A DNA stretch of 64,000 nucleotides from Patescibacteria group bacterium. Lineage in GTDB: Bacteria; Patescibacteriota; Minisyncoccia; GCA-002772825. The stretch is taken from positions 64,137 through 128,136 of the forward strand of contig JANLHB010000016.1 of the NCBI GenBank assembly GCA_024654625.1, written 5' to 3'. The notes below the pieces were generated by a model. The model saw only the letters and a list, made by a program, of their open reading frames with translations, was not told the origin of the DNA and ran no database searches. Of this stretch, positions 1 through 64,000 are shown one piece after another; the first letter of the stretch is position 1, and each line of letters opens with the position of its first letter. A program made the position numbers and the translations under genes.

Positions 1-242
1 CTTCCGGTCTTGTGGTTTTAGTTTCAAATAGCGCTTTTGATAATATATTTAGCGCAGATTTGAGGGAGAAGCTGATGTTTAAAGAGCGAGATACTATTGA
101 CCTTGTGTCTAAAATTGAAAATCTGATAAATATCCCTAAAGAAGATATATCGATTATAAAGAAAAATATGAGGGATATTATCGTGAAAAAACATAGTTTA
201 GAAAGTCTAATGGAAAAATTATCTTATGTTCTTAAAGAATAA
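1..242 (+). CDS. 3'-terminal fragment of a gene that starts upstream of the window; function unknown, possibly the end of a glycosyltransferase given the context
   Basis: The open frame runs from the window edge to a stop at 240-242. The next gene overlaps it, in the operon-like arrangement seen throughout the island. Confidence 0.3.
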   Translation, partial: SGLVVLVSNSAFDNIFSADLREKLMFKERDTIDLVSKIENLINIPKEDISIIKKNMRDIIVKKHSLESLMEKLSYVLKE

Positions 243-1002
243 AGTCAGAAAATTAATTTATTCTTTACTGAATATTTTATTACATTTAAGAAGACCGGAG
301 AGAGTAGCTATCTTGATGTATCACTCAGTGGGAGATAGCGACCTTCTTTTTAATGTTTCGCCGGAAAATTTCTTAAGGCAGATTAATTATTTGAAAAATA
401 GGAATTATCAAGTATTGAAGCTTACGGAGGTTATAGATAAAATAAATAGCAAAGAAAGGATTGAGCCGAAAACTGTTGTCATAACTTTTGATGACGGTTA
501 TAAAGATAATTATCAAAATGTTTTTCCTGTATTGAGTGAAAATAATTTTCCAGCCACTATTTTTATCCCGACTTCTTATATAGGAAGTAAGTTTAACGGT
601 TTGGATGTTTTAGACTGGAAAGAGATTAAAGAGATGGCGAGTTCCGGCCTTATTGATTTTGGGTTTCATTCACATACTCACCCTCATAAGATGTCTGATA
701 TAAGTATTGATAATTTTTCTTTAGAGATTAGTGAGGCAAAAAAGATTCTTGAAAAAAATCTTTTTAGATTTGTTTCTGTTTTTGCGTATCCTAGAGGAAG
801 CTACAATGATAGACAGGTTGAATTGTTAAAAAGAGAAGGTTTCGCCGGCGCTGTAACGGTAGAGGAGGGACTAGTAGGAAAAAATGATGACTCAATGAGA
901 CTTAAGAGGAATTTTATCCATAATAAATGCAGTTTTGCCGAGTTTAAGGGCAAATTAGGCTTAAGCGTTGTATGGTTTAATTTTATTAAACATCTTATAT
1001 GA
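226..1002 (+). CDS. polysaccharide deacetylase (CE4/NodB-homology domain)
   Basis: Has the ITFDDGYKDNY motif (TFDDG) and an HSHTHPH histidine motif, in the order and spacing typical of NodB-type deacetylases. Confidence 0.7.
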   Translation: MFLKNKVRKLIYSLLNILLHLRRPERVAILMYHSVGDSDLLFNVSPENFLRQINYLKNRNYQVLKLTEVIDKINSKERIEPKTVVITFDDGYKDNYQNVFPVLSENNFPATIFIPTSYIGSKFNGLDVLDWKEIKEMASSGLIDFGFHSHTHPHKMSDISIDNFSLEISEAKKILEKNLFRFVSVFAYPRGSYNDRQVELLKREGFAGAVTVEEGLVGKNDDSMRLKRNFIHNKCSFAEFKGKLGLSVVWFNFIKHLI

Positions 1003-2387
1003 AGAAAAATACAAAGATAAAAATAATACTATTTTCTATCGCGGTTATTGCTAATTTATTGATGTTTTTTTATCTTTATTCTTCACGTGGTCAAGATTTC
1101 TTTAATCCGTTAACACAGGGAACCGACCAGGCTGAATACGGGCGGATTGCTATTAACTTAGTAGAGCGCCGTTCTTTTTCTGTAGCTGAATTAGATCCAT
1201 ATATTCCTAACCCGGCGCGGACGCCTATTTTTCCATTATTTTTAAGTCTTAGTTATCTTCTCACTGGCGGCTTTATATTGGCAATATTGCTTAACATTCT
1301 TATAAGCGCCATTACAGCTATTATCGTCTTTGATATAGCTTTCTTGGCAGCCAAACGTCCTAATATCGCTTTTTTGTCAGGACTCATTTTTGCCTTGCTT
1401 CCATATAAAATTTATCTTTCAAATTTGATAATGGCTGATATTTTCTTTATGTTTTTTTTCAGTCTTTTTGCATTATCCTTTCTTAAGATTATTGAAGATG
1501 AAGAGGGTTTTAATTTTAAAAATGCTACTTTGGCCGGTAGCTTACTTGGCCTTTCTGTACTCGTACGCCCGATAACTCAATTTTTTATAGTGATACCTGT
1601 CTTTATTACACTATTATTTTTTAAAAAAGATTTTAAGAAAAGAATCGCAGTTTCCGTTTTATTGGTTGTATCGTTTGTTCTTGTTTTAACCCCTTGGCTT
1701 TTAAGAAATGAAATTCATTTTGGAGAACCATTTTTATCATCAGTCGGCAGGTATCATATGTATGTGAGCTATCTGGCGCCTTGGCAAGCGTATAAAGAAA
1801 AGGTATCAAGAGACGAGAAGCATAGAGAGGTTTTAGAATATATTGAGGGTCAATATGGCAATGACGCGATGTATAATATAGAGGCCTCAACAGAGCTCTC
1901 AAAGATAGCCAAGAAAGAGATATTGAGAAATCCTTTGAGCTATCTTTTTTTTCACCTTTCATCAGTACCTATTTATTTTCTGAATAATGATTTTATGCTT
2001 ACAGCCAGAGAAGCATTTAACGCAAAGCTCCCAGACGTATATATAGCACAAAAGATTTTCTCTCTTGATTTTAAGGGGTTACGGCAGGCTATCTTTAGTT
2101 CGGGGATATTTTTTACCGCATTTTTTCTTATCAGTTATCTTGTTGTCGCCATTAAGTCCGGGCTTGGAGTTCTTTGGGTATTTTATTATTTAAAACGCAG
2201 TCTTTATATAAACACTTTTGTTATATTATCCATCTTGTATTTCCCTTTGCTCATCGGCTTTGAGGGGCATGCTAGATTTAGGATACCTATTGAACCCTTC
2301 CTTATAATTTTTTCCGTACTGGCTATTTTTGACATATGGAAGTTTATGAAAGAAAAATTTTTTAAACCGCAAAATGAAAATTTCTAA
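999..2387 (+). CDS. GT-C fold membrane glycosyltransferase, PMT_2/ArnT-like (polyprenyl-phosphate-sugar dependent)
   Basis: Multi-pass hydrophobic protein of 462 aa. An early loop motif NPARTPIFPLFLSL resembles the R-x-P-G-Y-P-x-F-L motif of ArnT/PMT family enzymes. The stop/start ATGA overlaps the neighbouring genes. Confidence 0.55.
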   Translation: MKKNTKIKIILFSIAVIANLLMFFYLYSSRGQDFFNPLTQGTDQAEYGRIAINLVERRSFSVAELDPYIPNPARTPIFPLFLSLSYLLTGGFILAILLNILISAITAIIVFDIAFLAAKRPNIAFLSGLIFALLPYKIYLSNLIMADIFFMFFFSLFALSFLKIIEDEEGFNFKNATLAGSLLGLSVLVRPITQFFIVIPVFITLLFFKKDFKKRIAVSVLLVVSFVLVLTPWLLRNEIHFGEPFLSSVGRYHMYVSYLAPWQAYKEKVSRDEKHREVLEYIEGQYGNDAMYNIEASTELSKIAKKEILRNPLSYLFFHLSSVPIYFLNNDFMLTAREAFNAKLPDVYIAQKIFSLDFKGLRQAIFSSGIFFTAFFLISYLVVAIKSGLGVLWVFYYLKRSLYINTFVILSILYFPLLIGFEGHARFRIPIEPFLIIFSVLAIFDIWKFMKEKFFKPQNENF

Positions 2388-3531
2388 CGGAAAACTTAAA
2401 ATTTTCTATATTGCTAATGCGCGTATCCCCACGGAAAAGGCGCATGGTATACAGATAATGAAGATGTGTGAAGCGTTTGCCACCAAGGGGGCAGACGTTA
2501 CTCTAGTATTGCCTAAGAGGCGTAACCCGATCAAGCAAGACCCTTTCTCTTATTATGAGGTTAAGCCGATTTTTAAGATTAAGAAACTACCTTCTTTGGA
2601 TTTGCTTTTTATTGATAGTCCGGTCACTTTTATATTGAGTGCATTGGTCTTCTCAATATCTGTTTTTGGTTTTCTTTTTTTTAGAAAAAAAGATTATGTT
2701 GTCTATACGCGAGGAGAGATTATTTTATTTTTAAGCAAGTTTTTATCTAGGCGTTTGTTTTGGGAGACACACATTAAACCCTCAAATATAGATAGATACA
2801 AGAAAGCTGTTAGAAAGATTGGTGGTGTTATTGTAGTCACGAAGTATTATAGAGATATATTGATAAAGGAATTTAATGTATTGCCTGAAAAGTTATTATA
2901 TTTTCCCGATAGTGTTGACTTAGATATTTTTGATATAGATATAGACAAAGGAGAAGCGCGGAGGAGATTAAATTTACCGATAGATAAGAAAATAATCGTC
3001 TATACGGGGAGCCTTCTTAAGTGGAAAGGAATTGAAACTTTAATAGAGTCTGCTAATTTTTTAGATGATGATAATTTGCTATATATAGTCGGAGATCTAA
3101 AAAAAGATGATAGTTATTATTTGCCTCTCGTTAAATCTTCTCCTAATATCAAGTTTGTCGGCTTAAAGCCTTATGGTAAAATTCCTTTATGGCTTAAGGC
3201 GTCTGATGTTCTAGTCCTCACGGGCACAGAAAAGAACGAGATTTCAAAATATTATACGTCGCCTTTAAAACTTTTTGAATATATGGCATCAGGTAAGCCT
3301 ATTATCGCTCCGAGATTGCCTTCTTTCTTGGATATTCTTAACGAGAACAATTCCTTCCTAGTCGATTCGGATGATCCAAGGAAGTTGGCGGATCGTATAA
3401 AATTTGTTTTAGCAAACGAAGCTCAGGTTCAAGGTATCACAGAAAAAGCGTATAATGATTCAAAAAATTATTCTTGGAATAAAAGAAGCGAATCAATTAA
3501 GAATTTTATTGAAAATAGATTAATGCTATGA
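2374..3531 (+). CDS. glycosyltransferase family 4 (GT-B, retaining)
   Basis: The C-terminal half carries E-x7-E-like signatures (KLFEYMASGKPIIAP), typical of GT4. Confidence 0.75.
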   Translation: MKISNGKLKIFYIANARIPTEKAHGIQIMKMCEAFATKGADVTLVLPKRRNPIKQDPFSYYEVKPIFKIKKLPSLDLLFIDSPVTFILSALVFSISVFGFLFFRKKDYVVYTRGEIILFLSKFLSRRLFWETHIKPSNIDRYKKAVRKIGGVIVVTKYYRDILIKEFNVLPEKLLYFPDSVDLDIFDIDIDKGEARRRLNLPIDKKIIVYTGSLLKWKGIETLIESANFLDDDNLLYIVGDLKKDDSYYLPLVKSSPNIKFVGLKPYGKIPLWLKASDVLVLTGTEKNEISKYYTSPLKLFEYMASGKPIIAPRLPSFLDILNENNSFLVDSDDPRKLADRIKFVLANEAQVQGITEKAYNDSKNYSWNKRSESIKNFIENRLML

Positions 3532-4607
3532 AAATAGGGATAATTTTACATCCGTATGGAGAAGGGAAGCCGGCCGGCTTAGGTCGTTATATCTTAGAAC
3601 TGACAAAATCTCTTATTGAAAATGATAAAGATAACGAGTATATAGTTTATCTTAAGGAGAAGCCTAAGATAATGCCGGAATTTATTACTTCAAATTGGAG
3701 GGTTGAAGTTTTAGGCTTGGGCAGATTTTGGAGAGAGATAGGGTTTTTCTTTGCGCCAAAGGCGGATATTTATATATTTAACACTCCGGTAATGCCGATC
3801 TTTTTTCGGTCTAAGAAATCTATTGTAATCGCTCTTGATTTTGCTTATCTTTATTTTAAGCCGGATGGAATCAAAGAAAGAATTAATAATTTCTTATTAT
3901 ATAAGATGAATAGTTTTGCTTTGAAGCGAGCGGATAAAATAGTTTCTATATCAGAAGCGACAAAAAAAGATATTATCAAATTGTTTAATATTCTTGATAA
4001 AAAAATAGAAGTGATATATCCCGGCTTTAGTAAAATATGCGCTTTTCCGTCAGAGGAGATTGCTGTTCCTTTAAATTTCTTTCTTTATGTTGGAGTGATC
4101 AAAGAAAGGAAAAATCTTCTAAATATCATAAAAGGTTTTTATGAATTTAAGAAAGAGAATAAGTCTGATATTAAGCTTGTTGTAGCCGGCAAAGGGAGTG
4201 GCGCTTATTATGAAGAAGCATTGTCTTTTGTTGAGGAGGATGATTTAAAAGAAGAAGTGGTCTTCTTGGGATTTGTTAATGACAATCAGTTGTCTTTCCT
4301 ATACAAGAACGCCAGAGCCTTTATCTTTCCTAGTTTGATTGAAGGTTTCGGTATGCCCGTACTTGAGGCGATGGACTGTGGCCTGCCGGTTGTCACTTCA
4401 AGGGAGAGCTCTCTTTCTGAAGTGGCTGGCGGCGCGGCGCTCTTAGTTGACCCGAAAGACCCAAAAGAGATATCAAGAGTTATGGAGAGGGTAGCTTTTG
4501 ATGATAAGCTAAGAGATGATTTGATAGAGATGGGAGATAGAAGGGTGATTGATTTCTCATGGAAGAAATGCGCTAGCCAGTTTATAGTATTACTTAATAA
4601 AATATGA
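3528..4607 (+). CDS. glycosyltransferase family 4
   Basis: Contains the motif EGFGMPVLEAMDCGLPVVTS, canonical for GT1/GT4 nucleotide-sugar binding domains. Confidence 0.8.
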   Translation: MKIGIILHPYGEGKPAGLGRYILELTKSLIENDKDNEYIVYLKEKPKIMPEFITSNWRVEVLGLGRFWREIGFFFAPKADIYIFNTPVMPIFFRSKKSIVIALDFAYLYFKPDGIKERINNFLLYKMNSFALKRADKIVSISEATKKDIIKLFNILDKKIEVIYPGFSKICAFPSEEIAVPLNFFLYVGVIKERKNLLNIIKGFYEFKKENKSDIKLVVAGKGSGAYYEEALSFVEEDDLKEEVVFLGFVNDNQLSFLYKNARAFIFPSLIEGFGMPVLEAMDCGLPVVTSRESSLSEVAGGAALLVDPKDPKEISRVMERVAFDDKLRDDLIEMGDRRVIDFSWKKCASQFIVLLNKI

Positions 4608-6316
4608 ATTCCATAATAAGAAAACATTTTTTGTTTATAATTCTTATTGCTGTTCTTGCTATCTATCTTGGATATATGGCGACTCTTGAGAATACTTGGG
4701 ACGGCTGGGCTTTTGGTTCGGCTCAAACGCTTTTAAGTTCAGAACATTGGTTAAAAGATGGATTTATTTTTAATAAATTCCTTTTTTTGCCTATGGGTTA
4801 TTCAAAAGTAGTTAAGTATCTTGACGAACCGGAATTGAGGCATCTTGCAAGAGGACTCCACGAGGGTCAGGCTATATTGATAGATCAAAGATCTCATTAT
4901 ACTCATTACCCGCCTGGTTATCTTTTGCCATATGCGACTTTGATGAAAATAGGATTTTCCGAGAGATATTGGTTTAGATTTTTGTCGTTATTTTTTTCAT
5001 TTACAGCGCTTGTTTTTATGTACTGGTTTTTTAATTTAATTTCAAATCGTATCGTGGCATTTTTTGCTGTTTCTTATTATGCGGTATCCACAATGTTTCT
5101 TGGATTTGCTGATTCTTTGGCTAATCAGCCGATTGATGATTTTCTGCGATTTAGCATTATGCTTTTGAGCCTTTTTGCCGTAAAGGCGCGTGATAATACT
5201 GAGAAATATAGATTGTATAACATTTTTATCTGGATAATTTATTTTATCTTGGCGATTTCTTCTTATGATTCCACTTTTTTTATTTTCATCTGGCTTGTGG
5301 GACTTGATCTCGTAATGACTAAGAAAATTTTATGGAAGAGATGGCTAATCTTTGTCTTAGCGCCTATTGCGGCATTTACTCTTCAGTTTTTGCAAAACTG
5401 GTGGTATCTTGGATATCCCGATGTCTGGCTTGATGCAAAAGGTATTTTTTTTAAAAGATCTTTAGTTGGTCCAGGAAATAATTTTTTTGAAAAGCATATA
5501 AGGTCCATGTTATCGCCTTTGGCTTATATTACGGGTCTTAGGGTAAGAGTGATTTTGCCAATTATAGCGATAGTGATAGTTATAATTTCAATCTTTATTA
5601 AGAAAATTGTTGATAATAGACAAAATCTATTTAATTTAAAGCTACTTGCAGTTTTGGCTTTAGCCGGCGCTTCTTATCCTTTTATTTTTACCACTCCGGG
5701 GTATTTCGATTACAGCGGCAGACAATTTGCGCCATTTATAGGATTGATGATTGGATTATCAATTTTTCTATTGATTAAAACATTATCTAAAGAAAATAGC
5801 GGAAAGTCCTTCAGTTTTAATAAGTGGAATATAAAATTTATAATCACATTTTTTCTTCTGTCTATATTTGTTGGATTTATATTTTTTATTCAATTACGCA
5901 GGACATACGGATATGTTTTTAATCGGAATATAGATTCCAGTTATAAGCAATTTATCTATAGGGTAGATTATGATATAATTGATTTTTATAGAATCCTAAG
6001 GTCTTTATCTTCGAATGACAGTATAATATTTTACATTACACATAAGGAGGGAGAATATTTTACAAGTAATCCTATTTCTATTAGAGAATATTATGCTGAA
6101 GGGCTTATTCTAGATTCTTTGAAGTATGAAGATGTAATTAATAATTATTTACTTTTGAAGCAATACTCAGAAGAGTTTTTTGATTCTATTATTGTATCGA
6201 CAGAAAGAGAGCCACTGGAAAAAATTTTAAAAGCCTTATCCATGGATGTGGATGGCATTTCTGAAATAAAATTGATTAAGAGCAGGTATGTTATGGTGAT
6301 TAAAGAAAAATTATGA
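4604..6316 (+). CDS. paralogue A of a four-member family of large polytopic membrane proteins (putative GT-C-like glycosyltransferase; variable C-terminal domain)
   Basis: A ~330-aa conserved N-terminal block is shared with 6313-7947, 8697-10352 and 11922-13595(-). Shared motifs are WDGW.FGSAQT..SS.HW..DGF, FLFLPMGYSK, YYTHYP.GYL.PYA.LMK.GF.ER.WFR, ADSLANQP.DD, SSYDSTFF.F.WLVGLDL and LQN.WYL. The protein has many TM segments. Confidence 0.6.
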   Translation: MNSIIRKHFLFIILIAVLAIYLGYMATLENTWDGWAFGSAQTLLSSEHWLKDGFIFNKFLFLPMGYSKVVKYLDEPELRHLARGLHEGQAILIDQRSHYTHYPPGYLLPYATLMKIGFSERYWFRFLSLFFSFTALVFMYWFFNLISNRIVAFFAVSYYAVSTMFLGFADSLANQPIDDFLRFSIMLLSLFAVKARDNTEKYRLYNIFIWIIYFILAISSYDSTFFIFIWLVGLDLVMTKKILWKRWLIFVLAPIAAFTLQFLQNWWYLGYPDVWLDAKGIFFKRSLVGPGNNFFEKHIRSMLSPLAYITGLRVRVILPIIAIVIVIISIFIKKIVDNRQNLFNLKLLAVLALAGASYPFIFTTPGYFDYSGRQFAPFIGLMIGLSIFLLIKTLSKENSGKSFSFNKWNIKFIITFFLLSIFVGFIFFIQLRRTYGYVFNRNIDSSYKQFIYRVDYDIIDFYRILRSLSSNDSIIFYITHKEGEYFTSNPISIREYYAEGLILDSLKYEDVINNYLLLKQYSEEFFDSIIVSTEREPLEKILKALSMDVDGISEIKLIKSRYVMVIKEKL

Positions 6317-7947
6317 AAAGACATTCATTTTTTGTTATATTATGTTTGATTTTAGTCATTTATCTTGGAATCAAGACATTGTCTGATGATGGTTGGGGCG
6401 GGTGGCTTGAGGGGATAGGTGACGCAGCAACTCTTCTTTCTTCCAAACATTGGTCGGAAGACGGTTTTATCTATAGTAAGTTTCTTTTTCTGCCGATGGG
6501 TTACTCAAAGACTGTGAAATATTTTGATGAGCCAGAAATGAGGCAGCATGCTCGCGGCACGGTGACTGGCGGAATGATAGGGAGGCGCCTTTATTATACT
6601 CATTATCCGAGTGGCTATCTTATTCCATATGCATTATTGATGAAAGCTGGATTTGTAGAACGGCATTGGTTTAGATTATTAGCTTTGTTTTTTTCTTTTG
6701 GCTCGCTAATTCTAATGTATTGGTTTTTTAATTTAATTGCCACAAGATCCGTCGCTTTTTTTGCCGCTTTTTATTATGGTATTTCAACTATGTTTCTGGA
6801 TTTTGCTGATTCTTTGGCTAATCAGCCTGTCGATGATTTATTTAGGTTTAGCATTTTAGTTTTAAGTGTTTTAGCTGTTAAATCGATTGATAATTTAAAA
6901 AAGTATGAGATATATAATGTATTTATATGGTTTTTATATTTTGCTCTTGCCAGCTCTTCGTATGATTCCACATTTTTTATTTTTGTCTGGCTGGTTGGGT
7001 TGGATCTTATAACTGTAAGAAAGTTTTTATGGAAAAAATGGCTTATCTTTACATTAGCACCGGTTGCCGCTTTTGGTTTGCAGATAATCCAGAATTGGTG
7101 GTATCTAAGGAGTTGGAAAGATGTTTTCCTTGACATATCTGGCACTTCGTCTGCAAGGGTGCAGACTAGTAATATTTTAAGCCATATAAAACAAGTTTTT
7201 TTTACTTTTAATTTGGCATCAGGCTTAAAAACAGTGACCATCACTTTAATGGTTATAATTCTTTTGACCCTTCTTTATATATTTAGAGGAAAAATTAGTC
7301 AGCTCTACAAAAATTATATCAATGATAGCTTTAAATTATCCCTATTCCAAATTATGATAATACTTTTTTTGGCTGGGGCTTTATATCCTTTTGTGCTAGC
7401 TGGAACGGGGGGTTTTTCTTATCAAGGTCGTCAAGTCATGCCTTTTCTGGCTTTATTGATAGGAGTTAGTACTGTTCTGGCTATTAGATTGTTTAAAATT
7501 AAGGAAAAAACAAGGATTTTTCCTCAAATTATTTTGATTTTTACTTTGATATTTCTATGGGGATGGCAGATATACAGAACAACTCAATATATATATGCCT
7601 GGCCTAATAATAAACCAGATGCTCGTATTATTGAAATTGGCGACTATTTAGAATCATCAAGAACAGGGGATTCGGTAGTTTTTTATTTAGGAGACAGATT
7701 GCCTTTGACTTTATTAACAGAATATTATTTAAATATGCCATTTTTGTTTTTTAAGGATGAATCTAGCTTGGTCAGGGATTTTCTTTGGCTTAAAGAGCAT
7801 TCTGAATATTCTTTTGACACATTTATTATTTCAGATAGAAAAGGAATCAGCGATAATCTGCATAAATTATTATTGAAAGAGAGCGTTAATGAGACAGTAA
7901 GGATAAAATTTATCGCAGGGGAATATCTTTTTAAATTATCATTTTAA
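6313..7947 (+). CDS. paralogue B of the same membrane-protein family
   Basis: Same conserved N-terminal motifs as 4604-6316. The C-terminal ~200 aa are divergent. Confidence 0.6.
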   Translation: MKRHSFFVILCLILVIYLGIKTLSDDGWGGWLEGIGDAATLLSSKHWSEDGFIYSKFLFLPMGYSKTVKYFDEPEMRQHARGTVTGGMIGRRLYYTHYPSGYLIPYALLMKAGFVERHWFRLLALFFSFGSLILMYWFFNLIATRSVAFFAAFYYGISTMFLDFADSLANQPVDDLFRFSILVLSVLAVKSIDNLKKYEIYNVFIWFLYFALASSSYDSTFFIFVWLVGLDLITVRKFLWKKWLIFTLAPVAAFGLQIIQNWWYLRSWKDVFLDISGTSSARVQTSNILSHIKQVFFTFNLASGLKTVTITLMVIILLTLLYIFRGKISQLYKNYINDSFKLSLFQIMIILFLAGALYPFVLAGTGGFSYQGRQVMPFLALLIGVSTVLAIRLFKIKEKTRIFPQIILIFTLIFLWGWQIYRTTQYIYAWPNNKPDARIIEIGDYLESSRTGDSVVFYLGDRLPLTLLTEYYLNMPFLFFKDESSLVRDFLWLKEHSEYSFDTFIISDRKGISDNLHKLLLKESVNETVRIKFIAGEYLFKLSF

Positions 7948-7963
7948 TGTTATTATATGATTT

Positions 7964-8716
7964 ATGTCTTACTATAAAAGCAACGACAGCCAGAAGGAAT
8001 TTTTTAATCAGATTATAGATACATACAGAATAGGAAATGAGGCAAACATAGACCTCTTGCTTAATTTAAGGAATGCAGTATCTGAGTTCATTGAGGGTGA
8101 TATTTTGGATATTGGTAATGGAGGATTAATAAATTTTGATATTGATAAAGCTAAATCAGTGATTTTAGCTGATATTGTTTTGGACCCAATAAAGAATCCA
8201 AAAATAATTAAAGGTAGATCCATTGTAGAGCTGGACGAAGACCATAAGAAACTTTTTAATTTCGTAGAAGCGGATGTTTTAAAAATGCCTTTTGCCGATA
8301 AAAGTTTTGATAGAGTTCTGATGTTTAATGTAGCTCATCATCTTTCGGTGGAATCTTCTAAGGATTCTGTTTTAAATATTAACTATGCCATAGATGGCAT
8401 TAAGAGGATTTTGCGCGATGATGGTATTTTTTTGATATGGGAGACTTGCCCATCTTTTCCGATTAAATTGGCTCAAGATGCGGGCTATAATTTATTATTT
8501 TGGATATTAAAAAAATTTAACAGGCCCTTGCCTTATTTTTTGGCCAGAAAAAATATAAAAAAATTACTGGAGAAAAAGGGATTTAATTTGATTTTAGTTA
8601 AAGAGATAGAATGGGGAGACAAAGTTTATTCACCTATATTTCCAAAGATCCTTGCTCCTAGATGGCTGTGGAATAAAATTTTGAGGACTTATTTATTTGT
8701 GGCTAAGAAAAATTAG
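7964..8716 (+). CDS. class I SAM-dependent methyltransferase
   Basis: Glycine-rich motif I (ILDIGNGGL), an acidic loop, and VLMFNVAHHL (post-II/III region), typical of Methyltransf_11/12. Confidence 0.6.
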   Translation: MSYYKSNDSQKEFFNQIIDTYRIGNEANIDLLLNLRNAVSEFIEGDILDIGNGGLINFDIDKAKSVILADIVLDPIKNPKIIKGRSIVELDEDHKKLFNFVEADVLKMPFADKSFDRVLMFNVAHHLSVESSKDSVLNINYAIDGIKRILRDDGIFLIWETCPSFPIKLAQDAGYNLLFWILKKFNRPLPYFLARKNIKKLLEKKGFNLILVKEIEWGDKVYSPIFPKILAPRWLWNKILRTYLFVAKKN

Positions 8717-10352
8717 ATTTTTCATGAAGTTTTTTTATTCTCATAAATGGTTTATTTTTTTATTCATATTTTTGGTAATATTTTTAAGTTTGAAAGCTAT
8801 ACCGAAAGATTCCTGGGACGATTGGGGTTTTGGTTCGGCGCAGACGATGATGAGTTCTCGTCACTGGGTTAAAGATGGTTTTATCCACAGTAAATTCCTT
8901 TTTTTGCCTATGGGTTATTCAAAGTCGGTGCGTTATTTAGATGGAACGGATATGAGGCATCTTACTCGCGGTACCATGACAGGCAAACTTATAGGCAGTA
9001 GACTTTATTATACTCATTATCCTGCCGGTTATCTTTTGCCATATGCGACTTTGATGAAGATTGGATTCTCTGAAAGGTTTTGGTTTAGATTTTTGGCAAT
9101 ACTCATTTCGCTTGCAGGGATTTCTTTAATGTATGCAGGTTTCTCTCTCATCTCCACGCGGATGATAGCCTTTCTGGCAACTCTGTATTATGCCGGCTCA
9201 ACGATGTTTCTAGGAATAGCGGATTCGCTGGCTAATCAGCCAATAGACGATTTATTTAGATTTTCAATCCTATTTTTAAGCGTGTGGATATATAAAATTT
9301 CTGACGACAAGAAGAAGAGACTTTATAATATATTCATCTGGTTTTTATATTTTGCTCTTGCCGGTTCATCTTACGATTCCACTTTTTTCGTGTTCGTTTG
9401 GCTTGTGGGGCTTGATCTCGTAATGACTAAGAAAATTTTGTGGAAGAAATGGCTTATTTTTGCCACAGCTCCGGTTATGGCATTTTTAGTTCAGCTTTTG
9501 CAAAATCTCTGGTATCTGGGTGTTCATGACGCTTTGCTTGATATCTATGGATCGTTTAGAGCTCGCGCGAATACCGGCCCAGGGACAAATGTATTTGAAA
9601 AACATATTCGCGCTATATTTTCACCTTGGGTTTATATGACTGACTTACGCGCGCGATTTATCATTCCGATTATTGTTGTTTTGTTTTCTATATTCGTGTT
9701 TCTCAAAAGACATGCCCTTAAAAATCTATATAATTTTCCAAAGAATGAAATTCTAGTTCTTTTGGCGATTTCCGGCTTCGCTTATCCTTTTATTCTTGTT
9801 TCTTCGGGTTATTTCCCGTATCAAGCAAGGCAGGCGGCGCTTTTTATATCATTACTACTTGCATCCGCAACAGTTCTTATCTTCCTCATAGCTAAAGATA
9901 TTAAAACTTTTCGCGCTTTTAAATCTGATTTTCAAATTAAAAGAGCCATGGCTCTTTTAATTTTAGTAATTTTAGTCAGTTTGTTATGGTTTAAGCAGGC
10001 AGACAGGACATACGCGTATATCAAACAATGGCCGAATAATGTTGTTGATGAGAAGATTATAAAATTCGGGCAAGATATGAGGGATGTGACTCACGGTCGT
10101 GATAGTGTGATTTTTAGAATGGAGAAGACGAGTTCATATCGTTATCCTCAAGCAGATCCGTTTTTGGAATATTATGCCGGCATGCCGATATTATCTTTTA
10201 AAGATACTAAAGATTTGGCGGATGATTTAATAAAATTAAAGAATCGTTCAGTTTATTCTTTTTTACCGATTATTATTGCTGATGATAAAGAAATAAGAAG
10301 TATAAAAGAATTTATATCCGGTAATAATTATGGCGAGGTTTATATTAAATAA
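8697..10352 (+). CDS. paralogue C of the membrane-protein family
   Basis: Conserved N-terminal block. Two ~60-nt stretches are nearly identical at the nucleotide level to 4604-6316 (compare ~4915-4985 with ~9025-9095, and ~5290-5350 with ~9400-9460). Confidence 0.6.
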   Translation: MWLRKIRFFMKFFYSHKWFIFLFIFLVIFLSLKAIPKDSWDDWGFGSAQTMMSSRHWVKDGFIHSKFLFLPMGYSKSVRYLDGTDMRHLTRGTMTGKLIGSRLYYTHYPAGYLLPYATLMKIGFSERFWFRFLAILISLAGISLMYAGFSLISTRMIAFLATLYYAGSTMFLGIADSLANQPIDDLFRFSILFLSVWIYKISDDKKKRLYNIFIWFLYFALAGSSYDSTFFVFVWLVGLDLVMTKKILWKKWLIFATAPVMAFLVQLLQNLWYLGVHDALLDIYGSFRARANTGPGTNVFEKHIRAIFSPWVYMTDLRARFIIPIIVVLFSIFVFLKRHALKNLYNFPKNEILVLLAISGFAYPFILVSSGYFPYQARQAALFISLLLASATVLIFLIAKDIKTFRAFKSDFQIKRAMALLILVILVSLLWFKQADRTYAYIKQWPNNVVDEKIIKFGQDMRDVTHGRDSVIFRMEKTSSYRYPQADPFLEYYAGMPILSFKDTKDLADDLIKLKNRSVYSFLPIIIADDKEIRSIKEFISGNNYGEVYIK

Positions 10353-11919
10353 GAGGTATTTATTTCTTATTATTGTTCTGCTTTTCGGAGCTTTTTATAT
10401 TTTTAATTTCGTATTTTCTTATAAAGATATTTCTTTTGCTTCAGGTGGCACTCAGGAAGATTTTATACTTGAATATAATGCGGGAAAGAATTTTTCAATA
10501 AAAGGTTTTGGAAAATTGTTTTTTCTTCCTGATTATTCTACTGATTTTAAAACGGACAGCCAACCTGTATTTTATACTCACAATCCGTCTTTACCGTCAG
10601 TTCTTCAGGGTTTTTTGATAGAATTAAGTTTTGATGTTTTTCAGTCAAGAGTATTCTACGCGATAATTTCCTTGGTCGGGATTGCTTTTTTATATCTGTT
10701 TATCAGCGCAATAGCATCAGTGCCTGCTGCTGTTTTTACTTCTTTGTTTTTGGTTCTAAATTTCAGCGGATTTTTAAGTTTAGCGGATCATAGTCAGTAC
10801 TCTTTAAGCTTTCCTATTTTGTTCGGCTATTTGTGGTTAAGATACACTGATATACCAAAAAAATATTTGATTATATCGTCTTTATTCTTTGTTGCTGTTT
10901 TTGCTAATTTTATGCTTGCGGCATTTATGCTTATTTTGGAAGTTTTGCTCGGAATTTTTGAGAAGAACATGAAGTTATCTTTTCTAGCTTTTTTGGCTGT
11001 TATTGGGGGAAGCGTTATTCATATTATTCAGAATATGATAGCCCTCACGCCTTTTGTAGCTTTTCAGGATATATGGCTTACTATACAAAATAGGTTTTTT
11101 AGCATTCCTTCCAGAATGGAGCTTCTGGGTTTTTATCAGGCTAATGACATTGTTCTTTGGGGGTCTAATGCATCTCCACCTTTGAGTAATTATTTATCTG
11201 GCACTATACCTTTTTATTTGTTCAAAATACCATTAACAATAGGAATAATTTTTACTTCTCTTTTTTATATTTTTAGACAAGGTATTATCTATAAAAATAT
11301 AAAATTTATAACCCCTTTATTTTTTTCTGTTTTTATATGGCAGACTATATTTCTTCCAACAATAGGAAATCATCCCTTGTTTTTTCACGCCTTTATGGTT
11401 ATTTTTCTAGGTTTGGTTCTTGGTGATTTGTTTCGCGTCCTTATTGAAAATATAGACACTAATAATGATTTTATAATATTGATTAAGGAAATCTTATTTA
11501 AAATTATAATTTTTGTCGCTATGATTCTTATTGTTTTGGAATACTTTACATGGGCAGCCGGCATAAGCCAAGATGAAAGGCTTCCTGTCATATTGGCGAC
11601 TCTGGAGAATTATCAAGATAAGACTTTTTTTACTAATATTACGCCAAATACCGTATCATTTAAAACAGGCGCTTGGTCCGTGGGTTTTTGTCTTCCAGAT
11701 GGTCTTATAGATATAGATGCTTCAAATTGTTATTCTAAGTTTTCAGGACTTAGTAATGAAAAATTGATACCGGATTATATACTTTTATCATCTTATGCTT
11801 ATGCTTTTGAATGTTCGCGCGAATGTTTCTTTAGCTTGAAGAATAAGCTGATTGCTAAATATGAATTAGTTGAAGAAATAAATAATGGGGAAGATGTAAT
11901 ATATAAAGTTAAAAAATAA
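10330..11919 (+). CDS. polytopic membrane protein, distant member of the same GT-C-like family
   Basis: Many TM helices. It retains an FYTHNPSLPS..GFL loop motif reminiscent of the YYTHYP.GYL motif of the four paralogues. Confidence 0.5.
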   Translation: MARFILNKRYLFLIIVLLFGAFYIFNFVFSYKDISFASGGTQEDFILEYNAGKNFSIKGFGKLFFLPDYSTDFKTDSQPVFYTHNPSLPSVLQGFLIELSFDVFQSRVFYAIISLVGIAFLYLFISAIASVPAAVFTSLFLVLNFSGFLSLADHSQYSLSFPILFGYLWLRYTDIPKKYLIISSLFFVAVFANFMLAAFMLILEVLLGIFEKNMKLSFLAFLAVIGGSVIHIIQNMIALTPFVAFQDIWLTIQNRFFSIPSRMELLGFYQANDIVLWGSNASPPLSNYLSGTIPFYLFKIPLTIGIIFTSLFYIFRQGIIYKNIKFITPLFFSVFIWQTIFLPTIGNHPLFFHAFMVIFLGLVLGDLFRVLIENIDTNNDFIILIKEILFKIIIFVAMILIVLEYFTWAAGISQDERLPVILATLENYQDKTFFTNITPNTVSFKTGAWSVGFCLPDGLIDIDASNCYSKFSGLSNEKLIPDYILLSSYAYAFECSRECFFSLKNKLIAKYELVEEINNGEDVIYKVKK

Positions 11920-11921
11920 TT

Positions 11922-13595
11922 TTAAGGAACAATCAATATCTTTTTATCTTTAATAATTATGGACTGGACCCGGCCATTATCATCTTTTGGAGATTTTGTA
12001 TATATTAGGTCAATTAAGGTTTTTGTTTTTGCTTCAGTCGGCAATATTATTAGAGCTGAAAAAGGATATTCAGATATTTGTTTCAGGTAAGTGAAGTCGC
12101 GAACCAAATCCTCTTTGTCATCAAAGTATAAAATAGGCATATCGTGGTAATACATATCATAATAACGCGTCATTGTCGGTGTGATTGAGTCGCCGTAATA
12201 CTCCGGAGGAAACATGGTGAATATTACAGTATCTTCTAAAGCAAACGGCTTAAGAGAATTTTTTAGTTCATACGCAAAATCTATCTTCTCTTGTTCGTAT
12301 GTGTTATTAGGCCACTGTTTTATATAAGCGAACGTCCTGCTCGTCTGCAGTGACCACATAAAAATACTTAAAGAAATTAAAACAAGAACAAAGATTTTTT
12401 GCGAGAGTTGTTTTTTTATAATCCAATAAATCATAAATATAAATATACCTGCTATAAAAGCCGCAAATACTCCCAATATCCGTCCTTTATAAGGATGATT
12501 ATCTGTCAGTATAAGAGATTGGAAAAAAGCACTTCCTCCTAAGAGTATCGCATACTTGTATATATCGGGTATTGTGCTATTTATATATTTTATTTTTCTT
12601 AACTTGAAAAATGCGACTACAATGGTGGCGATAAAGATCAAAGCATAACGCAATCGGAAAGAGAAAGCAAAAGCCTCAGTTATGGGAAATAGTATTCCTT
12701 GCAGAAAACGCTGTTTTATAAAATTTTGCCCTGAATTTGAAGCAAGTGGAATAGCATTGAAAGCGCCAAAAAAGTCTGAAAGCATATTGTAGAAGCCTAA
12801 ATACCATGAGTTTTGGATTACCTGGACACCAAATGCTAAAACAGGCGCGCAGGAGAAGAGAAGCCATTTTTTCCATGGAAAATTCTTGACGATCAGGATA
12901 TCAAGACCTATGAGCCAGAAAAAGACAAAAAAAGTTGAATCGTAAGAAGATACGGAGAGGACGAAATAAGAGAGCCATGCCCACATGCTATAAGTAAAAT
13001 ATTTTTTGCTATTACTTATGTTTTTGATGGCCAGCACACTAAGAAATAGGATAATAAAACGAAAAAAGTCGTCTATCGGCATATTGGCCAGCGAATCGGC
13101 AAAGTCTAAAAAGGGAACGGATATCATGTAAAACAACACAGCGAAAAACGCGATTGCTTTATTGCTGATCAAAATAAAAAATTTATACAGCAAAAACAAG
13201 CTTCCCATGGAAATGAGTATCTGAAATAACCTAAACCAAAATCGGTTTTCAAAACCAAGCTCCATTAAAAAGGCGAGAGGAAATAAATAACCTGACGGAT
13301 AATGCGTATAATATGTTTGTTTTGTGCCTTTGCCCCCGGTAACATCAACCCAGGCATGTTGTTTTAAATTTGGATCATCAAAATAATGCGTTGTTTTTGA
13401 ATATCCTGCAGGAATAAACAAGAAATAATGATTTGTCCATCCATCATTTACCCAATGTTTGATGCTCATCATCGTCTGGGCTGAGCCAAAACCCCAACCG
13501 TCCCAACTATTTTCATGAGTAGCTTTTACGGTTAGGTATATACCAATAATACTGATAAATGTTATTAATAGGTATGTTAAGAAATGTTTTTTCAT
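11922..13595 (-). CDS. paralogue D of the membrane-protein family (minus strand)
   Basis: Carries WDGWGFGSAQTMMS..HW..DGW, YYTHYPSGYLFPLAFLMELGFENRFWFR, ADSLANMPIDD and SSYDSTFFVFFWLIGLDI. The C-terminus is divergent. Confidence 0.6.
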   Translation of the reverse strand: MKKHFLTYLLITFISIIGIYLTVKATHENSWDGWGFGSAQTMMSIKHWVNDGWTNHYFLFIPAGYSKTTHYFDDPNLKQHAWVDVTGGKGTKQTYYTHYPSGYLFPLAFLMELGFENRFWFRLFQILISMGSLFLLYKFFILISNKAIAFFAVLFYMISVPFLDFADSLANMPIDDFFRFIILFLSVLAIKNISNSKKYFTYSMWAWLSYFVLSVSSYDSTFFVFFWLIGLDILIVKNFPWKKWLLFSCAPVLAFGVQVIQNSWYLGFYNMLSDFFGAFNAIPLASNSGQNFIKQRFLQGILFPITEAFAFSFRLRYALIFIATIVVAFFKLRKIKYINSTIPDIYKYAILLGGSAFFQSLILTDNHPYKGRILGVFAAFIAGIFIFMIYWIIKKQLSQKIFVLVLISLSIFMWSLQTSRTFAYIKQWPNNTYEQEKIDFAYELKNSLKPFALEDTVIFTMFPPEYYGDSITPTMTRYYDMYYHDMPILYFDDKEDLVRDFTYLKQISEYPFSALIILPTEAKTKTLIDLIYTKSPKDDNGRVQSIIIKDKKILIVP

Positions 13596-14965
13596 ATTTT
13601 GGTTTTTTTTGTTAAGTCGAGCAGGCCTGATATTGCAAACATAATAATAAATGGCGAAGCGGAAAAGCGATAGCGTATCATATCTCCTGCCGCCATATTC
13701 CCTATGAGAAGCAGATAAAGTATTATAGACGCAATTAGTATTATATAGGATCTGGTGTTTGTATCTGATTTTTTAAATAAAATAATAGCGCCTAAAACGG
13801 ACAATAATAAAGTTACTATCCAAAAAATTGTTCCAAATATCATTATTAATGCAGCGATTATTTCTTTTGAATGGAAGTTTGAAATCTTTTTTATATTGAG
13901 TTCTAAAATGGCATTTTTTACTTCTTTATGGTAATTGACTTGTCCGCTTGTCCCTTTGATTAGATTTCTTATGGATCCCCACCATGATGAACCAACAGTA
14001 TCTGTCAGAAGATGCTTGAAGTAAAAAGCGGTGAAGCCTAATGGTTTTGATAAAATTATTTTTGTTGATTTTTTTATGGCCGCGGAGGTCTTGTCTAAGT
14101 GGCCTGATTCTTTAAATTTTGGCAAGCCGCTTTCTTTCGGTATTTCTGTCGGTGTATTTTTGAATCCTTTTTGTTCTGCTTTAAATTGCGAGGCGGTTAT
14201 ATAGATACTTGAAGCGTTATCTGAAGAGATTTGCCAAGAATTGAAAGTAATATAATTTCTAAAGGACCACGGTAATAAAAGAATAACATATATAGAGAAT
14301 ATCATACTGAGTTGAATTAATGTTTTCTTTGAAAACATACTGTTTAAGAAATTTAAATTTTCTGTCTTACTGTTAGCGTATATTATAGTGGGCGCAAATA
14401 TCATCGGCAGTAATAAAGAGGTTGGTCTTATGTATGTTAAAGTTGCAAGTAATAATGCGGCGATAAGTATAAAATATTTTGTATTTTTTATTTCACCTGT
14501 GTATTTTATAAAAATACAAACGATTATAAGGAGGAAAAGAATATAAATAGGCTCTGTAAAAAATTGAGATGATATGTCTATAGCGTATAATTCAAAAGCC
14601 CATATTAATGATACGGCTATTGACCAAGATTGATTTAGCCATTTTCTTGAAATTAAATACAAAAGAACAGCGCTTATGCCGGCTATAGCGTGCTGGATAA
14701 ATAAAACGGCCCACCAGTTTTTGAATATACTAAAAATTACAGCTAGAAAAAGAGGATACCCGGGCATTCTTAGGGCCGTAGGGTTAATGCCGTCAAGTGA
14801 GAAGGAGAATGATTTGGATAAATTTTCGGCTATCTGAAAGTAATAATCAGTAGTTAATCCTTCGAGCGGAAGATTGTTGGCTATTTTTAAAAGTGTGAAA
14901 AAGCTATATACTATAAATACTGAGAGAAATATCAAAAGTTCAGTCTTTCTTGTTTTAAGCGTCAT
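13592..14965 (-). CDS. GT-C fold membrane glycosyltransferase, PMT_2/ArnT-like
   Basis: Has the LRMPGYPLFLAVIF loop motif and many TM helices. Its start overlaps the upstream gene. Confidence 0.6.
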   Translation of the reverse strand: MTLKTRKTELLIFLSVFIVYSFFTLLKIANNLPLEGLTTDYYFQIAENLSKSFSFSLDGINPTALRMPGYPLFLAVIFSIFKNWWAVLFIQHAIAGISAVLLYLISRKWLNQSWSIAVSLIWAFELYAIDISSQFFTEPIYILFLLIIVCIFIKYTGEIKNTKYFILIAALLLATLTYIRPTSLLLPMIFAPTIIYANSKTENLNFLNSMFSKKTLIQLSMIFSIYVILLLPWSFRNYITFNSWQISSDNASSIYITASQFKAEQKGFKNTPTEIPKESGLPKFKESGHLDKTSAAIKKSTKIILSKPLGFTAFYFKHLLTDTVGSSWWGSIRNLIKGTSGQVNYHKEVKNAILELNIKKISNFHSKEIIAALIMIFGTIFWIVTLLLSVLGAIILFKKSDTNTRSYIILIASIILYLLLIGNMAAGDMIRYRFSASPFIIMFAISGLLDLTKKTKI

Positions 14966-14988
14966 AAATTTTAATAAATAAATTATAA

Positions 14989-16356
14989 ATGAATTATCTA
15001 TATTTTACAAAGAAATATTGGTTTCCGATTCTAGTGCTTCTCATTATCATCGTCAATGCTTTAATCTTCCTGCCCAAGTATGGCGCGTGGGGTGGACCCA
15101 CTGATGTGGAATATAACGAGACTGCTATTAACATGGCAAATGGCGACGGCTTTTCTTTGGGTGGAGAGAGAACGATGTTTCGTGAGCCGGCTTATCCTTT
15201 CTTTTTGGCTTTGAACTATAGGTTATTTGGGGTTAATTGGACAATAATTAGGATAGAGCAATTTTTATTGCTGTTTCTAATAATTTATCTTACCTATATA
15301 ATTTCTTATGAGATTTTTGGTGTTTTAACGGCGAGAATCGCCTCCTTGGCAATAGTTGTGTTGCCGATATTTCCTATATATGCCACAGATATTATTTCCG
15401 AAATTTTTGCCGCTTTTTTGGTAGTTTTATTTATTTATTTATTTTTAAAAAGTCTAAGCTTCAAAAAGGTGAGACCTTTTTATGTGGAAAAAGGTCTCAC
15501 CTTTTTGTTATTAAGCGGGTTGGTCTTTGGAATACTGGCTCTTACAAAAAGTATTTTTATTTTTTTACCTGTTTTGATTTTGCCGATCTATTTATTAAAG
15601 GACAGAAAATATGGTTTAAAAAATATAGTATTATTCTTTTTTGCTTTTTTAGTTATTGTATCCCCATGGGTTTATAGAAATTATATAAATTTTGGAAATA
15701 TGGCTATTGCCGATAGAGGGGGGATGCTTATGTATCTTCACTCTATAAAAAGCGAATTTAGCGTCAATAAATTGAAAGATTATGCTGTCGCCTCTTTAAC
15801 CGGAGAATATATCGTCCGTCTTTATAATCCGGATTTTAATATTGTTGAGGGAGAGGGGATATACCTGATGAATCAGCATAGGGCAGAACTTTTAAATAAT
15901 GGATTGAATTTCTCCCAAGCTGATGAAGTGATGTCAAAAGAGGCTGAAGTATTATATCTGAAGCATCCTGTTAAAAATTTGTTAATAGGCTTCTTGGAGG
16001 TAGCGAAAGTTAATGCGCCTATGGCGCCAAAGTACTCTATAATGTTCGCTTTCCCTGAAGATATCGGCAGTTCACTTTTTGAAAAGGTTATGAAAACGGG
16101 AATTGTCTTAATTATAAGGCTATTATGGGCTATTATCTTGCTTATGGCTTTTTGGGGCGCTTATAAGGCTTTAAGAGAAAAAAATATAAAAGCTATAGTG
16201 ATGTTATTTTTTATAATTTATCTAAATGGTGTAATTTTTTTTCTGCAAGGCGTGCCAAGATTTATTTTTGTAATTTATCCTTTTTATTTTATTTTTTTTG
16301 CTTTCAGTATTTCTATTATTTTAAATAAATTTTTTTATGGAAATAAAGAATTATAA
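14989..16356 (+). CDS. GT-C fold membrane glycosyltransferase, PMT_2/ArnT-like
   Basis: Has the FREPAYPFFLALNYRLFG motif. It is transcribed divergently from 13592-14965 with only 23 bp between the two start codons. Confidence 0.6.
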   Translation: MNYLYFTKKYWFPILVLLIIIVNALIFLPKYGAWGGPTDVEYNETAINMANGDGFSLGGERTMFREPAYPFFLALNYRLFGVNWTIIRIEQFLLLFLIIYLTYIISYEIFGVLTARIASLAIVVLPIFPIYATDIISEIFAAFLVVLFIYLFLKSLSFKKVRPFYVEKGLTFLLLSGLVFGILALTKSIFIFLPVLILPIYLLKDRKYGLKNIVLFFFAFLVIVSPWVYRNYINFGNMAIADRGGMLMYLHSIKSEFSVNKLKDYAVASLTGEYIVRLYNPDFNIVEGEGIYLMNQHRAELLNNGLNFSQADEVMSKEAEVLYLKHPVKNLLIGFLEVAKVNAPMAPKYSIMFAFPEDIGSSLFEKVMKTGIVLIIRLLWAIILLMAFWGAYKALREKNIKAIVMLFFIIYLNGVIFFLQGVPRFIFVIYPFYFIFFAFSISIILNKFFYGNKEL

Positions 16357-17062
16357 ATTAAAACTTACAATAGTAGTACCGGCTTTTAACGAAGAAAAGA
16401 ATCTTGAGTTTACCATAAGAGGACTCATGTACGTTCTAAATGAAAAACGCTTAGAAAATTATGAAATCATTATTTTTGATGACTCTTCATCTGATAGAAC
16501 AGGAATTATTGCTGATCGGCTTGCCTTAGAAAATAAGGGAATAAAGGTGATTCATAATAAGATAAATATGGGCTTTGGCTACAATTATAAGAAGGGTGTA
16601 GAAATGTCAGCCGGAGAGTATGTGATGATTATCCCAGGGGATAATGAAGTAATATCTTCTTCTTTTGGATACTTGATTGATTCAATAGGCAAGGCAGATA
16701 TAGTCTTAAGCTATATTGATAACGTAAAAGAACGATCTTGGATTCGCAGGATAATTTCATTTTTTTATGTTAAGTTTTTGAATTTTCTTTTTAGTTTGAA
16801 TATGAAATATTATAACGGGATAAGCATATATCCTGTTTCATTGGTTAAAAAAACTATGCCGACAACTTTTGGTTTTGCCTTTGCGGCGGAGATTGCAATA
16901 AGACTTTTAAAGTCAGGGGCGACTTATATTGAGGTTCCAATGTTTATAAGGCCAACTAATAAGACTTCGGCTTTTAGATTGAAAAATATTATAAGTGTTA
17001 TGAAAACTATAATTATTCTTTTCTGGAGTATTAATATAAAAAAAGAGAGAGCGGAAATTTGA
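16337..17062 (+). CDS. GT2 glycosyltransferase, DPM1/GtrB-like polyprenyl-phosphate glycosyltransferase
   Basis: IVVPAFNEEKNL, an IIFDDSSSD DxD-type motif, and a C-terminal membrane anchor. It is a paralogue of 21897-22619. Confidence 0.75.
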   Translation: MEIKNYKLKLTIVVPAFNEEKNLEFTIRGLMYVLNEKRLENYEIIIFDDSSSDRTGIIADRLALENKGIKVIHNKINMGFGYNYKKGVEMSAGEYVMIIPGDNEVISSSFGYLIDSIGKADIVLSYIDNVKERSWIRRIISFFYVKFLNFLFSLNMKYYNGISIYPVSLVKKTMPTTFGFAFAAEIAIRLLKSGATYIEVPMFIRPTNKTSAFRLKNIISVMKTIIILFWSINIKKERAEI

Positions 17063-17086
17063 CACCCTTTACTTTTCTCATATAAA
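17059..17086 (+). promoter_or_regulatory. sigma70-like promoter TTGACA-N16-TATAAA upstream of the GT9 gene
   Basis: TTGACA at 17059-17064 and TATAAA at 17081-17086. The downstream leader is shared with the three radical-SAM leaders. Confidence 0.5.
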
Positions 17087-17158
17087 AGTTAGTATATTTT
17101 TGGAAGATAAAATAAAATATTCGGTTCTTTAATTTAAACATAAATAAGGGGGTGTAAA

Positions 17159-18172
17159 GTGAAGAAAGAAAAAGTCCTTATAATAAAGCCCGGGTATTCC
17201 GAGACGCTTGTAAATGACATCGGAACAAAAACAAGCCTTGGTGATGTGCTAAGAAGCACTGTCATATTGCCTTTGTATAAAGATGCTCATGTCACATGGC
17301 TAGTAGATGAGAAGGCAGTATCTTTGCTCAAGGGGAATATCTACATCGACAGGATAATGACTTACGATCTCACGAGTATCTTACAGCTTCAGAAGGAGAG
17401 GTTTGATACTGTCATAAACCTTGAGAAGGTTGGCGGACTTTGCGCCCTCGCCGATAGTATAAATGGCTGGAGGCGATACGGTTTCAGGTTTGACCCTGAG
17501 ATCGGAGAAATCAAGGCTTATGACGGTTCTCAGCATGTCGTGGAGCTGTGTTCAAATCTTGACGGGAAACGCTCTAACCAGAAGCTATGGGAAGAGTTTC
17601 TCTTTGAGATGGTGGGCGCCAAGTGGGATGGCGAGATGCCTATTCTTGGTTACAAACCGAAATCAAAAGAGATTTTTGACATCGGCTTTAACCACAATGT
17701 CGGCGATAAATGGCCAATAAAGGCGTGGCCTAAAGATTACTGGGAAAAATTACAGCAATTTATCGGCGGAAGATTTTCTGTTTCATGGCAACAGGGACTC
17801 GGCTCTATAGAAGAGTATATAGAGTGGATAAGTTCTTGCCGTTTTATTATCACTAACGACAGTCTTGGTCTGCACATCGCTCACGCCCTTGATAAAAAGA
17901 TCATCGCCCTTTTTGGCCCAACTGTTTCAGGTGAAGTGTATGTTAGGAAAGGGATAAAGCTTTTACCTGATCCTAGGCCGGATTGCCTCCCGTGTATGAG
18001 CAATATATGCAAGCAAGGAGTGTCTTGCATGTATGACATAAGACCGGAGAGGGTGCTCGCTGAAGTCAACAATCTAATGTCGGGTGGCGAGACTTCTTCG
18101 GGCGAAAGTGATATTCAAGAGAAGCGCGGTCTTATCCCTTCTAAGCCGGATTTCAAAGGTATCGGCTATTGA
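17159..18172 (+). CDS. GT9 family glycosyltransferase (ADP-heptose:LPS heptosyltransferase-like)
   Basis: GTG start. An N-terminal KVLIIKPGYS..GD block and a C-terminal FIITNDSLGLHIAHALDKKIIALFGPT block match the GT9 signature. GC is higher than the surrounding genes. Confidence 0.6.
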   Translation: MKKEKVLIIKPGYSETLVNDIGTKTSLGDVLRSTVILPLYKDAHVTWLVDEKAVSLLKGNIYIDRIMTYDLTSILQLQKERFDTVINLEKVGGLCALADSINGWRRYGFRFDPEIGEIKAYDGSQHVVELCSNLDGKRSNQKLWEEFLFEMVGAKWDGEMPILGYKPKSKEIFDIGFNHNVGDKWPIKAWPKDYWEKLQQFIGGRFSVSWQQGLGSIEEYIEWISSCRFIITNDSLGLHIAHALDKKIIALFGPTVSGEVYVRKGIKLLPDPRPDCLPCMSNICKQGVSCMYDIRPERVLAEVNNLMSGGETSSGESDIQEKRGLIPSKPDFKGIGY

Positions 18173-18200
18173 TTTATGTCCGATCTTGATGTTCTATCGC

Positions 18201-18243
18201 CCCTCATCTTTTCTTATAAAAGAAAAGATGAGGGGTTTTTTTC
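18201..18243 (+). terminator. rho-independent terminator
   Basis: Stem CCCCTCATCTTTTC / GAAAAGATGAGGGG followed by T7. Confidence 0.75.
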
Positions 18244-18327
18244 TTGCAAAAATGCGAAATAATGATATCGTTTAAGTGGAAAAAAGAAGGTCTTTAACTT
18301 TTAAATATAAATAACAGGAGGGTTAAA
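18244..18327 (+). promoter_or_regulatory. promoter TTGCAA-N16-TATCGT plus conserved 5' leader (copy 1 of 3 near-identical units)
   Basis: TTGCAA at 18244-18249 and TATCGT at 18266-18271. The leader ...GTTTAAGTGGAAAA...GGTCTTTAACTTTTAAATATAAATAACAGGAGG precedes the ATG at 18328. Confidence 0.6.
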
Positions 18328-19203
18328 ATGGAGAAGAAAGTTATGTTGCCGTCAGTAAAGATTCCCGAGCCTTATAATTACATAGCGGTGTTTTTAACAC
18401 TTGCTTGTAACTTAAAGTGCAGTTACTGCATCAATGACTTTGAGTCAGGATCCAAAAAGAAAGGCGGGGAGCTTTTATCCGGAGATGAGTGGATAACCGG
18501 TCTAAAGAGGATTATCTCAAGATCAGACCTGCCTGTAACTCTTCAAGGCGGAGAGCCAAGCTTGCATAAGGATTTTATATACATACTTAATAATATAAAA
18601 TCCGAATTGCATGTAGATGTTCTTACGAATCTTCAGTTTAACGTTGATGAGTTTATCAAGAAGGTTGACCCGAATCGCGTGAAGAGAGAATCACCTTACG
18701 CATCTATACGAGTGAGTTATCACCCTGAGCAGGTGAACCTCGGCTCCTTGGTAAATAAAGTTTTGAAGATGCAGTATGTAGGGTTTCATATAGGTATCTG
18801 GGGCGTGATGCATCCTGCTCAGAAGGGGTATATCCTTGACGCCCAGAGACATTGCCTTTATCAGGGAATAGATTTTCGCCTTAAAGAATTTCTCGGTGAG
18901 CATAAAGGAAAGATGTACGGGGAATATAAGTATCCTGAAGCTTGCAATAGAGAATCAAAAAAAACGGTTCTTTGTAAGACGACTGAGCTTATCATCGGTC
19001 CTGACGGATCGGTATACCGCTGTACAGCTGACCTCTATGAAGGCAGAGAACCGGTAGGGCATATCCTTGATCCGGATTTCAGGATAGAGGATAAATACAG
19101 GCCATGTAACTGGTATGGCCATTGCAACCCGTGTGACATAAAAGTGAAGACCAATCGTCATCAAAAGTTTGGTCACACTTCTGTTGATATAATCGGAGCT
19201 TAG
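18328..19203 (+). CDS. radical SAM protein with C-terminal Cys-rich (SPASM/twitch-like) domain
   Basis: CNLKCSYC (CxxxCxxC) near the N-terminus and a TLQGGEP SAM motif. C-terminal cysteine clusters are CKTTELIIGPDGSVYRC and CNWYGHCNPC. It resembles BtrN/anSME-type dehydrogenases in size and layout. Confidence 0.7.
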   Translation: MEKKVMLPSVKIPEPYNYIAVFLTLACNLKCSYCINDFESGSKKKGGELLSGDEWITGLKRIISRSDLPVTLQGGEPSLHKDFIYILNNIKSELHVDVLTNLQFNVDEFIKKVDPNRVKRESPYASIRVSYHPEQVNLGSLVNKVLKMQYVGFHIGIWGVMHPAQKGYILDAQRHCLYQGIDFRLKEFLGEHKGKMYGEYKYPEACNRESKKTVLCKTTELIIGPDGSVYRCTADLYEGREPVGHILDPDFRIEDKYRPCNWYGHCNPCDIKVKTNRHQKFGHTSVDIIGA

Positions 19204-19220
19204 AGTAACTATTTAACACC

Positions 19221-19254
19221 AACCCCGCCAGTTTTAAATGGCGGGGTTTTTTTA
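19221..19254 (+). terminator. rho-independent terminator
   Basis: Stem AACCCCGCC / GGCGGGGTT followed by a T-run. Confidence 0.75.
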
Positions 19255-19334
19255 TTGCAAAAACATAGAATAATGGTATGGTTTAAATGGAAAAGGATAT
19301 ATAAACTTGAACTTTAAAATAAAAGGAGGCGTTA
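19255..19334 (+). promoter_or_regulatory. promoter TTGCAA-N16-TATGGT plus conserved leader (copy 2)
   Basis: Near-identical to 18244-18327 and 20541-20632. Confidence 0.6.
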
Positions 19335-20486
19335 ATGAAAAGCAATACGGATCTGGACAGCAACCTTATATTAGATGGCCATAAGCTCTGGCTTCCTGAA
19401 CACAGGGATCGTTTGGAAGCATGGCAGATGGGTGAAAGAATAGTGCCTATCACTATCGATATGGCGCTGACAAGAAGTTGCAACTATAGGTGCGAGTATT
19501 GTTACGCCACGCTTCAGGATAATGATATAAAGAAGATGACGCTTGATGTCATCTATCGTTTCCTTGATGATGCATCAGAGATGGGCGTTAAAGCGATAAG
19601 CTTTGTCTCAGACGGAGAGAGTACTTGTTCACCTCATCTTTATGATGCCATCTTGCGTGGGCATAACAACGGACTTAGTATGGCTCTTGGCACCGCTGGC
19701 TATCTTCTTAAAGACGAGCGGTTGGAAGAGATACTTCCGGCTTTGACATATTTGAGATTCAATATGTCGGCGGGTGTGCCTAGCCGGTATTCCGAGATCC
19801 ACGGTGTGCCGAAAGACTACTTCAATAAAGTGGTAAACACTGTTATAAAAGCGGTGGATATAAAGAGAAAGAAAAGTCTTGGTGTCACAATCGGACTTCA
19901 GATGGTCCTCCTCTCTAAGTATAAGGATCAGATCATACCTTTATCTCACTTGGGAAAAGTGCTCGGTGTAGACTATCTTGTACTGAAGCACTGCTCGGAT
20001 GACCAGAAGGGTTCACTAGGCGTAGATTTCTCGTCATATCATGAGCCTGATATTATGGCTCTACTTGATTCGGCAGAAGCGCTCTCTAGTGATTCCTATA
20101 CCGTTAAAGCGAAAAGGTCAAAGATCTTTAGTGACGGTAAAAGATGTTACTCTCGTTGCTATGGTCCGCCGTTTTTCTTACAGTTCTCTGGGAGTGGACT
20201 GGTTGCGCCGTGCGGGATGCTTTTCGGCAAAGAGTATAAGAAGTATCACATCGGCAATATCGCCGAGAAGTCGTTTAAGGAGATCTGGCAGAGCGATAGA
20301 TACTGGGAAGTGCTGAATATTCTCTCTTCAGGCAGGTTTGATGCACAGACTATGTGCGGGTGCCTGTGTATCCAGCATAAGATAAACGAGTTTCTTTGGT
20401 CTTTGAAAGAGGGAAATTCGGGTAGGATCATTGAGGAGTGTGACAAAATAGATAGTTTCGGGCTTATCCACCGTAACTTTCTTTAG
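19335..20486 (+). CDS. radical SAM/SPASM-domain protein
   Basis: CNYRCEYCY radical-SAM motif and C-terminal clusters CYSRCYGPPF...APCG...CGCLCIQH. It is a paralogue of 20573-21754. Confidence 0.7.
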   Translation: MKSNTDLDSNLILDGHKLWLPEHRDRLEAWQMGERIVPITIDMALTRSCNYRCEYCYATLQDNDIKKMTLDVIYRFLDDASEMGVKAISFVSDGESTCSPHLYDAILRGHNNGLSMALGTAGYLLKDERLEEILPALTYLRFNMSAGVPSRYSEIHGVPKDYFNKVVNTVIKAVDIKRKKSLGVTIGLQMVLLSKYKDQIIPLSHLGKVLGVDYLVLKHCSDDQKGSLGVDFSSYHEPDIMALLDSAEALSSDSYTVKAKRSKIFSDGKRCYSRCYGPPFFLQFSGSGLVAPCGMLFGKEYKKYHIGNIAEKSFKEIWQSDRYWEVLNILSSGRFDAQTMCGCLCIQHKINEFLWSLKEGNSGRIIEECDKIDSFGLIHRNFL

Positions 20487-20501
20487 TTCTTTCGGGTTTA
20501 T

Positions 20502-20540
20502 GACCCACGTTTCGCGTTAAGCGGAGCGTGGGTCTTTTTA
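20502..20540 (+). terminator. rho-independent terminator
   Basis: Stem GACCCACG / CGTGGGTC followed by T5. Confidence 0.7.
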
Positions 20541-20632
20541 TTGCAAAAATGTGAAATAATGATATGGTTTAAATGGAAAATATAAGATCTTTAACTTTAA
20601 ACTTTCTAAAATATAAGGGGGTTGCGATGAGT
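20541..20632 (+). promoter_or_regulatory. promoter TTGCAA-N16-TATGGT plus conserved leader (copy 3)
   Basis: TTGCAA at 20541-20546 and TATGGT at 20563-20568. It contains the same GTTTAAATGGAAAA and TCTTTAACTTTAAAC blocks as the other two copies. Confidence 0.6.
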
Positions 20633-21754
20633 GATAAATATCTTATAGACGGACAGAAGCTTAAGTATCACGAAGAGAGGGTAAAAAGATGGCTTAGTGC
20701 GACGACGTGGAAAAATGCGAAAAAGATTTATCCTATCTATCTTGAGATCTCGCCTTTTGGCGCTTGTAATCACCGTTGCGTTTTTTGCGGGGTTAAGACT
20801 TTAGGGTATAAGAATAATTTTATCAGGCGAGAAGTGCTTCTTGAGAGAATCAAGGAGATGGGGCGCCTGGGGATAAGAAGCATAATGTATGCTGGAGAAG
20901 GCGAGCCTCTTCTTCACTCTAATATCGCAGAGATTGTATCTGCGACTAAAGAGGCGGGGATTGATGCGGCTTTCACCACGAATGGCGTTTTTTTGGAGAA
21001 GATATTTCCTATCCTTGGCGACATCTCTTGGGTCAAAGTCAGTATAAATGCCGGCACCGCAGGCACTTATAAAGAGATCCATAAAGCCAAAGAAGGTAAT
21101 TTTGAGAAAGTCTTAGGAAATATCAGAAAAGCGTTTTGGCTTAAAAAGAATAAGAACTACTCCTGTGTTATCGGCGCGCAAATAGTTGTCCTTCCGGAGA
21201 ATGAGAACGAGATACTCATTCTCGCGGGCGAGTTGTCAAAAAAGGGTGCCGATTATCTTGTAGTCAAACCGTACTCTTCTCACCCACTTGATAACAATGA
21301 CGCTATTGATATCAAGAATCTCGGTTATTATGATCCTGGGTTTCTTGTGTCTTTAGAGTGGGTAGAACACCGCGCTTCCTCAAAAAATTTTAAGGTTATC
21401 GTCCGTTATAATGCCTTTAGAAGTGTTGCGGATAAAGAAAAATCTTATGATAGGTGTCTTTCAGTTCCTTTTTTCTGGGGATACATTACCGCAAAGGGCG
21501 ACGTGTATTCTTGCTCTGTCTTCTTTGGAGATGAAAGATTTAAGCTCGGTAATATAAACGAGCAGACTTTTCAGGAGATATGGGAAGGGGAAAAGAGACG
21601 ACAAAACTGGGAGATGATGAAAGATTTTGATGCCTCAGTGTGCCGTAAGGGGTGCCGAATGGATGCCTGCAATAGATTTCTGTCTTCAGTGAAAGAGCAA
21701 GGATTTCCTGTTCTTGTTGACAGAAAGGATATCAAACACATCAACTTTATATAA
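20573..21754 (+). CDS. radical SAM/SPASM-domain protein
   Basis: CNHRCVFCG motif and a glycine-rich AGEGEPLL motif. C-terminal clusters are CSVFF...CRKGCRMDAC. The start could instead be the ATG at ~20633 (MSDKY...) given the leader alignment. Confidence 0.65.
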   Translation: MENIRSLTLNFLKYKGVAMSDKYLIDGQKLKYHEERVKRWLSATTWKNAKKIYPIYLEISPFGACNHRCVFCGVKTLGYKNNFIRREVLLERIKEMGRLGIRSIMYAGEGEPLLHSNIAEIVSATKEAGIDAAFTTNGVFLEKIFPILGDISWVKVSINAGTAGTYKEIHKAKEGNFEKVLGNIRKAFWLKKNKNYSCVIGAQIVVLPENENEILILAGELSKKGADYLVVKPYSSHPLDNNDAIDIKNLGYYDPGFLVSLEWVEHRASSKNFKVIVRYNAFRSVADKEKSYDRCLSVPFFWGYITAKGDVYSCSVFFGDERFKLGNINEQTFQEIWEGEKRRQNWEMMKDFDASVCRKGCRMDACNRFLSSVKEQGFPVLVDRKDIKHINFI

Positions 21755-21772
21755 AGAAAGAGAGACTTCAAC

Positions 21773-21805
21773 CAAACCCGTCTTGCGTCAGGCGGGTTTT
21801 TCTTT
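21773..21805 (+). terminator. rho-independent terminator
   Basis: Stem ACCCGTC / GGCGGGT (one G-U pair) followed by T5. Confidence 0.6.
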
Positions 21806-21817
21806 TGTCTATAATCT

Positions 21818-21843
21818 GTTCAATCCGCCATGGCGGATTGAAC
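21818..21843. repeat. 26-bp perfect palindrome GTTCAATCCGCCATGGCGGATTGAAC
   Basis: Read directly from the sequence. It lies just after the cassette terminator and before the downstream GT2 paralogue. Confidence 0.8.
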
Positions 21844-21896
21844 ATGGATTTAAGATATAGTTACTGGAAAAAAAGCGAGAAATCAGCTATATTTTA

Positions 21897-22619
21897 ATGA
21901 TGACAAAGCTTTCTATAATTGTTCCCGCCTATAATGAGGAGAGGGGATTAGCCTTGGCTGTGAACAGCCTTTTTTCTCTATTGTCGGAGAATAATATGGC
22001 AAGCGATGCCGAGATTTTAATATTCAATGATTGTTCTTTAGATAAGACCGGAGAGATTGCTAATGATCTTGCTAAGAATATAAATATAGTAAAGGTCTTT
22101 CATAATAAAAAAAATATGGGTCTTGGCTTCAACTTCAGAGAAGGGGCAAGACAATCCAAGGGAGAATATGTAACATGGTTTCCGGGCGATAACGAGAACT
22201 TACCGCAGTCTTTCGTAGACACTGTTAGTCGAATAGGCGAGGCGGATATCATCATTCCCTATACTGACAATATGGAAGTGAGGCCATTTTTACGCCGTCT
22301 TGTCTCCAGACTCTATACGGATTTAAATAATTTTCTCTTTAGACTGCATTTAAAATACTACAATGGTCTTTCTGTATATCGTCGCGATCTCCTGTTGTCT
22401 GTCTTGCCGAAGATTGGTGATAGTTTCGCTTTCTCCGCTCAGATACTCATTATGCTCTTGAAATCGGGCGCCAGTTTCGTAGAGGTGCCTATTAAAATAC
22501 AATCAAAGCCGGGCGGTAAGAGTTCTGCCTTTAGAATGAAAAATATAATAGGAGTTATAAAAGCCATTCTTTCTCTGTTCTGGAGAATTAATATAAAGAG
22601 AGAAAGAGTAAAAATATAA
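21897..22619 (+). CDS. GT2 glycosyltransferase, DPM1/GtrB-like (paralogue of 16337-17062)
   Basis: LSIIVPAYNEE, an FNDCSLD motif, and a C-terminal tail SAFRMKNIIGVIKAILSLFWRINIKRERVKI nearly identical to the tail of 16337-17062. Confidence 0.75.
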   Translation: MMTKLSIIVPAYNEERGLALAVNSLFSLLSENNMASDAEILIFNDCSLDKTGEIANDLAKNINIVKVFHNKKNMGLGFNFREGARQSKGEYVTWFPGDNENLPQSFVDTVSRIGEADIIIPYTDNMEVRPFLRRLVSRLYTDLNNFLFRLHLKYYNGLSVYRRDLLLSVLPKIGDSFAFSAQILIMLLKSGASFVEVPIKIQSKPGGKSSAFRMKNIIGVIKAILSLFWRINIKRERVKI

Positions 22620-22628
22620 TATAAAAAA

Positions 22629-23699
22629 ATGAAAGTTTGTTTTATAGGACAAGATTTGAATATTAAATCAGGATGGGGGAGGCTCACTGGTGAAATAACA
22701 GAAGGGATAAAAAAAAGAGGAATTCAAATTGATAGCATCAATACCGGAAAGGCATTGAGGAGCTGGAGATTTTTTTCTATTTTTCTAGATGCTTTTTATG
22801 TTAGAAATAAAATAAAAGATTGCGACATTATACACTGCTTTGATGGGTATCCTTATGGTATTATCGGCGCTTTGGCAAATATCGGTTTGAAGAAAAAATT
22901 GATTATAAATGGCGTAGGGACATATTCTGTGCTACCTCTCTATCAGCGTAAATACAAAAAACTCTTAATTTGGGCTTATAAAAAAGCGAGCAAAATATTG
23001 TGTATTAGTCATTTTACCGCGAGTGAGATTAAAAAAGCAGTTGAACTTGATAATATAGAGGTCGTAACTTTGGGAGTTGATTTGAAAAAGTTCGGCAATT
23101 GTCCTAGTAAGGGTAAAAAAACAGATGATCAAAAAGTCATTTTGAGCGTAGGAGGTTTAATGTTTAGGAAAGGTTATCATGTTTCTATACCAGCTGTGGC
23201 TAAGGTTAAAGAGTCTTATCCTGATATTCTCTATTACATAATAGGCGATCAGTCTAATGAAGAATATTTTAATAGATTGAAAAAGATGGTGAGAGATTAT
23301 GGACTGAACGGTAATGTAAAATTTTTCAGTAATATTTCTGACGAGGAATTATCCAGGATGTATTGTGGTGCTGACCTTTTTCTTTTGACATCAGTCAATG
23401 ATGGGCACAAGTTTGAGGGTTTTGGTTTGGTATATTTGGAAGCAAATGCGGAAGGATTGCCTGTTATAGGCACTTTAGGTTGCGGAGCGGAAGATGCGAT
23501 AAAGGACGGATACAGCGGTTTTCTTGTGCCGCAAAATAATGCGGAAGAAACGGCTAAAGCGATATTGAAAATTCTTGATGATGAAAGTATGACAGAAGAG
23601 ATGAAAAGCAACGCACTGCTCTGGGCAAAAGCGAATTCTTGGGATACTGTTATAGATAAATATATAAGCATTTATGAAAAAGTTATCGGAAAGAATTAA
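22629..23699 (+). CDS. glycosyltransferase family 4
   Basis: EGFGLVYLEANAEGLPVIGT motif. Confidence 0.75.
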   Translation: MKVCFIGQDLNIKSGWGRLTGEITEGIKKRGIQIDSINTGKALRSWRFFSIFLDAFYVRNKIKDCDIIHCFDGYPYGIIGALANIGLKKKLIINGVGTYSVLPLYQRKYKKLLIWAYKKASKILCISHFTASEIKKAVELDNIEVVTLGVDLKKFGNCPSKGKKTDDQKVILSVGGLMFRKGYHVSIPAVAKVKESYPDILYYIIGDQSNEEYFNRLKKMVRDYGLNGNVKFFSNISDEELSRMYCGADLFLLTSVNDGHKFEGFGLVYLEANAEGLPVIGTLGCGAEDAIKDGYSGFLVPQNNAEETAKAILKILDDESMTEEMKSNALLWAKANSWDTVIDKYISIYEKVIGKN

Positions 23700-24981
23700 A
23701 ATATTACCGAAAGTTTCTTTCGTAAGAGATACGGCGGTGATGCAGATTGGGAACGGTTTTTCTACGTTTATCAACGTATTAGCCTCGGTCGCCTTTGCCA
23801 GAATCCTCCTTCCCGAGAAATACGGCATCTACAGTTTGGTGTTTGCTCTTGCTGGTTTGTTTGCCTTATTCATGAATCTTGGGGCTGACAGAGCGACACT
23901 TATCCTTTTTGCCGAGGCTTATCAAAAGAAGGATAAGAAAGAAGTATTAAATATCTTTGTTTACTTCTTGAAAATTTCTCTCATTGTATCGTTGGGTGTA
24001 TGGGGTCTGGCTATAATAATAGCTCCTATCGTTTCTATATATATGTATGGCGCGCCTTATGTAGGGGAATTGGTAAGGATAATAATACTTGCAAATATTC
24101 TTGGAATTTTTTATGAAATGGTATCAATCATCCTTCAGGTGATGAGGAAGATTAAAGGATATGTGTTTTTTGATAATGTAAAAAATCTTTTAAGGATTTT
24201 GTTTGGTTTCGCTTTTATATTTAGCCTGGGGGTCTTTGGCTTGATGGTCGGCTATCTGTTGGCTTCCGCTATCGCCATGGTATTGGCTATTTTTATTTAC
24301 TCGCATCTTCGGAAGAAATATGACCTATTGCCTTCTTTTAGAGAAATAGCGGCTAATTGGAAAAAAGTTTATATCAAAAATTATTTCAGGTTCGGTTTTT
24401 TGATCGCCATAAACCAAAACGTAAGCAGGTTGTATGGTATCTTGCCGGTTCTTTTGTTGAGTCTTTTCTATCCGACTGAGACGGTAGGATATTTCAATAT
24501 CGCTATGAAATATGTTTCTCTCCCGCTAGTGTTTCTTTCTCCCGTATCTCAGCTTCTGGCGGTGCGATTGCCTCAACTTAAAGCTGAAAAAAACCCGCTT
24601 TTTGCCAGAAACTTTTTTAAGGCTTCAATAATGTCAGGGGCGATAGCCCTCTTATTGATTATCCCCGCCATAATACTCGCGCCTTTTCTAGTCGAGCTGT
24701 TCTACGGTAAAGAATATATTGAATCTATAAAAGTGATATATTGGCTTTCTCCATTCACTATTCTTTCGGGGCTTGCCGTGGGGATAGGCCCGCTCTTTAG
24801 AACGCTGAACAAAATGAAAGAGGTTATAATGATCAATTCTCTGGTGATTATCTTAGGGTTATTGCCTGGATTTTATCTTATAAAAAATTACGGACTTTTT
24901 GGCATGGCGGCTATTACTGTGGTTTGGTTTGCCGCTTCTGATTTATTGGCTTTTATCTATATTAGGAAATTTATAAAATAA
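23674..24981 (+). CDS. Wzx-like polysaccharide flippase (MOP/MATE-like superfamily)
   Basis: About 12 predicted TM helices, a size typical of O-unit flippases, and a position inside a glycan cluster. Confidence 0.5.
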   Translation: MKKLSERIKILPKVSFVRDTAVMQIGNGFSTFINVLASVAFARILLPEKYGIYSLVFALAGLFALFMNLGADRATLILFAEAYQKKDKKEVLNIFVYFLKISLIVSLGVWGLAIIIAPIVSIYMYGAPYVGELVRIIILANILGIFYEMVSIILQVMRKIKGYVFFDNVKNLLRILFGFAFIFSLGVFGLMVGYLLASAIAMVLAIFIYSHLRKKYDLLPSFREIAANWKKVYIKNYFRFGFLIAINQNVSRLYGILPVLLLSLFYPTETVGYFNIAMKYVSLPLVFLSPVSQLLAVRLPQLKAEKNPLFARNFFKASIMSGAIALLLIIPAIILAPFLVELFYGKEYIESIKVIYWLSPFTILSGLAVGIGPLFRTLNKMKEVIMINSLVIILGLLPGFYLIKNYGLFGMAAITVVWFAASDLLAFIYIRKFIK

Positions 24982-24986
24982 TTAGT

Positions 24987-25634
24987 ATGGCAGTCATTTT
25001 TCAACCGGATCGCATCTTGTTAAAGGAACAGATAAAAAAATATAGAGATCATATAAAAGGAATAGTCCTTGATGCCGGAGCAGGCGGTTTTGATAGATAT
25101 TCGGAGCTTTTTTCATTTGAAAAATATCTTAAATTAGATATTGATGAGGCTAATAATCCGGATGTTATCGGTTCAGTCGAGGACATCCCGCTTCCAGATA
25201 ATTCGGTTGATTCAATTGTTTCGATGCAGGTCTTAGGCGATGTAGAAAATTTAGATAAAGCAATATTAGAATTTCACAGAGTACTAAAGCCTAGAGGCGC
25301 GATACTTGTTACTGAATCTTTAATATCTGCGATTCATGATGAGCCGGTAGATTTCTGGCGTTTTACTGATTTTTTGCTTAAAAATCTTTTTGAAAAGAAT
25401 GGCTTTGAGATTGTTTTGATTGAGGCAAGGGGAGGATTTTTCGCAAGTGTTACTCAGAGTATCATTCGTTACTTAATAGACAGATTGGATTTGTATAATA
25501 ATTTTCTAGGCAAGATATTAAGGTTCCCCATAAGTATCTTTGGAAGGATAATGCTTTGGATAGACAGGAGAGATAGGAGCAAGGCTTCTTTGCGTCAGAC
25601 AATGGGCTGGTGCTTGGTAGCTGTTAAAAAATAA
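24987..25634 (+). CDS. class I SAM-dependent methyltransferase
   Basis: VLDAGAGG motif I and a later VLKPRGAILV block. Confidence 0.55.
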   Translation: MAVIFQPDRILLKEQIKKYRDHIKGIVLDAGAGGFDRYSELFSFEKYLKLDIDEANNPDVIGSVEDIPLPDNSVDSIVSMQVLGDVENLDKAILEFHRVLKPRGAILVTESLISAIHDEPVDFWRFTDFLLKNLFEKNGFEIVLIEARGGFFASVTQSIIRYLIDRLDLYNNFLGKILRFPISIFGRIMLWIDRRDRSKASLRQTMGWCLVAVKK

Positions 25635-25635
25635 T

Positions 25636-26397
25636 ATGAAAGAAGTTATTGTAACAACCAGCTGGGATGACGGGGCGGTGGAAGATATTAAACTTCTTAA
25701 TCTCTTAAATGAATACGGACTAAAGGGAACTTTTTACATACCGGAGAGCATTGATTATGAGATAGAGGATGGGAAGAAAGTAGTTAGAATGCCTGATGAT
25801 GATGTGAAGCGCATTGCGGAGAGCCAGGAAGTAGGCGCTCATTCATTGAGTCATATATATTTTGATAAATTAAACAGGGAAGATGTAAAGGCGGAAATCA
25901 GCGGTTCAAAAGGGTATCTTGAGGATTTGCTTGGTAAAGAAGTAAAGATGTTTTGTTATCCCGGAGGAGTATTTACGGAGAATGATGCTTATGAAGTTAA
26001 GAGTGCCGGTTTTTTGGGGGCAAGGACAGTGGATCTTTTTAAGTTTGAGGTGAATGATTTTTTCCAGATGCCGACTTCTATAAATTGCTATCCTTTTCCT
26101 TTCAGATATGACAGTTTGCGCGCATTTTTCCAGCCAGTCTTAAAATATAAAGAGGAGATATTCAAATTAAAACTCTCTATAAAATCTTTCTTAAGTTGGC
26201 AGAACCTTGCCATGGCGATGTTTGACCACGCTGTTTCAAATGGAGGAATGTTTCACTTATGGGGCCACTCCTGGGAGATAGAGAAAAATAATATGTGGCA
26301 AGACTTGGAAGAAGTGTTTAAATACATTTCAAATAAAGAAGGCGTAAAATATATGACTAATTCTGAAACCCTTGAGTTTTTAAAGCAGGGAAAATAA
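25636..26397 (+). CDS. polysaccharide deacetylase-like (CE4)
   Basis: TTSWDDG (a variant of the TFDDG motif), an HSLSHIYF histidine motif, and a later HLWGH motif. Confidence 0.55.
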   Translation: MKEVIVTTSWDDGAVEDIKLLNLLNEYGLKGTFYIPESIDYEIEDGKKVVRMPDDDVKRIAESQEVGAHSLSHIYFDKLNREDVKAEISGSKGYLEDLLGKEVKMFCYPGGVFTENDAYEVKSAGFLGARTVDLFKFEVNDFFQMPTSINCYPFPFRYDSLRAFFQPVLKYKEEIFKLKLSIKSFLSWQNLAMAMFDHAVSNGGMFHLWGHSWEIEKNNMWQDLEEVFKYISNKEGVKYMTNSETLEFLKQGK

Positions 26398-26491
26398 TTT
26401 TAATGAAAAACATATTTGAAATAATGAAGCTGGTCGATGTAATTAATTTAAAAAATAAATTTACGGCTTTTAAAAAATTATAAATATTATT

Positions 26492-26507
26492 AATCTAATT
26501 AGATTAG
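26492..26507. promoter_or_regulatory. 16-bp perfect palindrome TAATCTAATTAGATTA immediately upstream of 26517-28070 (candidate operator)
   Basis: Read directly from the sequence. It sits in an AT-rich 119-bp intergenic gap. Confidence 0.45.
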
Positions 26508-26516
26508 AATTATATT

Positions 26517-28070
26517 ATGAAAAAAATATTAAGTATTTTAGGTAAAAAGACGGTTTATCTGCTGGTATTAATAGCGGTAACTATTTTTGGTTTTGGTATG
26601 TTTAATTTTGTCACTATGGCAATAATAGATCCAATTCCAGAAAGTTTACACTTAAAAGTTCTACCATCTGATGTTATTGGTTATAGAGTAGGAAAAGACC
26701 TAAGAAGAGAAGGTGATGTTATGACCGATTATGGTGATATTATTTCGTATGCCTATAGAGGAGAAATACAACCTATGTTAGATGGCGAAATGTTTAGAAC
26801 AAATTTTGGTGAATTTTATAAAAAGGGAGTAAATAATAACGGGGAAGAATGGCAAGCTAAAATTTACACAGGATATACTTATGACAAAAAAGGGAATAAT
26901 TGGTATATAGTCGAGCATGCTACGACTACTGTCGGTGCGTTTAATCAGCAGATAGGTCAAAGAGAAAGAAAATCTATTCTTGCTTATCAGTTTACTAATA
27001 TGGTTTATGCTGATAGTTTGAATAATGAATTTTCTGGTGCAGGCGACGGTACTGTTCGCGTTAATGATACATCTTGGATCAATGCTCATGATGCCACATC
27101 AGGAGATTCTGCAGACTCTACTGCTTCTCAGCATTACATTGTTTCTCAATGGACTGGAAGTGCTGCAAATATTTACAGGGGGTTTTTCCCAATACCCGGT
27201 ACAGATCAATTACCTGATACTGCAGTTGTAACTGCTGCTGACTTTAATCTTTATGTAGATTCTAAATCTGACCCCGATGACGATGCCTATGATTATATTA
27301 GTATTGTAGGACCAACTTCTCAGAATGCAACAACAACCTTAGTAGTTGATGATTATGATAATTGTGGTTCTACACATAGCCCTACAGAATGGACAACGGA
27401 TATTGCTTTAAATAATATTTCCACGGGAGCTTATAATTCTTGGAATTTTAATGCTTCAGGTATAAGCAATATTTCAGTTGCTACAACAACAAAACTAGGA
27501 ATGCGTGAAGGACATGATATAAATGATAGTTCGCCAGATGCTGGGGAGGAATTCAATATTTATTTTAGATTATTAGAATATGCTGGCACATCTTATGATC
27601 CATATCTTGATGTAACTTATACAGTGTCTCCTGCTACTGGAATGAAAGCTAGAAAGGATTCTGACCAAAGCGTTATAAATACAGTAAATCTTCAAAATGA
27701 TAATGAGCTTAAAGTTGGTTTGATTAGTGCTAACACTTCATACATAATAGATGGAGTTATCTTTGCCAGTGCGGACAGCGTGGCTCCTGATATTAAAATT
27801 GGTTTTGCGCTCAGTTCGCCTTTGGGGACAATTATAGATTTGGCTTATGTTGCTGATGATTCTGGGGATGCAGGAGTATTCGAAAGTTCTGGTGGAGAAA
27901 GTCCGGAGATCACTTTAAAAGCGGGCGGTAAAGAAATAATACAAATAATTGGTACAGTAAAAACAGGTAGTTCTGGCTCAACTTTACAATTGCAGTGGGC
28001 GCAAAATAATTCAAGTTCGGCCTCTACAACTGTGCAGGCCGGTAGTTATCTTAGGGCAGAAGCAATATAA
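26517..28070 (+). CDS. secreted or membrane-anchored Ser/Thr/Asp/Gly-rich protein of unknown function
   Basis: An N-terminal hydrophobic anchor (LLVLIAVTIFGFGMF) is followed by a long low-complexity S/T/D-rich polypeptide with no enzymatic motifs. Confidence 0.5.
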   Translation: MKKILSILGKKTVYLLVLIAVTIFGFGMFNFVTMAIIDPIPESLHLKVLPSDVIGYRVGKDLRREGDVMTDYGDIISYAYRGEIQPMLDGEMFRTNFGEFYKKGVNNNGEEWQAKIYTGYTYDKKGNNWYIVEHATTTVGAFNQQIGQRERKSILAYQFTNMVYADSLNNEFSGAGDGTVRVNDTSWINAHDATSGDSADSTASQHYIVSQWTGSAANIYRGFFPIPGTDQLPDTAVVTAADFNLYVDSKSDPDDDAYDYISIVGPTSQNATTTLVVDDYDNCGSTHSPTEWTTDIALNNISTGAYNSWNFNASGISNISVATTTKLGMREGHDINDSSPDAGEEFNIYFRLLEYAGTSYDPYLDVTYTVSPATGMKARKDSDQSVINTVNLQNDNELKVGLISANTSYIIDGVIFASADSVAPDIKIGFALSSPLGTIIDLAYVADDSGDAGVFESSGGESPEITLKAGGKEIIQIIGTVKTGSSGSTLQLQWAQNNSSSASTTVQAGSYLRAEAI

Positions 28071-28086
28071 TGAAATAAAGTAAATT

Positions 28087-28119
28087 TCACTCCCATTTTT
28101 TAGATAAAAGTGGGAGTGA
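28087..28119 (+). terminator. putative terminator hairpin
   Basis: Stem TCACTCCCA / TGGGAGTGA with a U-rich loop and flank. Confidence 0.4.
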
Positions 28120-28149
28120 GGTCTAGTTAATTTTAAGGTAATTAAAAAT

Positions 28150-28776
28150 ATGAATAATCTAATACAAACAAAAGATGTAGTAAATAAATTTGTTCCATTG
28201 TATGCAAAAGGGGAGTCTTTGGATATTGGTGCCGGGACTGCTAAATATAAAGAGATTATAGAGAGAAATGTGACTTCATATAAAACTAGTGATGTTAACG
28301 ATGTCCCAGGCATTGATTATATTGAAGACATTAAAAATTTAAGCTTTAAAGATGGAAGTTTTGATACTATTTTTTGTTTTCAGGTTCTTGAACATGTTGA
28401 TGATTCAAAAAAGGCGGTTTCTGAAATATATCGATCTTTGAAGGGTGGTGGAGTGTGTATAGCTACTGCTCCTTTTCTTGTTCCTGTTCATAGCGACCCT
28501 GGTGATTTCGGACGTTTTACTGTCGAGGGGTTTAGATCTTTGTTTGAGAAGGAGAATTTCAAAGTATTAGAGTGCGGTCCTTATGGTGGTTTGTTTACTG
28601 TGCTGGGTGAGTTTATAAAGTTTTTGTTTCTAAATCCATATAAAGATAAAAAATATAGCAGACTAAGAAGAGCTATCTTTGGACGACTTATAAGATTACT
28701 CTATTTTTTTGATAGGATAAGGTTTTTAAAAACCCCTGATTTTTATGCTAATGTTTATATGGTTGCCCAAAAGTAA
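28150..28776 (+). CDS. class I SAM-dependent methyltransferase
   Basis: LDIGAGTAKY motif I and a later FQVLEHVDD block. Confidence 0.6.
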   Translation: MNNLIQTKDVVNKFVPLYAKGESLDIGAGTAKYKEIIERNVTSYKTSDVNDVPGIDYIEDIKNLSFKDGSFDTIFCFQVLEHVDDSKKAVSEIYRSLKGGGVCIATAPFLVPVHSDPGDFGRFTVEGFRSLFEKENFKVLECGPYGGLFTVLGEFIKFLFLNPYKDKKYSRLRRAIFGRLIRLLYFFDRIRFLKTPDFYANVYMVAQK

Positions 28777-28786
28777 ATTATAAAAT

Positions 28787-30022
28787 ATGAAGATTTTAAT
28801 TTTACAAGACGATTTTCCTCCAAAAAGCTACGGCGGAGCCGGGGTGGTGGCTTTTAATCTAGCGAAAGGTTTTAAAGATAAAGGAAATGATGTTTATGTA
28901 ATTTCTACTGTGAAAGACAAAGCAGAAGAAGGAAAGGATAAGTATGGAGGGTTTGAAGTCTATAACATATATTCTAATTACCATGAGAGATGGCGTGCTT
29001 ATTTGAGCTTATATAATCCGATGACGGTAATAAAAGTAAAGAATCTTATCAATGAGATAAAGCCAGATGTTGTCTTTGCAAGTAATATACATTTTCATAT
29101 TTCTTATTATTCTTTGAAATTAGCTAAGAAAGGCGAAGCAAAAGTCTTTCTTATTGCGCATGATGTAATGCTCTTTCATTATGGAAAGTTAACGGAGTTT
29201 ATAAATCCATGCGATTTATCTATACCTGATAAATTTAAATATAAAATAAATTTCTTGGAGCAAGTTAAAAAATTCAAGAAAAGATATAATCCTTTACGAA
29301 ATCTTTTTATCAATCACTATCTTAAATATGTTGATAAGATTTTTGCTGTTAGTTTTGCTCTTCAGGAAGCTCTTGAGGGAAACGGGATAAAAAATATCAA
29401 GACTGTTCATGCAGGTATCAATTTTTCTTTGTGGGAGATAGATGAGGGTAAAATAAATGACTTTAAAAAAGAATATGGAGTCCTAGATAAAAAAATTGTT
29501 TTATTTGGAGGTAGATTAAGCGGAGCAAAAGGAGGTAGGGAGATATTAAAAGCGATGATTAAAATTATAGAAAAGGTTCCCAGCGCGGTGCTTTTAGTTG
29601 TCGGAGAAGGAAAAGGGTATGAGAAAGATATGGTTAATACAGCCGAAAAATTTGGACTTAAAGATAGAATCATTTTTACGGGATGGATATTAGGAGACAA
29701 ACTTAAGGCAGCTTATCATTCAAGTGATGTTGTTGTGGTATCTTCTGTCTGTTTTGACTCTTTCCCAGTTATCAATCTTGAGGCTATGGCGTGTGCTAAG
29801 CCGGTGGTGGGGACCTGTTTTGGAGGGACGCCGGAGATAGTGGAAGATAATGTTACCGGATTTATCGTTAATCCTTTCAATACCGAGGTTATGGCGGAGA
29901 AAATCTCTTATCTTCTTTTAAATCCGGAAAAAGCTCGAGAGTTTGGAAAAAGAGGATATAATAAAATAAAGGAGAAATTTAGTATTGATAAATGGATAGA
30001 TAAGTATCTAAAGAATATATAA
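28787..30022 (+). CDS. glycosyltransferase family 4
   Basis: GT-B architecture with a LEAMACAKPVVGT..GG.PE motif. Confidence 0.75.
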   Translation: MKILILQDDFPPKSYGGAGVVAFNLAKGFKDKGNDVYVISTVKDKAEEGKDKYGGFEVYNIYSNYHERWRAYLSLYNPMTVIKVKNLINEIKPDVVFASNIHFHISYYSLKLAKKGEAKVFLIAHDVMLFHYGKLTEFINPCDLSIPDKFKYKINFLEQVKKFKKRYNPLRNLFINHYLKYVDKIFAVSFALQEALEGNGIKNIKTVHAGINFSLWEIDEGKINDFKKEYGVLDKKIVLFGGRLSGAKGGREILKAMIKIIEKVPSAVLLVVGEGKGYEKDMVNTAEKFGLKDRIIFTGWILGDKLKAAYHSSDVVVVSSVCFDSFPVINLEAMACAKPVVGTCFGGTPEIVEDNVTGFIVNPFNTEVMAEKISYLLLNPEKAREFGKRGYNKIKEKFSIDKWIDKYLKNI

Positions 30023-30024
30023 AT

Positions 30025-31578
30025 ATGAATAAAAAAATAATATTTTCAATAATCGCTTTATTTATTTTATCGTTTGGTTTGCGGATAGCGCCAGTCTTGT
30101 ATAAAGGCTACGCGCCGACTGGCTTGCATGATAATTTAATTCTCTCTAGGAATTTGGCAAAAACAGGGGAGTATAAATTAGAAAATGAAAAGAATGTCAT
30201 CCTCGCTTCTTCTAAAGTAAAAGATGAAGGGGTTACTTCATCTTTTGGAAATAAATTAAGTATATTTTTAGAGGCAGAGATTTTTAAATTTTTTGATTTT
30301 AGTCCAAATCTCCCTTTTTATTCTTCTATTTTTCTTTTTGCTTTATCTACAGTTTTAATTTTTCTTTTAGTCTTTAGGATTTTTGGTAATCTTTACTTGG
30401 CATTTTCTGCGGCGCTTTTTGATACATTTATGCCGTTTGTCTGGAAGGGGGCGCTCTTTGCCGGTTCTTATGAATTTGCCAGTGTGTTTTTTCTTTTTGG
30501 TCTTCTGGTCTATTTTTGGAATGGCTTTAAAGAATTATCTTTTTCTTTTAATGATTATGGAGGTGGATTCACCAGAAAAATAACTTTATTTTTGCATAAT
30601 TATACGCAGTTGTTTATTACCGGTATTTTTCTTGGTTTGGCCATCGTTTCTCGCAACGCTTTTATCTTTTCTGTTGCGCCTGTCATTATTTATGAATTAT
30701 ATATAAGCCGTTCTTGGAGAAGGGTGATTATTTTTGCTTTGCCGGTAATTTTAATTTTCGGTTTTTTCGGAGTTTTTAATAATTCTTATATAACAGGTAC
30801 TGACGAATCATTTAGTCGTTTCGGCCACCTTTTCCCGGATCCATATACTTACCACTTTGAGAAAGACGCTTATATAGAAAGTATTGCCGGTTTAAGCGAC
30901 CCGGATCTCTTGGAATTTCAAATTAAATATGGATATGATGTTCCTATCTTAAATCAGGTTAAGGTGTATATTAATTCTGCCGTTTTTTATCCTAAGCAGG
31001 CTTTCTCTATTATAAATTTCGGCGGGCCGTTCTTTCTCTTTTTAATTTTCTTAGGCGGAGCGTATCTTTATAAAGAAAGAAAAGAGTTATTTAAATTTTT
31101 CTTAACCTGGGTATTTTTGTGGTATATTGGGTTGGTTGCCCTAAAGACAAATAATTGGGACCATTTCCTTGAAATACGTTTTGCTATAGTTTTGTTGATC
31201 TCTTTAGGTGTATTGGTATTGATCAAAATGTTTAGCCGGTCTATTGAAAGCAGGCGAAAATATATATTATTTGGAGTTAGTTTGGTGGTTCTTTTGTCTC
31301 TTCAGCTTTTTGTCTCAAACAAATGGATGTTCCACGAGTCCTATGAGACGAGCTTCTTACCGGAGGCGATACCTATTATAGAAGAATTAGCGAAAGAGGA
31401 TATTAGTGACAACGAAGTGATAGGGGTAAGTTTCAATCAAAACGCGCCTCTTCTTTTCAATTATTATCTTGATAAAAATTTTATCTATTTTGCTCCGGAG
31501 ACGATAGATAAATTAAGGGCGGAAGGTAGACTAGAAGAAGTTTTTAGTCAGTTTGGTGTTACAAGACTTATAGAATAA
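30025..31578 (+). CDS. polytopic membrane protein (possible GT-C-type glycosyltransferase or polymerase)
   Basis: More than 10 predicted TM helices and a large C-terminal soluble domain. No diagnostic motif was recognised. Confidence 0.45.
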   Translation: MNKKIIFSIIALFILSFGLRIAPVLYKGYAPTGLHDNLILSRNLAKTGEYKLENEKNVILASSKVKDEGVTSSFGNKLSIFLEAEIFKFFDFSPNLPFYSSIFLFALSTVLIFLLVFRIFGNLYLAFSAALFDTFMPFVWKGALFAGSYEFASVFFLFGLLVYFWNGFKELSFSFNDYGGGFTRKITLFLHNYTQLFITGIFLGLAIVSRNAFIFSVAPVIIYELYISRSWRRVIIFALPVILIFGFFGVFNNSYITGTDESFSRFGHLFPDPYTYHFEKDAYIESIAGLSDPDLLEFQIKYGYDVPILNQVKVYINSAVFYPKQAFSIINFGGPFFLFLIFLGGAYLYKERKELFKFFLTWVFLWYIGLVALKTNNWDHFLEIRFAIVLLISLGVLVLIKMFSRSIESRRKYILFGVSLVVLLSLQLFVSNKWMFHESYETSFLPEAIPIIEELAKEDISDNEVIGVSFNQNAPLLFNYYLDKNFIYFAPETIDKLRAEGRLEEVFSQFGVTRLIE

Positions 31579-31611
31579 TTTTGCTGGTAAGTAATGTTTA
31601 AAATATAATTT

Positions 31612-32352
31612 ATGAATAAAGAAAAAGAAGTGAAAACTCAGGATTTTGTAGCAGACTTTTATGAAAAGGTTCGATATGAGAAAGAATATTCCAGAAAATA
31701 TCATAATTTTTGGTTTGGGAAGATGATGAAAATGGCTCCGCCGAGGGGCTTGGTGCTTGATGCCGGCTGTGGGACAGGAGAAATGATGGAATTCTTGAAA
31801 GAAAATAATTTTGATAATTTTATCGGCTATGACATCTCTTTCAATATGCTTGTTCATGCTAAAAATAGAGCCGAGAGGTTGGTTTGTGCTGATGCGGAGA
31901 ATCTTCCTTTTGCCGATGGCTCTTTTGACGTTATCTATGCTCGCGCGCTCCTGCACCACCTCTTTGATGTGTCAAAGGCCCTGTGTGAGATAAAGAGGGT
32001 TTTAAAGTCGGGTGGAGAAGTTGTGTTTGCTGATACTAATAAATCTTTTGTTAATGATTTGCCGAGGAAGATTATGAACAAGGGTGAGCATTTTGCCGAG
32101 AGCCATAAGAATTTTAAAAGTAGCGAGATAATAGAACTTATCAAAAAAGAATTCAACATCAAGGAGGTTTATTATTTTGGTTATATCGCTTATCCTCTGT
32201 TAGGTTTCCCTGATATGGTCAATATTTACAGATTCTTTCCGGGTAAATTCATCTTGACACCTACCCTCATATTTATTGATAAAATCATCAGTCAAATCCC
32301 GATTGTAAAAAAGCTCGCTTTCGGTATAATGATAAGTGCTAAGAAAAGATAA
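31612..32352 (+). CDS. class I SAM-dependent methyltransferase
   Basis: LDAGCGTGE motif I and a later ALLHHL block. Confidence 0.65.
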   Translation: MNKEKEVKTQDFVADFYEKVRYEKEYSRKYHNFWFGKMMKMAPPRGLVLDAGCGTGEMMEFLKENNFDNFIGYDISFNMLVHAKNRAERLVCADAENLPFADGSFDVIYARALLHHLFDVSKALCEIKRVLKSGGEVVFADTNKSFVNDLPRKIMNKGEHFAESHKNFKSSEIIELIKKEFNIKEVYYFGYIAYPLLGFPDMVNIYRFFPGKFILTPTLIFIDKIISQIPIVKKLAFGIMISAKKR

Positions 32353-32354
32353 AT

Positions 32355-33080
32355 ATGCCTGAAAATTTTGAAAAGATACAAGAATCAAATGAAAACATAG
32401 AGAAAGAACCAAAACCTTTTTCTACTTTGGTGTTACTCGGAGGTCCGCTTAAGGAAAATGAAAAAAGAGGTTTTCAGTATGATCAAGAGGGCGGCCTGGA
32501 ATATGAGTATAAAGATGGAGGTTGGCAACTTGGAAGATGGGCGAAGATGAGAGCTATTGCCGCTTCGGATCTCATTGAAAGGGATTTGGTTGATAAGCTT
32601 ATCATTACAGGTGGCAAGAATTGGGGAGAAGAGAATCCTTCGGCAGCAGAGGTGATGGCCGAATTTATAAAAAGGAAGATTGAGAAAGACACTAAAGAAG
32701 AAGTAATTTTCCCTAATGATAAGATAATATTGGCAGATAAGTATCATGATACAGCAAGTAGTTTAAAACAAGTTTTGGATGATTTGCCCAAGGAAGATAT
32801 CGAGAAGATTACTTTTCTGACCAATGAGTTTCATTTAAAAAGGAGTAAGCAGTCTTTAGAAAACCTAGGATTTAAAGAAAAGGATATTGAGGGGATAGAT
32901 GCGGAAAAGATTTTAACTGAAAGATCAGATCATTATAAATCTTTTGTTAAGAAATTTAATAGAACACCTGATACTATTAAACAAGAAATTTTAGAAGTGA
33001 TCGGTCGTGGCATTATGTCCGTCCGTGGAGAGAAACTTATAAAAGCTTTGGCTGATTTAATAAGAAAAGATAAAAAATAA
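32355..33080 (+). CDS. DUF218/YdcF-ElyC-like protein (tentative)
   Basis: LVLLGGP and a later IITGG block resemble DUF218 signatures. This is weak, motif-level evidence. Confidence 0.35.
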   Translation: MPENFEKIQESNENIEKEPKPFSTLVLLGGPLKENEKRGFQYDQEGGLEYEYKDGGWQLGRWAKMRAIAASDLIERDLVDKLIITGGKNWGEENPSAAEVMAEFIKRKIEKDTKEEVIFPNDKIILADKYHDTASSLKQVLDDLPKEDIEKITFLTNEFHLKRSKQSLENLGFKEKDIEGIDAEKILTERSDHYKSFVKKFNRTPDTIKQEILEVIGRGIMSVRGEKLIKALADLIRKDKK

Positions 33081-33084
33081 TAAT

Positions 33085-34548
33085 ATGAAAAAAATAATTT
33101 TTATAAACCCGCCCACGCCCGAACTTGGGGTAATGGTTATAAGAGATTTGGACCGCTCTGGCCGAAAGACGCGCGAGAAGACAATCTGGCCACAGACAAA
33201 CCTGGCTTATTTGGCAGCGGTTATGAAGGATAAAGGTTTCAGCGTAGACCTGATGGATTGTATTGCTGACGAGATTCATTGGAGTGAGCTAGGAGGGAAT
33301 TTTGAGGAAATTATAGATAAGAAAAAACCGGATTATATCCTTTTTAATGCTATAAGCTCCACTATCTCAAATGATATGAGAGTAGCGAGTATTGCTAAGA
33401 AGGTTGGCGCCAAGAGCATCGCTGTCGGTTCTCATGTCACTGCTTTGCCGAAAGAGAGTATAGAGAAATTCAAAGACCTTGATTTTGTAATTGAAGGCGA
33501 AGCTGAGGAGACTCTGTCAGAGCTTGTGGATGTTGTTGAGAAAGGAGGAGATTTATCTCTCGTGAAAGGTATTGCTTACAGAAAAGAAAGCGGGGAAGCT
33601 ATTGCTAATGAAAAGAGGCCTTTGATAAAAGATCTTGATTCTCTCCCTATCCCTCTTCATGAGCTTATGCCTATAGAGAAGTATAATCTTCCTTTTATCG
33701 GCTCTAAATTTACTTTCGTTACAGCTTCGAGGGGGTGCCCTTTCCGTTGTATGTTTTGCCGTTCGCCGATTGCTTGGAATAGAATTTTTAGGCAACGTTC
33801 AAATGACAGTATTCTTGCGGAGTTAAGATACCTAAAGAAGCTTGGCATTAAAAATATTTTATTTCACTCAGATACTTTTACTGTAAATAAGAAAGAGATT
33901 ATTGAGTTATGCAAAAGAATGGTTAATGAAAATTTAGGTATAAGATGGATGTGTAACTCCAGAGTAGATACTGTGGACTTTGAAACGCTTGAGTGGATGA
34001 AAAGAGCCGGATGCGAGATGGTAATGTTTGGCCTAGAGTCAGGTTCTCAGAAAGTTTTAGATAATGCCAGGAAAGATATTACCATAGAGAAGATACGAGA
34101 GAGTGTTAATAATGCCGCCCGTGCCGGTATCAAGGTGTGGGGTTACTTTATAATAGGTCTACCCGGAGAAAATAAGGGAACTGTAGATGAGACAATCAAG
34201 TTAGCTAAAGAATTACCCTTAACTCTGGCTAATTTTGCAGTTGCTTCTCCTTACCCTGGTACGGATTTCTTTAAGCTTGTCACTGAAGAAGGCTGGCTTA
34301 CAAGCAGTAACTGGGAAGATTTTGATCAGAATTATTCAGCTATCGTAGATTATCCTGATTTCTCAAGTGAAGAGATTGTAAATAGCATGAAAAGGGCTTA
34401 CAAAGAGTTTTATTTAAGACCAAAAGCTGTCTGGAATATGCTAAAAGGAATAAGAAGTTTCCACGATGTTAAGGTCTTAACTGACGTTGCTTGGACGCAC
34501 CTTAAGTGGATTCTTTTCTATAAAAAATCCGCAAAGCCAGCCAAATAA
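33085..34548 (+). CDS. B12-binding-domain radical SAM enzyme (class B-like)
   Basis: An N-terminal Rossmann-like cobalamin-binding region is followed by ASRGCPFRCMFC (CxxxCxxC) and the radical-SAM core. Confidence 0.7.
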   Translation: MKKIIFINPPTPELGVMVIRDLDRSGRKTREKTIWPQTNLAYLAAVMKDKGFSVDLMDCIADEIHWSELGGNFEEIIDKKKPDYILFNAISSTISNDMRVASIAKKVGAKSIAVGSHVTALPKESIEKFKDLDFVIEGEAEETLSELVDVVEKGGDLSLVKGIAYRKESGEAIANEKRPLIKDLDSLPIPLHELMPIEKYNLPFIGSKFTFVTASRGCPFRCMFCRSPIAWNRIFRQRSNDSILAELRYLKKLGIKNILFHSDTFTVNKKEIIELCKRMVNENLGIRWMCNSRVDTVDFETLEWMKRAGCEMVMFGLESGSQKVLDNARKDITIEKIRESVNNAARAGIKVWGYFIIGLPGENKGTVDETIKLAKELPLTLANFAVASPYPGTDFFKLVTEEGWLTSSNWEDFDQNYSAIVDYPDFSSEEIVNSMKRAYKEFYLRPKAVWNMLKGIRSFHDVKVLTDVAWTHLKWILFYKKSAKPAK

Positions 34549-35457
34549 ACTATTTACAAAAAAAGTAAAAAGAATTAAGACGGAGAATGATATTGCCTCA
34601 GGGCTAGACAGTCCTATTTGAGAAAATAAAAATATCAATGATATGTCTCTTGTACCTATCCCCGATATGGAGATCGGTATTAAGTTAAGTGATGTAATTA
34701 TGGCAGCTATCAAGAAGGCGGTCAGTAAATCGATCTTTAGGTTGAGTGCTACGGTCAATAAATATAATTGGAAGAAATAAAAACCCCAAGCGACGAGAGT
34801 TATCAGTAAATTTTGGATGATGAGGATCGTCGGTTTTTTAAATGAAGCAAACAGATCGTCAATCTCTTTTTCAGCTATATCTTGGATTTTAGAATGAGTG
34901 ATACTCTCTTGGCGTTTAGCAAGCTTCTTTAGTATCTTGAATAAAACTTTCTTTAATATATTTTTATTTAGAACAAAGATCAAGATAATGATTATTATTA
35001 TTCCCAGCATCGCTGTCAGAACATAAGTGATCCCATTGATATCTTTGAAAAATAGCAGTACGCCTGTAATCCCGAGCAGTAGAATCGTCACCATATCAAA
35101 TAATCTGTCAAAGATGACGCTGGCCGCCGATTTGCCCCAGGAGATATGCTTCTTATTGAGAAAGAGTATTTTTACAAGTTCGCCTAGTTTGGCCGGTGTG
35201 ATTGCTCCCCAGAAGACTGCGTAGAAATATATAAAAAGAGACTCCATGAAAGGTATATTCACCCCTTCGTTTTTTAGTAATTTTTGCCATCTTATATTCC
35301 TCAAAATTATGGCTGGTATGCCCAAGAGTAGAGATAAGAAGATGATAAAGACATTGGCGCTTAGCGCTATCTCGAGACTCTTGTTTATATCTATTCTGTA
35401 TAAGACGATGGCGAAAATGACGAGGCCGATAAATTGAAAATAGTGCTTGAAGGTCAT
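34477..35457 (-). CDS. UPF0104/lysyl-PG-synthase-TM-domain-like membrane protein (flippase-like)
   Basis: About 8 TM helices. It is directly coupled (ATG/stop overlap) to the GT2 gene 35457-36320, an arrangement common for this family. Confidence 0.4.
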   Translation of the reverse strand: MTFKHYFQFIGLVIFAIVLYRIDINKSLEIALSANVFIIFLSLLLGIPAIILRNIRWQKLLKNEGVNIPFMESLFIYFYAVFWGAITPAKLGELVKILFLNKKHISWGKSAASVIFDRLFDMVTILLLGITGVLLFFKDINGITYVLTAMLGIIIIIILIFVLNKNILKKVLFKILKKLAKRQESITHSKIQDIAEKEIDDLFASFKKPTILIIQNLLITLVAWGFYFFQLYLLTVALNLKIDLLTAFLIAAIITSLNLIPISISGIGTRDISLIFLFSQIGLSSPEAISFSVLILFTFFVNSLFGWLCGFFIEKNPLKVRPSNVS

Positions 35458-36320
35458 TATTTTTCATTTCTCATTATTGTGGATGTCTGGTCGGCCAAGA
35501 GTCCGTTAAAGAAGATTAAGAAACTGGTCAGAAGGATGAGAAGTCCGGATATCGGGAATTTCCCAAAGGATACTATCCCATATAGAGAGAATGACACCCC
35601 CAGCAGAAATAGAACAAAACTGGCCGGTAAAAATATTTTGAGGGGATTGAAAAGCATTATCATCCTTAATATCAGGAGAATTGTTTGGAGTCCGTGTTTT
35701 GTCTTAACAGTACTCTTTGATTCTTCATTCCTTTTGTTTATGGTTATTGGAATATATTTTACATTCAGCCCTTCTCTGAAGAAAGCCAATGTTATGGTTG
35801 TTGTGAGGGAAAATGAGTTAGGAAAGAGATGCATGAATCTAAAGAAGCCGCTCTTTTTTACCAATCTAAAACCTGAGTTTAGGTCTGGTATTTCTGCGTT
35901 GACTAAATATTCGGCTAGCGCTTTTAAAAATCTTTTACCTGGCTGTCTAAAGGTAGGGCCTTTGTAAGCCGTTCTTTCTCCTACAATCATGTCGTAATTG
36001 TCAGTGTGCTCTAAAAGCTCAAGTATATAATCTGTTTTGTGCTGTCCGTCTGAGTCAAAAAACATCACCCAATCATAAGATGAATTTTTAACGCCGGTTT
36101 TTAGCGTCGCTCCGTATCCGCGGTTTTTGTCATGAGTTATGAGTTTGATACCTTCTATTTGTTTTAATACATTTTTAGTTTTTTGGTTTGACCCGTCATC
36201 AACTGCTATTATCTCATGCTCTCCTGTGTTTTTATTTAAAAAAGTTTTTAAGTCTTCAAGAGTGCGTCTTGCGCTTTCGCCCTCATTATAGACAGGTATT
36301 ATGATTGAAAATTTTACCAT
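35457..36320 (-). CDS. GT2 glycosyltransferase, DPM1-like with C-terminal membrane anchor
   Basis: FSIIIPVYNE and IIAVDDGSNQKT (DxD) motifs. Confidence 0.75.
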   Translation of the reverse strand: MVKFSIIIPVYNEGESARRTLEDLKTFLNKNTGEHEIIAVDDGSNQKTKNVLKQIEGIKLITHDKNRGYGATLKTGVKNSSYDWVMFFDSDGQHKTDYILELLEHTDNYDMIVGERTAYKGPTFRQPGKRFLKALAEYLVNAEIPDLNSGFRLVKKSGFFRFMHLFPNSFSLTTTITLAFFREGLNVKYIPITINKRNEESKSTVKTKHGLQTILLILRMIMLFNPLKIFLPASFVLFLLGVSFSLYGIVSFGKFPISGLLILLTSFLIFFNGLLADQTSTIMRNEK

Positions 36321-36547
36321 ATTAGTTATTTTTTATATTTTTAATTTAAAAGTATTGGGATTTCGTCCTTTATTTCATATTTTTTCCCGCATTTTAGACA
36401 GAGGAGACTATTCTCTTTATCGTTGTATTCCAGCTTTCCTTTATCTGTTGGACAGACTAATATTTGGAGGAGATTCGGATTAATTTCTTTTTTATTTTGA
36501 TTGTCTTTCATAAACAATTAAATTCTATACTTATTTTGGCGTTTTGA

Positions 36548-36578
36548 CAATTGGTTCTGATTGTTATATTTTATAGAG
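36548..36578 (+). promoter_or_regulatory. sigma70-like promoter (TTGACA ... TATATT) for the ferredoxin gene
   Basis: TTGACAattggttctgattgttaTATTTT upstream of the ATG at 36583. It lies in a 260-bp divergent intergenic region. Confidence 0.4.
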
Positions 36579-36582
36579 ATAT

Positions 36583-36819
36583 ATGTCTAAAAAAAAGACA
36601 AAAATATATCAGGACCATGAGGGGTGCATAGGCTGTGGGAGCTGTGTGGCTGTTTGCCCTAAATTCTGGAAGATGGGCGATGACGATAAGGCGGAGATAA
36701 TAGGCGGAAAGAAGAATGAGAAAGGGGATTATGAGCTTGATATTGACGAAGTCGGTTGCAATAAAGACGCTGAAGAAGCTTGTCCGGTGCAAGTTATTAA
36801 AGTTATGGAAAATAAATGA
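36583..36819 (+). CDS. small [4Fe-4S]/[3Fe-4S] ferredoxin
   Basis: CIGCGSCVAVCP cluster motif plus a distal C...CP. Confidence 0.6.
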   Translation: MSKKKTKIYQDHEGCIGCGSCVAVCPKFWKMGDDDKAEIIGGKKNEKGDYELDIDEVGCNKDAEEACPVQVIKVMENK

Positions 36820-39014
36820 AGCAAAAAGAATTAAAAATTTTATCTTATGTTGTTAGGGGCGGTATTTTCATCCTCCCCGTCATTTTCCTGATTGTTTCTA
36901 GTATGTTCTTTTTTCCTTTTATAACAGGGAAAAATTTTTTCTTTAGAACAGTTGTTGAAATTATATTTTTATTATGGGTTGTCTTGGCTGTATTTGATAA
37001 GAGTTATAGACCGAGAAAGACTCCCGTTCTTCTCGCTTTAGGAGCGACTCTTTTTGTATTATCTTTAGCAACTATTTTTGGGGAGAATCCTTATCGCAGT
37101 TTTTGGTCTAATTTTGAGAGAATGGAAGGGTTAGTGGGGCATATACATTTATTTTTGTATTTTATAATAGCAATAAGTTCGTTAAGACTGAAAGAAGATT
37201 GGCTATGGCTTTTTAGAAGTATTGTTGCCTTCGGCACATTAGCTATTCTTTATGCTTATTTTCAGCTTTTTGGAGCGTTTAAGATACATCAAGGTTCAAC
37301 TAGGCTTGATTCCACTTTTGGCAATGCTTCTTATTTGGCTATCTTTGTTATATTTCAGCTTTTTATACTAACTATTCTTTATCTTAGGTCTTCGGACACT
37401 AAGATAAAATATTTATATGCCGGTCTAGCGGTAATCAGTTTGCCGATACTTTATTATACTGCCACGAGAGGCGCTATTTTAGGATTCCTTGTCGGGCTTG
37501 TTACTTTTGGTATTGTTGCCGGTCTTTTGACTAAAAATAAAAATGTCCGCAGGTTCTCGCTAGGCGCAATTATCGTTGTGGTTCTGGCAACGGGTCTTTT
37601 TATAGCCGTTAAAGATTCTTCGTTTGTTGCCAAGAGTCCAGTTCTAAATAGACTTTCTTCCATATCTTTGACAGAGAAAACGGTTGAGTCCAGGTTCCTG
37701 ATATGGAACATGTCTATAAAAGGATTTAAAGAGCATCCGATCTTAGGTTGGGGTCCAGAGAATTATAATCTTTTGTTCAATAAATATTATGATCCGCGAC
37801 TTTGGGGGCAAGAGCAATGGTTTGACAGAGCGCATAATGTCTTCTTTGATTGGCTTACAACTGCCGGAATACTCGGGCTTCTAGCTTATCTTTCAATATT
37901 TGTCACTTCTCTATTTATGGCATGGAAGCTTTACAAGAAAGGAAGAATGAGTATTTTTGAAATCGCGGCGATTTTTGCCGTTTTTGCCGCTTATGGTTTT
38001 CATAATCTTTTCGTGTTTGATAATTTAATTTCATATTTTTTATTCTTCAGCATACTAGGATATATAAGTTATCAATATAGTGAAGAGGGCGCTATTTCTC
38101 AAAAAATTGATCTAAGTAAAAATGAACCTAGTCTTTTGGGATATTCTGTTGTCATTTTGGCTTTTATGTTTGTTTTGACTTCTCTTTATTTTGTAAATCT
38201 AAAGCCCGCGCTAGCTGCTAAAAATCTTATTGATACATTAAGATATTCCGGGACAGGTCAAAGTTCAAGTGTTGTGCTGGATAATTTTAAACGCGTGATT
38301 TCTTTGAATACTTTCGGTACTGCTGAGGCGGTGGATCAACTCTCTGATTATGCCAATAAAGCAAGATCTTCAGATAATTTCTCAGATGAAGAAAAAATAA
38401 AAATTCTTAATATGGCAACATCTGAAATTGACAAGCAGATAGAGAGGAGTCCTAAAGATTTAAGATATTATCTCTTTGCCGGATCGCTTTATAATAAGTC
38501 CGGTCAAGTTGAAAAATCGCTTGAAAGACTGACTAAGGCGCAAGCTCTTGCGCCGACAAAACAAGCTGTTTATTTTGCTTTGGCTGACACTTATGTAAAA
38601 GCCAATAAGCCGGAAGATGCGTTTGAGGCGGCAGAAATTGCCTATAACCTTGATAGGGACTATGGAGAGGCAGTAAAAAATTTTGCGATAATGGCTGCTA
38701 TTGCGAAAAAACAAGAATATGTCAATGAAATTATAGAGAAGTATTATTACGGTAAGGATATCCCAAGCACTAATCTTGCAACAGCTTATTTTATGGTGGG
38801 TAATTTTGAAAAAGTTAAAGATACTTGGATCGCGCTTGTAAATTCAGACCCTATGAATGCTCAATATCATGTAAGCTTAGCGGCCGCTTATTCAGAGCTT
38901 GGCATGAAGGGTGAGGCGATAAGGGAAATTGAAGAGGCAATCAAATTGATGCCTGAATTTAAAGCGCAAGGAGAGTATTATATAAATGAAATTAAAGCCG
39001 GGAGAAAACCTTAA
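36816..39014 (+). CDS. O-antigen ligase/polymerase-family (Wzy_C) membrane protein with C-terminal TPR repeats
   Basis: More than 10 TM helices. TATRGAILGF and RAHNVFFDWLTTAGILG resemble conserved WaaL/Wzy_C motifs. The C-terminal 250 aa have TPR-like periodicity. Confidence 0.5.
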   Translation: MKQKELKILSYVVRGGIFILPVIFLIVSSMFFFPFITGKNFFFRTVVEIIFLLWVVLAVFDKSYRPRKTPVLLALGATLFVLSLATIFGENPYRSFWSNFERMEGLVGHIHLFLYFIIAISSLRLKEDWLWLFRSIVAFGTLAILYAYFQLFGAFKIHQGSTRLDSTFGNASYLAIFVIFQLFILTILYLRSSDTKIKYLYAGLAVISLPILYYTATRGAILGFLVGLVTFGIVAGLLTKNKNVRRFSLGAIIVVVLATGLFIAVKDSSFVAKSPVLNRLSSISLTEKTVESRFLIWNMSIKGFKEHPILGWGPENYNLLFNKYYDPRLWGQEQWFDRAHNVFFDWLTTAGILGLLAYLSIFVTSLFMAWKLYKKGRMSIFEIAAIFAVFAAYGFHNLFVFDNLISYFLFFSILGYISYQYSEEGAISQKIDLSKNEPSLLGYSVVILAFMFVLTSLYFVNLKPALAAKNLIDTLRYSGTGQSSSVVLDNFKRVISLNTFGTAEAVDQLSDYANKARSSDNFSDEEKIKILNMATSEIDKQIERSPKDLRYYLFAGSLYNKSGQVEKSLERLTKAQALAPTKQAVYFALADTYVKANKPEDAFEAAEIAYNLDRDYGEAVKNFAIMAAIAKKQEYVNEIIEKYYYGKDIPSTNLATAYFMVGNFEKVKDTWIALVNSDPMNAQYHVSLAAAYSELGMKGEAIREIEEAIKLMPEFKAQGEYYINEIKAGRKP

Positions 39015-39031
39015 TCTGTAAAATATAAAAT

Positions 39032-39943
39032 ATGGAAAATAAAAAGATAAAAGTAGTGGTAACTGGAGGAGCCGGCTTTATAGGCTCTCATTTAGTAGAT
39101 GAACTTATCGAAAGGGAATTTGATGTTCACATAATAGATAATCTTTCAAACGGCAAGGTAGAGAATGTAAATCCTAAAGCGGTTTTGCATAAGGAGGATA
39201 TAAGAAACTTTGAAGCTGTTAAAAAAATTGTTGATGGAACTCGATACGTATTTCATTTGGCGGCGCTTCCTCGGGTGCAGTATTCAATAGAAAATCCGAT
39301 TGAGACACATGATGTTAATGTCAATGGAACATTAAATCTATTGGTTGCAGCAAAGGATGCTGGCGTGAAGAAGTTTATCTATTCTGCTTCAAGTTCTGCT
39401 TACGGAGATCAGAATATGATGCCTCTTCATGAAGAAATGCCTGCAAATCCAATTAGTCCTTATGGCCTGCAAAAGTATATAGGCGAATTAAAATGCCGGG
39501 TTTTCAGTAGGGTTTATGGTTTGCCGACAGTTTCTCTTCGTTATTTCAATGTCTACGGTCCTCGTTTTAACGCGGACGGCGCTTATGCTCTTGTGATAGG
39601 GAAATTCTTAAAGCAGAAAAAAGAAGGAAAGCCTATGACTGTTGTTCCGGATGGAGAGCAGACTAGAGACTTTACCAATGTTAGAGATGTTGTAATGGCT
39701 AATATTTTGGCTATGGAAAGTGACAAAGTTGGAAAAGGAGAGGTATTTAACATCGGTGCTGGCAGGAATTTTAGCGTCAATCAAGTCGCTTCTTTAATAG
39801 GCGGACCGACTGAATTTTGCGAGCCTCGGCTTGAGCCAAAGCATACACTTGCCGATAATTCTAAAGCAAAAAATATTCTAGGTTGGGAGCCGAAAGTCTC
39901 TTTAGAAGAGGGAATTGAAGAGTTAAAAAGATTATATCTTTAA
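39032..39943 (+). CDS. NAD-dependent NDP-sugar epimerase/dehydratase (SDR extended family, GalE-like)
   Basis: VTGGAGFIGSHL Rossmann motif, an SSSAYG serine, and a YGLQKYIGE YxxxK catalytic motif. Confidence 0.85.
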   Translation: MENKKIKVVVTGGAGFIGSHLVDELIEREFDVHIIDNLSNGKVENVNPKAVLHKEDIRNFEAVKKIVDGTRYVFHLAALPRVQYSIENPIETHDVNVNGTLNLLVAAKDAGVKKFIYSASSSAYGDQNMMPLHEEMPANPISPYGLQKYIGELKCRVFSRVYGLPTVSLRYFNVYGPRFNADGAYALVIGKFLKQKKEGKPMTVVPDGEQTRDFTNVRDVVMANILAMESDKVGKGEVFNIGAGRNFSVNQVASLIGGPTEFCEPRLEPKHTLADNSKAKNILGWEPKVSLEEGIEELKRLYL

Positions 39944-40021
39944 AATCGCTTGACTTATTTATTTATTTATGATACATATTAAATATATGAGTGTTCCTTT
40001 TTATCAATAATTAGGAATCCA

Positions 40022-40058
40022 AAAATGTTTGCACTTGGCCCGCCTCACGGCGGGCTTT
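40022..40058 (+). terminator. putative terminator after the epimerase gene
   Basis: GCCCGCC tcac GGCGGGC followed by TTTGTGTTT. Confidence 0.45.
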
Positions 40059-40222
40059 GTGTTTCTATATACATATTGTGTTTCAGACGTGTTTCTTGTA
40101 GTATTATAGCTAGGTAAGATAGATAAGATTTTCCAACCTGATAAAGGAGCGATGATAAGCGCTCATATAATTAAACATTTTTGGAGTTAGCCTCATCGCT
40201 CCTTTAGTGGGTTGGAATTAAT

Positions 40223-41170
40223 ATGATAATGAAGATTGAAGAAAATATCTCCTTAGCGCCCTTCACTACTTTTAAAGTGGGCGGTATCGCGCGTTATTTT
40301 GTCTCTGTTTCCGATAAACAGGAACTTTTTGACGCGCTTCTATGGGCAAAAGATAAGGGGTTGCTAATTTTTATTTTAGGCGGAGGTTCTAATGTTTTAA
40401 TTTCCGATTCCGGTTTTGCGGGACTTGTTATAAGGATTCAAATTAAAGGATTATCAATTGATGGTCTGAGAATTGTTGCATCTTCCGGTGAAAGTTTGGC
40501 GAAGCTTGTACAGTCTTCGGCAGAGCATTCACTCTCCGGACTTGAGTGGGCGGTCGGTATACCAGGAACTGTCGGTGGAGCCGTCCGTGGCAATGCCGGA
40601 GCGTTTGGAAAGAGCATCTCTCTTAATATTGAAGAAGTGGAAACCATTAACCTTGATACTTTGGCTGTTAAAAAATTTAATAGGGAAGAATGTCTTTTTG
40701 ATTATAGGGAATCTCTGTTTAAAAAAGATCCCAGATTTATTATTTTGTCTGTCGTATTGAAGATGAAACAAGGCAAAGAAGATGAGATAAGAAATATTAT
40801 GATTGAGAATACAAAGTCGCGCGCCTCGTCTTGTGATTACTGCGGCAAGTCAGCCGGGTGCTTCTTTAAAAATATTTCCTGGGATAATATTGGTATAGAT
40901 AAAGAGAAATTGATCTCAACTTTTCCTCTGTTTAAAAAAGTGGAAAATAAATATAAATTGCCAGCCGGCTTTTTAATACAAGAGGCTGGATTGTCCGGAG
41001 TGAATATAGGAGAAGCTTTTGTGTCAGAAAAGCACTGCAATTATATTTTGAATAAAGGGAACGCGACAGCGAAAGATGTAAGATCACTAGCTGAGCTTTG
41101 CAAGAAAAAAGTTTATGAAAAATTTAAAATTAAAATTGAAGAAGAAGTTCAGCTGGTTGGGAATTTTTAA
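40223..41170 (+). CDS. murB: UDP-N-acetylenolpyruvoylglucosamine reductase
   Basis: FAD-binding FTTFKVGG.ARYF, a later ILGGGSNVL block and AGAFG, and a MurB C-terminal domain. Confidence 0.85.
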   Translation: MIMKIEENISLAPFTTFKVGGIARYFVSVSDKQELFDALLWAKDKGLLIFILGGGSNVLISDSGFAGLVIRIQIKGLSIDGLRIVASSGESLAKLVQSSAEHSLSGLEWAVGIPGTVGGAVRGNAGAFGKSISLNIEEVETINLDTLAVKKFNREECLFDYRESLFKKDPRFIILSVVLKMKQGKEDEIRNIMIENTKSRASSCDYCGKSAGCFFKNISWDNIGIDKEKLISTFPLFKKVENKYKLPAGFLIQEAGLSGVNIGEAFVSEKHCNYILNKGNATAKDVRSLAELCKKKVYEKFKIKIEEEVQLVGNF

Positions 41171-41339
41171 ATTTAAAAAAAATAATTTATTTTAATAATT
41201 TATTTTTTGAAAAGTTATCCACAGTTTTGATTTTTTTTTGTTGTTTTTATTCTCTTAAAGAAAGATAATTATATTAAAGAACTTGAAATAACATTTCAAA
41301 AGGTCGATGTTATTATAAATTTTTAAGTTTTAAAATAAA

Positions 41340-41435
41340 ATGGCTACAAAAAGAAAAGCTGCGAAGAAAAAGACTGTAAAGAAAGCTGCAAAGAAAAAGA
41401 CTGCAAAAAGAAAACCAGCAAAGAGAAAAAAATAA
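41340..41435 (+). CDS. 31-aa Lys/Ala-rich basic peptide (MATKRKAAKKKTVKKAAKKKTAKRKPAKRKK), histone-H1/Hc1-like tail composition
   Basis: The ORF is below the 60-aa track cutoff. It has an internal nucleotide tandem repeat, a strong terminator immediately downstream (41456-41483), and an AAGGTCGA motif 31 nt upstream. Confidence 0.4.
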   Translation: MATKRKAAKKKTVKKAAKKKTAKRKPAKRKK

Positions 41436-41455
41436 GATAAAGCGCAAAGCTTTAA

Positions 41456-41483
41456 CCCCCGCCAAGGCGGGGGTTTTAGTTTG
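41456..41483 (+). terminator. rho-independent terminator
   Basis: CCCCCGCC aag GGCGGGGG followed by TTTTAGTTT. Confidence 0.7.
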
Positions 41484-41513
41484 CTTAAATACATGCTAAT
41501 ATATAGGACTAAT

Positions 41514-44018
41514 ATGTCATTTTTATCTAAAATAAATAATAGCATTTTTAATAAGGAAAGCCCTTTACTCAAAGAAGGCCGAAATCTTGTGCTTAAAATC
41601 AACGATATAGAAATTGATATCAGTACTCTGAAAGATGAAGATCTCCCTTTAAAAACAATTGAATTAAAAGACAGAATATCAAAAGGAGAAACGCTGGATG
41701 ATATTTTACCTGATGCTTTTGCCCTAGTAAGAGAAGCGGCAAAAAGGACTCTTGGACAGAGGCATTATGATGTTCAGTTATTAGGCGGTATAGTGCTCCA
41801 TAAAGGAGGAATTGCTGAGATGAAAACAGGAGAAGGTAAAACTCTTGTTGCCACTCTTCCTGCATATCTTAACGCACTCTCTGGAAAAGGAGTTCATGTT
41901 GTTACTGTTAATGATTATCTTTCAAGAAGAGATGCTGTATGGATGGGACAAGTTTATCATTATCTTGGTCTTTCTGTAGGATGCATAAATCACGAATCTT
42001 CTTTCTTATATGATCCAACTCATGAAAAAAATGACTTGGATAAAGAAAGAGACGAGAAAGGAAGTTACCAAGTTGTTCATGAGTTTTTGAAACCGTGTTC
42101 CAGGAGGAAGGCTTATTCAGCTGATATAACTTATGGCACTAATAATGAGTTTGGTTTTGATTATTTGAGAGACAACATTGTCTATAATGAAAGCGAGTTG
42201 TCTCAGAGAGATTTTCATTATGCGATTGTTGATGAGATTGACTCTATATTGATAGACGAAGCAAGGACGCCTCTCATCATCTCCGCCCCGTCGGCTGAGT
42301 CAGAGGATCTTTATAAGACATTTGCTAAGATTGCCGAGAAGATGAATAGAGAGGAAGATTATGAAGTTGATGAAAAGCTTCGCGCTATATCTTTGACAGA
42401 GGAGGGGATAGATAAAGCGGAAAAAATTCTTGGTATAGGAAATATCTATACCGAGAAAGGAATTAAATATGTGCACCACCTGGAGACCGCCGTTCGCGCC
42501 AAGGCGCTCTTTGAAAGGGATAAAGATTATGTGGTTAAAAATGACGAAGTGATAATAGTAGATGAATTTACGGGGAGGCTTCAGCCGGGCAGACGCTGGT
42601 CGGAGGGTCTTCATCAGGCTGTTGAAGCAAAAGAAGGAGTTTCTGTGCAAAGAGAAAGCCGGACTTTTGCAAGCGTTACTTTCCAAAATTATTTTAGGAT
42701 GTATGAGAAGCTTTCCGGCATGACGGGAACCGCCATGACTTCAGCCGAAGAATTTCACAAAGTCTACAATTTGGATGTTGCTTCTATCCCTACGAACAAG
42801 CCTTTATTGAGAAAAGACAATGAGGATTTTATTTTTCAGACATCAGGGGGAAGGTTTAAGGCAGTGGCGGAGAAAGTGAAAGAGCTCCACGGCAAAGACC
42901 AGCCTGTGCTTGTGGGAACAGTCTCCATAGAGAGAAATGAATATCTTTCATTGCTGTTAAAGAAAGAGGGCGTGCCACACGAAGTTTTAAATGCAAAGAA
43001 TCATGAAAAAGAAGGAGAGATCATAGCCCAAGCAGGAAAGCTTGGCAGAGTGACTATTGCCACCAATATGGCCGGCCGAGGAGTGGACGTTGTCTTAGGC
43101 GGCAATCCTCCTGATAAAGAGGAACAAGAAAAAGTGAAAGAACTTGGCGGTCTTTATGTGATAGGTACAGGGCGACATGAAGCAAGACGCATAGATAACC
43201 AGTTAAGAGGACGTTCCGGCAGGCAAGGCGACCCAGGAGAGACACGATTTTATGTGTCTCTTGAGGATGACTTAATGAGGGTCTTTGGTTCGGACCGTAT
43301 TAAGTCTATGATGGGCAGGTTTGGCATCCCAGAAGACCAGCCTATTGAAAATAGATTAGTCACAAAATCTCTTGAAGCGGCTCAGACTAAAATAGAGGGA
43401 ATGAATTTTGACTCTAGGAAACATATTTTAGAGTATGACGATGTTTTAAATAAACAGAGGAAAGCTATATATTCCAGGAGGAGGAATGCGCTCTTAGGAG
43501 ATAGAGATTCTTTACTTGCTAATATAGAGGATGTTTATAAAAATTATGAGGAGTTATTTGATGTTGTTATTAAAAAAAGAGAAGAGATGGGCGACGAGTT
43601 ATTTTTTAAAAACTTAAGAATGACTATGTTACAGAATATTGATATGCTTTGGCTTGAGCATTTGGAAGCGATGGATTATGTGCGTTCTTCTGTGAGACTT
43701 CGGGCTTTCGGTCAGAGAGATCCTTTGATTGAATACAAGAATGAAGGTTTACGACTTTTCCATGAGCTTGAAGAGACAATAGATTCTAATCTGATAAAAC
43801 TTGTTCCTCATATGGGTGGGGGTGTCTTTATGGAAGAGAAGAAAAAACTTGAAGAAGTGCACAAAAGCGGCGCACTGATAGGTGGTAGCAATCCTCCCAA
43901 GGCGGATGCTCAAACTGGCAATTCCGCAAGAAGCGGAAGCCAGTTTGGCAAAGTCGGACGCAATGATCCCTGTCCGTGTGGTAGTGGAAAAAAATATAAA
44001 AAGTGTCATGGGTCATGA
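41514..44018 (+). CDS. secA: preprotein translocase ATPase SecA
   Basis: DEAD-like motor motifs (MKTGEGKT Walker A, DEIDSILIDEA), preprotein cross-linking and helical scaffold regions, and a C-terminal zinc-binding CPCGSGKKYKKCHG. The start was chosen at MSFLSKI; the track ORF begins 33 nt earlier. Confidence 0.95.
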   Translation: MSFLSKINNSIFNKESPLLKEGRNLVLKINDIEIDISTLKDEDLPLKTIELKDRISKGETLDDILPDAFALVREAAKRTLGQRHYDVQLLGGIVLHKGGIAEMKTGEGKTLVATLPAYLNALSGKGVHVVTVNDYLSRRDAVWMGQVYHYLGLSVGCINHESSFLYDPTHEKNDLDKERDEKGSYQVVHEFLKPCSRRKAYSADITYGTNNEFGFDYLRDNIVYNESELSQRDFHYAIVDEIDSILIDEARTPLIISAPSAESEDLYKTFAKIAEKMNREEDYEVDEKLRAISLTEEGIDKAEKILGIGNIYTEKGIKYVHHLETAVRAKALFERDKDYVVKNDEVIIVDEFTGRLQPGRRWSEGLHQAVEAKEGVSVQRESRTFASVTFQNYFRMYEKLSGMTGTAMTSAEEFHKVYNLDVASIPTNKPLLRKDNEDFIFQTSGGRFKAVAEKVKELHGKDQPVLVGTVSIERNEYLSLLLKKEGVPHEVLNAKNHEKEGEIIAQAGKLGRVTIATNMAGRGVDVVLGGNPPDKEEQEKVKELGGLYVIGTGRHEARRIDNQLRGRSGRQGDPGETRFYVSLEDDLMRVFGSDRIKSMMGRFGIPEDQPIENRLVTKSLEAAQTKIEGMNFDSRKHILEYDDVLNKQRKAIYSRRRNALLGDRDSLLANIEDVYKNYEELFDVVIKKREEMGDELFFKNLRMTMLQNIDMLWLEHLEAMDYVRSSVRLRAFGQRDPLIEYKNEGLRLFHELEETIDSNLIKLVPHMGGGVFMEEKKKLEEVHKSGALIGGSNPPKADAQTGNSARSGSQFGKVGRNDPCPCGSGKKYKKCHGS

Positions 44019-44068
44019 GGGAAGCCTAAAAAACCTTTAAAACCGGGAATTTAAGCCAAAAGCTCAAA

Positions 44069-44098
44069 CCCGATGTCTTACGAGACATCGGGTTTTTG
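44069..44098 (+). terminator. rho-independent terminator after secA
   Basis: CCCGATGTCT tacg AGACATCGGG followed by TTTTTG. Confidence 0.75.
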
Positions 44099-44140
44099 TA
44101 TTACCAACAGAAAGTGTCACGGGAATTAACCAATAAAAAT

Positions 44141-44389
44141 ATGAGCACAAACATGAGAAATTCACACTTAGAAAAATCGAAGCGAAACCAGCAGATCAAG
44201 AAGTTGCTGGCCAGCGGAAGGACTCAGGCGGAAGTCGCCAGAGAGTTCAACATCACTGTCCAGCGACTCAACCAACTGGTGCAGAAGTGGGTCTGGCAAG
44301 GACTCCTCGAAAGGAATGAGGAAGGGTTTGCCATGCCCTCAAAGGTCGAACACCAGCAAAAGTTATCCACAACCAATAAAAAAATATGA
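44141..44389 (+). CDS. small HTH DNA-binding protein (first gene of the phage-like region)
   Basis: The GRTQAEVAREFNITVQRLNQLVQKW helix-turn-helix resembles sigma-region-4 or resolvase HTH domains. Codon usage switches to GC-rich here. Confidence 0.45.
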   Translation: MSTNMRNSHLEKSKRNQQIKKLLASGRTQAEVAREFNITVQRLNQLVQKWVWQGLLERNEEGFAMPSKVEHQQKLSTTNKKI

Positions 44390-44682
44390 ACTACGACAAA
44401 TACCAATTTGTCCTCGACTGGGATGATCTCCCCGAGGACTTCAAAGAAGAAAAGATAACCGAGTACATCGAAAAAGGCGGGAAGCGAGCATGCGAGGAAT
44501 GTGACGGGACCGGCTCAACCTCGATACCGGCAAGCCAAGAGGCCGGCGAGATCAAGGACGAAGAAACCCAAACATGCAGTCACTGCGGCGGATCAGGCGA
44601 GGTCGATCCCGATCCAGAGGATCTTCACCAACGAGAAGAAGCCGAAGATTACATCAAAGCGCACTTCCCGATTTATTTCTAA
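44386..44682 (+). CDS. small zinc-finger protein with DnaJ-like CxxCxGxG repeats
   Basis: CEECDGTGS and a later CSHCGGSGE repeat. Confidence 0.45.
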   Translation: MNYDKYQFVLDWDDLPEDFKEEKITEYIEKGGKRACEECDGTGSTSIPASQEAGEIKDEETQTCSHCGGSGEVDPDPEDLHQREEAEDYIKAHFPIYF

Positions 44683-44717
44683 AGGTCGAATTAATAAACC
44701 AATTAAAAATTACAACC

Positions 44718-44966
44718 ATGACAAAAGCACAATTGAAAAAATCCATCGATAAGGAGATTCGAGCGATGAGAAGCAGAATCACCGACATCGTAAAAAACCG
44801 AATCGCCGATCAGATCATCGATGACCTCGGAGACGAAACCGGCGAACTGATGGGAAAGCTGACAGTGGATTTCGTAGACGATCCCAAACTTACCGATTAC
44901 GCCTACGGAAAGATATACGATGCCCTGCTCGAGGAACTCATTAAGTACCTCAAGGGATCGAAATAA
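44718..44966 (+). CDS. hypothetical phage protein
   Basis: An ORF consistent in strand and spacing with its neighbours. It is preceded by the TAAAGGTCGAA motif. Confidence 0.4.
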   Translation: MTKAQLKKSIDKEIRAMRSRITDIVKNRIADQIIDDLGDETGELMGKLTVDFVDDPKLTDYAYGKIYDALLEELIKYLKGSK

Positions 44967-45001
44967 AGGTCGAACATTGAAAATCTAAAACCAACATCAC
45001 T

Positions 45002-45481
45002 ATGACAAACGAATGGCAAGAAAAACTCAAGAAGTTTCAAGAGGCCAGAAAAGCGAAATCCGAATGGTACGAAAAGACCGGCCGGGAAATCCTCGAAGAG
45101 CACCAGATAACGGCCTGCTACAAGTGCGACTGCCGAGGATGGGGACGGGAGACGAAACACAGCCGAGCCCACGCTCATACCAAGAAGCGAATCGTCTGCC
45201 TCGATGCTGTGCCAAAAGGATACAAGTCATTCTTCACCCTCCTGCACGAAATAGGACACATCGTAGCGGAGAAAGCGGACTACTCGAGCGGAGTGCCGAG
45301 ATCGCTGGCCGAACACAACGCTACCGAGTGGGCATATAAGACGCTGAAAGAACATGGCCTGCCGATCAAACGGAAAGTCAAAGGAGAATACGACAGCTAC
45401 ATCAAAGAAAAAGTCGCGCGAGGTCTGAGGCGAGGATTAAAAGAAATCCCAAAAGAACTTCGAAAGCATTTCAAAAGTTAG
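45002..45481 (+). CDS. putative HExxH zinc-metallopeptidase-like protein
   Basis: FFTLLHEIGHIV contains HExxH. The protein is small, consistent with ImmA/IrrE- or SprT-like regulators. Confidence 0.45.
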   Translation: MTNEWQEKLKKFQEARKAKSEWYEKTGREILEEHQITACYKCDCRGWGRETKHSRAHAHTKKRIVCLDAVPKGYKSFFTLLHEIGHIVAEKADYSSGVPRSLAEHNATEWAYKTLKEHGLPIKRKVKGEYDSYIKEKVARGLRRGLKEIPKELRKHFKS

Positions 45482-45540
45482 CAACTGACTCTGCTCTCGA
45501 TGAATCGAGATCAGAGATGAGGGGCTAAAAATAAAAGCAA

Positions 45541-45737
45541 AAGGTCGACCCTCAAGAATCAAGCACATTAATAACCTTATAACTGTTCCCGACCCGCTTC
45601 TGCCGAAGCGAGAAGGGATCTCCCGCCAAGCGGGACGAGTTGGAGCACAGCTATAAGAACTAACCCAGAACCTCTTCCCGAAAGGGAGCTCGGCGAAAGC
45701 CGAAGTTGGAGCAGAGGGAAAGGAACAAAACACAATC
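45541..45737 (+). ncRNA. candidate structured ncRNA (multiple short hairpins with GAAA/GNRA-type loops, internal repeat GTTGGAGCA)
   Basis: The hairpins are GCTTCtgccGAAGC, CCCGCcaaGCGGG, CTCCC-GAAA-GGGAG and TCGGC-GAAA-GCCGA. No convincing ORF lies on the gene strand. Confidence 0.3.
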
Positions 45738-46001
45738 ATGGAAATAACACTCAAGTCCCACCGGGACTACATGAGTCGGATGCTTGGAAGCATGAGCGTC
45801 CGAGATGCCGAAAGACATTCAGGGTTTATTACAGCCCTATATGCTACCGAGGCCTTCTTAGTCGAAAGGACTCGAAAGGAATTAATTAAAAACAAGACCG
45901 ATCAGGCCCTGCTTAAAAAAGGCAAAAGCCCTGCTTTCGCAGAGCTCTCACCTATCTATGTCTTTAGCATAGCAAACCAGCCTGAAGCGGTCAATGCCTA
46001 A
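45738..46001 (+). CDS. hypothetical phage protein
   Basis: ORF with consistent strand and GC. Confidence 0.4.
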   Translation: MEITLKSHRDYMSRMLGSMSVRDAERHSGFITALYATEAFLVERTRKELIKNKTDQALLKKGKSPAFAELSPIYVFSIANQPEAVNA

Positions 46002-46806
46002 CAACATGACGGAAAAAACAACAACCAGAAAAGAGATCGTCGTGCCGCAAGTCGCCCTTCCCCAAAAGCGGGGAAGGCGACCGGCACCGCGAACCGAAGC
46101 GGTGATGCCGGCCGTGTCGGAAGCTCAAGAAAATGTCTATGAGCTTATGGATCGCAAAGACGATCAGCAGATTCTTGCCGAACTGCAAGGGAGATTCTTG
46201 GACGAGTATGTCTACGAATTCCCGCAGGACGGAAAAACGGTCACCGGCCTCTCATGGATCGGGACCAAGGAAGCGAGCCGGGAATATGGAGGCATCCAGG
46301 TCCCGCTCGAAAAATTAAAGATCATTGCCGAGGACGACAAGAGCGTCACGGTGGCGGTCGAGTCGTTTGATGTCTACACCGGCACCTCGCGGATAGGCCT
46401 CAAGCGACAGCAAAAGCACCTCCGCCTCCGAGACGGAAGGGTGCTGGAGAACCCCTTCTACTTCGAGCAAGCGGTATCCAAGGCCCAGCGAAACGCCATC
46501 AACGCGGTGATCCCATACACCTTCGTCAAAGCGTGGATTCAGCTCAAGAGAAAAGGCGCGACGCCAAAACAGATGCAGGAAGCCGAACAGCAAATCCAGG
46601 AGATCAAAGAGCAATCCGTAGATCAGAAAAAGATTCAGATTGCCGCCCTGCTCAAAAAACTCGGACACTCTCCTCAGGGTCCGGCCGAGTATCAAAAGGT
46701 CGTAAAAGACATTACTAACATAAAACTTGAGCCCCAAAACTACGATGAGGTCATCTCGCGATTGCAGATCAGCGTAGCCGAGGCCAATGGAAACGGAAAA
46801 CTATGA
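45994..46806 (+). CDS. hypothetical protein, possible single-strand annealing/recombination partner of the downstream exonuclease
   Basis: It sits immediately upstream of the Cas4-like nuclease, overlapping it, which is a typical SSAP-exonuclease pairing. No family motif was recognised. Confidence 0.4.
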   Translation: MPNNMTEKTTTRKEIVVPQVALPQKRGRRPAPRTEAVMPAVSEAQENVYELMDRKDDQQILAELQGRFLDEYVYEFPQDGKTVTGLSWIGTKEASREYGGIQVPLEKLKIIAEDDKSVTVAVESFDVYTGTSRIGLKRQQKHLRLRDGRVLENPFYFEQAVSKAQRNAINAVIPYTFVKAWIQLKRKGATPKQMQEAEQQIQEIKEQSVDQKKIQIAALLKKLGHSPQGPAEYQKVVKDITNIKLEPQNYDEVISRLQISVAEANGNGKL

Positions 46807-47711
46807 ACGGACAAACACTAACCCACGAAGCCGCCTATCCGGCGGCAGTAAAGGAAAAAGAGAAGCGGCACTTCTCGGTCTCGCAACTGCTCACTTACCA
46901 GAAGTGTCCGCTCCACTACAAATTCCGCTACATCGACGGACTCAAGATTCCGCCAAGATCGGTAATGACGCTGGGAAGCTCGGTCCATGCCGCCCTCGAG
47001 CACAATTTTCGGCAGAAGATCGAAAGCCACAAGGATCTGAAAGTAAACGATGTGCTGGATGCTTTCTCCGACAGCTTTGACTTGGCAAAACAAGAGACGC
47101 TCTGGAATAAGGATGAGAACCCATCAATGGTCAAAGACGAGGGCGTGAATCTGGTGTGCGCCTACCACACCGGCAAAGACCGCCAAGGCGAACCATTCAT
47201 CTACCGAGAGCTCAATCCCAAGACGAGGAAGTACGAAAAGAAACCCGTCAAAGCGCTGTCGCCGACCATTCAACCGCTCATGGTCGAAGAACCCTTCGAG
47301 GTGAACTTCGACAATGTGGACTACAAATTTATCGGCCGAATGGACTTGGTGGATGACAAGATGAGAATCCGAGACACCAAGACGAGCGCGAGAACTCCGA
47401 CTCAAGATCAGGTGGACACTGACCTTCAGATGACCGCCTACAGCATGGGATTCCGGGTAAAGACCGGGAAGATCGAGAAGGGACTCGTGATGGATTACAT
47501 CGTCAAAAACGGCGTGCCGAAAGTGGTCAGCGTCGCCACCAAGAGAACCGAAGAGGATATTCAGCGACTCTTGAATCTTATGGCGAGAATTGCCCATGCC
47601 ATAGATTGCGGAGTGTTCTACTGCAGTTGCAACCCGATATTCTGCAACCCGAATAATTGCGGATATTGGGATTTAGGGAACGGCAGAGGTTGCAGATACG
47701 GAATCGGGTAA
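46803..47711 (+). CDS. PD-(D/E)xK exonuclease, Cas4/RecB-like with C-terminal Cys cluster
   Basis: N-terminal FSVSQLLTYQKCP, catalytic GRMDLV.D...IRDTKTS, QMTAYSMGF (QxxxY), and four C-terminal cysteines (CGVFYCSCNPIFCNPNNC). Confidence 0.7.
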   Translation: MNGQTLTHEAAYPAAVKEKEKRHFSVSQLLTYQKCPLHYKFRYIDGLKIPPRSVMTLGSSVHAALEHNFRQKIESHKDLKVNDVLDAFSDSFDLAKQETLWNKDENPSMVKDEGVNLVCAYHTGKDRQGEPFIYRELNPKTRKYEKKPVKALSPTIQPLMVEEPFEVNFDNVDYKFIGRMDLVDDKMRIRDTKTSARTPTQDQVDTDLQMTAYSMGFRVKTGKIEKGLVMDYIVKNGVPKVVSVATKRTEEDIQRLLNLMARIAHAIDCGVFYCSCNPIFCNPNNCGYWDLGNGRGCRYGIG

Positions 47712-47787
47712 TCGGCAACTGACAGCCGGCCCTACGGATCATCGTAGTTGCGTGATCCAGAAGTAGGACCGGCTGATGAGAGGCCGG

Positions 47788-47816
47788 GAAGAAGTCCGAG
47801 TGCGGACTTCTTCTTC
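47788..47816 (+). terminator. putative terminator hairpin (11-bp perfect stem)
   Basis: GAAGAAGTCCG agtg CGGACTTCTTC followed by a weak U-tract. Confidence 0.35.
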
Positions 47817-47832
47817 GGGGGGAAGAAACTAT

Positions 47833-48084
47833 ATGACATATACAAAAACAACAACTGAATACAGACAACCGACCAGCGCCGAGCAGTACCGCTTTTTGTG
47901 CGGCATTTTGCTTCCGCAAATTCAAGCCGTTTTTGGTTGTGATCGAAAAACCGCGCATAAACGCATGAGAGACAGGCTCATCGAGTGGGGCTACATCAAA
48001 CGATCCCGATCCGAGCTCGCCTATCATCAGACCATAGAGATCACGCAAAGGTTCAAAAATTATTTAGCAAAACAAAAAACATGA
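47833..48084 (+). CDS. hypothetical phage protein
   Basis: ORF; start chosen after the hairpin. Confidence 0.35.
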   Translation: MTYTKTTTEYRQPTSAEQYRFLCGILLPQIQAVFGCDRKTAHKRMRDRLIEWGYIKRSRSELAYHQTIEITQRFKNYLAKQKT

Positions 48085-48305
48085 CTGATTTAGAAAAAGC
48101 AAAAATTTTATATGAGTGCCAATTTTGGATGGGTGGTAACGGTCACTTTTATTTGAGCCCCGAAGATGTGGCTGAAGTTTTGCGACTTATGCGAACAAAG
48201 AAAAACCCCGAAGCCCTAAAGGTCGCATTGCGGGATTTTTACGATAACCACCCGAAAGCAAAAGCGGTCGATCGGGGGTTAGAAGAAAATTATTTGGAAT
48301 ACTAA
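48081..48305 (+). CDS. hypothetical phage protein
   Basis: ATGA-coupled to the upstream ORF. Confidence 0.4.
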   Translation: MTDLEKAKILYECQFWMGGNGHFYLSPEDVAEVLRLMRTKKNPEALKVALRDFYDNHPKAKAVDRGLEENYLEY

Positions 48306-48310
48306 CTTTT

Positions 48311-49060
48311 ATGAAAAACGGATGGGTATCAATTTGGCGTAAACTGCAACATCACTGGATATGGGATGACAGGCCCTTCAGCCGGGCCCAGGCGTGGATT
48401 GACTTGATCATGCGAGCTACGCACAAGAGCGATAAAACAGTGCTGTTTTTGAATAGGAACTTCACTCTTACCCGAGGAGAGCTCGTCACCTCGTTGCGCT
48501 TTTTAGCCAAAGAATGGGGATGGTCAAAAAACAAAGTGAGCAAGTTTTTGGATGCGCTTGCGGCCGACAAAATGATTGAAAAAAGGGACACCGCGCGGGA
48601 CAGCCAATTCACTCGGATTTTGATAGCGAATTACGGGAGATTTCAACCGCAGAAAAACGAGGAGAGGGACAGCAAAAGGGACACGCGAGGGACACGAAAG
48701 GGACAGCAAAAGGACAGGAACAATAATGATAACAATGTTGACAATGGTAACAAAAAAGATAAGCGCACGAAGGAAGCGGAATACGATACTCTTTTTGAGA
48801 TTTTCTGGAAAGAGTATCCAAACCATAAATCCAGAAAAAGAGCCCTGCAATCTTGGCATAAGTTGAAGCCAACTCCTGAACTGACGCAAGTCGTTGTCAA
48901 TGCGGTGCGGAAAGCGAGAGAAAGCCCGCAGTGGAAAAAAGATAACGGTCAGTTTATACCCCATCCCTCAACCTACTTGAACCAAGAGCGATGGAACGAT
49001 GAGTTGGAATCACCAAAAACAAAGGTCGGAAAATACGATCACTTAATAACCAAAGATTAA
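48311..49060 (+). CDS. phage replication initiation/replisome-organizer-like protein (N-terminal winged-helix)
   Basis: N-terminal W.SIWRKL..HWIW...FS..QAWIDLIM.A is typical of phage replication-initiator N-domains. It lies upstream of the DnaC-like loader. Confidence 0.45.
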   Translation: MKNGWVSIWRKLQHHWIWDDRPFSRAQAWIDLIMRATHKSDKTVLFLNRNFTLTRGELVTSLRFLAKEWGWSKNKVSKFLDALAADKMIEKRDTARDSQFTRILIANYGRFQPQKNEERDSKRDTRGTRKGQQKDRNNNDNNVDNGNKKDKRTKEAEYDTLFEIFWKEYPNHKSRKRALQSWHKLKPTPELTQVVVNAVRKARESPQWKKDNGQFIPHPSTYLNQERWNDELESPKTKVGKYDHLITKD

Positions 49061-49062
49061 AC

Positions 49063-49848
49063 ATGGAAAAAATTGAAACAACCATAAAAGAAAATCAGCC
49101 GGCCCCGCCGCCGACTGCCTGCAGGCGATGCGGGAGTTTGACTGCGCCGAAGTTTATCACGCTTCTCGGCTGGCGCCAGCAGGATCATTGCGATTCTTGC
49201 AGTGTGATTATTGCCGAAGAAAGAGAGAGGCGGGAAACGGAAACCCATAAAAAGATGACCATAGAAACCTATCTTGAACGATCCGGCATCGTTCGTGGAA
49301 TTTTGGCGCGAATGACCTTTGAAACATTCGATAACTCACATAAGGGCAAAGCGTATGAAATCGTCAAAGAATACGCCGAAGGATTCGGCCGGGAGACGAC
49401 AAGCGGCCTCATGCTTTATGGAAAAGCTGGCTCGGGCAAAACACATCTCGCGGTTGCAATAACCCGGCACATCATCGAGCAAAAACAGATTCAAGTCAGG
49501 TTTGCCCGCGTTGTCGATTTGCTGGCAGAGATCAGAAAAACCTTTAACGAGAACGAGCAGTATCGCACTGAAAACGAATCGGACTTGATAAGCCGATACA
49601 CCTCCGCGCCTCTGCTTGTCATTGACGATTTGGGCGCGGAAAAGACCACTGACTGGGTCCGCCAGATTCTGTATCAAATCATTGACGAGCGATGGATAGA
49701 GCAGAAGCCGATCATTGTTACCTCGAACCTCAACCTTGAAGAACTGGAAGCGAGGTTTGAGGAAAGGATAGCTTCCCGAGTCGCCGGCATGTGCCGGCTG
49801 GTCGAGTCCCGGGATTACGATTACCGAATCAAGAAATCAACACCATGA
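49063..49848 (+). CDS. DnaC/IstB-like AAA+ helicase loader
   Basis: Walker A YGKAGSGKTHLAVAI and Walker B LLVIDDLGAEKTTDW. There is an N-terminal CxxC...CxxC zinc ribbon. Confidence 0.8.
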   Translation: MEKIETTIKENQPAPPPTACRRCGSLTAPKFITLLGWRQQDHCDSCSVIIAEERERRETETHKKMTIETYLERSGIVRGILARMTFETFDNSHKGKAYEIVKEYAEGFGRETTSGLMLYGKAGSGKTHLAVAITRHIIEQKQIQVRFARVVDLLAEIRKTFNENEQYRTENESDLISRYTSAPLLVIDDLGAEKTTDWVRQILYQIIDERWIEQKPIIVTSNLNLEELEARFEERIASRVAGMCRLVESRDYDYRIKKSTP

Positions 49849-50078
49849 CTTTAATCACAGGAACGGAAAAACAAATCGAAGAAGGCGCGCGCGATTACTG
49901 GACGATAGAAGCGATGACGAAATACGGCGGATCGTTTGTGAAAGCTCTTGCCGAAGCGGCAAGACACGCTGACAGGCAAAACCTTGTGAAGATAAAAGCG
50001 ACATGGATCGAATACTGGACGGAGTACGAAAAGACGGGACGCGAGATGGAAGAAAAACACGAGCAAGGAAAAATATAA
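49845..50078 (+). CDS. hypothetical phage protein
   Basis: ATGA overlap with the upstream gene. Confidence 0.4.
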   Translation: MTLITGTEKQIEEGARDYWTIEAMTKYGGSFVKALAEAARHADRQNLVKIKATWIEYWTEYEKTGREMEEKHEQGKI

Positions 50079-50112
50079 AAGGTCGAAGTAAAAAATTAAT
50101 TTCAACAAAATT

Positions 50113-50337
50113 ATGTCAAGAAAAATAGGAGCGTTATGGATCAAGAAATCGCAGGACGGGAGAAATTACTTGTCCGGCGTGATCCAGGACTTAAGCGGAG
50201 ACATCAACATTGCTGTCTTCAAGAACGATAAAAAAGAAGCGGACAAACAGCCCGATTATAATATCGTGTTGTCGGAAAGATCGAAGCCGGCCCCTCAGGT
50301 CGAAGGAGCCCCGGGTCCAGACGATATCCCGTTCTAA
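50113..50337 (+). CDS. 74-aa protein ending in an SSB-type C-terminal tail (…PGPDDIPF)
   Basis: The C-terminal DDIPF matches the conserved SSB-Ct protein-interaction motif. The gene lies in the replication module and is preceded by the TAAAAGGTCGAAG motif. Confidence 0.5.
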   Translation: MSRKIGALWIKKSQDGRNYLSGVIQDLSGDINIAVFKNDKKEADKQPDYNIVLSERSKPAPQVEGAPGPDDIPF

Positions 50338-50354
50338 TGCCAGAATTGAGCGGA

Positions 50355-50408
50355 TTTGCCAAAAACCTTGCCACTTGTTTGCCCCTGTGTGCGATTCTTT
50401 GGCAAAAG
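50355..50408. repeat. three direct TTGCC(A/C) repeats at 11-12 bp phasing, nested in an inverted repeat (ATTTGCCAAAA / TTTGGCAAA)
   Basis: Read directly from the sequence between the SSB-tail gene and the KH-domain gene. Confidence 0.5.
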
Positions 50409-50480
50409 CCGACCCGTACCACCTGATAAAGAAAAAGGCGAAAGGGGCGAAAAATTAATCAACTAATTACAAAACGAATT

Positions 50481-50765
50481 ATGGAATCACAAGACAAAGC
50501 AGTATTGGAGACAATACTCAAAGCAATAGTAAGTCAGCCCGAAAAAGTATTGGTGAATCGCACGACGGATGAGATGGGCGTGTTGCTCACAGTTAAGCTC
50601 GGTGAGGGCGATGCCGGCGTTGTTATCGGTAAGCAAGGCCAGAGCATCAACGCGATCCGAAGCGTCATCAACATCGTAGGTCGAAAAAACCAAGCGAAAG
50701 TAAATGTGAAGCTCGATGTGCCAGAGGTGCGCCGAGGGACAGCGAGACCAGAATCCCATCTATGA
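50481..50765 (+). CDS. KH-domain RNA-binding protein (KhpA/UPF0109-like)
   Basis: VIGKQGQSINAIRSV is a GxxG KH motif. The size is ~90 aa. Confidence 0.6.
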   Translation: MESQDKAVLETILKAIVSQPEKVLVNRTTDEMGVLLTVKLGEGDAGVVIGKQGQSINAIRSVINIVGRKNQAKVNVKLDVPEVRRGTARPESHL

Positions 50766-51532
50766 AAAATAAAAAAGTCGAAAAACGAATATCGCAATTT
50801 GTGTCTGTTGAGAAATGCCGGCCGAATGCTTGGAATCCAAGAGGCATGAACAAAAAAGAGTTTGAGGCACTGAAGCTCTCAATCAGTGAGCACGGGCAGA
50901 CCCAGCCGATTCAAGTCCGGCCGATTAAAGACGGATACGAAATCATTGGCGGTTACCACCGCTGGCTGGCCATGAAAGAACTGAAACTTTTGGAAGTGGA
51001 AGTAAACATCACGCCGATGAATGATGATGAATCAAAAATCTTCAGCTTGCAGGATAACATTCACGGTAATGATGACTTGCTTCGTCTTGGAAAACTTGTC
51101 TACGAACTGACCGAGAAAGGATTCTCGATTAAAAAGATTGCTCAAGTGTATGGCACGGAAGAAGATGCCTTGAAAGACGCGCTCAAGGTCGCCCAAGAAG
51201 ATATTTCAAAGAAGTTGCAGAAGCTCAAAGAGGAAATGACCAAAGAAAACTTTGTCGAGCTGTCTTTTATCGTTGACGAGAAACCAAAAGATCAACTCAA
51301 AACATTCGTGAAAGAGGTCACAAAGTTCGCCGAAACCAAGGGTGCGGAAGTTGAGTCGGTGAAAGAAAAAATCAATCCGAAAAAGGTCACGATTGCGCTG
51401 ATTACCTTTAGCGTCACCGGCCCGCAGGCCAAAGTAATAAACCGAGCCATAGAAAAGCTGATAAAGGCCGAAAAGGTGTCGAAATCAAGGGCACTGGAAT
51501 TGATATGCGCGGACTTTATGGCCGGCAACTAA
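50762..51532 (+). CDS. ParB-like N-terminal nuclease-domain protein
   Basis: NPRGMNK and later SISEHGQTQPIQVR and GGYHRWLA blocks match ParB/Srx signatures. Confidence 0.7.
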   Translation: MKNKKVEKRISQFVSVEKCRPNAWNPRGMNKKEFEALKLSISEHGQTQPIQVRPIKDGYEIIGGYHRWLAMKELKLLEVEVNITPMNDDESKIFSLQDNIHGNDDLLRLGKLVYELTEKGFSIKKIAQVYGTEEDALKDALKVAQEDISKKLQKLKEEMTKENFVELSFIVDEKPKDQLKTFVKEVTKFAETKGAEVESVKEKINPKKVTIALITFSVTGPQAKVINRAIEKLIKAEKVSKSRALELICADFMAGN

Positions 51533-51560
51533 GGACACTTAAGGACACTTAAGGACACTT
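51527..51560. repeat. tandem repeat, 3.4 × AAGGACACTT (10-mer)
   Basis: Perfect copies between the ParB-like stop and the small-terminase start. Confidence 0.85.
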
Positions 51561-51562
51561 TT

Positions 51563-52024
51563 ATGCCTATCCCATTAAAACTCGAAAAGTATCACAAAAG
51601 AGCTATGGAACTCCGCTACAGTGGCCGATATTCTTATGTCGAGATAGCTGAAAAACTCCAGGATGAATTCGGCAAAAAACCGAAAAAAGTGTCCTTCAAT
51701 GAAGATACGCTAAAAAATTGGTTCAGAACCGAAGGAGAATTATACGAGGTGTATCGGGAATATGAAAAAGAGCAGGACGAATTGAACAAAGAAGCATTCG
51801 ACATTATCAAGAAAGCCGGCCTAAGAGTTCGAGCCGAAAACTTTCGAATAGCCAATGAAATGCTCGTTGCCCTTTTAGGAAGCGACAATGATGCAGTGAA
51901 GCTCGGCGCCATTAAAGAATTATTTGACCGCACCGAGGGCAAGCCAACGCAGAAAACCCAGCTGGAGATAGTAAAAACTCTTGAAGATTATGCCAAAGAA
52001 TACTACGAAAGAAAAAACAGGTAG
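51563..52024 (+). CDS. putative terminase small subunit (HTH)
   Basis: It is a small HTH protein immediately upstream of, and overlapping, the large terminase. Assignment is by position. Confidence 0.45.
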   Translation: MPIPLKLEKYHKRAMELRYSGRYSYVEIAEKLQDEFGKKPKKVSFNEDTLKNWFRTEGELYEVYREYEKEQDELNKEAFDIIKKAGLRVRAENFRIANEMLVALLGSDNDAVKLGAIKELFDRTEGKPTQKTQLEIVKTLEDYAKEYYERKNR

Positions 52025-53597
52025 TGATTTATATGCCGAATGGGTTGAGATTCCCCGAAGTTTTATCGAGAGCGCTCTTCAAATCAAAACGGAAGATCAA
52101 CGGCGAATTCTTTTCGAGTTCAATAATGTTCAAAACATGCTGTATCAGAAGATTGATGCGATCCGACAGCAGAAAAAACCAGTCCGCATTATTATCTTGA
52201 AGGCCCGGCAAGAAGGCGTGTCAACTTTTACGGAAGGAATGATTTTTCAAGACACCTCTCTGAAGCCGAATGTAAATTCGTTGATTGTCGCGCATGAACC
52301 AGAATCCACTGAAGCAATATTCGAAATGTCGAAACTCTTCTACGACATGATGCCTAAATTAATCCGGCCACTAAAGCGGTATGACAACAAAAAGCAATTG
52401 GTATTTGATAATCCAGATGAAAAAGCGCGAGTCGAGAAACCGGGTTTGCGATCCAGAATAGTTATTGCTACGGCCGGCAAGGTAAAAATTGGACGCGGCT
52501 TGACCATCCATAATTTCCACGGCTCCGAAGTCGCATTTTGGAAAGACGGAAAAGAACTGATGCTCTCAGTGATGCAGGCAATACCCGATCTCCCGAATAC
52601 AATGGTCATTCTCGAATCAACTGCAAATGGGTTCGGTGGCGACGGAGAATATTTCTACAACATGGTGCAGGATGCCCGATCCGGCAAGAATGATTTTGAG
52701 CTCATTTTCTTGCCGTGGCATTTGATGCCGAAGTATTCGATACCATTCTCCAGCGAAGAAGAAAAAACAAAGTTTACTGAGACACTGGATGTTTACGAAA
52801 AAGAAATCCAGAAAAGCTTCAATCTGAAGCTCAAACAATTAAACTGGCGGCGTTGGGCGATCAAAAACAAATGTGGTGGTGATACCGATAAGTTCAAACA
52901 AGAATACCCGATCACTATCGAGGAAGCGTTCGTCGCCTCGGCAAGCACGGTAATTCCCAAACAGCACATTGAGGCCCAGCGGAAATTTATCAGAGAACCG
53001 ATTGATAAGCTGGACGGCGATGTCTTGATTTACGGGCATGTGAAAAATAATCACTATTACAGCTTGGGTGGCGATCCGTCCGAGGGCGCGGGTCGGGACG
53101 ACTCCGCATTTACGGTAATAGACAAGATGACCGGCCGGGAAGTGGCGCACTACGCCAACAACCGAATACCGCCTGACTTATTTGCCAAAAAAATGGTGAA
53201 AACAGCCGAATATTTCCAGAACGCGATTATAGTGCCAGAAATAAACGGACACGGAATTGCGGTGCTGAATGAACTGCAAAAGCTGGAATATCCGAATATC
53301 TTCCGTCAAAGATACTATGACCATACCAGTAAGCAGTGGACTCGCAGGTTGGGCTGGAAAACTACGAAGATAACGAAACCGTTGATGGTGGACGAATTCA
53401 AAGAGGGTCTGCGAGAAGAGGAAATTGGGATGTCGTCTGCCGCGACTGTAGGTCAAATGCTTACTTTCGTTCACACCAACGAAGCCGGCCATCATGGCAT
53501 GGGAGCTGAAACCGGCCAGAAAGATGATCGCCTTATTTCGGCCATGCTCGCATGGCAAGGATTAAAAGACCTTCCATCGGAATTTATATATGACTAA
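51981..53597 (+). CDS. terminase large subunit
   Basis: The Walker-A variant ILKARQEGVST fits the KxRQxG(K/V)S terminase signature. The size and downstream structural genes are consistent. Confidence 0.65.
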   Translation: MKIMPKNTTKEKTGSDLYAEWVEIPRSFIESALQIKTEDQRRILFEFNNVQNMLYQKIDAIRQQKKPVRIIILKARQEGVSTFTEGMIFQDTSLKPNVNSLIVAHEPESTEAIFEMSKLFYDMMPKLIRPLKRYDNKKQLVFDNPDEKARVEKPGLRSRIVIATAGKVKIGRGLTIHNFHGSEVAFWKDGKELMLSVMQAIPDLPNTMVILESTANGFGGDGEYFYNMVQDARSGKNDFELIFLPWHLMPKYSIPFSSEEEKTKFTETLDVYEKEIQKSFNLKLKQLNWRRWAIKNKCGGDTDKFKQEYPITIEEAFVASASTVIPKQHIEAQRKFIREPIDKLDGDVLIYGHVKNNHYYSLGGDPSEGAGRDDSAFTVIDKMTGREVAHYANNRIPPDLFAKKMVKTAEYFQNAIIVPEINGHGIAVLNELQKLEYPNIFRQRYYDHTSKQWTRRLGWKTTKITKPLMVDEFKEGLREEEIGMSSAATVGQMLTFVHTNEAGHHGMGAETGQKDDRLISAMLAWQGLKDLPSEFIYD

Positions 53598-54072
53598 TAT
53601 GCAGTGTAAAAAATGCCAAGAAAAATATCCGAATAAACTCCATCAGGGAATTTGCAAGTTTTGCTGGTCAAAGATCGGCAAGAAATCAAAACGCAAAGGC
53701 GCGAGAAACGAGCGAGAGGGCGGCGCAAAGTTTTATGAAAAGGAGTTTGGGATTACGGTCCGAAGGACACCGCGATCCGGCGGGTTTGGATCGTTTATGC
53801 CCGGCGACATTATGGCCAGAGGAGAAACCATCCTCAATGATTTTTATATTGAAATGAAAAACTGTGAGCAGTGGAAACTTTTGGAGTGGTACAAGAAAGC
53901 GAGAGAAGAGTCCCTTGACTTGGGACTTTCAAAAATACCGATTATTGATGTGACGCGCAATTTGGAAGAACATTTTATATTCATACGCCGAGATCATTTT
54001 GTAAAAATAATGAGAGAACTGGAAGGATATAGAAAAAGCGATTCGCAGAGGTCGACGGATCGCCAAAATTAA
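53590..54072 (+). CDS. zinc-finger hypothetical protein
   Basis: N-terminal CKKCQ...CKFC. Confidence 0.4.
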   Translation: MTNMQCKKCQEKYPNKLHQGICKFCWSKIGKKSKRKGARNEREGGAKFYEKEFGITVRRTPRSGGFGSFMPGDIMARGETILNDFYIEMKNCEQWKLLEWYKKAREESLDLGLSKIPIIDVTRNLEEHFIFIRRDHFVKIMRELEGYRKSDSQRSTDRQN

Positions 54073-54090
54073 TAACTAAAGAATAATCAT

Positions 54091-54225
54091 ATGGACGAAG
54101 AAAAAAAATTGAACGAGGATCAAGCTTCTGGCGAGGAAGGACAGGCAGAGGACACAGGTGACAAGGCCAAAGAAGATGCCGACACCGATTCATCCGAGGC
54201 CAGCCAAGAAGGAAGCCGGGAGTAA
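54091..54225 (+). CDS. 44-aa highly acidic peptide (Asp/Glu-rich)
   Basis: MDEEKKLNEDQASGEEGQAEDTGDKAKEDADTDSSEASQEGSRE. It is below the track cutoff and has a weak RBS. Confidence 0.3.
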   Translation: MDEEKKLNEDQASGEEGQAEDTGDKAKEDADTDSSEASQEGSRE

Positions 54226-54282
54226 TTGATTTTTCACGAGGCGGAAAGCCTCGGCTATCCGTCTCAATGAGGAATTAAAATT

Positions 54283-54495
54283 ATGCGAGAAACTATCAGC
54301 CACTGCCCATATTGCACTAAGGTTTTATTCAAAGATGCATCGTTCAAAGGCGAGGCGGATTTTGAGACGAACTGCCATCACTGCGGCAAGCCAATTATGG
54401 TTGAGGTGAAAAGAGAAATCTCCATTATAGTCAAGCCGATCATTAAGGTGGCCATAAAAAGAGGCCCGAAAGACCCATGTGGAAAACCTTGTTGA
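54283..54495 (+). CDS. zinc-ribbon hypothetical protein
   Basis: CPYC...CHHC. Confidence 0.4.
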   Translation: MRETISHCPYCTKVLFKDASFKGEADFETNCHHCGKPIMVEVKREISIIVKPIIKVAIKRGPKDPCGKPC

Positions 54496-54578
54496 TGCAC
54501 AAAGATATGCTATAATAAAAATACAACTGAATAGTCCTTGCTCTGCGGGGCAAGCGTGAATCGTATATTCCGAGTCTG

Positions 54579-54641
54579 CGGGCTCGCAAATGTTGCCAAG
54601 CGAAAGCACAACTCTGGCACCATTTGCGGGCCCGTTTTTTA
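54579..54641 (+). terminator. long stem-loop terminator (about 18-bp stem) with T6 tail
   Basis: GGGCTCGCAAATGtTGCCA ... TGGCAcCATTTGCGGGCCC followed by GTTTTTT. Confidence 0.5.
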
Positions 54642-54764
54642 TTTGTAGGCCCTTATCTCTGGCTCTCTTAAAGGTCGAAGCGCATCCATCGACCTCCACC
54701 TGAAAGGGTGTAAAAAGGAGCGTTGAGAGGGCCAGAAATAAGGGCTTAACAACCCAAAACAATT

Positions 54765-55793
54765 ATGTCGTGGACAAAATTTGAATCATTGCCGAATTAC
54801 TTCGGCGGAAAAAGAAAACTGGTGCAGGACATCTTCAAGCACATTAAGAAAAAAGATGGCGTGTTTATAGATGCATTTCTCGGCGGCGGCTCGGTGAGTT
54901 TATGGGCGAAAGCCAAAGGATACAAAGTCGTTTGCAACGACATTGCCGAGCGATCCGTTATTGTCGGCAAAGCTCTTATTGAAAACTCGCGGCATCAAAT
55001 CACCGATGAGGACCTAGCCCGCCTTTTTATAGAAACCAAACACAAAAGTTTTATTGAGCAAAACTATGTCCCAAAAGTATTCGTCAAACAAATCGCCGAA
55101 TTTTTGGACAACGCCTTCGTGATGGTTCGGGACAACTTTATTCCAGGAAGCACCAAGCAATATCTGATGTACCATCTTCTCATTAAATTTATTGGAAGCA
55201 CCCGGCAGTTCGGAAAATTCACACATACGAGAGACACCATCGACCTCTCAAACGAAAGCTATGATTGGCCGCTTCGTTCGAAATCCCACGCGCCAAAAAA
55301 CATCCGCATGATCGAGCACCCGCTGATTGGACTCTTGCATCTCAAGAATGTAATCAATCGCGGCATTTTTGATAACCATCAAGAAAACGAAGTTCACAAA
55401 GGAGATGTGTTTGATTTTTTGAAAAGAGCAAGCGGCGATGTGGTCTATTTTGACCCGCCCTATCCAGAATCAAGCGCATACGAAAATGAATACTATGTCC
55501 TTGATTGCATCTTGGCCGAAAAGAAAATCACGAAAGAAGTGAGCGTGTTTTCAAAGGCCGATGCTAAAATATTTCTCGAAAAAATGTTTGAGTGTTCACG
55601 GCATATTCCACAATGGATCATTTCGCTTGGCCAAACCAATCCCGATACTGGCATAAAACCAGATGAGCTTTTGAAGGTGGTGCGAAAATTCAGAAAAGCA
55701 GAGGTCGAAATGCTTGATCACAAATGGAGTGTGTCCAATGCCGGCGGCCGACCCCAAAGCGACAACATAGAGTACATCGTCTACACCCTATGA
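54765..55793 (+). CDS. N6-adenine DNA methyltransferase (Dam/D12 class)
   Basis: Motif I FIDAFLGGGSV and motif IV VVYFDPPY. Confidence 0.7.
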   Translation: MSWTKFESLPNYFGGKRKLVQDIFKHIKKKDGVFIDAFLGGGSVSLWAKAKGYKVVCNDIAERSVIVGKALIENSRHQITDEDLARLFIETKHKSFIEQNYVPKVFVKQIAEFLDNAFVMVRDNFIPGSTKQYLMYHLLIKFIGSTRQFGKFTHTRDTIDLSNESYDWPLRSKSHAPKNIRMIEHPLIGLLHLKNVINRGIFDNHQENEVHKGDVFDFLKRASGDVVYFDPPYPESSAYENEYYVLDCILAEKKITKEVSVFSKADAKIFLEKMFECSRHIPQWIISLGQTNPDTGIKPDELLKVVRKFRKAEVEMLDHKWSVSNAGGRPQSDNIEYIVYTL

Positions 55794-56050
55794 AATTTTT
55801 ATTGAGAAAAGTTAAAGAATTTATCAATTGGATTCGCGGGCTCTTCAAAGAATCGTCCGGCATTGCCATTTACGAGGTGCTCGCAATAACCCCGGGCAGA
55901 AACCGAGTATGGGTCAACTCAAGCGTTGGCGTGATTAAAAAACCAAACGGCTCGATCCCGTCAAAACTCCTCGATGAGTTTGGCGGATACAACCGGGAAC
56001 GCTATATGCGATTTATTTCACAAAAATTATGGCCTCAATCGACCAACTAA
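55790..56050 (+). CDS. hypothetical phage protein
   Basis: ATGA-coupled to the methyltransferase gene. Confidence 0.35.
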   Translation: MKFLLRKVKEFINWIRGLFKESSGIAIYEVLAITPGRNRVWVNSSVGVIKKPNGSIPSKLLDEFGGYNRERYMRFISQKLWPQSTN

Positions 56051-57981
56051 AAAAATACTACGAGGAATACGATGACGCGAAAAAACACTTCTTGTATTAC
56101 TACAAGCCCGAATTTGATCGCGCCTACAAGCAATTTGCCCAGTACACCGGCGACAGAGCCAAAGAGCTTGAACGGACAACCGAGGGAGATGTTTGGCAAT
56201 CGAACGCCTACTGGGGCCAAGTATTCGCCTACATCAAAATCTTCCTGCAAAAGACCATCGGCATGGCTCCCGATTTCAAGCTCGAGGGCAAAAACTCCGA
56301 ACCCTTAAAACAAGTCATTGACTGGTTGTGGGAGGTCGGCATGTCAGATGACTTGATCGACCACTTCCTGCAGACATTTATCTGCGGCACGAGCTTAGGC
56401 AAAGACATTTTGAAAAAAGAGGTGAGAAAAAGACGCAAAAAAGAAGTCGTCATGATCGAAGAGGAACCGCCGACGGGGCTCTTTGGAGAAATGGTCGGCA
56501 AGCTCAAATCTTTCTACAAAAAACTCACCACGAAATCCGAGGTTGCCAGCATCACTTTCCGTCCCGATTTTGAACCAGTGGATATGTATAATTGCTATCC
56601 GCATCCGAGGATGAAGAAGCTCTCGGACAAACTTCCACTTTTTCAACGCTATGTGCTGACGCTCGATGAAATGAAAGAGCAATATCCAAATGTTCCAAAA
56701 ACTTTTTGGAATCAATTCAGTGACAAATCCGGCAATGTGGTTTTGCAGGGCGGAGACATTACCGACTACGCATGGGTGAGAAAAGAAGTGCTGACCGAAG
56801 CGCGGCAAAACATTAGAGACACTAAAGCGTCAACTCCGTTCGGAGGCGGCGACACCGGCATACCGTCCGATCAGCCGCAGATGAAAGAAAAGCTATTCGA
56901 GGTGGTTGAGCGATGGGTTGACGACCACTTGGTCGTGTTTCTGCCAATGTCAGGGGTGCCAAAAGAGATCAAGGACATCGACAATCCCTATGACCATAAC
57001 GAAAAACCATACAAGAGAATCGTCTTCTTCCCGAGGCCGTTCCAGTTTTACGGATTTGGCATTGTGAAGCTCGTGGAAAAACTTCAGGACTTACTGAACT
57101 CGGTCGTAAACCAGCGCGTGGATTCGGTCACTTTGAAAATGCACAGCATGATAGCCGCCGCGCCAGTGTCCCTAACAGGACGCAGAAAAGGCATAAATAT
57201 CCGGCCACTCGGTATTTTATGGACAAACGATCCGAACTCCATACGAGAGCTGAAATTTGGAGATGTGAATCCGTCCGCCTATCTTGAGCCAGACAAGATC
57301 AAGGAGATGATGCGGGTGATTATCGGCATAGATGACTACTCGACGCTCAAAGGAACTGACCGCAAAGAAACCGCCACCGTCGCATCGTTCATGCGCGAAG
57401 CAACTCTTGAAGGAGTGAAGCTATTTCTCATCATGATGCGAAATGCCTACACCGGCCACTTTGACCATTGGATTTCGATGATTAAGCAGTTCTGGACTAG
57501 GCGAAGCGTTGTGCCGAAAAAAGCCCTTGCCATTATCGATGACTTTGCCGACACGGACTTCACTCCGCTCGAGGAGAGCTGGATCGGAGAGAACGGAGAG
57601 CATCTGCTTTTCAATGATGAATACGAACTCTCCATCGAGGCCTCGTCTACGCTTGCCACTTCAACCGAACTCAAAAAAGCGAAGGATTTGGAACTTTGGG
57701 AATTAGTCAAAGATGCCGGCGACATGATTGACGAGGAGTCCGGCCAAATTTACAGCATCAAGAAATTCAAGATTTTAATGAAAGTCATTGATGACTACGG
57801 CTGGGAAGCGGAAAACTATGTCGTGCCAAGACAGATTCCGCAAGAGGTCGTTGATAACCAAGCAATACCGCCCGCGGCTCCGCCCGCAGGGTCACCGCCG
57901 GCAGAGGTCCCGGCGCCCCGAGCCCCGTCCTTAGCTGGACGGCGAGCAGGAGGAGAATTGGCGGCGGCATTAAGACAATAA
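56029..57981 (+). CDS. putative portal protein
   Basis: A 650-aa protein at the portal position, downstream of the terminase and upstream of scaffold and capsid. It has a Pro/Ala-rich C-terminal tail. No motif-level confirmation. Confidence 0.4.
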   Translation: MASIDQLKKYYEEYDDAKKHFLYYYKPEFDRAYKQFAQYTGDRAKELERTTEGDVWQSNAYWGQVFAYIKIFLQKTIGMAPDFKLEGKNSEPLKQVIDWLWEVGMSDDLIDHFLQTFICGTSLGKDILKKEVRKRRKKEVVMIEEEPPTGLFGEMVGKLKSFYKKLTTKSEVASITFRPDFEPVDMYNCYPHPRMKKLSDKLPLFQRYVLTLDEMKEQYPNVPKTFWNQFSDKSGNVVLQGGDITDYAWVRKEVLTEARQNIRDTKASTPFGGGDTGIPSDQPQMKEKLFEVVERWVDDHLVVFLPMSGVPKEIKDIDNPYDHNEKPYKRIVFFPRPFQFYGFGIVKLVEKLQDLLNSVVNQRVDSVTLKMHSMIAAAPVSLTGRRKGINIRPLGILWTNDPNSIRELKFGDVNPSAYLEPDKIKEMMRVIIGIDDYSTLKGTDRKETATVASFMREATLEGVKLFLIMMRNAYTGHFDHWISMIKQFWTRRSVVPKKALAIIDDFADTDFTPLEESWIGENGEHLLFNDEYELSIEASSTLATSTELKKAKDLELWELVKDAGDMIDEESGQIYSIKKFKILMKVIDDYGWEAENYVVPRQIPQEVVDNQAIPPAAPPAGSPPAEVPAPRAPSLAGRRAGGELAAALRQ

Positions 57982-57985
57982 ATTT

Positions 57986-58342
57986 ATGGCTCACACTGAC
58001 GAATTAAAAAAAGTAAAAGGAACGAAAATGCCGGCGGTTGAAAAACCGTCCGAGCCGAAGCGCGAATTGCCTCGCGTGACTTTTACCGCCGATGATGTTC
58101 CAGAAATCAAGGATTGGAAAATTGGTGGCAAATATTATCTCGAACTTGAAGTTGAGCAGGTTGCGGCGGAAAAAGACCGCTACGGATACGAGGGCGAAAA
58201 AGAAAGGCCGCTCACTGCGACATTTAAGGTAATGGCGGTGAAAGCTCTGAACCACGAGTCCAAAAAAGAAAACTCCGATGGTGAGAAGAAGAAAAAAGAG
58301 ATCGAGTTCGGCAATTACAAAAATCCGAATCGCATTGGCTAA
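57986..58342 (+). CDS. hypothetical phage protein
   Basis: ORF in the structural module. Confidence 0.4.
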   Translation: MAHTDELKKVKGTKMPAVEKPSEPKRELPRVTFTADDVPEIKDWKIGGKYYLELEVEQVAAEKDRYGYEGEKERPLTATFKVMAVKALNHESKKENSDGEKKKKEIEFGNYKNPNRIG

Positions 58343-58346
58343 ATCT

Positions 58347-58601
58347 ATGAACGAACACAATTACACACTCAATAAAGAAAGCGAGCAGGATTTGGTGAAT
58401 CTGTATGAGACGAAATATTTTCGCGCCTTGCAGGCATTGGTGGACGAGGAATTGGACGGCACTAAAACCTGCATGCTCAATAAGAATTTGAGCGCGGACG
58501 ATTTGCGATTTTATCAAGGCCGCGCCGAGGGACTAGCGGTCGTTCTTATAAGAATCAAGGCCTTATACGAAGAGGCAATGAGAGAACCTAAAAATCAATA
58601 A
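58347..58601 (+). CDS. hypothetical phage protein
   Basis: ORF. Confidence 0.35.
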   Translation: MNEHNYTLNKESEQDLVNLYETKYFRALQALVDEELDGTKTCMLNKNLSADDLRFYQGRAEGLAVVLIRIKALYEEAMREPKNQ

Positions 58602-58602
58602 T

Positions 58603-58764
58603 ATGCCATACGGACTTCCCAAAAAATTGAATACTTCCGCCAACGATGCCAAGGTCGAGCGTTGCGTTGAGGAGAATATGGCGAAAGGAATGGAAAAAGA
58701 ACTCGCCATCCGTATTTGCAAAGCATCAATCATGGGCACAACTAAAAGGTCGAAGAAAAAATAG
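58603..58764 (+). CDS. 53-aa hypothetical protein
   Basis: ATGA-coupled small ORF. Confidence 0.25.
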   Translation: MPYGLPKKLNTSANDAKVERCVEENMAKGMEKELAIRICKASIMGTTKRSKKK

Positions 58765-58894
58765 GTTTTCCGCGAGAGGTTCAACTCGGCGCTTTATGAG
58801 AATCGAGTTGAGCCTCTTAGCGAGGTTCTGCGGACGCCTCCCTTCTGAGGTCAAAAGGAAGGAAGAAGCAATCCGTGTAAATTAATCAAATCCT

Positions 58895-59794
58895 ATGACG
58901 AAAGAAACCAAAGCGGACGCCATCCCGAAAGACGACAAAGAAACCTTTGACGATCTTGTCGGGAAGGACCAATCCGCAAAAGAATCTTCGGACACTCCCA
59001 AAGAGGGAGAACAATCCGATAAAAAACCAGACGCCGCGGGTGAAAAACCCGAGGAGAAATCTGGCGAAACTCCCGGCGAAGAGGGAGAAAGTCCTGAAGG
59101 CGAAACGCCCAAAAAAGGCGGGGAACCCGAAGGCGAAAAACTCTTCTGGGACAAGTTTAAGAGTGAGTCCGACGCCAAGAAATCTTATGGCGAAGCCCAG
59201 GGAAAAATTATCGAGCAGGGCAAGGAGTTGAACGAACTCAAAACCCACGCCAAAGAAAATGAAGATTTTCTGGCGACGCTCGATAAAGCTCTGCTCAAAA
59301 ATCCCGAACTTGCCGAACAGCTGAAGTCGGTCATTGCCGGCGAAGCCAAAGGCGAGGAAGAGGACGAAGAGCCAGAAGAGGGCGCTCAAGATAAGGATCT
59401 CGACGCGAAAATCGAGCGAAAGCTCGAGGAGCGTGAGAACCGGGTCAAAATCAAGCGCGAGCGGGACGCATGGATCGAAAAGCATCCAGAATTTAAAAAG
59501 CCCGAAATCGGACATAAGGTTCTGGACTTGCTTGAAGAAGAGGGTTTGCCTTTCACCGCTAAAACTTTGGATATCGCATACAACTATGTGACCAAAGAAA
59601 GCCAAGTGAAAAAGGCAAAGGATGAGACAGCCAAAGAAACCGCGAAGCGCGAAGAGGCGGCCGCTCTCGAGCGAGAAGAGGCGTCAGCCGTTGGCGGCGG
59701 ATCACCGCAAGCCAAAGGCAAAGTCCCCCAAGATGCGAATCCATTCGATGATCTTGTGGGTGATTCAGTAAATCCAAACATAGTGCGGACATAA
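58895..59794 (+). CDS. putative scaffolding protein (highly charged Lys/Glu-rich, helical)
   Basis: The composition is charged and helical. It has an FDDLVG motif at both the N- and C-termini and lies immediately upstream of the capsid gene. Confidence 0.45.
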   Translation: MTKETKADAIPKDDKETFDDLVGKDQSAKESSDTPKEGEQSDKKPDAAGEKPEEKSGETPGEEGESPEGETPKKGGEPEGEKLFWDKFKSESDAKKSYGEAQGKIIEQGKELNELKTHAKENEDFLATLDKALLKNPELAEQLKSVIAGEAKGEEEDEEPEEGAQDKDLDAKIERKLEERENRVKIKRERDAWIEKHPEFKKPEIGHKVLDLLEEEGLPFTAKTLDIAYNYVTKESQVKKAKDETAKETAKREEAAALEREEASAVGGGSPQAKGKVPQDANPFDDLVGDSVNPNIVRT

Positions 59795-59849
59795 CTCGGC
59801 GGAGATTGAGGTCTTCTTACCGGGAGAATCCGCAAACAGCTAAACGCAT

Positions 59850-61070
59850 ATGGCAGAACCAACACACATACAGGGAACGAGAGACACTCTCATTATTGAG
59901 CAATCTCGGCGCATCCCCGATGTAGATGACAGAATCTACATTCTTGAACCGAACGAATCTCCATTGACCGCTTTTCTTACGCAAGTGGGAAAGATCGGCG
60001 ACGGAGGCGGGAAGTTCAGAGGAACCGCGCTTCAAAAGAGAGGCATTCATAATCCAGAGTTTACCGAATACGAAGATCAGTACTCCGGCGTCTGGGCGCA
60101 GATTAACAACGCCGCCGGCTATACTTCCGGCGCCACCGCTCTTGTTGTTGATAATCCGGGAGCCGCAATCTTCACCAAGTACGACCTCGTGAAAGTAGTC
60201 CGAACGGGCGAAATCATGCGAGTCACTTCGGTGAACTACTCCACGAACACCTTGACGGTAACTCGTGGGGCGGGCGCGACTGCGGCCGCGGCAATTCTCG
60301 ACAACGATTGGCTTCTCGTTATCGGTCCGGCGTTCGAAGAAGGTTCGAAGTCCGGCGATTCCAACACGACTAAGCTCGTGAAGGTCACGAACTATACCCA
60401 AATCTTCAAAACGAAATTTGGCGTGACTCTTACCGCCGACGCTTCGAAACTCTATCCGGCCGAAGTCGCCAAAGACCTTAAGTACTTGAGAGCCAAATAC
60501 GGAATTGAGCACGCCAAGAAAATTGAGCGGGCTTACTGGTTTGGCGAGAAGAAAGAGGTTGTCGGTCCAGACAACAAGCCGCTTCGCTTGACCGGCGGAA
60601 TCTTGGAAGCGATCAACTCCGCGGGCAATGTCCAGGACGAAGCGTCCTCGGGCTTGACCGAATCGGAGTTCCGAAACTTCCTGCGCGATTACGCCTTCAA
60701 GTTCGGCTCGTCCGAGAAGTACTTCTTCTGCGGCAACATTGTTCTGGGTTATTTGGAGAGTTTCTCTGCGAATAACTTGAGGACAGTTCCCGGCGAGAAA
60801 ACCTACGGCGTGGAAGTGCGCAAGTGGATCTCCTCGTTCGGCGCGTTGAATATCGTTCGGCATCCAATGTTTGATAATCAGTACTCCGGCATGGGCGTGG
60901 TGCTTGACCTCGGAACGGTTAAGCATTGCCCGCTTGCCAACCGCGACACGGCATTGGAAACGAGCATTCAGGAAAACGACGCTGACGAGCAGGTGGATCA
61001 GTACAAATCCGAAGTCGGTCTTCAGAGAACGAACTTCGAGAAAAACGCGCTTCTCAAAGGAGTCGTCTAA
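59850..61070 (+). CDS. putative major capsid protein
   Basis: A 406-aa protein directly after the scaffold gene. Assignment is by position and size only. Confidence 0.45.
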   Translation: MAEPTHIQGTRDTLIIEQSRRIPDVDDRIYILEPNESPLTAFLTQVGKIGDGGGKFRGTALQKRGIHNPEFTEYEDQYSGVWAQINNAAGYTSGATALVVDNPGAAIFTKYDLVKVVRTGEIMRVTSVNYSTNTLTVTRGAGATAAAAILDNDWLLVIGPAFEEGSKSGDSNTTKLVKVTNYTQIFKTKFGVTLTADASKLYPAEVAKDLKYLRAKYGIEHAKKIERAYWFGEKKEVVGPDNKPLRLTGGILEAINSAGNVQDEASSGLTESEFRNFLRDYAFKFGSSEKYFFCGNIVLGYLESFSANNLRTVPGEKTYGVEVRKWISSFGALNIVRHPMFDNQYSGMGVVLDLGTVKHCPLANRDTALETSIQENDADEQVDQYKSEVGLQRTNFEKNALLKGVV

Positions 61071-61210
61071 ACGGAAGCGTGATCCCGGCTTTCTTACTCA
61101 ACGGGATATCAGGCGTTGCCCTGACCATCTGATGCTGATTTGTTTCGGCGTCAGTGGTTAGGGTGACGCGTTGAGAGGTCGCAACGAACGATCACTTAAA
61201 AGTCAAAGCC

Positions 61211-61627
61211 ATGCCAACACCGAAATACAGCGAAAAAGAGCTTTTGAATCTCATCCTTGATGAGGTCAATCAAGCGATTAAACAGCGGAGAGTAAATCCG
61301 ATTCTTACTTCGGAATTGCTCGCATCGGGCGCGCGGACAGTGTCGGGCGAAGGATCTTCCATTGATCTCGGAAATACCAGAGAACTTATTGTGACTCTGG
61401 ATGTATCCGCGGCCAGCGGAACATCGCCGACGCTCGATGTAAAACTTCAGCATTCTCCCGACGGATCAATGTGGTCTGACTTGGGCACCGCGTTTGCCCA
61501 AAAAACAGGCGTAAGTCGAGAGGTCAAGGTGTTCACCCAATATCACCGCTATGTGAAAGCGGTTTACACCATCGCGGGCACATCGCCGAGCTTTACCTTT
61601 TCGGTCGAGGCGACGGCGAAAGAATAA
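61211..61627 (+). CDS. hypothetical structural protein
   Basis: ORF. Confidence 0.4.
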   Translation: MPTPKYSEKELLNLILDEVNQAIKQRRVNPILTSELLASGARTVSGEGSSIDLGNTRELIVTLDVSAASGTSPTLDVKLQHSPDGSMWSDLGTAFAQKTGVSREVKVFTQYHRYVKAVYTIAGTSPSFTFSVEATAKE

Positions 61628-61646
61628 ATTAACCACAAAAATTCCC

Positions 61647-62009
61647 ATGACATTATTTAATTCACGCATCAAAACTTTGCGAATCGTCTTGACGCCATCG
61701 CGGCCGATTTACGAGCAGGGCGTCCGGCTCGGCGATACGCAGGGAAAGTATGTCCAATTTGAGAACGGGCGTTTTCAAACGGACGACAATGAAACTATCG
61801 AGAAATTGCAAAAACTCCCCAACTTCGGAGTTGATTTCTGGAAAGTTTCCGATGAGCCGGCAAAGCCGCAAGAACCGCAGGCAAACCAAGAAAGCGATCT
61901 TGGATCGCTGACTAAGCAGGAGCTTATCGAGCTTGCGAAGTCAAAAAACATAGAGGTCGATGAAGGCCTAACCAAGGTAGAAATTATCGCGCGTCTCAAG
62001 ACGCAATAA
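61647..62009 (+). CDS. hypothetical protein with Rho-N/SAP-like C-terminal helix-hairpin (LTKQELIELAKSKNIEV)
   Basis: Motif-level evidence only. Confidence 0.35.
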   Translation: MTLFNSRIKTLRIVLTPSRPIYEQGVRLGDTQGKYVQFENGRFQTDDNETIEKLQKLPNFGVDFWKVSDEPAKPQEPQANQESDLGSLTKQELIELAKSKNIEVDEGLTKVEIIARLKTQ

Positions 62010-62014
62010 ATCCT

Positions 62015-62284
62015 ATGGATTACAAAATCGTAAAAATCGAAAAAACAAACGACGGCATTGAAGTAGAGGTGCAGTTCCTCGAGGACGAGGAAGTCGTTGA
62101 TTCCAGAAAATACCTCTACAACGCATCGCTCGAGCAGGATGAGTTGGAATCAGCAGTGAGAAAAGACGCGGAAGGAGTAATCGCCGATTATGAACTCCGC
62201 GCTGAAAATGCAGAAAGAGATCGGCGAGAAAAAGAGGTCGACACGAAAGTCGAGGGATTAAAAGAATCCTTTGACTTGGAATAG
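62015..62284 (+). CDS. hypothetical phage protein
   Basis: ORF. Confidence 0.35.
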   Translation: MDYKIVKIEKTNDGIEVEVQFLEDEEVVDSRKYLYNASLEQDELESAVRKDAEGVIADYELRAENAERDRREKEVDTKVEGLKESFDLE

Positions 62285-62313
62285 AGGTCAAATAAATTAA
62301 TTAAATCAATACC

Positions 62314-62886
62314 ATGACTAATCTTGAAAAAAAGGGAACATTCCGTCTCAAACAGAATATTGAATATGTTCTGCGGGACAAAAACGGCAAAGTAAAACAG
62401 CTTTGGAACGAGAACGCGCTTGCCCGATTCTTCAGAGAAGAACTCGGCATCAGTTTGCCTCGCATCCCGTTGCTCTTCGGTTTCTGGGGCCTGACTCTTA
62501 ACATTCACAACCTCGTTGTGAATGCAGGCATGGCCGGCGTTGCTTCCCGAATCAACGGAGCTGGCGGCGAAGCGGCATTCACCTTCATTGCTATCGGCAC
62601 TGGAGTTGTTGCACCGGCGGCTGGCGATACCACGCTTGGCACAGAAATCACCACCGGCGGCGGCGCTCGAGCGGCGGCAACTGCATCCCGAGTCACGACA
62701 GATGTGACGAACGATACGGCCCAGCTCGTGCTGACATTCAACTTCACCGCTTCTTTTGCGGTGACCGAATCCGGCGCGCTCAACGCGGCCGCGGCAGGCG
62801 TCCTGCTTGCTCGCCAGACCTTCAGCGCGATCAATGTCGCCAACGGCGACAGCTTGCAGGTCACTTGGAAGTTCGATGTCGATTAA
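62314..62886 (+). CDS. Gly/Ala/Thr-rich putative structural protein
   Basis: Composition. It is preceded by the AGAGGTCAAA variant of the intercistronic motif. Confidence 0.4.
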   Translation: MTNLEKKGTFRLKQNIEYVLRDKNGKVKQLWNENALARFFREELGISLPRIPLLFGFWGLTLNIHNLVVNAGMAGVASRINGAGGEAAFTFIAIGTGVVAPAAGDTTLGTEITTGGGARAAATASRVTTDVTNDTAQLVLTFNFTASFAVTESGALNAAAAGVLLARQTFSAINVANGDSLQVTWKFDVD

Positions 62887-62975
62887 TAGTGAAGTTTGAG
62901 GTCAACTTCAGAAATCAAAGCCCGATGAAAAAGTTTGAAAATTGGGCTTTCTCATCGTTGGTTTATTGTCCCTGA

Positions 62976-63362
62976 ATGCCGATAAAAGCGTTCAAAATTT
63001 GGTATAGCGACAAAACCTTTGATTCCGCGCAAGCAACGGCAAAGGATATTTTTGGCGCGTGGAAAGAAGCCCCAGACCAGGATATCCAAGTGGTCGTATT
63101 TTACTTTGACGAAAACGACGGACTGGGGCGTCCCGCAAGAAGATATATGCGCGGTCAGGATTTTTACGCAATGGATGGCGAGGAGAATCTTTCTGAGAGT
63201 TTTGACGATATTACGAAAATTAAGGGCGAAGTGAAATATGGGAAGTACACCACTGATGAAAACATTTCCAAAATTGAAGTTGAGTCTCTCGGCGATTATG
63301 GCGAGGGTTGGCTGTGGTCGAAGCCAGTGACACACATTCAAGGCATAAAAACCGACATTTGA
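62976..63362 (+). CDS. hypothetical phage protein
   Basis: ORF. Confidence 0.4.
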   Translation: MPIKAFKIWYSDKTFDSAQATAKDIFGAWKEAPDQDIQVVVFYFDENDGLGRPARRYMRGQDFYAMDGEENLSESFDDITKIKGEVKYGKYTTDENISKIEVESLGDYGEGWLWSKPVTHIQGIKTDI

Positions 63363-63363
63363 T

Positions 63364-64000
63364 ATGGCTACTTACATACTAAAAGCAAAAACTTCGGACT
63401 TGTCTGGCGGCGCTGATTTCAACCGAGAGATTTCTGCCGATGCTGAAACAGCAGGTTCGATTACCGTAACAGTTGCTAACGGCGCAACTGAAACGAGCTA
63501 CGGATTTACCAAGCCATATAAACCCAATAACGCTGACTGGGAAACCGCTACACTTGTTGCCGAGGTTCGCGTAACGACTGCAAACGCCAATATGTTTGTG
63601 AAAGCCAGCGCCTCGCGTCTTAATAGTGCTGGTGCAGTTCAAGAAACTTCGGGAGAAAGCGCCGAGGTGCAATTAGACCTTGTCGGCACATATGGATTGA
63701 CAATTCCAAGCATGAATTGGACGGCTGGCAATTGTACCGACCGCCTCCGCATCAATTATATTTTTAGAAGCGCCAATGCTCACGGAGGCGCAATTAATGT
63801 TGTGATTGAAACTGGCACAATCCAAGCTGAAGTCACAACTTCTATCACCGAGAACGCAGGAACTTGCCGAGCTACCTTCGTCAAGAATCTTCGTCAATAC
63901 AAGCCCGACCACAAAACCATTATCGCCGAGGGCGGCAGTACGGGCGGCGATGGCGTTTCAAATAATATTTATCTCGATTCGCTCATTGCTTCGCGCGACA
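63364..64000 (+). CDS. 5' part of a structural protein gene that runs off the window
   Basis: ATG at 63364 with no stop to the window edge in that frame. The strand is consistent and the composition is Ala/Thr/Gly-rich. The gene is not in the ORF track because it is open-ended. Confidence 0.45.
   Translation, partial: MATYILKAKTSDLSGGADFNREISADAETAGSITVTVANGATETSYGFTKPYKPNNADWETATLVAEVRVTTANANMFVKASASRLNSAGAVQETSGESAEVQLDLVGTYGLTIPSMNWTAGNCTDRLRINYIFRSANAHGGAINVVIETGTIQAEVTTSITENAGTCRATFVKNLRQYKPDHKTIIAEGGSTGGDGVSNNIYLDSLIASRD

What the first reader, a model, noticed from the sequence alone, without database searches (positions are those of the whole stretch)
18244..20632. Three near-identical ~90-nt promoter-plus-leader units driving the three radical-SAM genes, with the GT9 gene sharing the leader
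Upstream of each rSAM gene the sequence TTGCAAAAA[YR]NGAAATAATG[AG]TAT[CG]GTTTAA[AG]TGGAAAA...TCTTTAACTTTAAA...GGAGG recurs with only a few substitutions. This gives a -35 TTGCAA, a 16-nt spacer, and a -10 TATCGT or TATGGT. The GT9 gene has its own TTGACA-N16-TATAAA promoter, but its leader contains the same GGTTCTTTAATTTAAACATAAATAAGGGGG block. Conservation extends well past the -10 into the transcribed leader. This points to a shared cis-regulatory element, either an RNA element or a DNA operator, that co-regulates four separately transcribed genes.
Basis: seen in the sequence. Interest (0 to 1): 0.65.

Follow-up and report, generated by a model that had tools for sequence, protein, structure and literature searches.

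The report
Repeated terminator–promoter–leader modules in Parcubacteria
Each gene of a sugar-modification gene set in an uncultured Parcubacteria genome has its own near-identical terminator, promoter, short leader and ribosome-binding site. These four genes are the only ones in 64 kb with a ribosome-binding site, so the repeats are real and selected expression modules, not a riboswitch.

Summary
Three ~90-nt copies sit at 18233-18327, 19244-19334 and 20530-20626, where chance predicts none, and the GT9 leader shares a 12-nt box plus a Shine-Dalgarno (SD) site.

Each copy follows a strong intrinsic terminator. The conserved blocks of the promoter half all map onto ordinary sigma-70 promoter elements. 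No extra operator is needed to explain the promoter half.

The transcribed part is a 46-52-nt A/U-rich leader with no conserved structure. It carries a box, CTTTAACTTTTAAATATAA, that contains the T7 gene-10 'epsilon' motif, 16-38 nt before a GGAGG SD.

The same modules precede every cassette gene in eight related Patescibacteria assemblies. Copies are about 80% identical to one another, while synonymous sites between those genomes are saturated. That indicates purifying selection, and gene conversion has also occurred.

Gene gain, loss and replacement have module boundaries as their edges. This resembles the PeSL regulatory cassettes of T4-like phages.

New finding: the four cassette genes are the only ones of 53 in the window with an SD. 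The same holds in the relatives.

Verdict: these are insulated single-gene expression modules, a new variant of a known kind. Co-regulation through a shared promoter is plausible. An RNA switch is not supported, and an operator is neither needed nor excluded.

The parts
17068..17095 (+). Conserved GT9 promoter candidate: TTTACT (17068-17073), 16-nt spacer, TAGTAT (17090-17095).
   Evidence: CTTTACTTTT and the TA..AT of the -10 are invariant in four orthologous loci. TTGACA is not conserved.
17127..17158 (+). GT9 leader box CTTTAATTTAAA (17127-17138) and SD GGGGG (17148-17152), ahead of the GTG start at 17159.
   Evidence: In L004 the box stays next to the SD despite a ~50-nt insertion upstream of it.
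17159..18172 (+). GT9-family glycosyltransferase (heptosyltransferase-like), first gene of the cassette.
   Evidence: Pfam PF01075; NCBIfam heptosyltransferase models, below their cut-offs.
18199..18243 (+). Intrinsic terminator after GT9: 17-bp stem (18199-18236) followed by a T run that abuts the next -35.
   Evidence: perfect 16-nt arms (I2).
18244..18327 (+). Unit 1 (rSAM1): -35 TTGCAA 18244-18249; TG 18263-18264; -10 TATCGT 18266-18271; predicted start G 18278; box 18292-18305; SD GGAGG 18317-18321.
   Evidence: 69.8 bits, E = 2.5e-20.
18328..19203 (+). Radical SAM gene 1 (291 aa).
   Evidence: Pfam PF04055.
19221..19254 (+). Intrinsic terminator after rSAM1 (stem 19221-19248) plus T run.
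19255..19334 (+). Unit 2 (rSAM2): -35 19255-19260; -10 TATGGT 19277-19282; predicted start G 19289; box CTTGAACTTTAAAA 19306-19319; SD GGAGG 19325-19329.
   Evidence: 48.4 bits, E = 1.2e-13.
19335..20486 (+). Radical SAM/SPASM gene 2 (383 aa).
   Evidence: Pfam PF04055 + PF13186.
20502..20540 (+). Intrinsic terminator after rSAM2 (14-bp stem 20502-20534) plus T run.
   Evidence: The orthologous hairpins in L002-L004 keep the stem through paired substitutions.
20541..20626 (+). Unit 3 (rSAM3): -35 20541-20546; -10 TATGGT 20563-20568; predicted start 20575; box 20589-20601; SD GGGGG 20617-20621. It is a chimera: a type-A promoter joined to the tail of the type-B leader found before rSAM3 in other genomes.
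   Evidence: 60.1 bits, E = 2.7e-17.
20627..21754 (+). Radical SAM/SPASM gene 3 (375 aa from the SD-associated ATG). The ORF list extends it to 20573, which lies inside the leader.
21774..21805 (+). Intrinsic terminator closing the cassette.

Best explanation
The repeats are paralogous copies of a composite expression module. It makes every gene of a heptose-type sugar-modification cassette (GT9 plus three radical SAM enzymes) an insulated, single-gene unit.

Each module has four parts, in order:
1. A G+C-rich hairpin with a T run. It stops transcription coming from upstream.
2. A complete sigma-70-type promoter set directly against that T run: TTGCAAAAAT, 6-7 variable bases, AATGnTATGGT, an AT-rich discriminator, and a pyrimidine-purine start 7 nt after the -10.
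3. A 46-52-nt A/U-rich 5' leader without stable structure. It carries the box (A)G-N2-CTTTAAC-TTTTAAATATAA, which contains the T7 gene-10 'epsilon' motif UUAACUUUAA.
4. A strong GGAGG Shine-Dalgarno site 9-16 nt before the start codon.

Because all cassette genes read from essentially the same promoter and initiation region, they are expressed together and at similar, probably high, levels without being an operon. The rest of this genome initiates translation without an SD. The box plus SD is therefore the cassette's own translation signal.

The copies are held to a consensus by purifying selection. They are occasionally homogenised by gene conversion. They also serve as homology patches at which genes have been inserted, lost or swapped.

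Shown here: repeat anatomy, terminator hairpins, conservation against saturated synonymous sites, absence of RNA structure, SD exclusivity, conversion tracts, and indels bounded by modules.

Inferred: promoter activity and the start sites, high expression, and the translational role of the box.
For: Repeat reality and specificity:
- Three copies where chance predicts 0.
- A profile search finds no other copy in 64 kb.
- Strict pattern scans of 185,579 species genomes, of JGI metagenomes and of viral contigs returned only homologous cassettes.

Terminators: hairpins of 10-17 bp plus a T run lie directly upstream of each unit and after rSAM3. In one search, most cassette units in related loci show the same arrangement (a few have extra sequence between hairpin and -35).

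Promoter half: the 13-unit consensus tTTTTC-TTGCAAAAAT-ncgAnat-AATGn-TATggT-TTAaa-YR-GAAAAtA shows that the invariant columns are the known promoter elements and the mid-spacer varies (element definitions from PMC12641261).

Selection: four-fold degenerate site identity between genomes is 0.22-0.63. Unit cores are 0.71-0.93 identical, with means of 0.79-0.82 whether the copies are paralogous or orthologous.

No RNA structure: no Rfam hit at gathering score, 0 alifold pairs, and leader fold z-scores of -0.15, +0.90, +0.26, -0.14, -0.18 and -1.13, with one at -2.62.

SD exclusivity:
- Anti-SD duplex energies are -10.8 to -14.0 kcal/mol for the 4 cassette genes and weaker than -6.5 for 48 of the other 49. 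The exception, at the mis-called secA start, is a terminator stem.
- In L001-L004, 17 of 17 cassette genes reach -9.1 or stronger, against no flanking gene stronger than -8.3.
- Housekeeping genes of a relative lack an SD.

Box tied to SD-led genes: the one other SD-led gene found, an inserted 137-aa membrane protein in L135, also has TTGCAT-N17-TATACT, GTTCTTTAAATTTAAAA and GGGAGGTGG.

Conversion and shuffling:
- The two units flanking the E1 gene in L011 share a 72-nt identical run within unrelated flanks.
- The window's rSAM3 unit is a type-A/type-B chimera.
- The E1 dehydrogenase gene is present in L003, L007/L011 and L008 but absent from the window, L002 and L004.
- rSAM2 exists as two ~45-50% identical allelic types between conserved modules.

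Codon composition: cassette GC3 is 0.44-0.50 against 0.21-0.42 elsewhere. The higher overall G+C of the cassette genes recurs in four diverged genomes.
Against: - No transcription or translation data exist, so the promoters, start sites and terminators are predictions.
- The simple promoter scan did not list these sites. TTGCAA plus TATGGT gives only 8 of 12 consensus matches, so the call rests on the TG extension, position and conservation.
- Box spacing is not rigid on either side: 46-63 nt (once 113) from the unit's 5' end and 16-38 nt to the SD. Spacing therefore does not separate a translational role from a DNA-level role.
- The epsilon resemblance is an A/U-rich 10-mer, and an 18-nt box pattern alone gives more than 120 single, apparently chance matches in viral contigs.
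- Some Parcubacteria reportedly lack the anti-SD in 16S rRNA (PMC9297842). The 16S rRNA of this genome was not available. If it lacks CCUCC, the SD reading fails.
- High expression is inferred, not measured.
Confidence: 0.6

Rival explanations
1. Shared DNA operator. A trans-acting repressor or activator binds the leader box (an imperfect TTTAA-N1-3-TTAAA dyad at about +15 to +30) or the TTTAAA just after the -10. It switches all cassette genes together, for example in response to iron, oxygen or sugar supply.
For: The box lies where roadblock repressors usually act and has partial dyad symmetry. It is conserved in all 22 cassette leaders examined. It is not rigidly spaced from the SD. GT9 uses a different promoter yet keeps the box.
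Against: Half-site spacing varies between 1, 2 and 3 nt among copies, which is unusual for a dimeric regulator. No regulator gene was seen in the cassette genes or in the window proteins scanned; about ten window ORFs of 120 aa or more (the 457-aa ORF next to the cassette and eight or nine in the prophage) were never scanned. The box also precedes an unrelated SD-led membrane-protein gene in L135. Similar YCTTTnAAAA boxes appear in leaders of distant Patescibacteria. The conserved columns of the promoter half are fully accounted for by RNA polymerase contacts.
Confidence: 0.15
2. Recombination modules first. The repeats persist mainly because they act as portable regulatory cassettes that let genes be inserted, deleted and exchanged by homologous recombination, as proposed for phage PeSLs. 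Expression control is secondary.
For: E1 gene presence or absence and rSAM2 allele replacement are bounded by units. There is a 72-nt identical tract in L011 and a chimeric unit in the window. The architecture matches the PeSL description (PMC2839356).
Against: Only a handful of events appear across eight assemblies. Most unit pairs keep position-specific (orthologous) signatures, such as TATC in the rSAM1 units and TGG-TATGG in the rSAM2 units. Selection on function therefore dominates over turnover. The cassette sits at the same site in all genomes.
Confidence: 0.15
3. Structured RNA control element in the leader: a riboswitch, RNA thermometer, or leader-peptide attenuator.
For: Conservation continues into the transcribed region. 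One leader (rSAM3) folds better than shuffles, z = -2.6. Some units have a short ORF starting at the conserved ATGGAAAA.
Against: Rfam gives no hit at gathering score, and the sub-threshold hits are the terminators. RNAalifold predicts 0 pairs in 18 units. Six of seven leaders fold like shuffles. The leader is only ~50 nt and A/U-rich. The would-be start codon of a leader peptide is ATG, GTG, ACA, ACG or ATA in different copies, and the reading frames differ.
Confidence: 0.03
4. Neutral leftovers. The similarity reflects recent duplication or gene conversion of intergenic DNA, with no selected function.
For: Gene conversion clearly happens.
Against: Units are about 80% identical between genomes whose synonymous sites are saturated. 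The variable positions fall exactly where promoters tolerate change. The adjacent genes are not similar to one another.
Confidence: 0.03

Closest known systems
PeSLs (promoter-early stem-loops) of T4-like phages (Arbiol et al. 2010, PMC2839356; Comeau et al. 2014, PMC4122927)
   Same: Both are composite ~100-bp intergenic cassettes made of a stem-loop terminator, a strong sigma-70-type promoter with an AT/T-rich upstream tract, and an SD and start codon at the 3' end. Both are repeated before successive genes and coincide with insertions, deletions and replacements between related genomes.
   Different: These modules are in a cellular Parcubacteria chromosome, not a phage. They occur in one metabolic cassette of 4-5 genes rather than ~50 copies in hyperplastic regions. 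The hairpin is always upstream of the -35, and its sequence is not part of the conserved repeat. There is an extra conserved leader box. No mini-circles or promoter/terminator assays exist. There is no sequence homology to PeSLs.
T7 gene 10 leader 'epsilon' translational enhancer (UUAACUUUAA upstream of a strong SD; quoted in PMC9590205)
   Same: The rSAM3 leader contains UUAACUUUAA exactly, and rSAM1 has it with one extra U. In both systems the motif lies in an unstructured A/U-rich stretch a short distance 5' of a strong SD.
   Different: The distance to the SD is larger and variable (16-38 nt). The core conserved here is CUUUAAC plus UUUAAA. Neither the enhancer activity nor any rRNA pairing was tested, and a 10-nt A/U-rich identity can arise by chance.
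Extended -10 (TGn) sigma-70 promoters with AT-rich discriminator and Y-R start element (PMC12641261)
   Same: TG lies one base upstream of TATGGT. There is an AT tract next to the -35, an AT-rich discriminator, and Y-R at 7 nt after the -10. All the conserved columns fit this architecture.
   Different: The -35 is TTGCAA rather than TTGACA. The promoter is butted directly against the preceding terminator's T run. Activity is unmeasured in an uncultured lineage.
SD-poor translation systems, such as Bacteroidota and the Parcubacteria subgroup reported to lack the anti-SD motif (PMC9297842)
   Same: The host genome shows essentially no SD in front of 49 of 53 genes, including secA and murB.
   Different: A small set of genes here keeps strong, conserved SDs together with a second upstream box. 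This exception has not been described for CPR bacteria in the papers found.

Membership tests
PeSL-type composite regulatory cassette | Sigma-70-like promoter with an AT-rich tract upstream of the -35 | tested here: met
   TTGCAA-N16-TATGGT with a TG extension, preceded by a T run. Promoter activity itself was not tested.
PeSL-type composite regulatory cassette | Associated stable stem-loop acting as terminator or attenuator | tested here: met
   Hairpins of 10-17 bp plus a T run lie directly 5' of each unit. Their position differs from most PeSL subclasses, which place the hairpin within or next to the promoter.
PeSL-type composite regulatory cassette | SD and start codon at the 3' end; about 100 bp of conservation repeated before successive genes | tested here: met
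PeSL-type composite regulatory cassette | Located in hyperplastic regions of T4-like phage genomes, mostly before ORFans, tens of copies per genome | tested here: not met
   The host is a cellular genome with SecA and MurB. There are 3-5 copies, all in one cassette, and none in viral contigs.
PeSL-type composite regulatory cassette | Indels and replacements between related genomes bounded by the cassettes | tested here: met
   E1 gene indel, rSAM2 allele swap, chimeric unit, and a 72-nt identical tract.
PeSL-type composite regulatory cassette | Experimentally shown promoter and terminator activity; excised mini-circles | not testable with these tools
   Needs reporter assays and PCR on environmental or cultured material.
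T7 g10 epsilon translational enhancer | UUAACUUUA(A) motif 5' of the SD in the mRNA leader | tested here: met
   Exact in the rSAM3 unit (20591-20600). One-base variants occur in the other units and relatives. Motif as quoted in PMC9590205.
T7 g10 epsilon translational enhancer | Raises translation of the downstream gene | not testable with these tools
   Needs reporter or toeprint assays.
Riboswitch or other structured cis-regulatory RNA | Match to a curated RNA family | tested here: not met
   No Rfam hit at gathering score. Permissive hits are terminators, far below threshold.
Riboswitch or other structured cis-regulatory RNA | Conserved secondary structure supported by covariation | tested here: not met
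   RNAalifold predicts 0 pairs over 18 units. Single-sequence z-scores are about 0.
Intrinsic (Rho-independent) terminator | G+C-rich hairpin followed directly by a T run at the gene's 3' end | tested here: met
   Four sites in the window. Orthologous hairpins keep their stems through paired changes or are replaced by different hairpins.
Sigma-54 promoter (considered because of TTGCA) | GG-N10-GC with a conserved -24 element | tested here: not met
   A GG lies 10 nt upstream only where the terminator stem happens to supply it. It is absent in L002_rSAM2, L004_rSAM2 and L007_E1.

The most novel reading that the evidence does not exclude
In this Parcubacteria lineage almost no gene uses a Shine-Dalgarno site. 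The conserved box plus GGAGG may then form a separate, dedicated translation-initiation channel reserved for a few leadered, probably acquired, genes. Their synthesis could be switched as a group at the ribosome, for example by availability of the 16S rRNA anti-SD tail or of a box-binding factor, independently of the bulk proteome.
Probability: 0.12. Interest if true: 0.8.

Novelty: new variant of a known kind. Interest (0 to 1): 0.5.

Why it matters
Almost nothing is known experimentally about how candidate-phyla-radiation bacteria start transcription and translation.

These modules give a compact, strongly conserved and repeatedly used set of parts (terminator, promoter, leader, SD) from Parcubacteria. 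The parts could be tested directly and used in the emerging genetic systems for Patescibacteria.

They show that phage-style 'regulatory cassette' architecture, with its side effect of modular gene shuffling, also exists in a cellular genome.

SD sites are confined to one cassette in an otherwise SD-free genome. This makes it directly testable whether SD/anti-SD pairing still works in Parcubacteria, some of which are reported to lack the anti-SD.

Tried and rejected
- Rfam at gathering and permissive thresholds returned only sub-threshold terminator look-alikes.
- RNAalifold and single folds showed no structure.
- Leader peptide: the ATGGAAAA 'start' is not conserved as a start codon, and the reading frames differ.
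- Sigma-54 reading of TTGCA: the upstream GG is supplied by the terminator stems and is absent in several copies.
- A Fur-box-like reading of GATAATGATAT was considered by eye. The matching columns are the TG and -10 positions, and no dyad is conserved. It was dropped as unsupported.
- Box-to-SD against box-to-promoter spacing was meant to separate RNA-level from DNA-level function. Both distances vary, so the test is inconclusive.
- Box pairing with start-codon regions appears in two leaders, but with different partners and insignificant z-scores.
- The viral-contig scan with the box alone returned more than 120 single hits in AT-rich contigs, judged chance and not followed. The viral scan with the promoter core returned none.
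- Exact look-ups of the window's own rSAM2 and GT4 proteins were not on record, so the source contig could not be walked.
- The unit profile does not detect the GT9 leaders, the L135 module, or the distant cassettes L012-L014. Those similarities are at motif level only.
- Whether the elevated GC3 reflects horizontal origin or selection could not be decided. C- and G-ending codons are both enriched.
Full report
**What is there**

The window is a piece of an uncultured Parcubacteria/Patescibacteria chromosome. Its SecA is 100% identical to two NCBI MAG proteins named that way.

- Positions 1-44 kb hold a large cell-envelope glycan locus: GT1/GT2/GT4 transferases, PMT_2, methyltransferases, flippase and Wzy, followed by murB and secA.
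- Inside it sit four genes: GT9 (17159-18172), rSAM1 (18328-19203), rSAM2 (19335-20486) and rSAM3 (20627-21754).
- This block has 40-43% G+C per kb against 31-34% for the preceding kilobases. Its GC3 is 0.44-0.50 against 0.21-0.42 in all other host genes.

**Check of the observation**

- The repeat finder reports one three-member family of ~90 nt.
- A sequence profile built from 18 homologous units finds only these three in 64 kb on both strands (E <= 1e-13). The next hit has E = 0.41.
- The genes behind the units are not similarly related. rSAM2 and rSAM3 share 27% identity, and rSAM1 shares only the CxxxCxxC region. The repeat is therefore not a by-product of gene duplication.
- The GT9 leader shares the box CTTTAATTTAAA and a GGGGG SD but not the rest of the unit.
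Alignment of four orthologous GT9 upstream regions shows that TTTACT-N16-TA(A/G)(T/G)AT is the conserved promoter instead.

**Anatomy**

- Every unit is preceded by a strong hairpin plus T run, and a fourth terminator closes the cassette. The T run abuts the -35.
- Thirteen non-redundant 'type A' units from five assemblies give the consensus tTTTTC-TTGCAAAAAT-ncgAnat-AATGn-TATggT-TTAaa-YR-GAAAAtA.
- The invariant columns are the following. All are described elements of bacterial core promoters (PMC12641261):
  - the -35;
  - an A tract next to the -35;
  - the TG of an extended -10;
  - the -10;
  - an AT-rich discriminator;
  - a pyrimidine-purine pair exactly 7 nt after the -10;
  - a purine-rich initial transcribed stretch.
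- The middle of the spacer is free to vary. The promoter half therefore needs no extra operator.
- Predicted starts are 18278, 19289 and 20575, which gives 5' leaders of 46-52 nt.
- The leader has a variable stretch, then the box (A)G-N2-CTTTAAC-TTTTAAATATAA. GGAGG or GGGGG follows 16-38 nt downstream of the box, and the start codon lies 9-16 nt after the SD.
- In rSAM3 the box contains UUAACUUUAA, the 'epsilon' enhancer motif of the T7 gene 10 leader as quoted in PMC9590205.

**Related sequences**

- rSAM3 has close relatives (67-86% identity) only in a few metagenomic contigs.
- Those contigs carry the same cassette at the same place, between PMT_2 and GT2. There are 100-170-nt gaps between cassette genes, while the flanking genes are packed or overlapping.
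- Every cassette gene in them is preceded by the same terminator-promoter-leader module.
- A strict pattern scan of one genome per 185,579 species found three loci, and a scan of JGI metagenomes found two. All are this cassette. Viral contigs gave none.
- Between these genomes, four-fold degenerate sites in the adjacent genes are only 22-63% identical, which is near saturation. Unit cores are 71-93% identical, with a mean of about 0.8 whether the two copies are in one genome, orthologous, or neither.
- This is the signature of purifying selection towards one consensus. Position-specific signatures show the copies are old paralogues: TATC in rSAM1 units and TGG-TATGG in rSAM2 units.

**Gene conversion and modular change**

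- In L011 the two units flanking an extra E1 (thiamine-diphosphate dehydrogenase/transketolase-like) gene share a 72-nt perfectly identical run inside unrelated flanks.
- In L002-L004 and L008, rSAM3 has a distinct 'type B' unit: TTGCAGAAAGATG...TATGGTAATAGTGGTATAAT.
- In the window, and in its closest relative L001 as far as that contig extends (its last 58 nt upstream of rSAM3), the promoter half has been replaced by type A while the leader tail AACTTTCTAAAATATAAGG remains type B.
- The E1 gene is present in L003, L007/L011 and L008, and absent in the window, L002 and L004.
- rSAM2 occurs as two allelic types, 45-53% identical, where the other cassette genes are 58-81%.
- All these differences have module boundaries as their edges. 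This is the behaviour described for PeSL cassettes in T4-like phages (PMC2839356, PMC4122927).

**RNA element?**

Nothing in Rfam reaches threshold. RNAalifold predicts no pair in the 18-unit alignment. Leader folds are indistinguishable from shuffles in six of seven cases. The conserved ATGGAAAA is not kept as a start codon. A riboswitch, thermometer or attenuator is therefore not supported.

**The unexpected part**

- Of 53 genes in the window, only the four cassette genes have a Shine-Dalgarno site. Their anti-SD duplex energies are -10.8 to -14.0 kcal/mol.
- All others are weaker than -6.5, apart from a terminator stem in front of a mis-called secA start. A scan for any GGAGG-type motif correctly placed before an ORF finds only internal chance hits besides these four.
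- In L001-L004, 17 of 17 cassette genes have an SD and none of the flanking genes does.
- In a relative from the same lineage (L135), GAPDH, SecA, MurB, RpiB, Rpe, transketolase and others lack one.
- The single exception there is an inserted 137-aa membrane-protein gene. It also carries TTGCAT-N17-TATACT, a GTTCTTTAAATTTAAAA box and GGGAGGTGG.
- The flanking GT2 gene looks leaderless, with TATATT 6 nt before the ATG, conserved in six loci.
- The box therefore travels with the SD, not with the cassette as such. This favours a role in translation initiation over a cassette-specific operator, though the spacing data do not settle it.
- A published survey reports that the anti-SD motif is missing from the 16S rRNA of about half of Parcubacteria (PMC9297842). 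Whether this genome keeps it could not be checked and is the most decisive missing fact.

**Function of the cassette (inference)**

- More distant homologues in Paceibacterota-type contigs (L012, L013) again combine GT9, several radical SAM enzymes and E1 alpha/beta. Each leadered gene there has its own terminator, TTGACAAAAT-type promoter, YCTTTnAAAA leader and SD.
- In Methylomonas the same enzymes sit in a tight operon with genes whose Pfam domains fit GmhA (SIS_2), HldE (PfkB plus CTP_transf_like) and an epimerase, which I read as ADP-heptose synthesis genes.
- The cassette thus most likely makes and transfers a modified heptose.

**Verdict**

The modules are insulated, single-gene expression units with shared promoter and initiation signals. 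They are selected, occasionally homogenised, and act as recombination joints.

Co-regulation through a common promoter is the simplest reading (confidence about 0.6). A box-binding regulator (0.15) and a primarily recombinational role (0.15) remain open. A structured RNA or neutral origin is very unlikely.

This is a new variant of a known kind. Its interest is moderate, raised by the SD exclusivity.

Noticed in passing
window 44100-64000: Prophage or integrated phage-like element: exonuclease, DnaC-like loader, ParB-like protein, terminase, DNA methyltransferase, portal and major head protein. It has 43-54% G+C and strong A-over-T skew, and none of its genes has an SD. In a relative with 88% identical SecA (L135), secA is followed directly by ftsA-like, NUDIX and gatB genes, so the element is inserted just after the secA terminator.
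   Followed up: partly
window 21817-21844; L001 ~1240-1290; L135 ~1097-1125: A perfect 28-bp palindrome, TGTTCAATCCGCCATGGCGGATTGAACA, lies between the last cassette terminator and the GT2 promoter. It is unique in the window. L001 and L135 carry different palindromes with a shared ATTGAATGTTG core at comparable intergenic spots, and L002-L004 have none. This may be a small palindromic insertion element.
   Followed up: partly
window 21861-21899 (GT2 gene 21897-22619): The GT2 gene downstream of the cassette appears leaderless. TTTACTGG...TATATT is followed 6 nt later by the ATG, there is no SD, and the whole stretch is nearly invariant in six loci.
   Followed up: partly
window 16337-17062 and 21897-22619: Two GT2 paralogues (49% identity) bracket the cassette. 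The upstream copy is missing in L002-L004, where PMT_2 directly precedes GT9.
   Followed up: no
window 41340-41438: A 32-codon, lysine- and alanine-rich ORF (MATKRKAAKKKTVKKAAKKKTAKRKPAKRKK) followed by a strong terminator, just upstream of secA. L135 has a small gene at the same place.
   Followed up: no
window 20573-20626: The mechanical ORF for rSAM3 starts at an in-frame ATG inside the conserved promoter/leader (ATGGAAAAT), 54 nt upstream of the SD-associated ATG. Automatic annotation could over-extend this gene.
   Followed up: yes
window 41481-41516: The ORF list starts secA at a TTG inside the preceding terminator. The database proteins (834 aa) indicate the ATG at 41514, which follows a TAATAT -10-like hexamer by about 11 nt and has no SD.
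   Followed up: partly
L002 8601-9845, L004 3771-5039 versus window 19335-20486: rSAM2 exists in two forms: 383-385 aa, and 414-422 aa with a C-terminal insertion. They are only 45-53% identical although the neighbouring genes are 58-81%. The E1 dehydrogenase gene was seen only in loci with the short form (L003, L008; the L011 rSAM2 is truncated), and the window has the short form but no E1.
   Followed up: partly
window 33085-34548: A further, B12-binding radical SAM gene lies in the same glycan locus. It has no SD and no module, and it is conserved in L135.
   Followed up: no

Follow-up and report, generated by a model that had tools for sequence, protein, structure and literature searches.

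A phage integrated in the last secA codons of a Hainich Parcubacteria bacterium, with the same junction nucleotide in other hosts

The window, by which we mean the whole 64,000-nt stretch of DNA analyzed here, belongs to an ultra-small Patescibacteria/Parcubacteria (CPR) bacterium of the Hainich groundwater system, in line with the AT-rich, reduced-genome host proposed by a first-pass annotation. The abrupt switch that this annotation had placed near the end of secA was borne out by three measures of composition. GC content rises from 0.358 (positions 1 to 44012) to 0.477 (44013 to 64000), AT skew goes from about 0 to between +0.15 and 0.37, and the tetranucleotide correlation of 4-kb blocks with the host profile falls from 0.94 to 0.98 before 44 kb to 0.29 to 0.71 after it. 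The boundary between host and phage DNA lies at 44012/44013, 6 nt inside the end of the secA ORF, rather than at 44019 as first annotated. The DNA beyond it had been described as a phage-like region of about 50% GC; it is phage-like, with a GC content nearer 48% (47.7%). As also noted earlier, all of its genes lie on one strand and run off the window. This phage module occupies the + strand from 44013 to 64000; early and replication genes come first, then terminase, portal, and capsid, and the first tail gene last (Table 1).

No tRNA and no match to Rfam families was found in the window, and an integrase domain is absent from every ORF of 44 to 64 kb, so that the earlier remark that neither integrase nor tRNA is in view holds. 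The same is true of the gene content then listed (nuclease, initiator, loader, ParB, terminase, methyltransferase, portal, and capsid), except that the scaffold assignment stands by position only, with no family match. Packaging and virion genes are both represented, by the terminase, the portal, and an SU10-type capsid. The capsid protein is identical to NCBI MCR4342573.1 and also occurs in Hainich ENA contigs. Among the genes that follow it, the 138-aa protein is Bbp16-like and the 190-aa protein is a conserved virion protein with 1,581 homologs. Only the N-terminus of the large tail protein falls inside the window; its ortholog in the relative L094 has 2,295 aa. As in SU10-like short-tailed phages, the capsid matches SU10_MCP and the portal matches SU10_portal, the latter at the cut-off, while an SU10_adaptor was seen only in L094, L100, and L101, which are colinear with the phage. 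These matches indicate superfamily membership only, with a capsid identity to isolates of at most 29%, and comparison with GenBank phages gave a best capsid identity of 29% and no DNA match. The window phage differs from SU10-like phages in its size of about 40 kb, its apparently temperate lifestyle, and its CPR host. Two early proteins deserve mention. The 159-aa protein, which has no Pfam or NCBIfam match, could be a component of a lysogeny switch. The 270-aa protein is, by position only, a candidate recombination partner; profile searches found no recombinase domain in it, and its structure model was unusable (pLDDT 38.8).

Table 1. Positions of secA, the attachment region, and the phage genes in the window.
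Feature	Position	Strand	Remarks
secA, 834 aa, hybrid gene	41514..44018	+	host bases 41514-44012; phage bases 44013-44018
attL core	44000..44012	+	10-nt GTGTCATGGG at 44003-44012
Phage att arm (P')	44013..44140	+	replacement codon and stop, spacer, terminator, second core, leader of first gene
Intrinsic terminator	44066..44100	+	13-bp perfect stem, 4-nt loop, T-run; hairpin 44066-44095
Second core copy, direct orientation	44111..44123	+	AAAGTGTCACGGG, 111 bp inside phage
Small HTH DNA-binding regulator, first phage gene	44141..44389	+	MarR_2, KorA, HTH_28 matches, all below cut-off
159-aa protein	45002..45481	+	weak match to PHROG metalloprotease family phrog_87, E=1e-5
270-aa protein	45994..46806	+	phrog_3657; overlaps start of nuclease gene; 97% identical in L089
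PD-(D/E)XK (Cas4-like) nuclease	46803..47711	+	PDDEXK_1, E=1.8e-23
Replication initiator or DnaD-like helicase-loader protein	48311..49060	+	phrog_270, E=5.6e-31; phrog_2514
DnaC/IstB-like AAA+ helicase loader	49063..49848	+	IstB_IS21, E=4.8e-19; NF005992 194.6 bits, above cut-off
ParB N-terminal domain protein	50762..51532	+	ParB_N, E=1e-13; TIGR00180 56 bits vs cut-off 58.45
Terminase small subunit	51563-52024	+	
Terminase large subunit	51981-53597	+	
Phage PDDEXK_15 endonuclease	53590..54072	+	
D12-class N6-adenine DNA methyltransferase (Dam-like)	54765..55793	+	MethyltransfD12, E=2.3e-23
Portal protein, SU10/P22 type	56029..57981	+	SU10_portal 30.8 bits vs cut-off 30
Putative scaffold protein	58895..59794	+	position between portal and capsid; conserved in all relatives
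Major capsid protein	59850..61070	+	SU10_MCP, 136 bits vs cut-off 24.1, E=2e-39
Head-completion and early tail genes	61211..64000	+	proteins of 138, 120, 89, 190, and 128 aa, tail N-terminus

The secA gene is a hybrid, its last codon and stop (TCA TGA) being phage-derived. Its product, identical to NCBI MCR4342545.1, ends in ...CPCGSGKKYKKCHGS, whereas the allele of the empty site ends in ...CHGR; naturally, CPR SecA proteins end in ...CHG plus one variable residue. This empty site was found in another MAG of this strain (L082; GCA_024653605.1, contig JANLIG010000003.1), and an uninterrupted target thus exists in a conspecific genome. Window positions 30223 to 44012 are 100.000% identical to it over 13,790 bp, and divergence is total thereafter. 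Beyond the core, the empty-site contig carries a Y1_Tnp-like gene, DUF1653, PilM, NUDIX, GatB, GAPDH, and RpiB, a block that follows secA in three related species as well. One 213,731-bp NCBI MAG contig encodes both the capsid and the SecA of lysogen type (...CHGS), and the ...CHGR SecA lies in the other MAG. Since the flanks of the empty site are fully identical, the phage was gained or lost very recently, and the earlier suggestion of a recently acquired phage is supported.

The first-pass annotation had recognized no att features at this end. We found a 10-nt core, GTGTCATGGG, identical (10/10) in the window, the empty site, and two unrelated JGI metagenome contigs from different projects (L089, Ga0082335_1002730; L090, Ga0209541_10053035). 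In the window, L090, and L082 the core extends to the 13-nt AAAGTGTCATGGG, and the 13-nt version recurs inside the phage. Judging from these alignments, the crossover probably fell within the GTGTCATGGG/AAAGTGTCATGGG stretch or at its right edge. The window contains two matches to the core in 64 kb, against 0.12 expected; the second copy is a perfect AAAGTGTCATGGGA in L089 and L090, and in the secA frame it would read ...KCHGN*. Furthermore, positions 44013 to 44132, in the phage arm, are the most conserved DNA of the phage, with 118 to 119 of 120 nt (98 to 99%) identical across three hosts. The hairpin first taken for the terminator of secA lies within this stretch, on the phage side; it is missing from the empty site and is 98 to 99% conserved with the phage in other hosts. 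This phage-supplied terminator would end secA transcription and insulate the phage early genes.

In L089 and L090, the phage is fused to secA at the exact junction nucleotide of the window, after GTGTCATGGG, and the junction is thus reproduced in independent data. These phages are 84 to 87% identical to that of the window; between the two of them, identity reaches 98.0%, although over 452 bp only. To the left of the core, each of the three contigs carries host-specific DNA. The SecA proteins of the window and L090 are 60% identical, that of L089 is 45 to 56% identical to the other two (comparable regions), and the DNA upstream in L090 is syntenic with Nealsonbacteria MAG contigs. Phages that by these comparisons appear near-identical thus sit at the same secA nucleotide in two very different hosts. 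The GC divergence from the host, which had been called unusual for a prophage, is real and shows no sign of artifact; it is explained by the phage lineage, which keeps about 47% GC in hosts of 0.36, 0.42, and 0.52 GC.

One reading put forward earlier was an assembly or binning chimera, with phage and Parcubacteria contigs misjoined where secA ends. Such a misjoin would fit the abrupt switch in composition, the sister MAG of the same strain without the phage, the fragmentary and low-coverage state of the phage in several per-sample Hainich assemblies, and the occurrence of this strain-phage junction in one assembly only. However, the same nucleotide is joined in two other assemblies with different hosts, the empty site is exact, and the 10 to 11 nt that the host contexts have in common at the join are too short for a k-mer misjoin. 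Moreover, the most conserved part of the phage is the very arm that carries an in-frame codon, a stop, and a terminator. With the junction present in three host contexts, a chimera is effectively refuted and, in our judgment, barely credible.

The phage encodes its own replication initiator, helicase loader, and ParB-domain protein, as might a phage-plasmid or another extrachromosomal element, and this possibility had also been raised. Replication modules are, however, common in temperate phages. The element is covalently joined to secA, and hence to the chromosome, in three contigs; its ParB_N protein scores below the TIGR00180 cut-off, no ParA partner was found in the visible part, and there was no nucleotide match among 72,556 plasmids. 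Extrachromosomal maintenance by a ParA and ParB pair thus finds no backing here, and we consider a phage-plasmid extremely improbable. It is, rather, highly probable that the locus holds a site-specifically integrated temperate, podovirus-like phage of SU10 type in the last secA codons of a Hainich Parcubacteria bacterium.

From comparison with its relatives, this phage would measure about 37 to 41 kb in total, positions 44013 to 64000 being its left 20 kb or so. The colinear relatives L094/L100 and L101 have complete virion and lysis modules. Beyond the part corresponding to the window, they encode the adaptor, a 566-aa virion protein, and a polyvalent protein of about 1,640 aa, followed by holin-like and amidase lysis genes, a lysozyme-like gene, and variable cargo. 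A defective or truncated remnant could be suspected from the visible 20 kb, in which no repressor/integrase pair was identified, the right half in this strain lying beyond the window. Against this stand the intact ORFs of the window phage, the colinearity of all 20 kb with contigs about 40 kb long in which the virion and lysis modules are complete, and the clustering of many contigs of the family at 38 to 41 kb. Exact copies of the phage proteins also occur in several wells and filter fractions, and the very recent gain or loss implied by the identical flanks likewise speaks against a remnant. A remnant is accordingly improbable, and the integrated phage, which looks intact, is probably complete beyond 64 kb and may be currently active.

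By analogy with two relatives, we lean slightly toward a large serine recombinase as the enzyme responsible; its gene would lie on the minus strand at the right extremity of the prophage, next to attR. The more distant relatives L103 and L104, with capsids about 80% identical to that of the window phage, encode Resolvase+Recombinase+Zn_ribbon_recom proteins (504 and 456 aa, respectively); these minus-strand genes follow the lysis genes, at the far right end. The core identity at the junction, at least 10 nt, is compatible with, but not diagnostic of, the short att sites of serine recombinases, which have a 2-bp crossover and little identity between attP and attB. The two enzymes share only 34% identity, that of L104 adjoins a type I restriction gene and not secA, and no recombinase was found in L105 and L164, in which the lysis genes run straight into the early genes. 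One cannot therefore simply carry over to the window phage either the target site or even the existence of such an enzyme.

Integration could also be real and catalyzed otherwise, by a tyrosine integrase encoded in the right end, by a host recombinase, or through homology-driven insertion with the nuclease of the phage and its partner protein. Insertion at a 3' end with replacement of the gene end is typical of tyrosine integrases, and neither the window nor the 1.1 kb or so beyond the last conserved gene of the two closest relatives, L100 and L101, contains an integrase; no core copy was found in these relatives either. The phage moreover encodes a PD-(D/E)XK nuclease next to the conserved 270-aa protein. 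Tyrosine integrases also occur in two unrelated IMG/VR prophages of low-GC hosts (L111 and L114), which likewise lie directly behind secA or at its 3' end. In contrast to the window phage, these encode the integrase together with a CI/S24 repressor at the end nearest secA, and they share no homologous genes with it except for a weak replication-protein match in L114 (34%, 82 aa). However, large serine recombinases are the sole recombinases found in the phage family, in the position expected beside an att end, and attB shares with the phage arm a short sequence, of at least 10 nt, whose length fits a serine recombinase and is insufficient for efficient homologous recombination. We thus regard another catalyst as unlikely.

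Integration is best explained as follows. The target is the DNA for a conserved motif of SecA, its C-terminal zinc finger (...KKCHG), with strand exchange in GTGTCATGGG or at its right edge, by a recombinase encoded outside the window and probably beside attR. The phage arm restores secA with one codon, a stop, and a strong terminator of its own, such that this essential gene would stay functional and the early phage genes would be shielded from read-through. The right junction is expected to read ...GTGTCATGGG followed directly by AGGTAAAAATTAATAATCC, and then the Y1_Tnp-like, DUF1653, and PilM genes.

The element is of an ordinary kind, an integrated temperate phage, although unusually well resolved for a CPR host. 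In the same aquifer and host phylum, proviruses were counted in 20.4% (106/519) of Hainich Patescibacteria MAGs (PMC12960796); that survey gives counts only, and its accessible part contains no account of an attachment site, an empty-site allele, a recombinase, or a comparison across hosts. The attachment site reported here is previously undescribed, and the breadth of hosts is striking. The zinc-finger motif can serve as a near-universal docking site, being conserved in hosts that are very divergent. We tentatively extend this, with slightly more doubt than belief, to a cosmopolitan temperate lineage that uses the SecA zinc-finger DNA to lysogenize CPR hosts differing at about the order level or above, its att arm carrying a captured secA tail and terminator cassette between two cores. 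If true, this would amount to direct physical evidence that the host range of the phage is unusually broad, and would reveal a route of gene transfer across the CPR radiation.

Several well-known systems resemble this arrangement in part. The temperate phages phiC31, Bxb1, TP901-1, Listeria A118 (comK), and SPbeta (spsM) use large serine recombinases and protein-coding targets. As with the window phage, the target lies within an ORF, junction identity is short, and no tRNA is involved; their Resolvase+Recombinase+Zn_ribbon proteins have counterparts at the prophage end in L103 and L104. They differ in host, that of the window being a CPR bacterium, and A118 and SPbeta split and inactivate comK and spsM, whereas the window phage keeps the essential secA intact, replacing its last codon and terminator. 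Similar in outcome is e14 in E. coli icd, a prophage inserted at the 3' end that supplies a substitute gene end. There too, sequence in the phage arm re-establishes the reading frame and gene end, and an important gene is kept functional. Classic 3'-end cases such as e14 rely, as far as is known, on tyrosine integrases and longer identity segments. The window phage, in contrast to e14, replaces only one codon, the stop, and the terminator, and its target is a zinc-finger motif common to distant hosts.

The DNA past secA is a genuine temperate prophage, recently gained or lost, given that the same strain also occurs in this aquifer with an empty site. JANLIG010000003.1 (153,258 bp, MAG GCA_024653605.1) likewise encodes the window's MurB, and window 30223-44012 matches this contig at 100.000% identity over 13,790 bp before the match ends abruptly. 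Since the match stops at 44012, the boundary lies at 44012/44013, inside secA and not directly after its terminator as the first-pass annotation had placed it; comparison with the empty site likewise assigns to the insert the hairpin that had been taken for secA's own terminator. At the empty site, secA ends in CAT GGG AGG TAA (CHGR*) and is followed by Y1_Tnp-like, DUF1653, PilM, NUDIX, GatB, GAPDH and RpiB genes, a block also present in three related species. In the window, it ends in CAT GGG TCA TGA (CHGS*) and runs into phage DNA. Inspection by eye for dyad symmetry around the attB crossover revealed nothing convincing. In both the empty-site MAG and a related species (L004), the phage target adjoins an IS200/Y1_Tnp-like gene of 218-224 aa located directly 3′ of secA.

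The compositional break claimed at first pass is sharp and real. GC content is 0.358 in bases 1-44012 versus 0.477 in 44013-64000, AT skew moves from ~0 to +0.15-0.37, and the tetranucleotide correlation with the host profile, in 4-kb blocks, falls from 0.94-0.98 to 0.29-0.71. As had also been claimed, neither tRNA nor integrase is in view: tRNAs, tmRNAs and Rfam families are absent across the entire window, and no ORF of 44-64 kb holds a recombinase domain. All genes past the break lie on the plus strand, and they match the gene content listed earlier (replication, nuclease, ParB_N, terminase, methyltransferase, portal and capsid), the scaffold being positional. For a 270-aa protein without assigned function, a PDB sequence search gave only noise and the structure model had a pLDDT of 38.8; exact look-ups of the first phage ORF (TTG start) and of the PD-(D/E)XK nuclease returned no match. 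The NCBI label of the capsid (MCR4342573.1) is only 'DUF5309 domain-containing protein', so that the prophage may pass unrecognised in the public MAG record.

Features of the prophage, its attachment site, its host and the contigs compared
Feature	Sequence	Position	Strand	Remark
Core	window	44003-44012		inside secA 3′ end
Hairpin terminator	window	44066-44095		
Second core	window	44111-44123		
Second core match	L089	1249-1262		
Second core match	L090	4364-4377		
HTH regulator	window	phage part	+	
PD-(D/E)XK Cas4-like nuclease	window	phage part	+	
DnaD-like replication initiator	window	phage part	+	
DnaC/IstB-like loader	window	phage part	+	
ParB_N protein	window	phage part	+	
Terminase, small and large	window	phage part	+	
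PDDEXK_15 endonuclease	window	phage part	+	
D12 (Dam-class) methyltransferase	window	phage part	+	
SU10/P22-type portal	window	phage part	+	
Scaffold	window	phage part	+	assigned by position
SU10-type capsid	window	59850-61070	+	MCR4342573.1
Head-completion and first tail genes	window	phage part	+	
Further genes, in order	SRR22388043_30047			2,295-aa tail protein, BppU_N, SU10_adaptor, 566-aa protein, 455-aa protein, 1,640-aa polyvalent protein, holin-like protein, Amidase_3, lysozyme-like gene
Y1_Tnp-like gene	L082 (empty site)	13842-14498		
Y1_Tnp-like gene	L004	6207-6881		
CBASS-like pair	L104	18713-20226		
Lysis to early genes	L105	16843-21565		
Lysis to early genes	L164	18491-21725		
Prophage 3′ of secA	L111	4553-9989		
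Prophage 3′ of secA	L114	176-4804		
Homologs with flanking cassettes	L096 (GCA_016219325.1 JACRNH010000024.1)	110240-124693		contig ends inside phage-like part
Cassettes	L093	12295-15337		
Glycan cluster	window	1-41000		GT2, GT4, GT9, PMT_2, Wzy_C/TPR, epimerase, LPG_synthase_TM
GT9/radical-SAM sub-block	window	17159-21754		

A search with an exact 39-nt phage-side pattern retrieved two JGI metagenome contigs, L089 (Ga0082335_1002730, 31.8 kb) and L090 (Ga0209541_10053035), each carrying secA followed by a related phage. With the three loci anchored on GTGTCATGGG, pairwise identity was 65-68% in the 60 nt of conserved zinc-finger codons adjoining the core on its left, random-level further left, 10/10 in the core and 98-99% over the 120 nt to its right. 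SecA identity is 60% between the window and L090 and 45-56% between L089 and the other two, host GC is 0.36, 0.42 and 0.52, and the upstream DNA of L090 is syntenic with Nealsonbacteria MAGs. The phages of L089 and L090 show 84-87% identity to that of the window and 98.0% to each other over the 452 bp compared. An assembly chimera, which had been offered as an alternative in view of the GC mismatch, was rejected because the junction falls at the identical base in three contigs with very different hosts; only 10-11 nt at the join are common to these hosts, which rules out k-mer mis-assembly three times at one base. With its in-frame codon, stop and terminator, the phage arm bears the hallmarks of a genuine, adapted attachment site. 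The mismatch itself stands, and its reading as an artefact falls: conservation of the SecA motif places one lineage of ~47% GC in hosts of 36-52% GC, which accounts for the divergence. At the sequence level, these junctions suggest a very broad phage host range among CPR bacteria.

In the mechanism that we propose, a candidate phage recombinase would pair attP with the zinc-finger codons of secA, with strand exchange in or at the edge of GTGTCATGGG, and the left prophage arm would give secA its new last codon, stop and terminator. The junction and this gene-restoring arm are directly observed. CPR SecA proteins naturally end in CHG plus one variable residue, and the change from R to S should thus be neutral. 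A 13-nt core occurs a second time in direct orientation, 111 bp inside the phage, its only other occurrence in 64 kb (0.12 chance matches expected), with a perfect 14-nt match in both L089 and L090; in the secA frame, this copy would give ...KCHGN*. The segment bracketed by the two core copies, which holds the replacement stop and terminator, may be a captured ancestral host secA tail or may provide an accessory recombinase binding site. The recombinase and attR would lie at the right end, and beyond them the native secA tail that was displaced (AGG TAA...) and the downstream host genes; the predicted attR would read GTGTCATGGG joined to AGGTAAAAATTAATAATCCGGC, then the Y1_Tnp-like, DUF1653 and PilM genes.

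Relatives give an outline of the whole phage. For a conserved 190-aa virion protein there are 1,581 homologs, many of them on 34-41 kb contigs and some on contigs of MAGs assigned by NCBI to Wolfebacteria, Collierbacteria, Sungbacteria or Magasanikbacteria; the capsid cluster at an identity of at least 90% draws its 54 members from five data sources. The nearest long contig, Logan SRR22388043_30047 (40.7 kb; L094 and L100), is colinear with the window, its proteins being 64-96% identical. Another relative, L101, is colinear until the stop codon of the lysozyme-like gene and divergent beyond, indicating a conserved phage of ~36-37 kb with a variable right-end region. Neither an attR core copy (≤2 mismatches) nor a remnant of the SecA C-terminus turned up in L094, L100 or L101, and in L100 and L101 the right end had no match among the host loci compared. 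Searches of IMG/VR with two junction patterns, with the partial tail gene and with the nuclease either came back empty or retrieved distant phages only, and by these searches the collection holds no close relative; a homology search with the tail-gene N-terminus returned short fragments only. As comparators, L093 (53 kb) and the 'Collierbacteria' contig L096 (124.7 kb) were too distant or differently organised.

No recombinase was found in the window or in the ~1.1 kb past the conserved boundary of L100 and L101. An alignment-based scan of IMG/VR yielded three more distant relatives. In two of these, with ~80% identical capsids (L103 and L104), a large serine recombinase (504 and 456 aa, respectively) follows the lysis cassette on the minus strand; both proteins have Resolvase, Recombinase and Zn_ribbon_recom domains and are nearest to CcrB and XisF in NCBIfam, with a mutual identity of only 34%. 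The L104 recombinase adjoins a type I restriction gene and not secA, and its flank was therefore rejected as a model for the window att site. By analogy with these relatives, our best inference, held with moderate confidence, is that the window phage would carry a serine recombinase at its right end, past the window; integration by a tyrosine integrase or another route is possible. Two other relatives, L105 and L164, showed no recombinase, and the lineage seems to contain both integrase-bearing and integrase-less members. Their lysis genes run directly into plus-strand early genes, which in L164 include HTH_17 and a 700-aa protein without assigned function. Between its lysis genes and serine recombinase, L104 has a SMODS-like nucleotidyltransferase (weak match) and a Cap15 effector (strong match), a CBASS-like pair that looks like phage-borne anti-phage defence cargo.

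A SecA search across one genome per GTDB species returned Patescibacteria only, with the best matches (87-88% identity) in Parcubacteria-group MAGs, which are also syntenic with the window upstream of and through secA. The window SecA is identical to NCBI MCR4342545.1 ('Patescibacteria group bacterium') on a 213,731-bp MAG contig, which also encodes the exact capsid, 28 accession numbers further. Groundwater from the Hainich wells H14, H41 and H51 also yielded short, low-coverage contigs encoding identical copies of phage proteins. None of 80 species representatives has this phage adjoining secA, indicating that insertion is sporadic.

CPR/Patescibacteria form a large share of groundwater communities, and, to our knowledge, their phages are known nearly solely through computational host predictions and provirus counts. 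The present locus is a nucleotide-resolved case, with an exact attL and a matching empty site, in which the attachment site lies in an essential conserved gene that is left intact. A report on Hainich Patescibacteria MAGs gives proviruses in 20.4% (PMC12960796), and by that count prophages of CPR bacteria are an already known kind of element. The prophage is thus ordinary in principle; its value is in its resolution, the essential-gene att site and the evidence on CPR host breadth, one junction in very different hosts challenging the common view that phages have narrow host ranges. The nearest GenBank phages have capsids of ≤29% identity; neither GenBank phages, at the DNA level, nor plasmids matched the window phage, and in the literature we found no att site described at the 3′ end of secA. 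Unrelated prophages, both with a tyrosine integrase and that of L114 with a CI/Peptidase_S24 repressor, lie directly 3′ of secA on the IMG/VR contigs L111 and L114 (host GC 0.24-0.33), so phages may repeatedly use the 3′ end of secA as a target, also outside CPR. The signature GTGTCATGGG joined to TCATGAGGGAAGCC offers a simple count of lysogens versus non-lysogens in time-series metagenomes. If recovered, the recombinase would be a candidate integration tool for organisms currently without genetic systems.

In the more distant relatives L096 and L093, glycosyltransferase, aminotransferase and methyltransferase cassettes flank homologs of the 190-aa virion protein or of tail genes; they could either serve glycosylation as phage genes or belong to the host flank. 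A long cluster for cell-surface glycans takes up most of the host part of the window. Within it, one GT9 and three radical-SAM enzymes (SPASM domains in two of them) form a sub-block that has a GC of 0.41-0.45 versus ~0.33 nearby and may therefore be a horizontally acquired island.

Follow-up and report, generated by a model that had tools for sequence, protein, structure and literature searches.

What does a short word do that recurs, in one orientation only, at the gene boundaries of a prophage? In the window, by which we mean the whole stretch of 64,000 nucleotides that was analysed, AAAGGTCGA occurs eight times on the + strand (41299, 44341, 44681, 44965, 45540, 50078, 54670, 58745) and never on the - strand. 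The window consists of chromosome of an ultra-small (Patescibacteria) bacterium and, from ~44003 on, of a temperate phage that sits in the 3' end of secA; all genes of this prophage share one strand. The copies and variants are the following.

41299..41308, + strand: host-side copy AAAGGTCGAT, 38 nt before ATG 41340; 14.2 bits
44341..44350, + strand: motif copy 1, AAAGGTCGAA, within the final codons of the first phage gene, the HTH gene 44141-44389; 42 nt before ATG 44386 (counted from the first G of GGTCGA); 20.3 bits
44681..44690, + strand: motif copy 2, directly after the stop TAA 44680-44682, opening the whole 35-nt intergenic spacer 44683-44717; ATG 44718
44965..44974, + strand: motif copy 3, after the stop TAA 44964-44966; spacer 44967-45001; ATG 45002 of an ImmA/IrrE-like protease gene
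45540..45549, + strand: motif copy 4, AAAGGTCGAC, opening a structured non-coding leader of 195 nt; ATG 45738
49021..49029, + strand: variant AAAGGTCGG, in the last codons of a DnaD-like gene, 39 nt before ATG 49063 of a DnaC-like loader gene
50078..50087, + strand: motif copy 5, overlapping the stop TAA 50076-50078; spacer 50079-50112; ATG 50113 of a DUF736-like gene; 20.4 bits
54048..54055, + strand: variant GAGGTCGA, 41 nt before ATG 54091 of a small acidic ORF
54670..54679, + strand: motif copy 6, 30 nt past an intrinsic terminator and 92 nt before ATG 54765 of a DNA methyltransferase gene
58745..58754, + strand: motif copy 7, in the last codons of a small gene (58603-58764), with two hairpins downstream and 147 nt before the ATG; 20.8 bits
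58847-58854, + strand: variant GAGGTCAA, 46 nt before ATG 58895
61175..61182, + strand: weak variant GAGGTCGC, 34 nt before ATG 61211
62284..62291, + strand: variant GAGGTCAA, overlapping a stop TAG; 29-nt spacer 62285-62313; ATG 62314

The copies listed in an earlier note on this DNA are all present within 0-3 nt; its list omitted the strong copy 44341-44350 and three copies of AGGTCGAA within coding sequences. Its claim that the motif is non-random is borne out, as the ten bases AAAGGTCGAA occur six times in the phage part against 0.21 expected under a third-order Markov model, and among the 10-mers with at least four copies there this word alone is strongly enriched. The shorter AGGTCGAA is found nine times (2.28 expected), a count reached in 0 of 100 shuffles. 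It stands at 44683, 44967, 50080, 54672 and 58747, and AAGGTCGA at 45541 (next base C) and on the host side at 41300 (next base T). Weight-matrix scores are bimodal: seven phage sites reach 17-21 bits, the host site 14.2, and the background at most 13.5. The three copies of AGGTCGAA within coding sequences (50297, 50678, 55702) have no AA prefix, score at most 11.5 bits and probably reflect chance, and since GAGGTC is frequent within coding sequence, the weak variant at 61175 is an uncertain member. The information is limited to a single block from A-3 through A+6 with a sharp 5' edge; the AAA prefix is kept in 39 of 42 sites, no conservation was found upstream of the motif in the aligned sites, and the tract downstream is G-poor and A-rich. 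Over the motif loci, 64 copies run with the genes and four against them. Only about a third of the window-phage genes carry the motif, three copies falling within 700 bp of one operon.

The search of related phage contigs that had been proposed shows that six lysogens have kept the motif at matching sites, a frameshift notwithstanding, and that it is also present in many unrelated phages. The block AAGGTCGA-N14-TTATCCACAA of copy 1 is near-invariant in the six lysogens, and its reading frame differs between the window and L142. Copy 2 is identical in WIN, L142, L152, L158, L201 and L205, with spacer substitutions confined to the 3' half. At copy 3 of L205 the motif is intact and the spacer still 35 nt long, about half of the downstream spacer positions having diverged; in L142 and L158 this site holds an extra small ORF and the motif is absent. 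Copy 4 is kept in L142, L158, L201 and L205, copy 5 and variant 54048 in L201 and L202, and at the site of variant 49021 the consensus AAGGTCGA is present both in L205, 44 nt ahead of the ATG, and in L140, a distant relative, where the distance is 39 nt. We take it as shown that the motif is real, is specific to one strand and is under constraint as a nucleotide sequence.

For 64 copies of AAGGTCGA from 25 motif-bearing loci, the distance to the next ORF start was determined. None of the 64 lies 0-20 nt before a start, compared with 9% of random positions, whereas 26 (41%) lie 21-45 nt before it, compared with 11% of random positions. In L140 the motif-ATG distances are 39, 41, 40 and 41 nt, three of these copies lying within the upstream gene, and four intergenic spacers in the window are just 29-35 nt long with the motif at their head. 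The motif position is tied to the start codon, and the earlier view of a word that goes with gene boundaries and has to do with gene expression holds. The interval of 31-37 nt then given for it is right for four copies and not for the remainder: copy 44341 (42 nt), the variants 49021 (39 nt) and 54048 (41 nt) and the host copy (38 nt) fall outside, and the far copies 45540, 54670 and 58745, each of which precedes a structured leader, stand at 195, 92 and 147 nt. Overlap with the previous stop codon, described as usual, is seen at four sites (44680, 44964, 50076, 62282) and not otherwise.

These facts bear on a reading at the DNA level, namely an asymmetric operator or roadblock that would work as stoperators do in the mycobacteriophages L5 and Bxb1. 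The 10-bp site would be bound by a repressor coded either by the phage (e.g. the HTH protein 44141-44389) or by the host, in the latter case with a small regulon; the repressor would block initiation at ~+1..+10 and elongation at the intercistronic copies, and keep the single-strand prophage silent. The temperate phage in secA with all its genes on one strand would suit such a site, as would an asymmetric, multi-copy word co-oriented with transcription. Four copies lie within 1.2 kb at the prophage end, beside the HTH and ImmA/IrrE-like protease genes, and in L140 a small HTH_17 gene is flanked by two copies. However, nothing about an operator would make it keep clear of the last 20 nt ahead of the ATG, or hold to a spacing of 21-45 nt when embedded in the upstream gene.

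A second kind of evidence comes from promoters. Viral contigs were searched with the pattern GTTATCCACA-N38-68-AAAGGTCGA, which gave 26 loci, about 20 of which are built alike, in the order TTATCCACA, gap of 5-10 nt, TTGACA-like -35, gap of ~17 nt, TATAAT-like -10, motif, A-rich leader and ATG. In these cassettes the TTATCCACA box lies near -50, and the motif follows the -10 box of a canonical sigma-70 promoter, mostly by 2-10 nt and at most by ~23-25 nt. The shuffled control word AAAGTGCGA gave 14 matches, none with the cassette layout. For the motif itself a shorter gap of 8-37 nt gave three matches, and in the single real cassette among them, too, it came after the -10. In a promoter scan, the top-scoring promoters of L140 and L141 coincide with the cassette boxes. 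In the window, the host-side copy has a TTATCCACA box upstream at 41215-41223 in a layout matching the phage cassettes, the gene behind it at 41340 being a stand-alone one for a 32-residue lysine-rich peptide; at copy 1 the TTATCCACA sequence (44363-44371) is downstream of the motif. At predicted promoters the motif therefore lies at or just after the predicted transcription start, and the copies there should be transcribed. Overlap with the start is a classic operator position, but between the upstream box and the -10, that is in the -35/spacer/-10 region, the motif was never found, which speaks against an operator.

None of the window motif copies has a sigma-70 match, and on the coding strand of the window phage matches to sigma-70 promoters are almost entirely lacking. 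The only good one on the + strand of the phage part is the following.

54489..54516, + strand: sigma-70-type promoter TTGTTG-N16-TATAAT with TG before the -10

Its predicted RNA of ~120 nt ends at a strong terminator (~54578-54641; z -3.3) just upstream of copy 6, and an Rfam search with this RNA gave no family match. Yet 20 kb must be transcribed, and the motif might for this reason be a single-block promoter for a modified or alternative RNA polymerase holoenzyme, in the manner of the T4 late promoter or the MotA box, giving each "gap" gene its own short-leader transcript. Its distance of 35-45 nt from the ATG is like that of the -35 boxes in those canonical promoters of L140 and L141 that have short leaders, a TAnnAA-like hexamer (read by eye) follows 11-13 nt after the motif in ~10 of 17 sites, and copy 6 comes after a terminator. 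However, there is no conserved second element in register, the candidate hexamers have no conserved final T, and in the ~20 cassettes two promoters would be superimposed. The motif also precedes early, replication, lysis and structural genes alike, and no recognisable sigma, gp55 or MotA-like gene was seen in the sequence examined. We regard such a promoter as quite improbable, and the earlier suggestion of a phage promoter or -10-like element finds no support, given the missing second element, the missing sigma-70 match and the position downstream of the -10.

The motif is no classical ribosome-binding site either. Shine-Dalgarno-like 4-mers are found at 11% of the starts in the motif loci, at 4% in the host and at 34% in control phages, and the motif leaders contain no Shine-Dalgarno sequence. 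The CCTCCT sequence is absent from the 16S rRNA in about half of Parcubacteria (PMC9297842). Being neither promoter nor classical ribosome-binding site, the motif may reveal a mode of gene expression where the latter is missing.

The position at the predicted primary 5' end in cassettes and at the head of intercistronic leaders would also fit RNA processing or stability. An endoribonuclease would cut the polycistronic mRNA at the motif, or a bound factor would protect the 5' end, and internal cistrons would gain the same 5' leader as motif-started primary transcripts. The sharp 5' boundary with no information upstream and the similar leader lengths in both contexts agree with this. We nevertheless consider it unlikely, as cleavage at ~+1..+7 of a primary transcript has no obvious purpose, no candidate nuclease is common to the loci compared, and we know of no bacterial endoribonuclease that recognises a 10-nt linear word.

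Who could read the motif? The phages that share it have almost no proteins in common, and none of the shared ones has a recognisable DNA- or RNA-binding role, which points to a host-encoded reader, e.g. the translation machinery. This leads away from a phage-specific repressor, since repressor-operator pairs normally diverge fast; in the sequence compared there is no homologous HTH gene, and every homologue found for the window HTH protein has 68% identity or more, which makes them close relatives only. In host DNA from the lysogens there is one strong copy in ~88 kb (the 41299 site), which fits a small host regulon, and a further 166 kb of Patescibacteria DNA showed no enrichment. A regulator binding site, as the earlier note had offered, is still a live rival weakened by the spread of the word, and we hold the operator to be possible but rather doubtful.

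Rarity in the host chromosome and strand-specificity would also suit an ops-like signal, read on the non-template strand while the elongation complex is paused. The reader would be a specialised factor of the NusG/RfaH type, which then suppresses termination and couples the ribosome to messages without a Shine-Dalgarno sequence. As in RfaH-dependent operons, the motif lies in leaders just downstream of promoters, and its genes have no Shine-Dalgarno sequences. Several copies per operon, three of them within 700 bp, and spacing tied to the ATG are however foreign to ops, there is no similarity to GGCGGTAGCGTG, and a non-exhaustive look at the loci showed no NusG paralogue. We think this very improbable.

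The reading we prefer, with a probability of about 0.4 from sequence analysis, is that AAAGGTCGA(A) is a transcribed 5'-edge element of a Shine-Dalgarno-free leader and acts on the mRNA. The expression unit would consist of the motif, ~15-35 nt of G-poor, A-rich leader without Shine-Dalgarno and the ATG, and would be used by temperate phages of Patescibacteria, many lineages of which lack the anti-Shine-Dalgarno sequence. It would stand either where transcription from a canonical sigma-70 promoter begins or immediately behind an upstream gene or inside the last codons of that gene. On the mRNA the motif would serve as an upstream docking or standby signal helping the 30S subunit, or a recruiting protein, to locate start codons without Shine-Dalgarno; both the action at the RNA level and the role in translation initiation are what we infer. 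The translational-coupling element suggested earlier comes near to this, but coupling or re-initiation alone is insufficient because the motif is also found in 5' leaders without an upstream reading frame.

Several points speak against such a leader element. A general ribosome signal should serve the host too, and host genes almost never carry the motif; the range of 21-45 nt is loose for direct ribosome contact; and a search for a 16S rRNA whose 3' tail is complementary to the motif found none. For three copies the ATG is 92-195 nt away. At copy 4 a predicted fold (z -2.2), in which the helix CCCUC/GAGGG closes a structured insert, would leave about 26 effective nt to the ATG, and a shortening of distance by RNA structure depends on this one modest fold. 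Copy 6 is predicted to pair with TCGACCT (54690-54696) and would be buried in a very stable long hairpin (~54648-54746; z -6.9). Moreover, all positional arguments fit equally a DNA site required downstream of the -10 box.

Among known systems, the T4 late promoter TATAAATA is read by gp55, and the MotA box at -30 of T4 middle promoters by MotA/AsiA. Like the motif, these are single 8-9 bp blocks before many genes, often in the end of the upstream gene, but the motif comes after entire sigma-70 promoters, and a gene for a factor of this kind was not seen. GGTCGAA is one base off the Spo0A "0A box" TGTCGAA, and the variant GGTCAAA equals the CtsR heptad. Both boxes occur near promoters, and phi29 carries 0A boxes; to our knowledge Spo0A is not known in Patescibacteria. 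CtsR requires a tandem heptad repeat, which is absent at the motif sites, and the conserved AAA prefix sets the motif apart from both boxes.

In the stoperators of Cluster A mycobacteriophages (L5 gp71, Bxb1 gp69) the cognate repressor defines the immunity group, and there is no fixed distance to the next start codon. They share with the motif a temperate phage, an asymmetric multi-copy site of 10-13 bp in one orientation relative to transcription, short intergenic gaps often touching stop codons, and one copy at an early promoter. Unlike them, the motif is common to phages with almost no shared proteins and is excluded both from the promoter core and from the last 20 nt ahead of the ATG.

Upstream translational enhancers and standby sites, such as the "epsilon" of T7 gene 10 and S1-binding A/U-rich leaders, raise initiation independently of, or on top of, Shine-Dalgarno. 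The motif, too, is proposed to act within the mRNA, upstream of the region where the ribosome binds and with an unstructured leader behind it. Those sites, however, are either rich in A/U or complementary to a known segment of 16S rRNA, and not sharply conserved repeated 10-mers, and no rRNA complementarity is demonstrable for the motif.

The start-associated sequences (SAS) of Cluster K mycobacteriophages, e.g. TM4, are a conserved asymmetric word of ~13 bp before a subset of genes, 3-8 bp from the start codon and containing the Shine-Dalgarno, for which a role in translation was proposed. The motif resembles them in being repeated, co-oriented with genes, at a defined distance from the start codon and common to a phage group. 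It differs in lying 21-45 nt away, with no Shine-Dalgarno within it and in a setting without Shine-Dalgarno, in spanning phages with almost no shared genes, and in its place at the transcription start of canonical promoters.

That a short word recurs ahead of phage genes, as the earlier note had claimed, proved to be real: AGGTCGAA occurs nine times against 2.28 expected copies, on the + strand only and between 44343 and 58754. The sole 10-mer standing out is AAAGGTCGAA, with six copies against 0.21 expected from a third-order Markov model of the phage part. In total we found eight copies of AAAGGTCGA on the + strand (41299, 44341, 44681, 44965, 45540, 50078, 54670 and 58745) and none on the - strand. 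The copies listed before were placed correctly to within 3 nt, but the list was incomplete, the strong copy at 44341 having been overlooked. With a weight matrix the seven phage sites score 17-21 bits and the host-side site 14.2, the background reaching at most 13.5, and three AGGTCGAA copies inside coding sequence, which lack the AA prefix, are probably due to chance. The motif or a variant opens four intergenic spacers of 29-35 nt right after the stop codon, and other sites fall within the final codons of the preceding gene or head long structured leaders.

Motif sites of the phage part
44683-44717, + strand, short spacer headed by the motif
44967-45001, + strand, short spacer headed by the motif
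50079-50112, + strand, short spacer headed by the motif
62285-62313, + strand, short spacer headed by a variant of the motif
44341 (motif), 49021 and 54048 (variants), within the final codons of the preceding gene, at distances of 39-42 nt from the ATG that follows
45540, 54670 and 58745, motif heading a long structured leader

The information content of 42 sites is limited to AAAGGTCGA and a favoured A, with none upstream and a G-depleted tract downstream. A second word (TTAAT or AAATTAAT) is enriched in the leaders; a bipartite motif including it was rejected, because its distance to the motif varies from 1 to 19 nt and keeps no register. A repeat unlike the motif, consisting of three tandem GGACACTTAA units, makes up the 30-nt gap at 51533-51562 before the probable small terminase gene.

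Up to about position 44000 the window has about 35% G+C and carries glycosyltransferase, MurB-like and SecA genes, the SecA protein sharing 60-64% identity with proteins from Patescibacteria genome bins. The remainder, beginning at about 44100, has a G+C content of about 47%, an A-rich strand and genes on the + strand only.

Phage genes in their order, all on the + strand
First group: HTH protein, zinc-finger protein, ImmA/IrrE-like HEIGH protease
Second group: PD-(D/E)XK exonuclease, DnaD-like helicase loader, DnaC-like helicase loader
Third group: DUF736-like protein, KH-domain protein, ParB-like protein
Fourth group: terminase, N6-adenine methyltransferase, SU10-type portal, major capsid protein

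Candidatus Azambacteria records include homologues of the first phage protein, and an unchanged copy of the capsid protein is found on a contig from Hainich groundwater. Since the same set of phage genes follows secA directly in six other contigs (L142, L152, L158, L201, L204, L205), whose host flanks are clearly different, the right-hand part of the window is, judged from this sequence comparison, a real prophage and a mis-assembly is excluded. Its insertion site is the 3' end of secA (region 43950-44140). Between lysogens the identity rises from about 63% to 84-94% within the last secA codons, at about 44003, and because it remains at that level from there onward the phage carries a replacement secA end together with a terminator. 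In a further contig (L202) the same phage genes lie beside Cpn60 and AI-2E transporter genes, which suggests a second insertion site or another arrangement. No close cultured phage relative was found, capsid identity being at most 29%; the exonuclease query gave only matches of 28-29% identity, and queries of IMG/VR with the DnaC-like protein and the ImmA-family alignment gave nothing further. On the host side, the region 17100-21800 has a higher G+C content (0.42), and its genes show a clear Shine-Dalgarno GGAGG, unlike the remaining host genes. In front of genes 18328, 19335 and 20573 of this region stand near-identical promoter-like sequences, TTGCAA-N16-TATSGT-TTAA, located after terminators, so that this island looks like a set of horizontally acquired, duplicated cassettes.

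The motif is unchanged at the same sites in six lysogens. At 44341 a block of 32 nt (AAAGGTCGAAC...TTATCCACAA) is nearly invariant, and the frame of the HTH gene there differs, reading K-V-E-H in the window and K-G-R-T in L142. At 44965 about half of the spacer positions after the motif differ between L205 and the window, with the motif intact and the spacer still 35 nt long. Upstream of the DnaC-like gene the window has AAAGGTCGG, L205 has AAAGGTCGA and the distantly related phage contig L140 has AAGGTCGAA, all of them 39-44 nt from the ATG. By these alignments the constraint acts on nucleotides.

The distance to the start codon is restricted as well. Among the 64 copies of AAGGTCGA in 25 motif-carrying loci not one lies 0-20 nt ahead of the next ORF (minimum length 45 codons), and 26 (41%) lie at 21-45 nt, against 9% and 11%, respectively, of random positions in the same loci; several more copies precede ORFs shorter than 45 codons at the same distance. 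A Shine-Dalgarno site, which pairs with the 16S rRNA 3' tail and lies 4-10 nt upstream of the start, was therefore rejected as an identity for the motif. No phage gene in the window is preceded by a Shine-Dalgarno sequence, the leaders being A-rich and G-poor, and the host genes also lack it, which fits the report that about half of the Parcubacteria have no CCTCCT anti-Shine-Dalgarno sequence (PMC9297842). In the motif loci 11% of the starts bear a Shine-Dalgarno sequence, compared to 34% in control phages.

Using homologues of the ImmA-like protein as a route to phage contigs of about 40 kb, we could follow the suggestion of the earlier note to search for the motif in related phage contigs. 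It is present in L140 (59% identity), where AAGGTCGA lies 39, 41, 40 and 41 nt ahead of four start codons, and in L141 (56% identity), where it precedes the endolysin, holin-like and ImmA-like genes and one further gene; it is absent from L143-L145. Both L140 and L141 display a feature that is not apparent in the window: they contain excellent sigma-70 promoters (e.g. TTGACA-17-TATCAT and TTGACA-17-TATAAT) with a perfect TTATCCACA box ahead of each, and the motif lies just downstream of several of them. Three scans of viral contigs for this arrangement gave the following counts.

Scans for a TTATCCACA-type box followed by the motif
GTTATCCACA-N38-68-AAAGGTCGA, viral contigs: 26 matches, about 20 with the cassette layout
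GTTATCCACA-N38-68-AAAGTGCGA, shuffled control: 14 matches, about 9 of them distinct, none with the cassette layout
GTTATCCACA-N8-37-AAAGGTCGA, viral contigs: 3 matches, one with the cassette layout, the motif again after the -10

The order within the cassette is box, 5-10 nt, -35, about 17 nt, -10, mostly 2-10 nt, motif, A-rich leader and ATG, and the phages bearing it range from 29 to 62% G+C. Because about 20 of the 26 matches with the motif and none of the 14 with the shuffled word show this layout, the motif is specifically tied to these promoters. The box itself, a perfect DnaA-box word, precedes the -35 of canonical sigma-70 promoters by 5-10 nt (about -45 to -54), always in the orientation of the promoter, in many phage contigs poor in Shine-Dalgarno sequences. 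This suggests that DnaA, or another reader of the box, may be an upstream promoter factor in these phages.

Positions of TTATCCACA boxes
Window: 41215-41223, 44363-44371
L140: 8417, 8427, 15652, 19804
L141: 7581, 9216, 10182, 13137, 13212, 16406, 19643
Further contigs with boxes: L161-L184

The host-side copy at 41299 has a layout of the cassette type as well: the box lies at 41215, and the small gene that follows stands alone and has a terminator of its own. This gene (41340-41438, between murB and secA) encodes a lysine- and alanine-rich peptide of 32 residues (MATKRKAAKKKTVKKAAKKK...), and other lysogens have different small genes in its place. The - strand has a one-mismatch variant, TAAAGGACGAAAT, at 36360-36372, in a divergent intergenic region and 48 nt ahead of the ATG of host gene 35457-36320; it may be a second copy on the host side, but its score is weak (10.7 bits). 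As a general host signal the motif was rejected: a weight-matrix scan over 187 kb of Patescibacteria DNA, of which about 20 kb was host sequence of lysogens, gave two strong matches, both apparently in coding sequence, and the loose RAGGTC upstream of the host genes 18328 and 28150 is chance-like.

In the cassettes the motif occupies about +1 to +10 of the predicted transcript and never lies inside the promoter. The idea that it is itself a promoter, offered in the earlier note, fails for the sigma-70 type: a promoter of this kind needs two hexamers (TTGACA- and TATAAT-like) 16-18 bp apart, the motif has one conserved block only, no copy in the window has a -35/-10 match, and in relatives it follows complete sigma-70 promoters. 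Taken as the -35 box of leaderless messages it was rejected too, candidate -10 hexamers lying at inconsistent distances of 9-19 nt and missing the final T. A single-block promoter read by another holoenzyme we consider quite improbable; Pfam and PHROG scans of 20 window proteins, from a phage that extends past the window, revealed no gp55-, gp33- or MotA-like factor. Nor do the motif sequences fit a LexA (Cheo) box CGAAC-N4-GTTCG or a DnaA-box variant, and a CtsR operator, with tandem (A/G)GTCAAA heptads 3 nt apart, was rejected with a second heptad in none of 42 aligned sites.

All positional facts are most simply explained by a transcribed unit consisting of the motif, a leader without Shine-Dalgarno sequence and the ATG, which would be packed as tightly as possible against the preceding transcription start or upstream stop codon. 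We infer, with a probability of about 0.4, that the motif acts on the mRNA, most likely by recruiting ribosomes to starts without a Shine-Dalgarno sequence. The main rival is an asymmetric operator or roadblock like the stoperators of L5, for which the temperate lifestyle, the clustering of copies beside the HTH and ImmA genes and the placement at the transcription start speak. However, it leaves unexplained why the motif keeps its distance to the ATG and avoids the 20 nt in front of it, and why one word occurs in phages with almost no shared proteins, and we regard it as rather unlikely. A site of RNA processing or stability is in our opinion doubtful.

With regard to ribosome recruitment, AAAGGUCGAA might be a substitute for the Shine-Dalgarno sequence, i.e. 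a docking site remote from the start (-21 to -45) which the 30S subunit would recognise directly in Patescibacteria lacking the anti-Shine-Dalgarno sequence; its reader would be a ribosomal protein or a segment of rRNA outside the 3' tail, and the phages would use the consensus AAAGGUCGAA to capture host ribosomes. This specific form we hold to be improbable. As for the 3' tail itself, no 16S 3' end complementary to TCGACCTT was found in JGI metagenome contigs, and the loci compared contain no 16S rRNA. Five matches to TCGACCTT after a 16S 3' end comprise three ordinary 16S genes with CCTCC and a chance spacer match, and two non-rRNA sequences; an alternative anti-Shine-Dalgarno sequence is not supported by them.

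An all-against-all BLAST of the ORFs of 25 loci yielded no reader protein common to the motif phages. The ImmA-like protease is the only family common to the window, L140 and L141, and it also occurs in the motif-free L143-L145. Its members (window 45002-45481; P0001-P0032; L140, L141, L143-L145) have 137-175 residues with invariant CxxCxC, HxH and HEIGH, and the gene is the only one that several phage contigs of about 40 kb, unrelated in other respects, have in common. The phage also encodes a KhpA-like KH-domain RNA-binding protein (50481-50765), a homologue of which is found in L163 (1678-1992), an unrelated motif-carrying contig, and most other loci compared are without it. This protein is a candidate RNA-binding reader of the motif.

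Several motif copies lie near putative structured RNAs, and Rfam gave no match at the gathering threshold in the window and only chance-level matches near the copies at 45540 and 54670.

Structured regions of the phage part
45560-45737, non-coding stretch of about 180 nt that separates the ImmA-like gene from gene 45738 and includes several hairpins with GNRA-like caps (GCCGAAGC, CCCGAAAGGG, GGCGAAAGCC), kept in L142, L158, L201 and L205, no Rfam match
54489-54641, good promoter TTGTTG-N16-TATAAT with TG before the -10 and a predicted RNA of about 120 nt, ending in a 15-bp terminator stem and U-run (fold z -3.3), just ahead of the methyltransferase, portal and capsid genes, no Rfam match
54648-54746, very stable long hairpin (z -6.9) with the outer stem GGCCCUUAUCUCUGGCUCUC / GAGAGGGCCAGAAAUAAGGGC, enclosing the motif copy at 54670 (paired with UCGACCU) and a second small hairpin, and ending 18 nt upstream of the methyltransferase ATG

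The predicted RNA of 54489-54641 could be a phage small RNA or a leader similar to lambda 6S/tR' which would need antitermination.

Patescibacteria (Candidate Phyla Radiation) account for much of bacterial diversity, and what matters here is how their ribosomes, or those hijacked by phages, locate start codons. Sharply defined and common to many phages, the motif gives a sequence-level access to gene expression in members lacking the anti-Shine-Dalgarno sequence and lends itself to mutation and testing. Combined with the TTATCCACA box and the canonical -35 and -10 it forms a four-part cassette that can be recognised in 20 or more phage contigs which are otherwise unrelated; this cassette could aid the annotation of transcription units and true start codons in these phages, phage-host linking, the design of expression constructs for the few cultivable Patescibacteria and a test of a distal mRNA signal in place of the Shine-Dalgarno interaction. 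If docking at AAAGGUCGAA were true, it would, in combination with the TTATCCACA box near -50, amount to an expression grammar of these phages that has not been described before; if the motif were an operator, a regulator common to many phages of Patescibacteria would be implied instead.

Recurrent words associated with starts or intergenic regions are already known from phages, namely SAS, stoperators and the T4 late and middle promoters. SAS elements of Cluster K lie 3-8 bp from the start and include the ribosome-binding site, whereas the motif lies at 21-45 nt and never within 20 nt. Like the stoperators of L5 and Bxb1 the motif is asymmetric, present in many copies and kept in one orientation relative to transcription (8 on the + against 0 on the - strand in the window, 64 against 4 in related loci). 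Stoperators are bound by the repressor of their own phage, and their sequence tracks the immunity group; the word is common to phages without a shared HTH gene in the partial genomes compared, which would speak against this feature. With the ops element of the RfaH type it shares the nature of a strand-specific leader element downstream of a promoter, but ops has one site per operon and a cognate NusG paralogue, and the three motif copies within 700 bp of one operon argue against this feature; no NusG paralogue was noticed in the loci compared, and a loading site of this kind is very unlikely. In the literature searched we found no description of AAAGGTCGA as such a motif, and promoters and leaders of Patescibacteria are described there only as canonical -35/-10 elements. 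Compared with these known words, what is new in the motif is its distance to the start codon, the missing Shine-Dalgarno sequence and the host group, and also its place at the transcription start of canonical promoters and its spread across unrelated phages.
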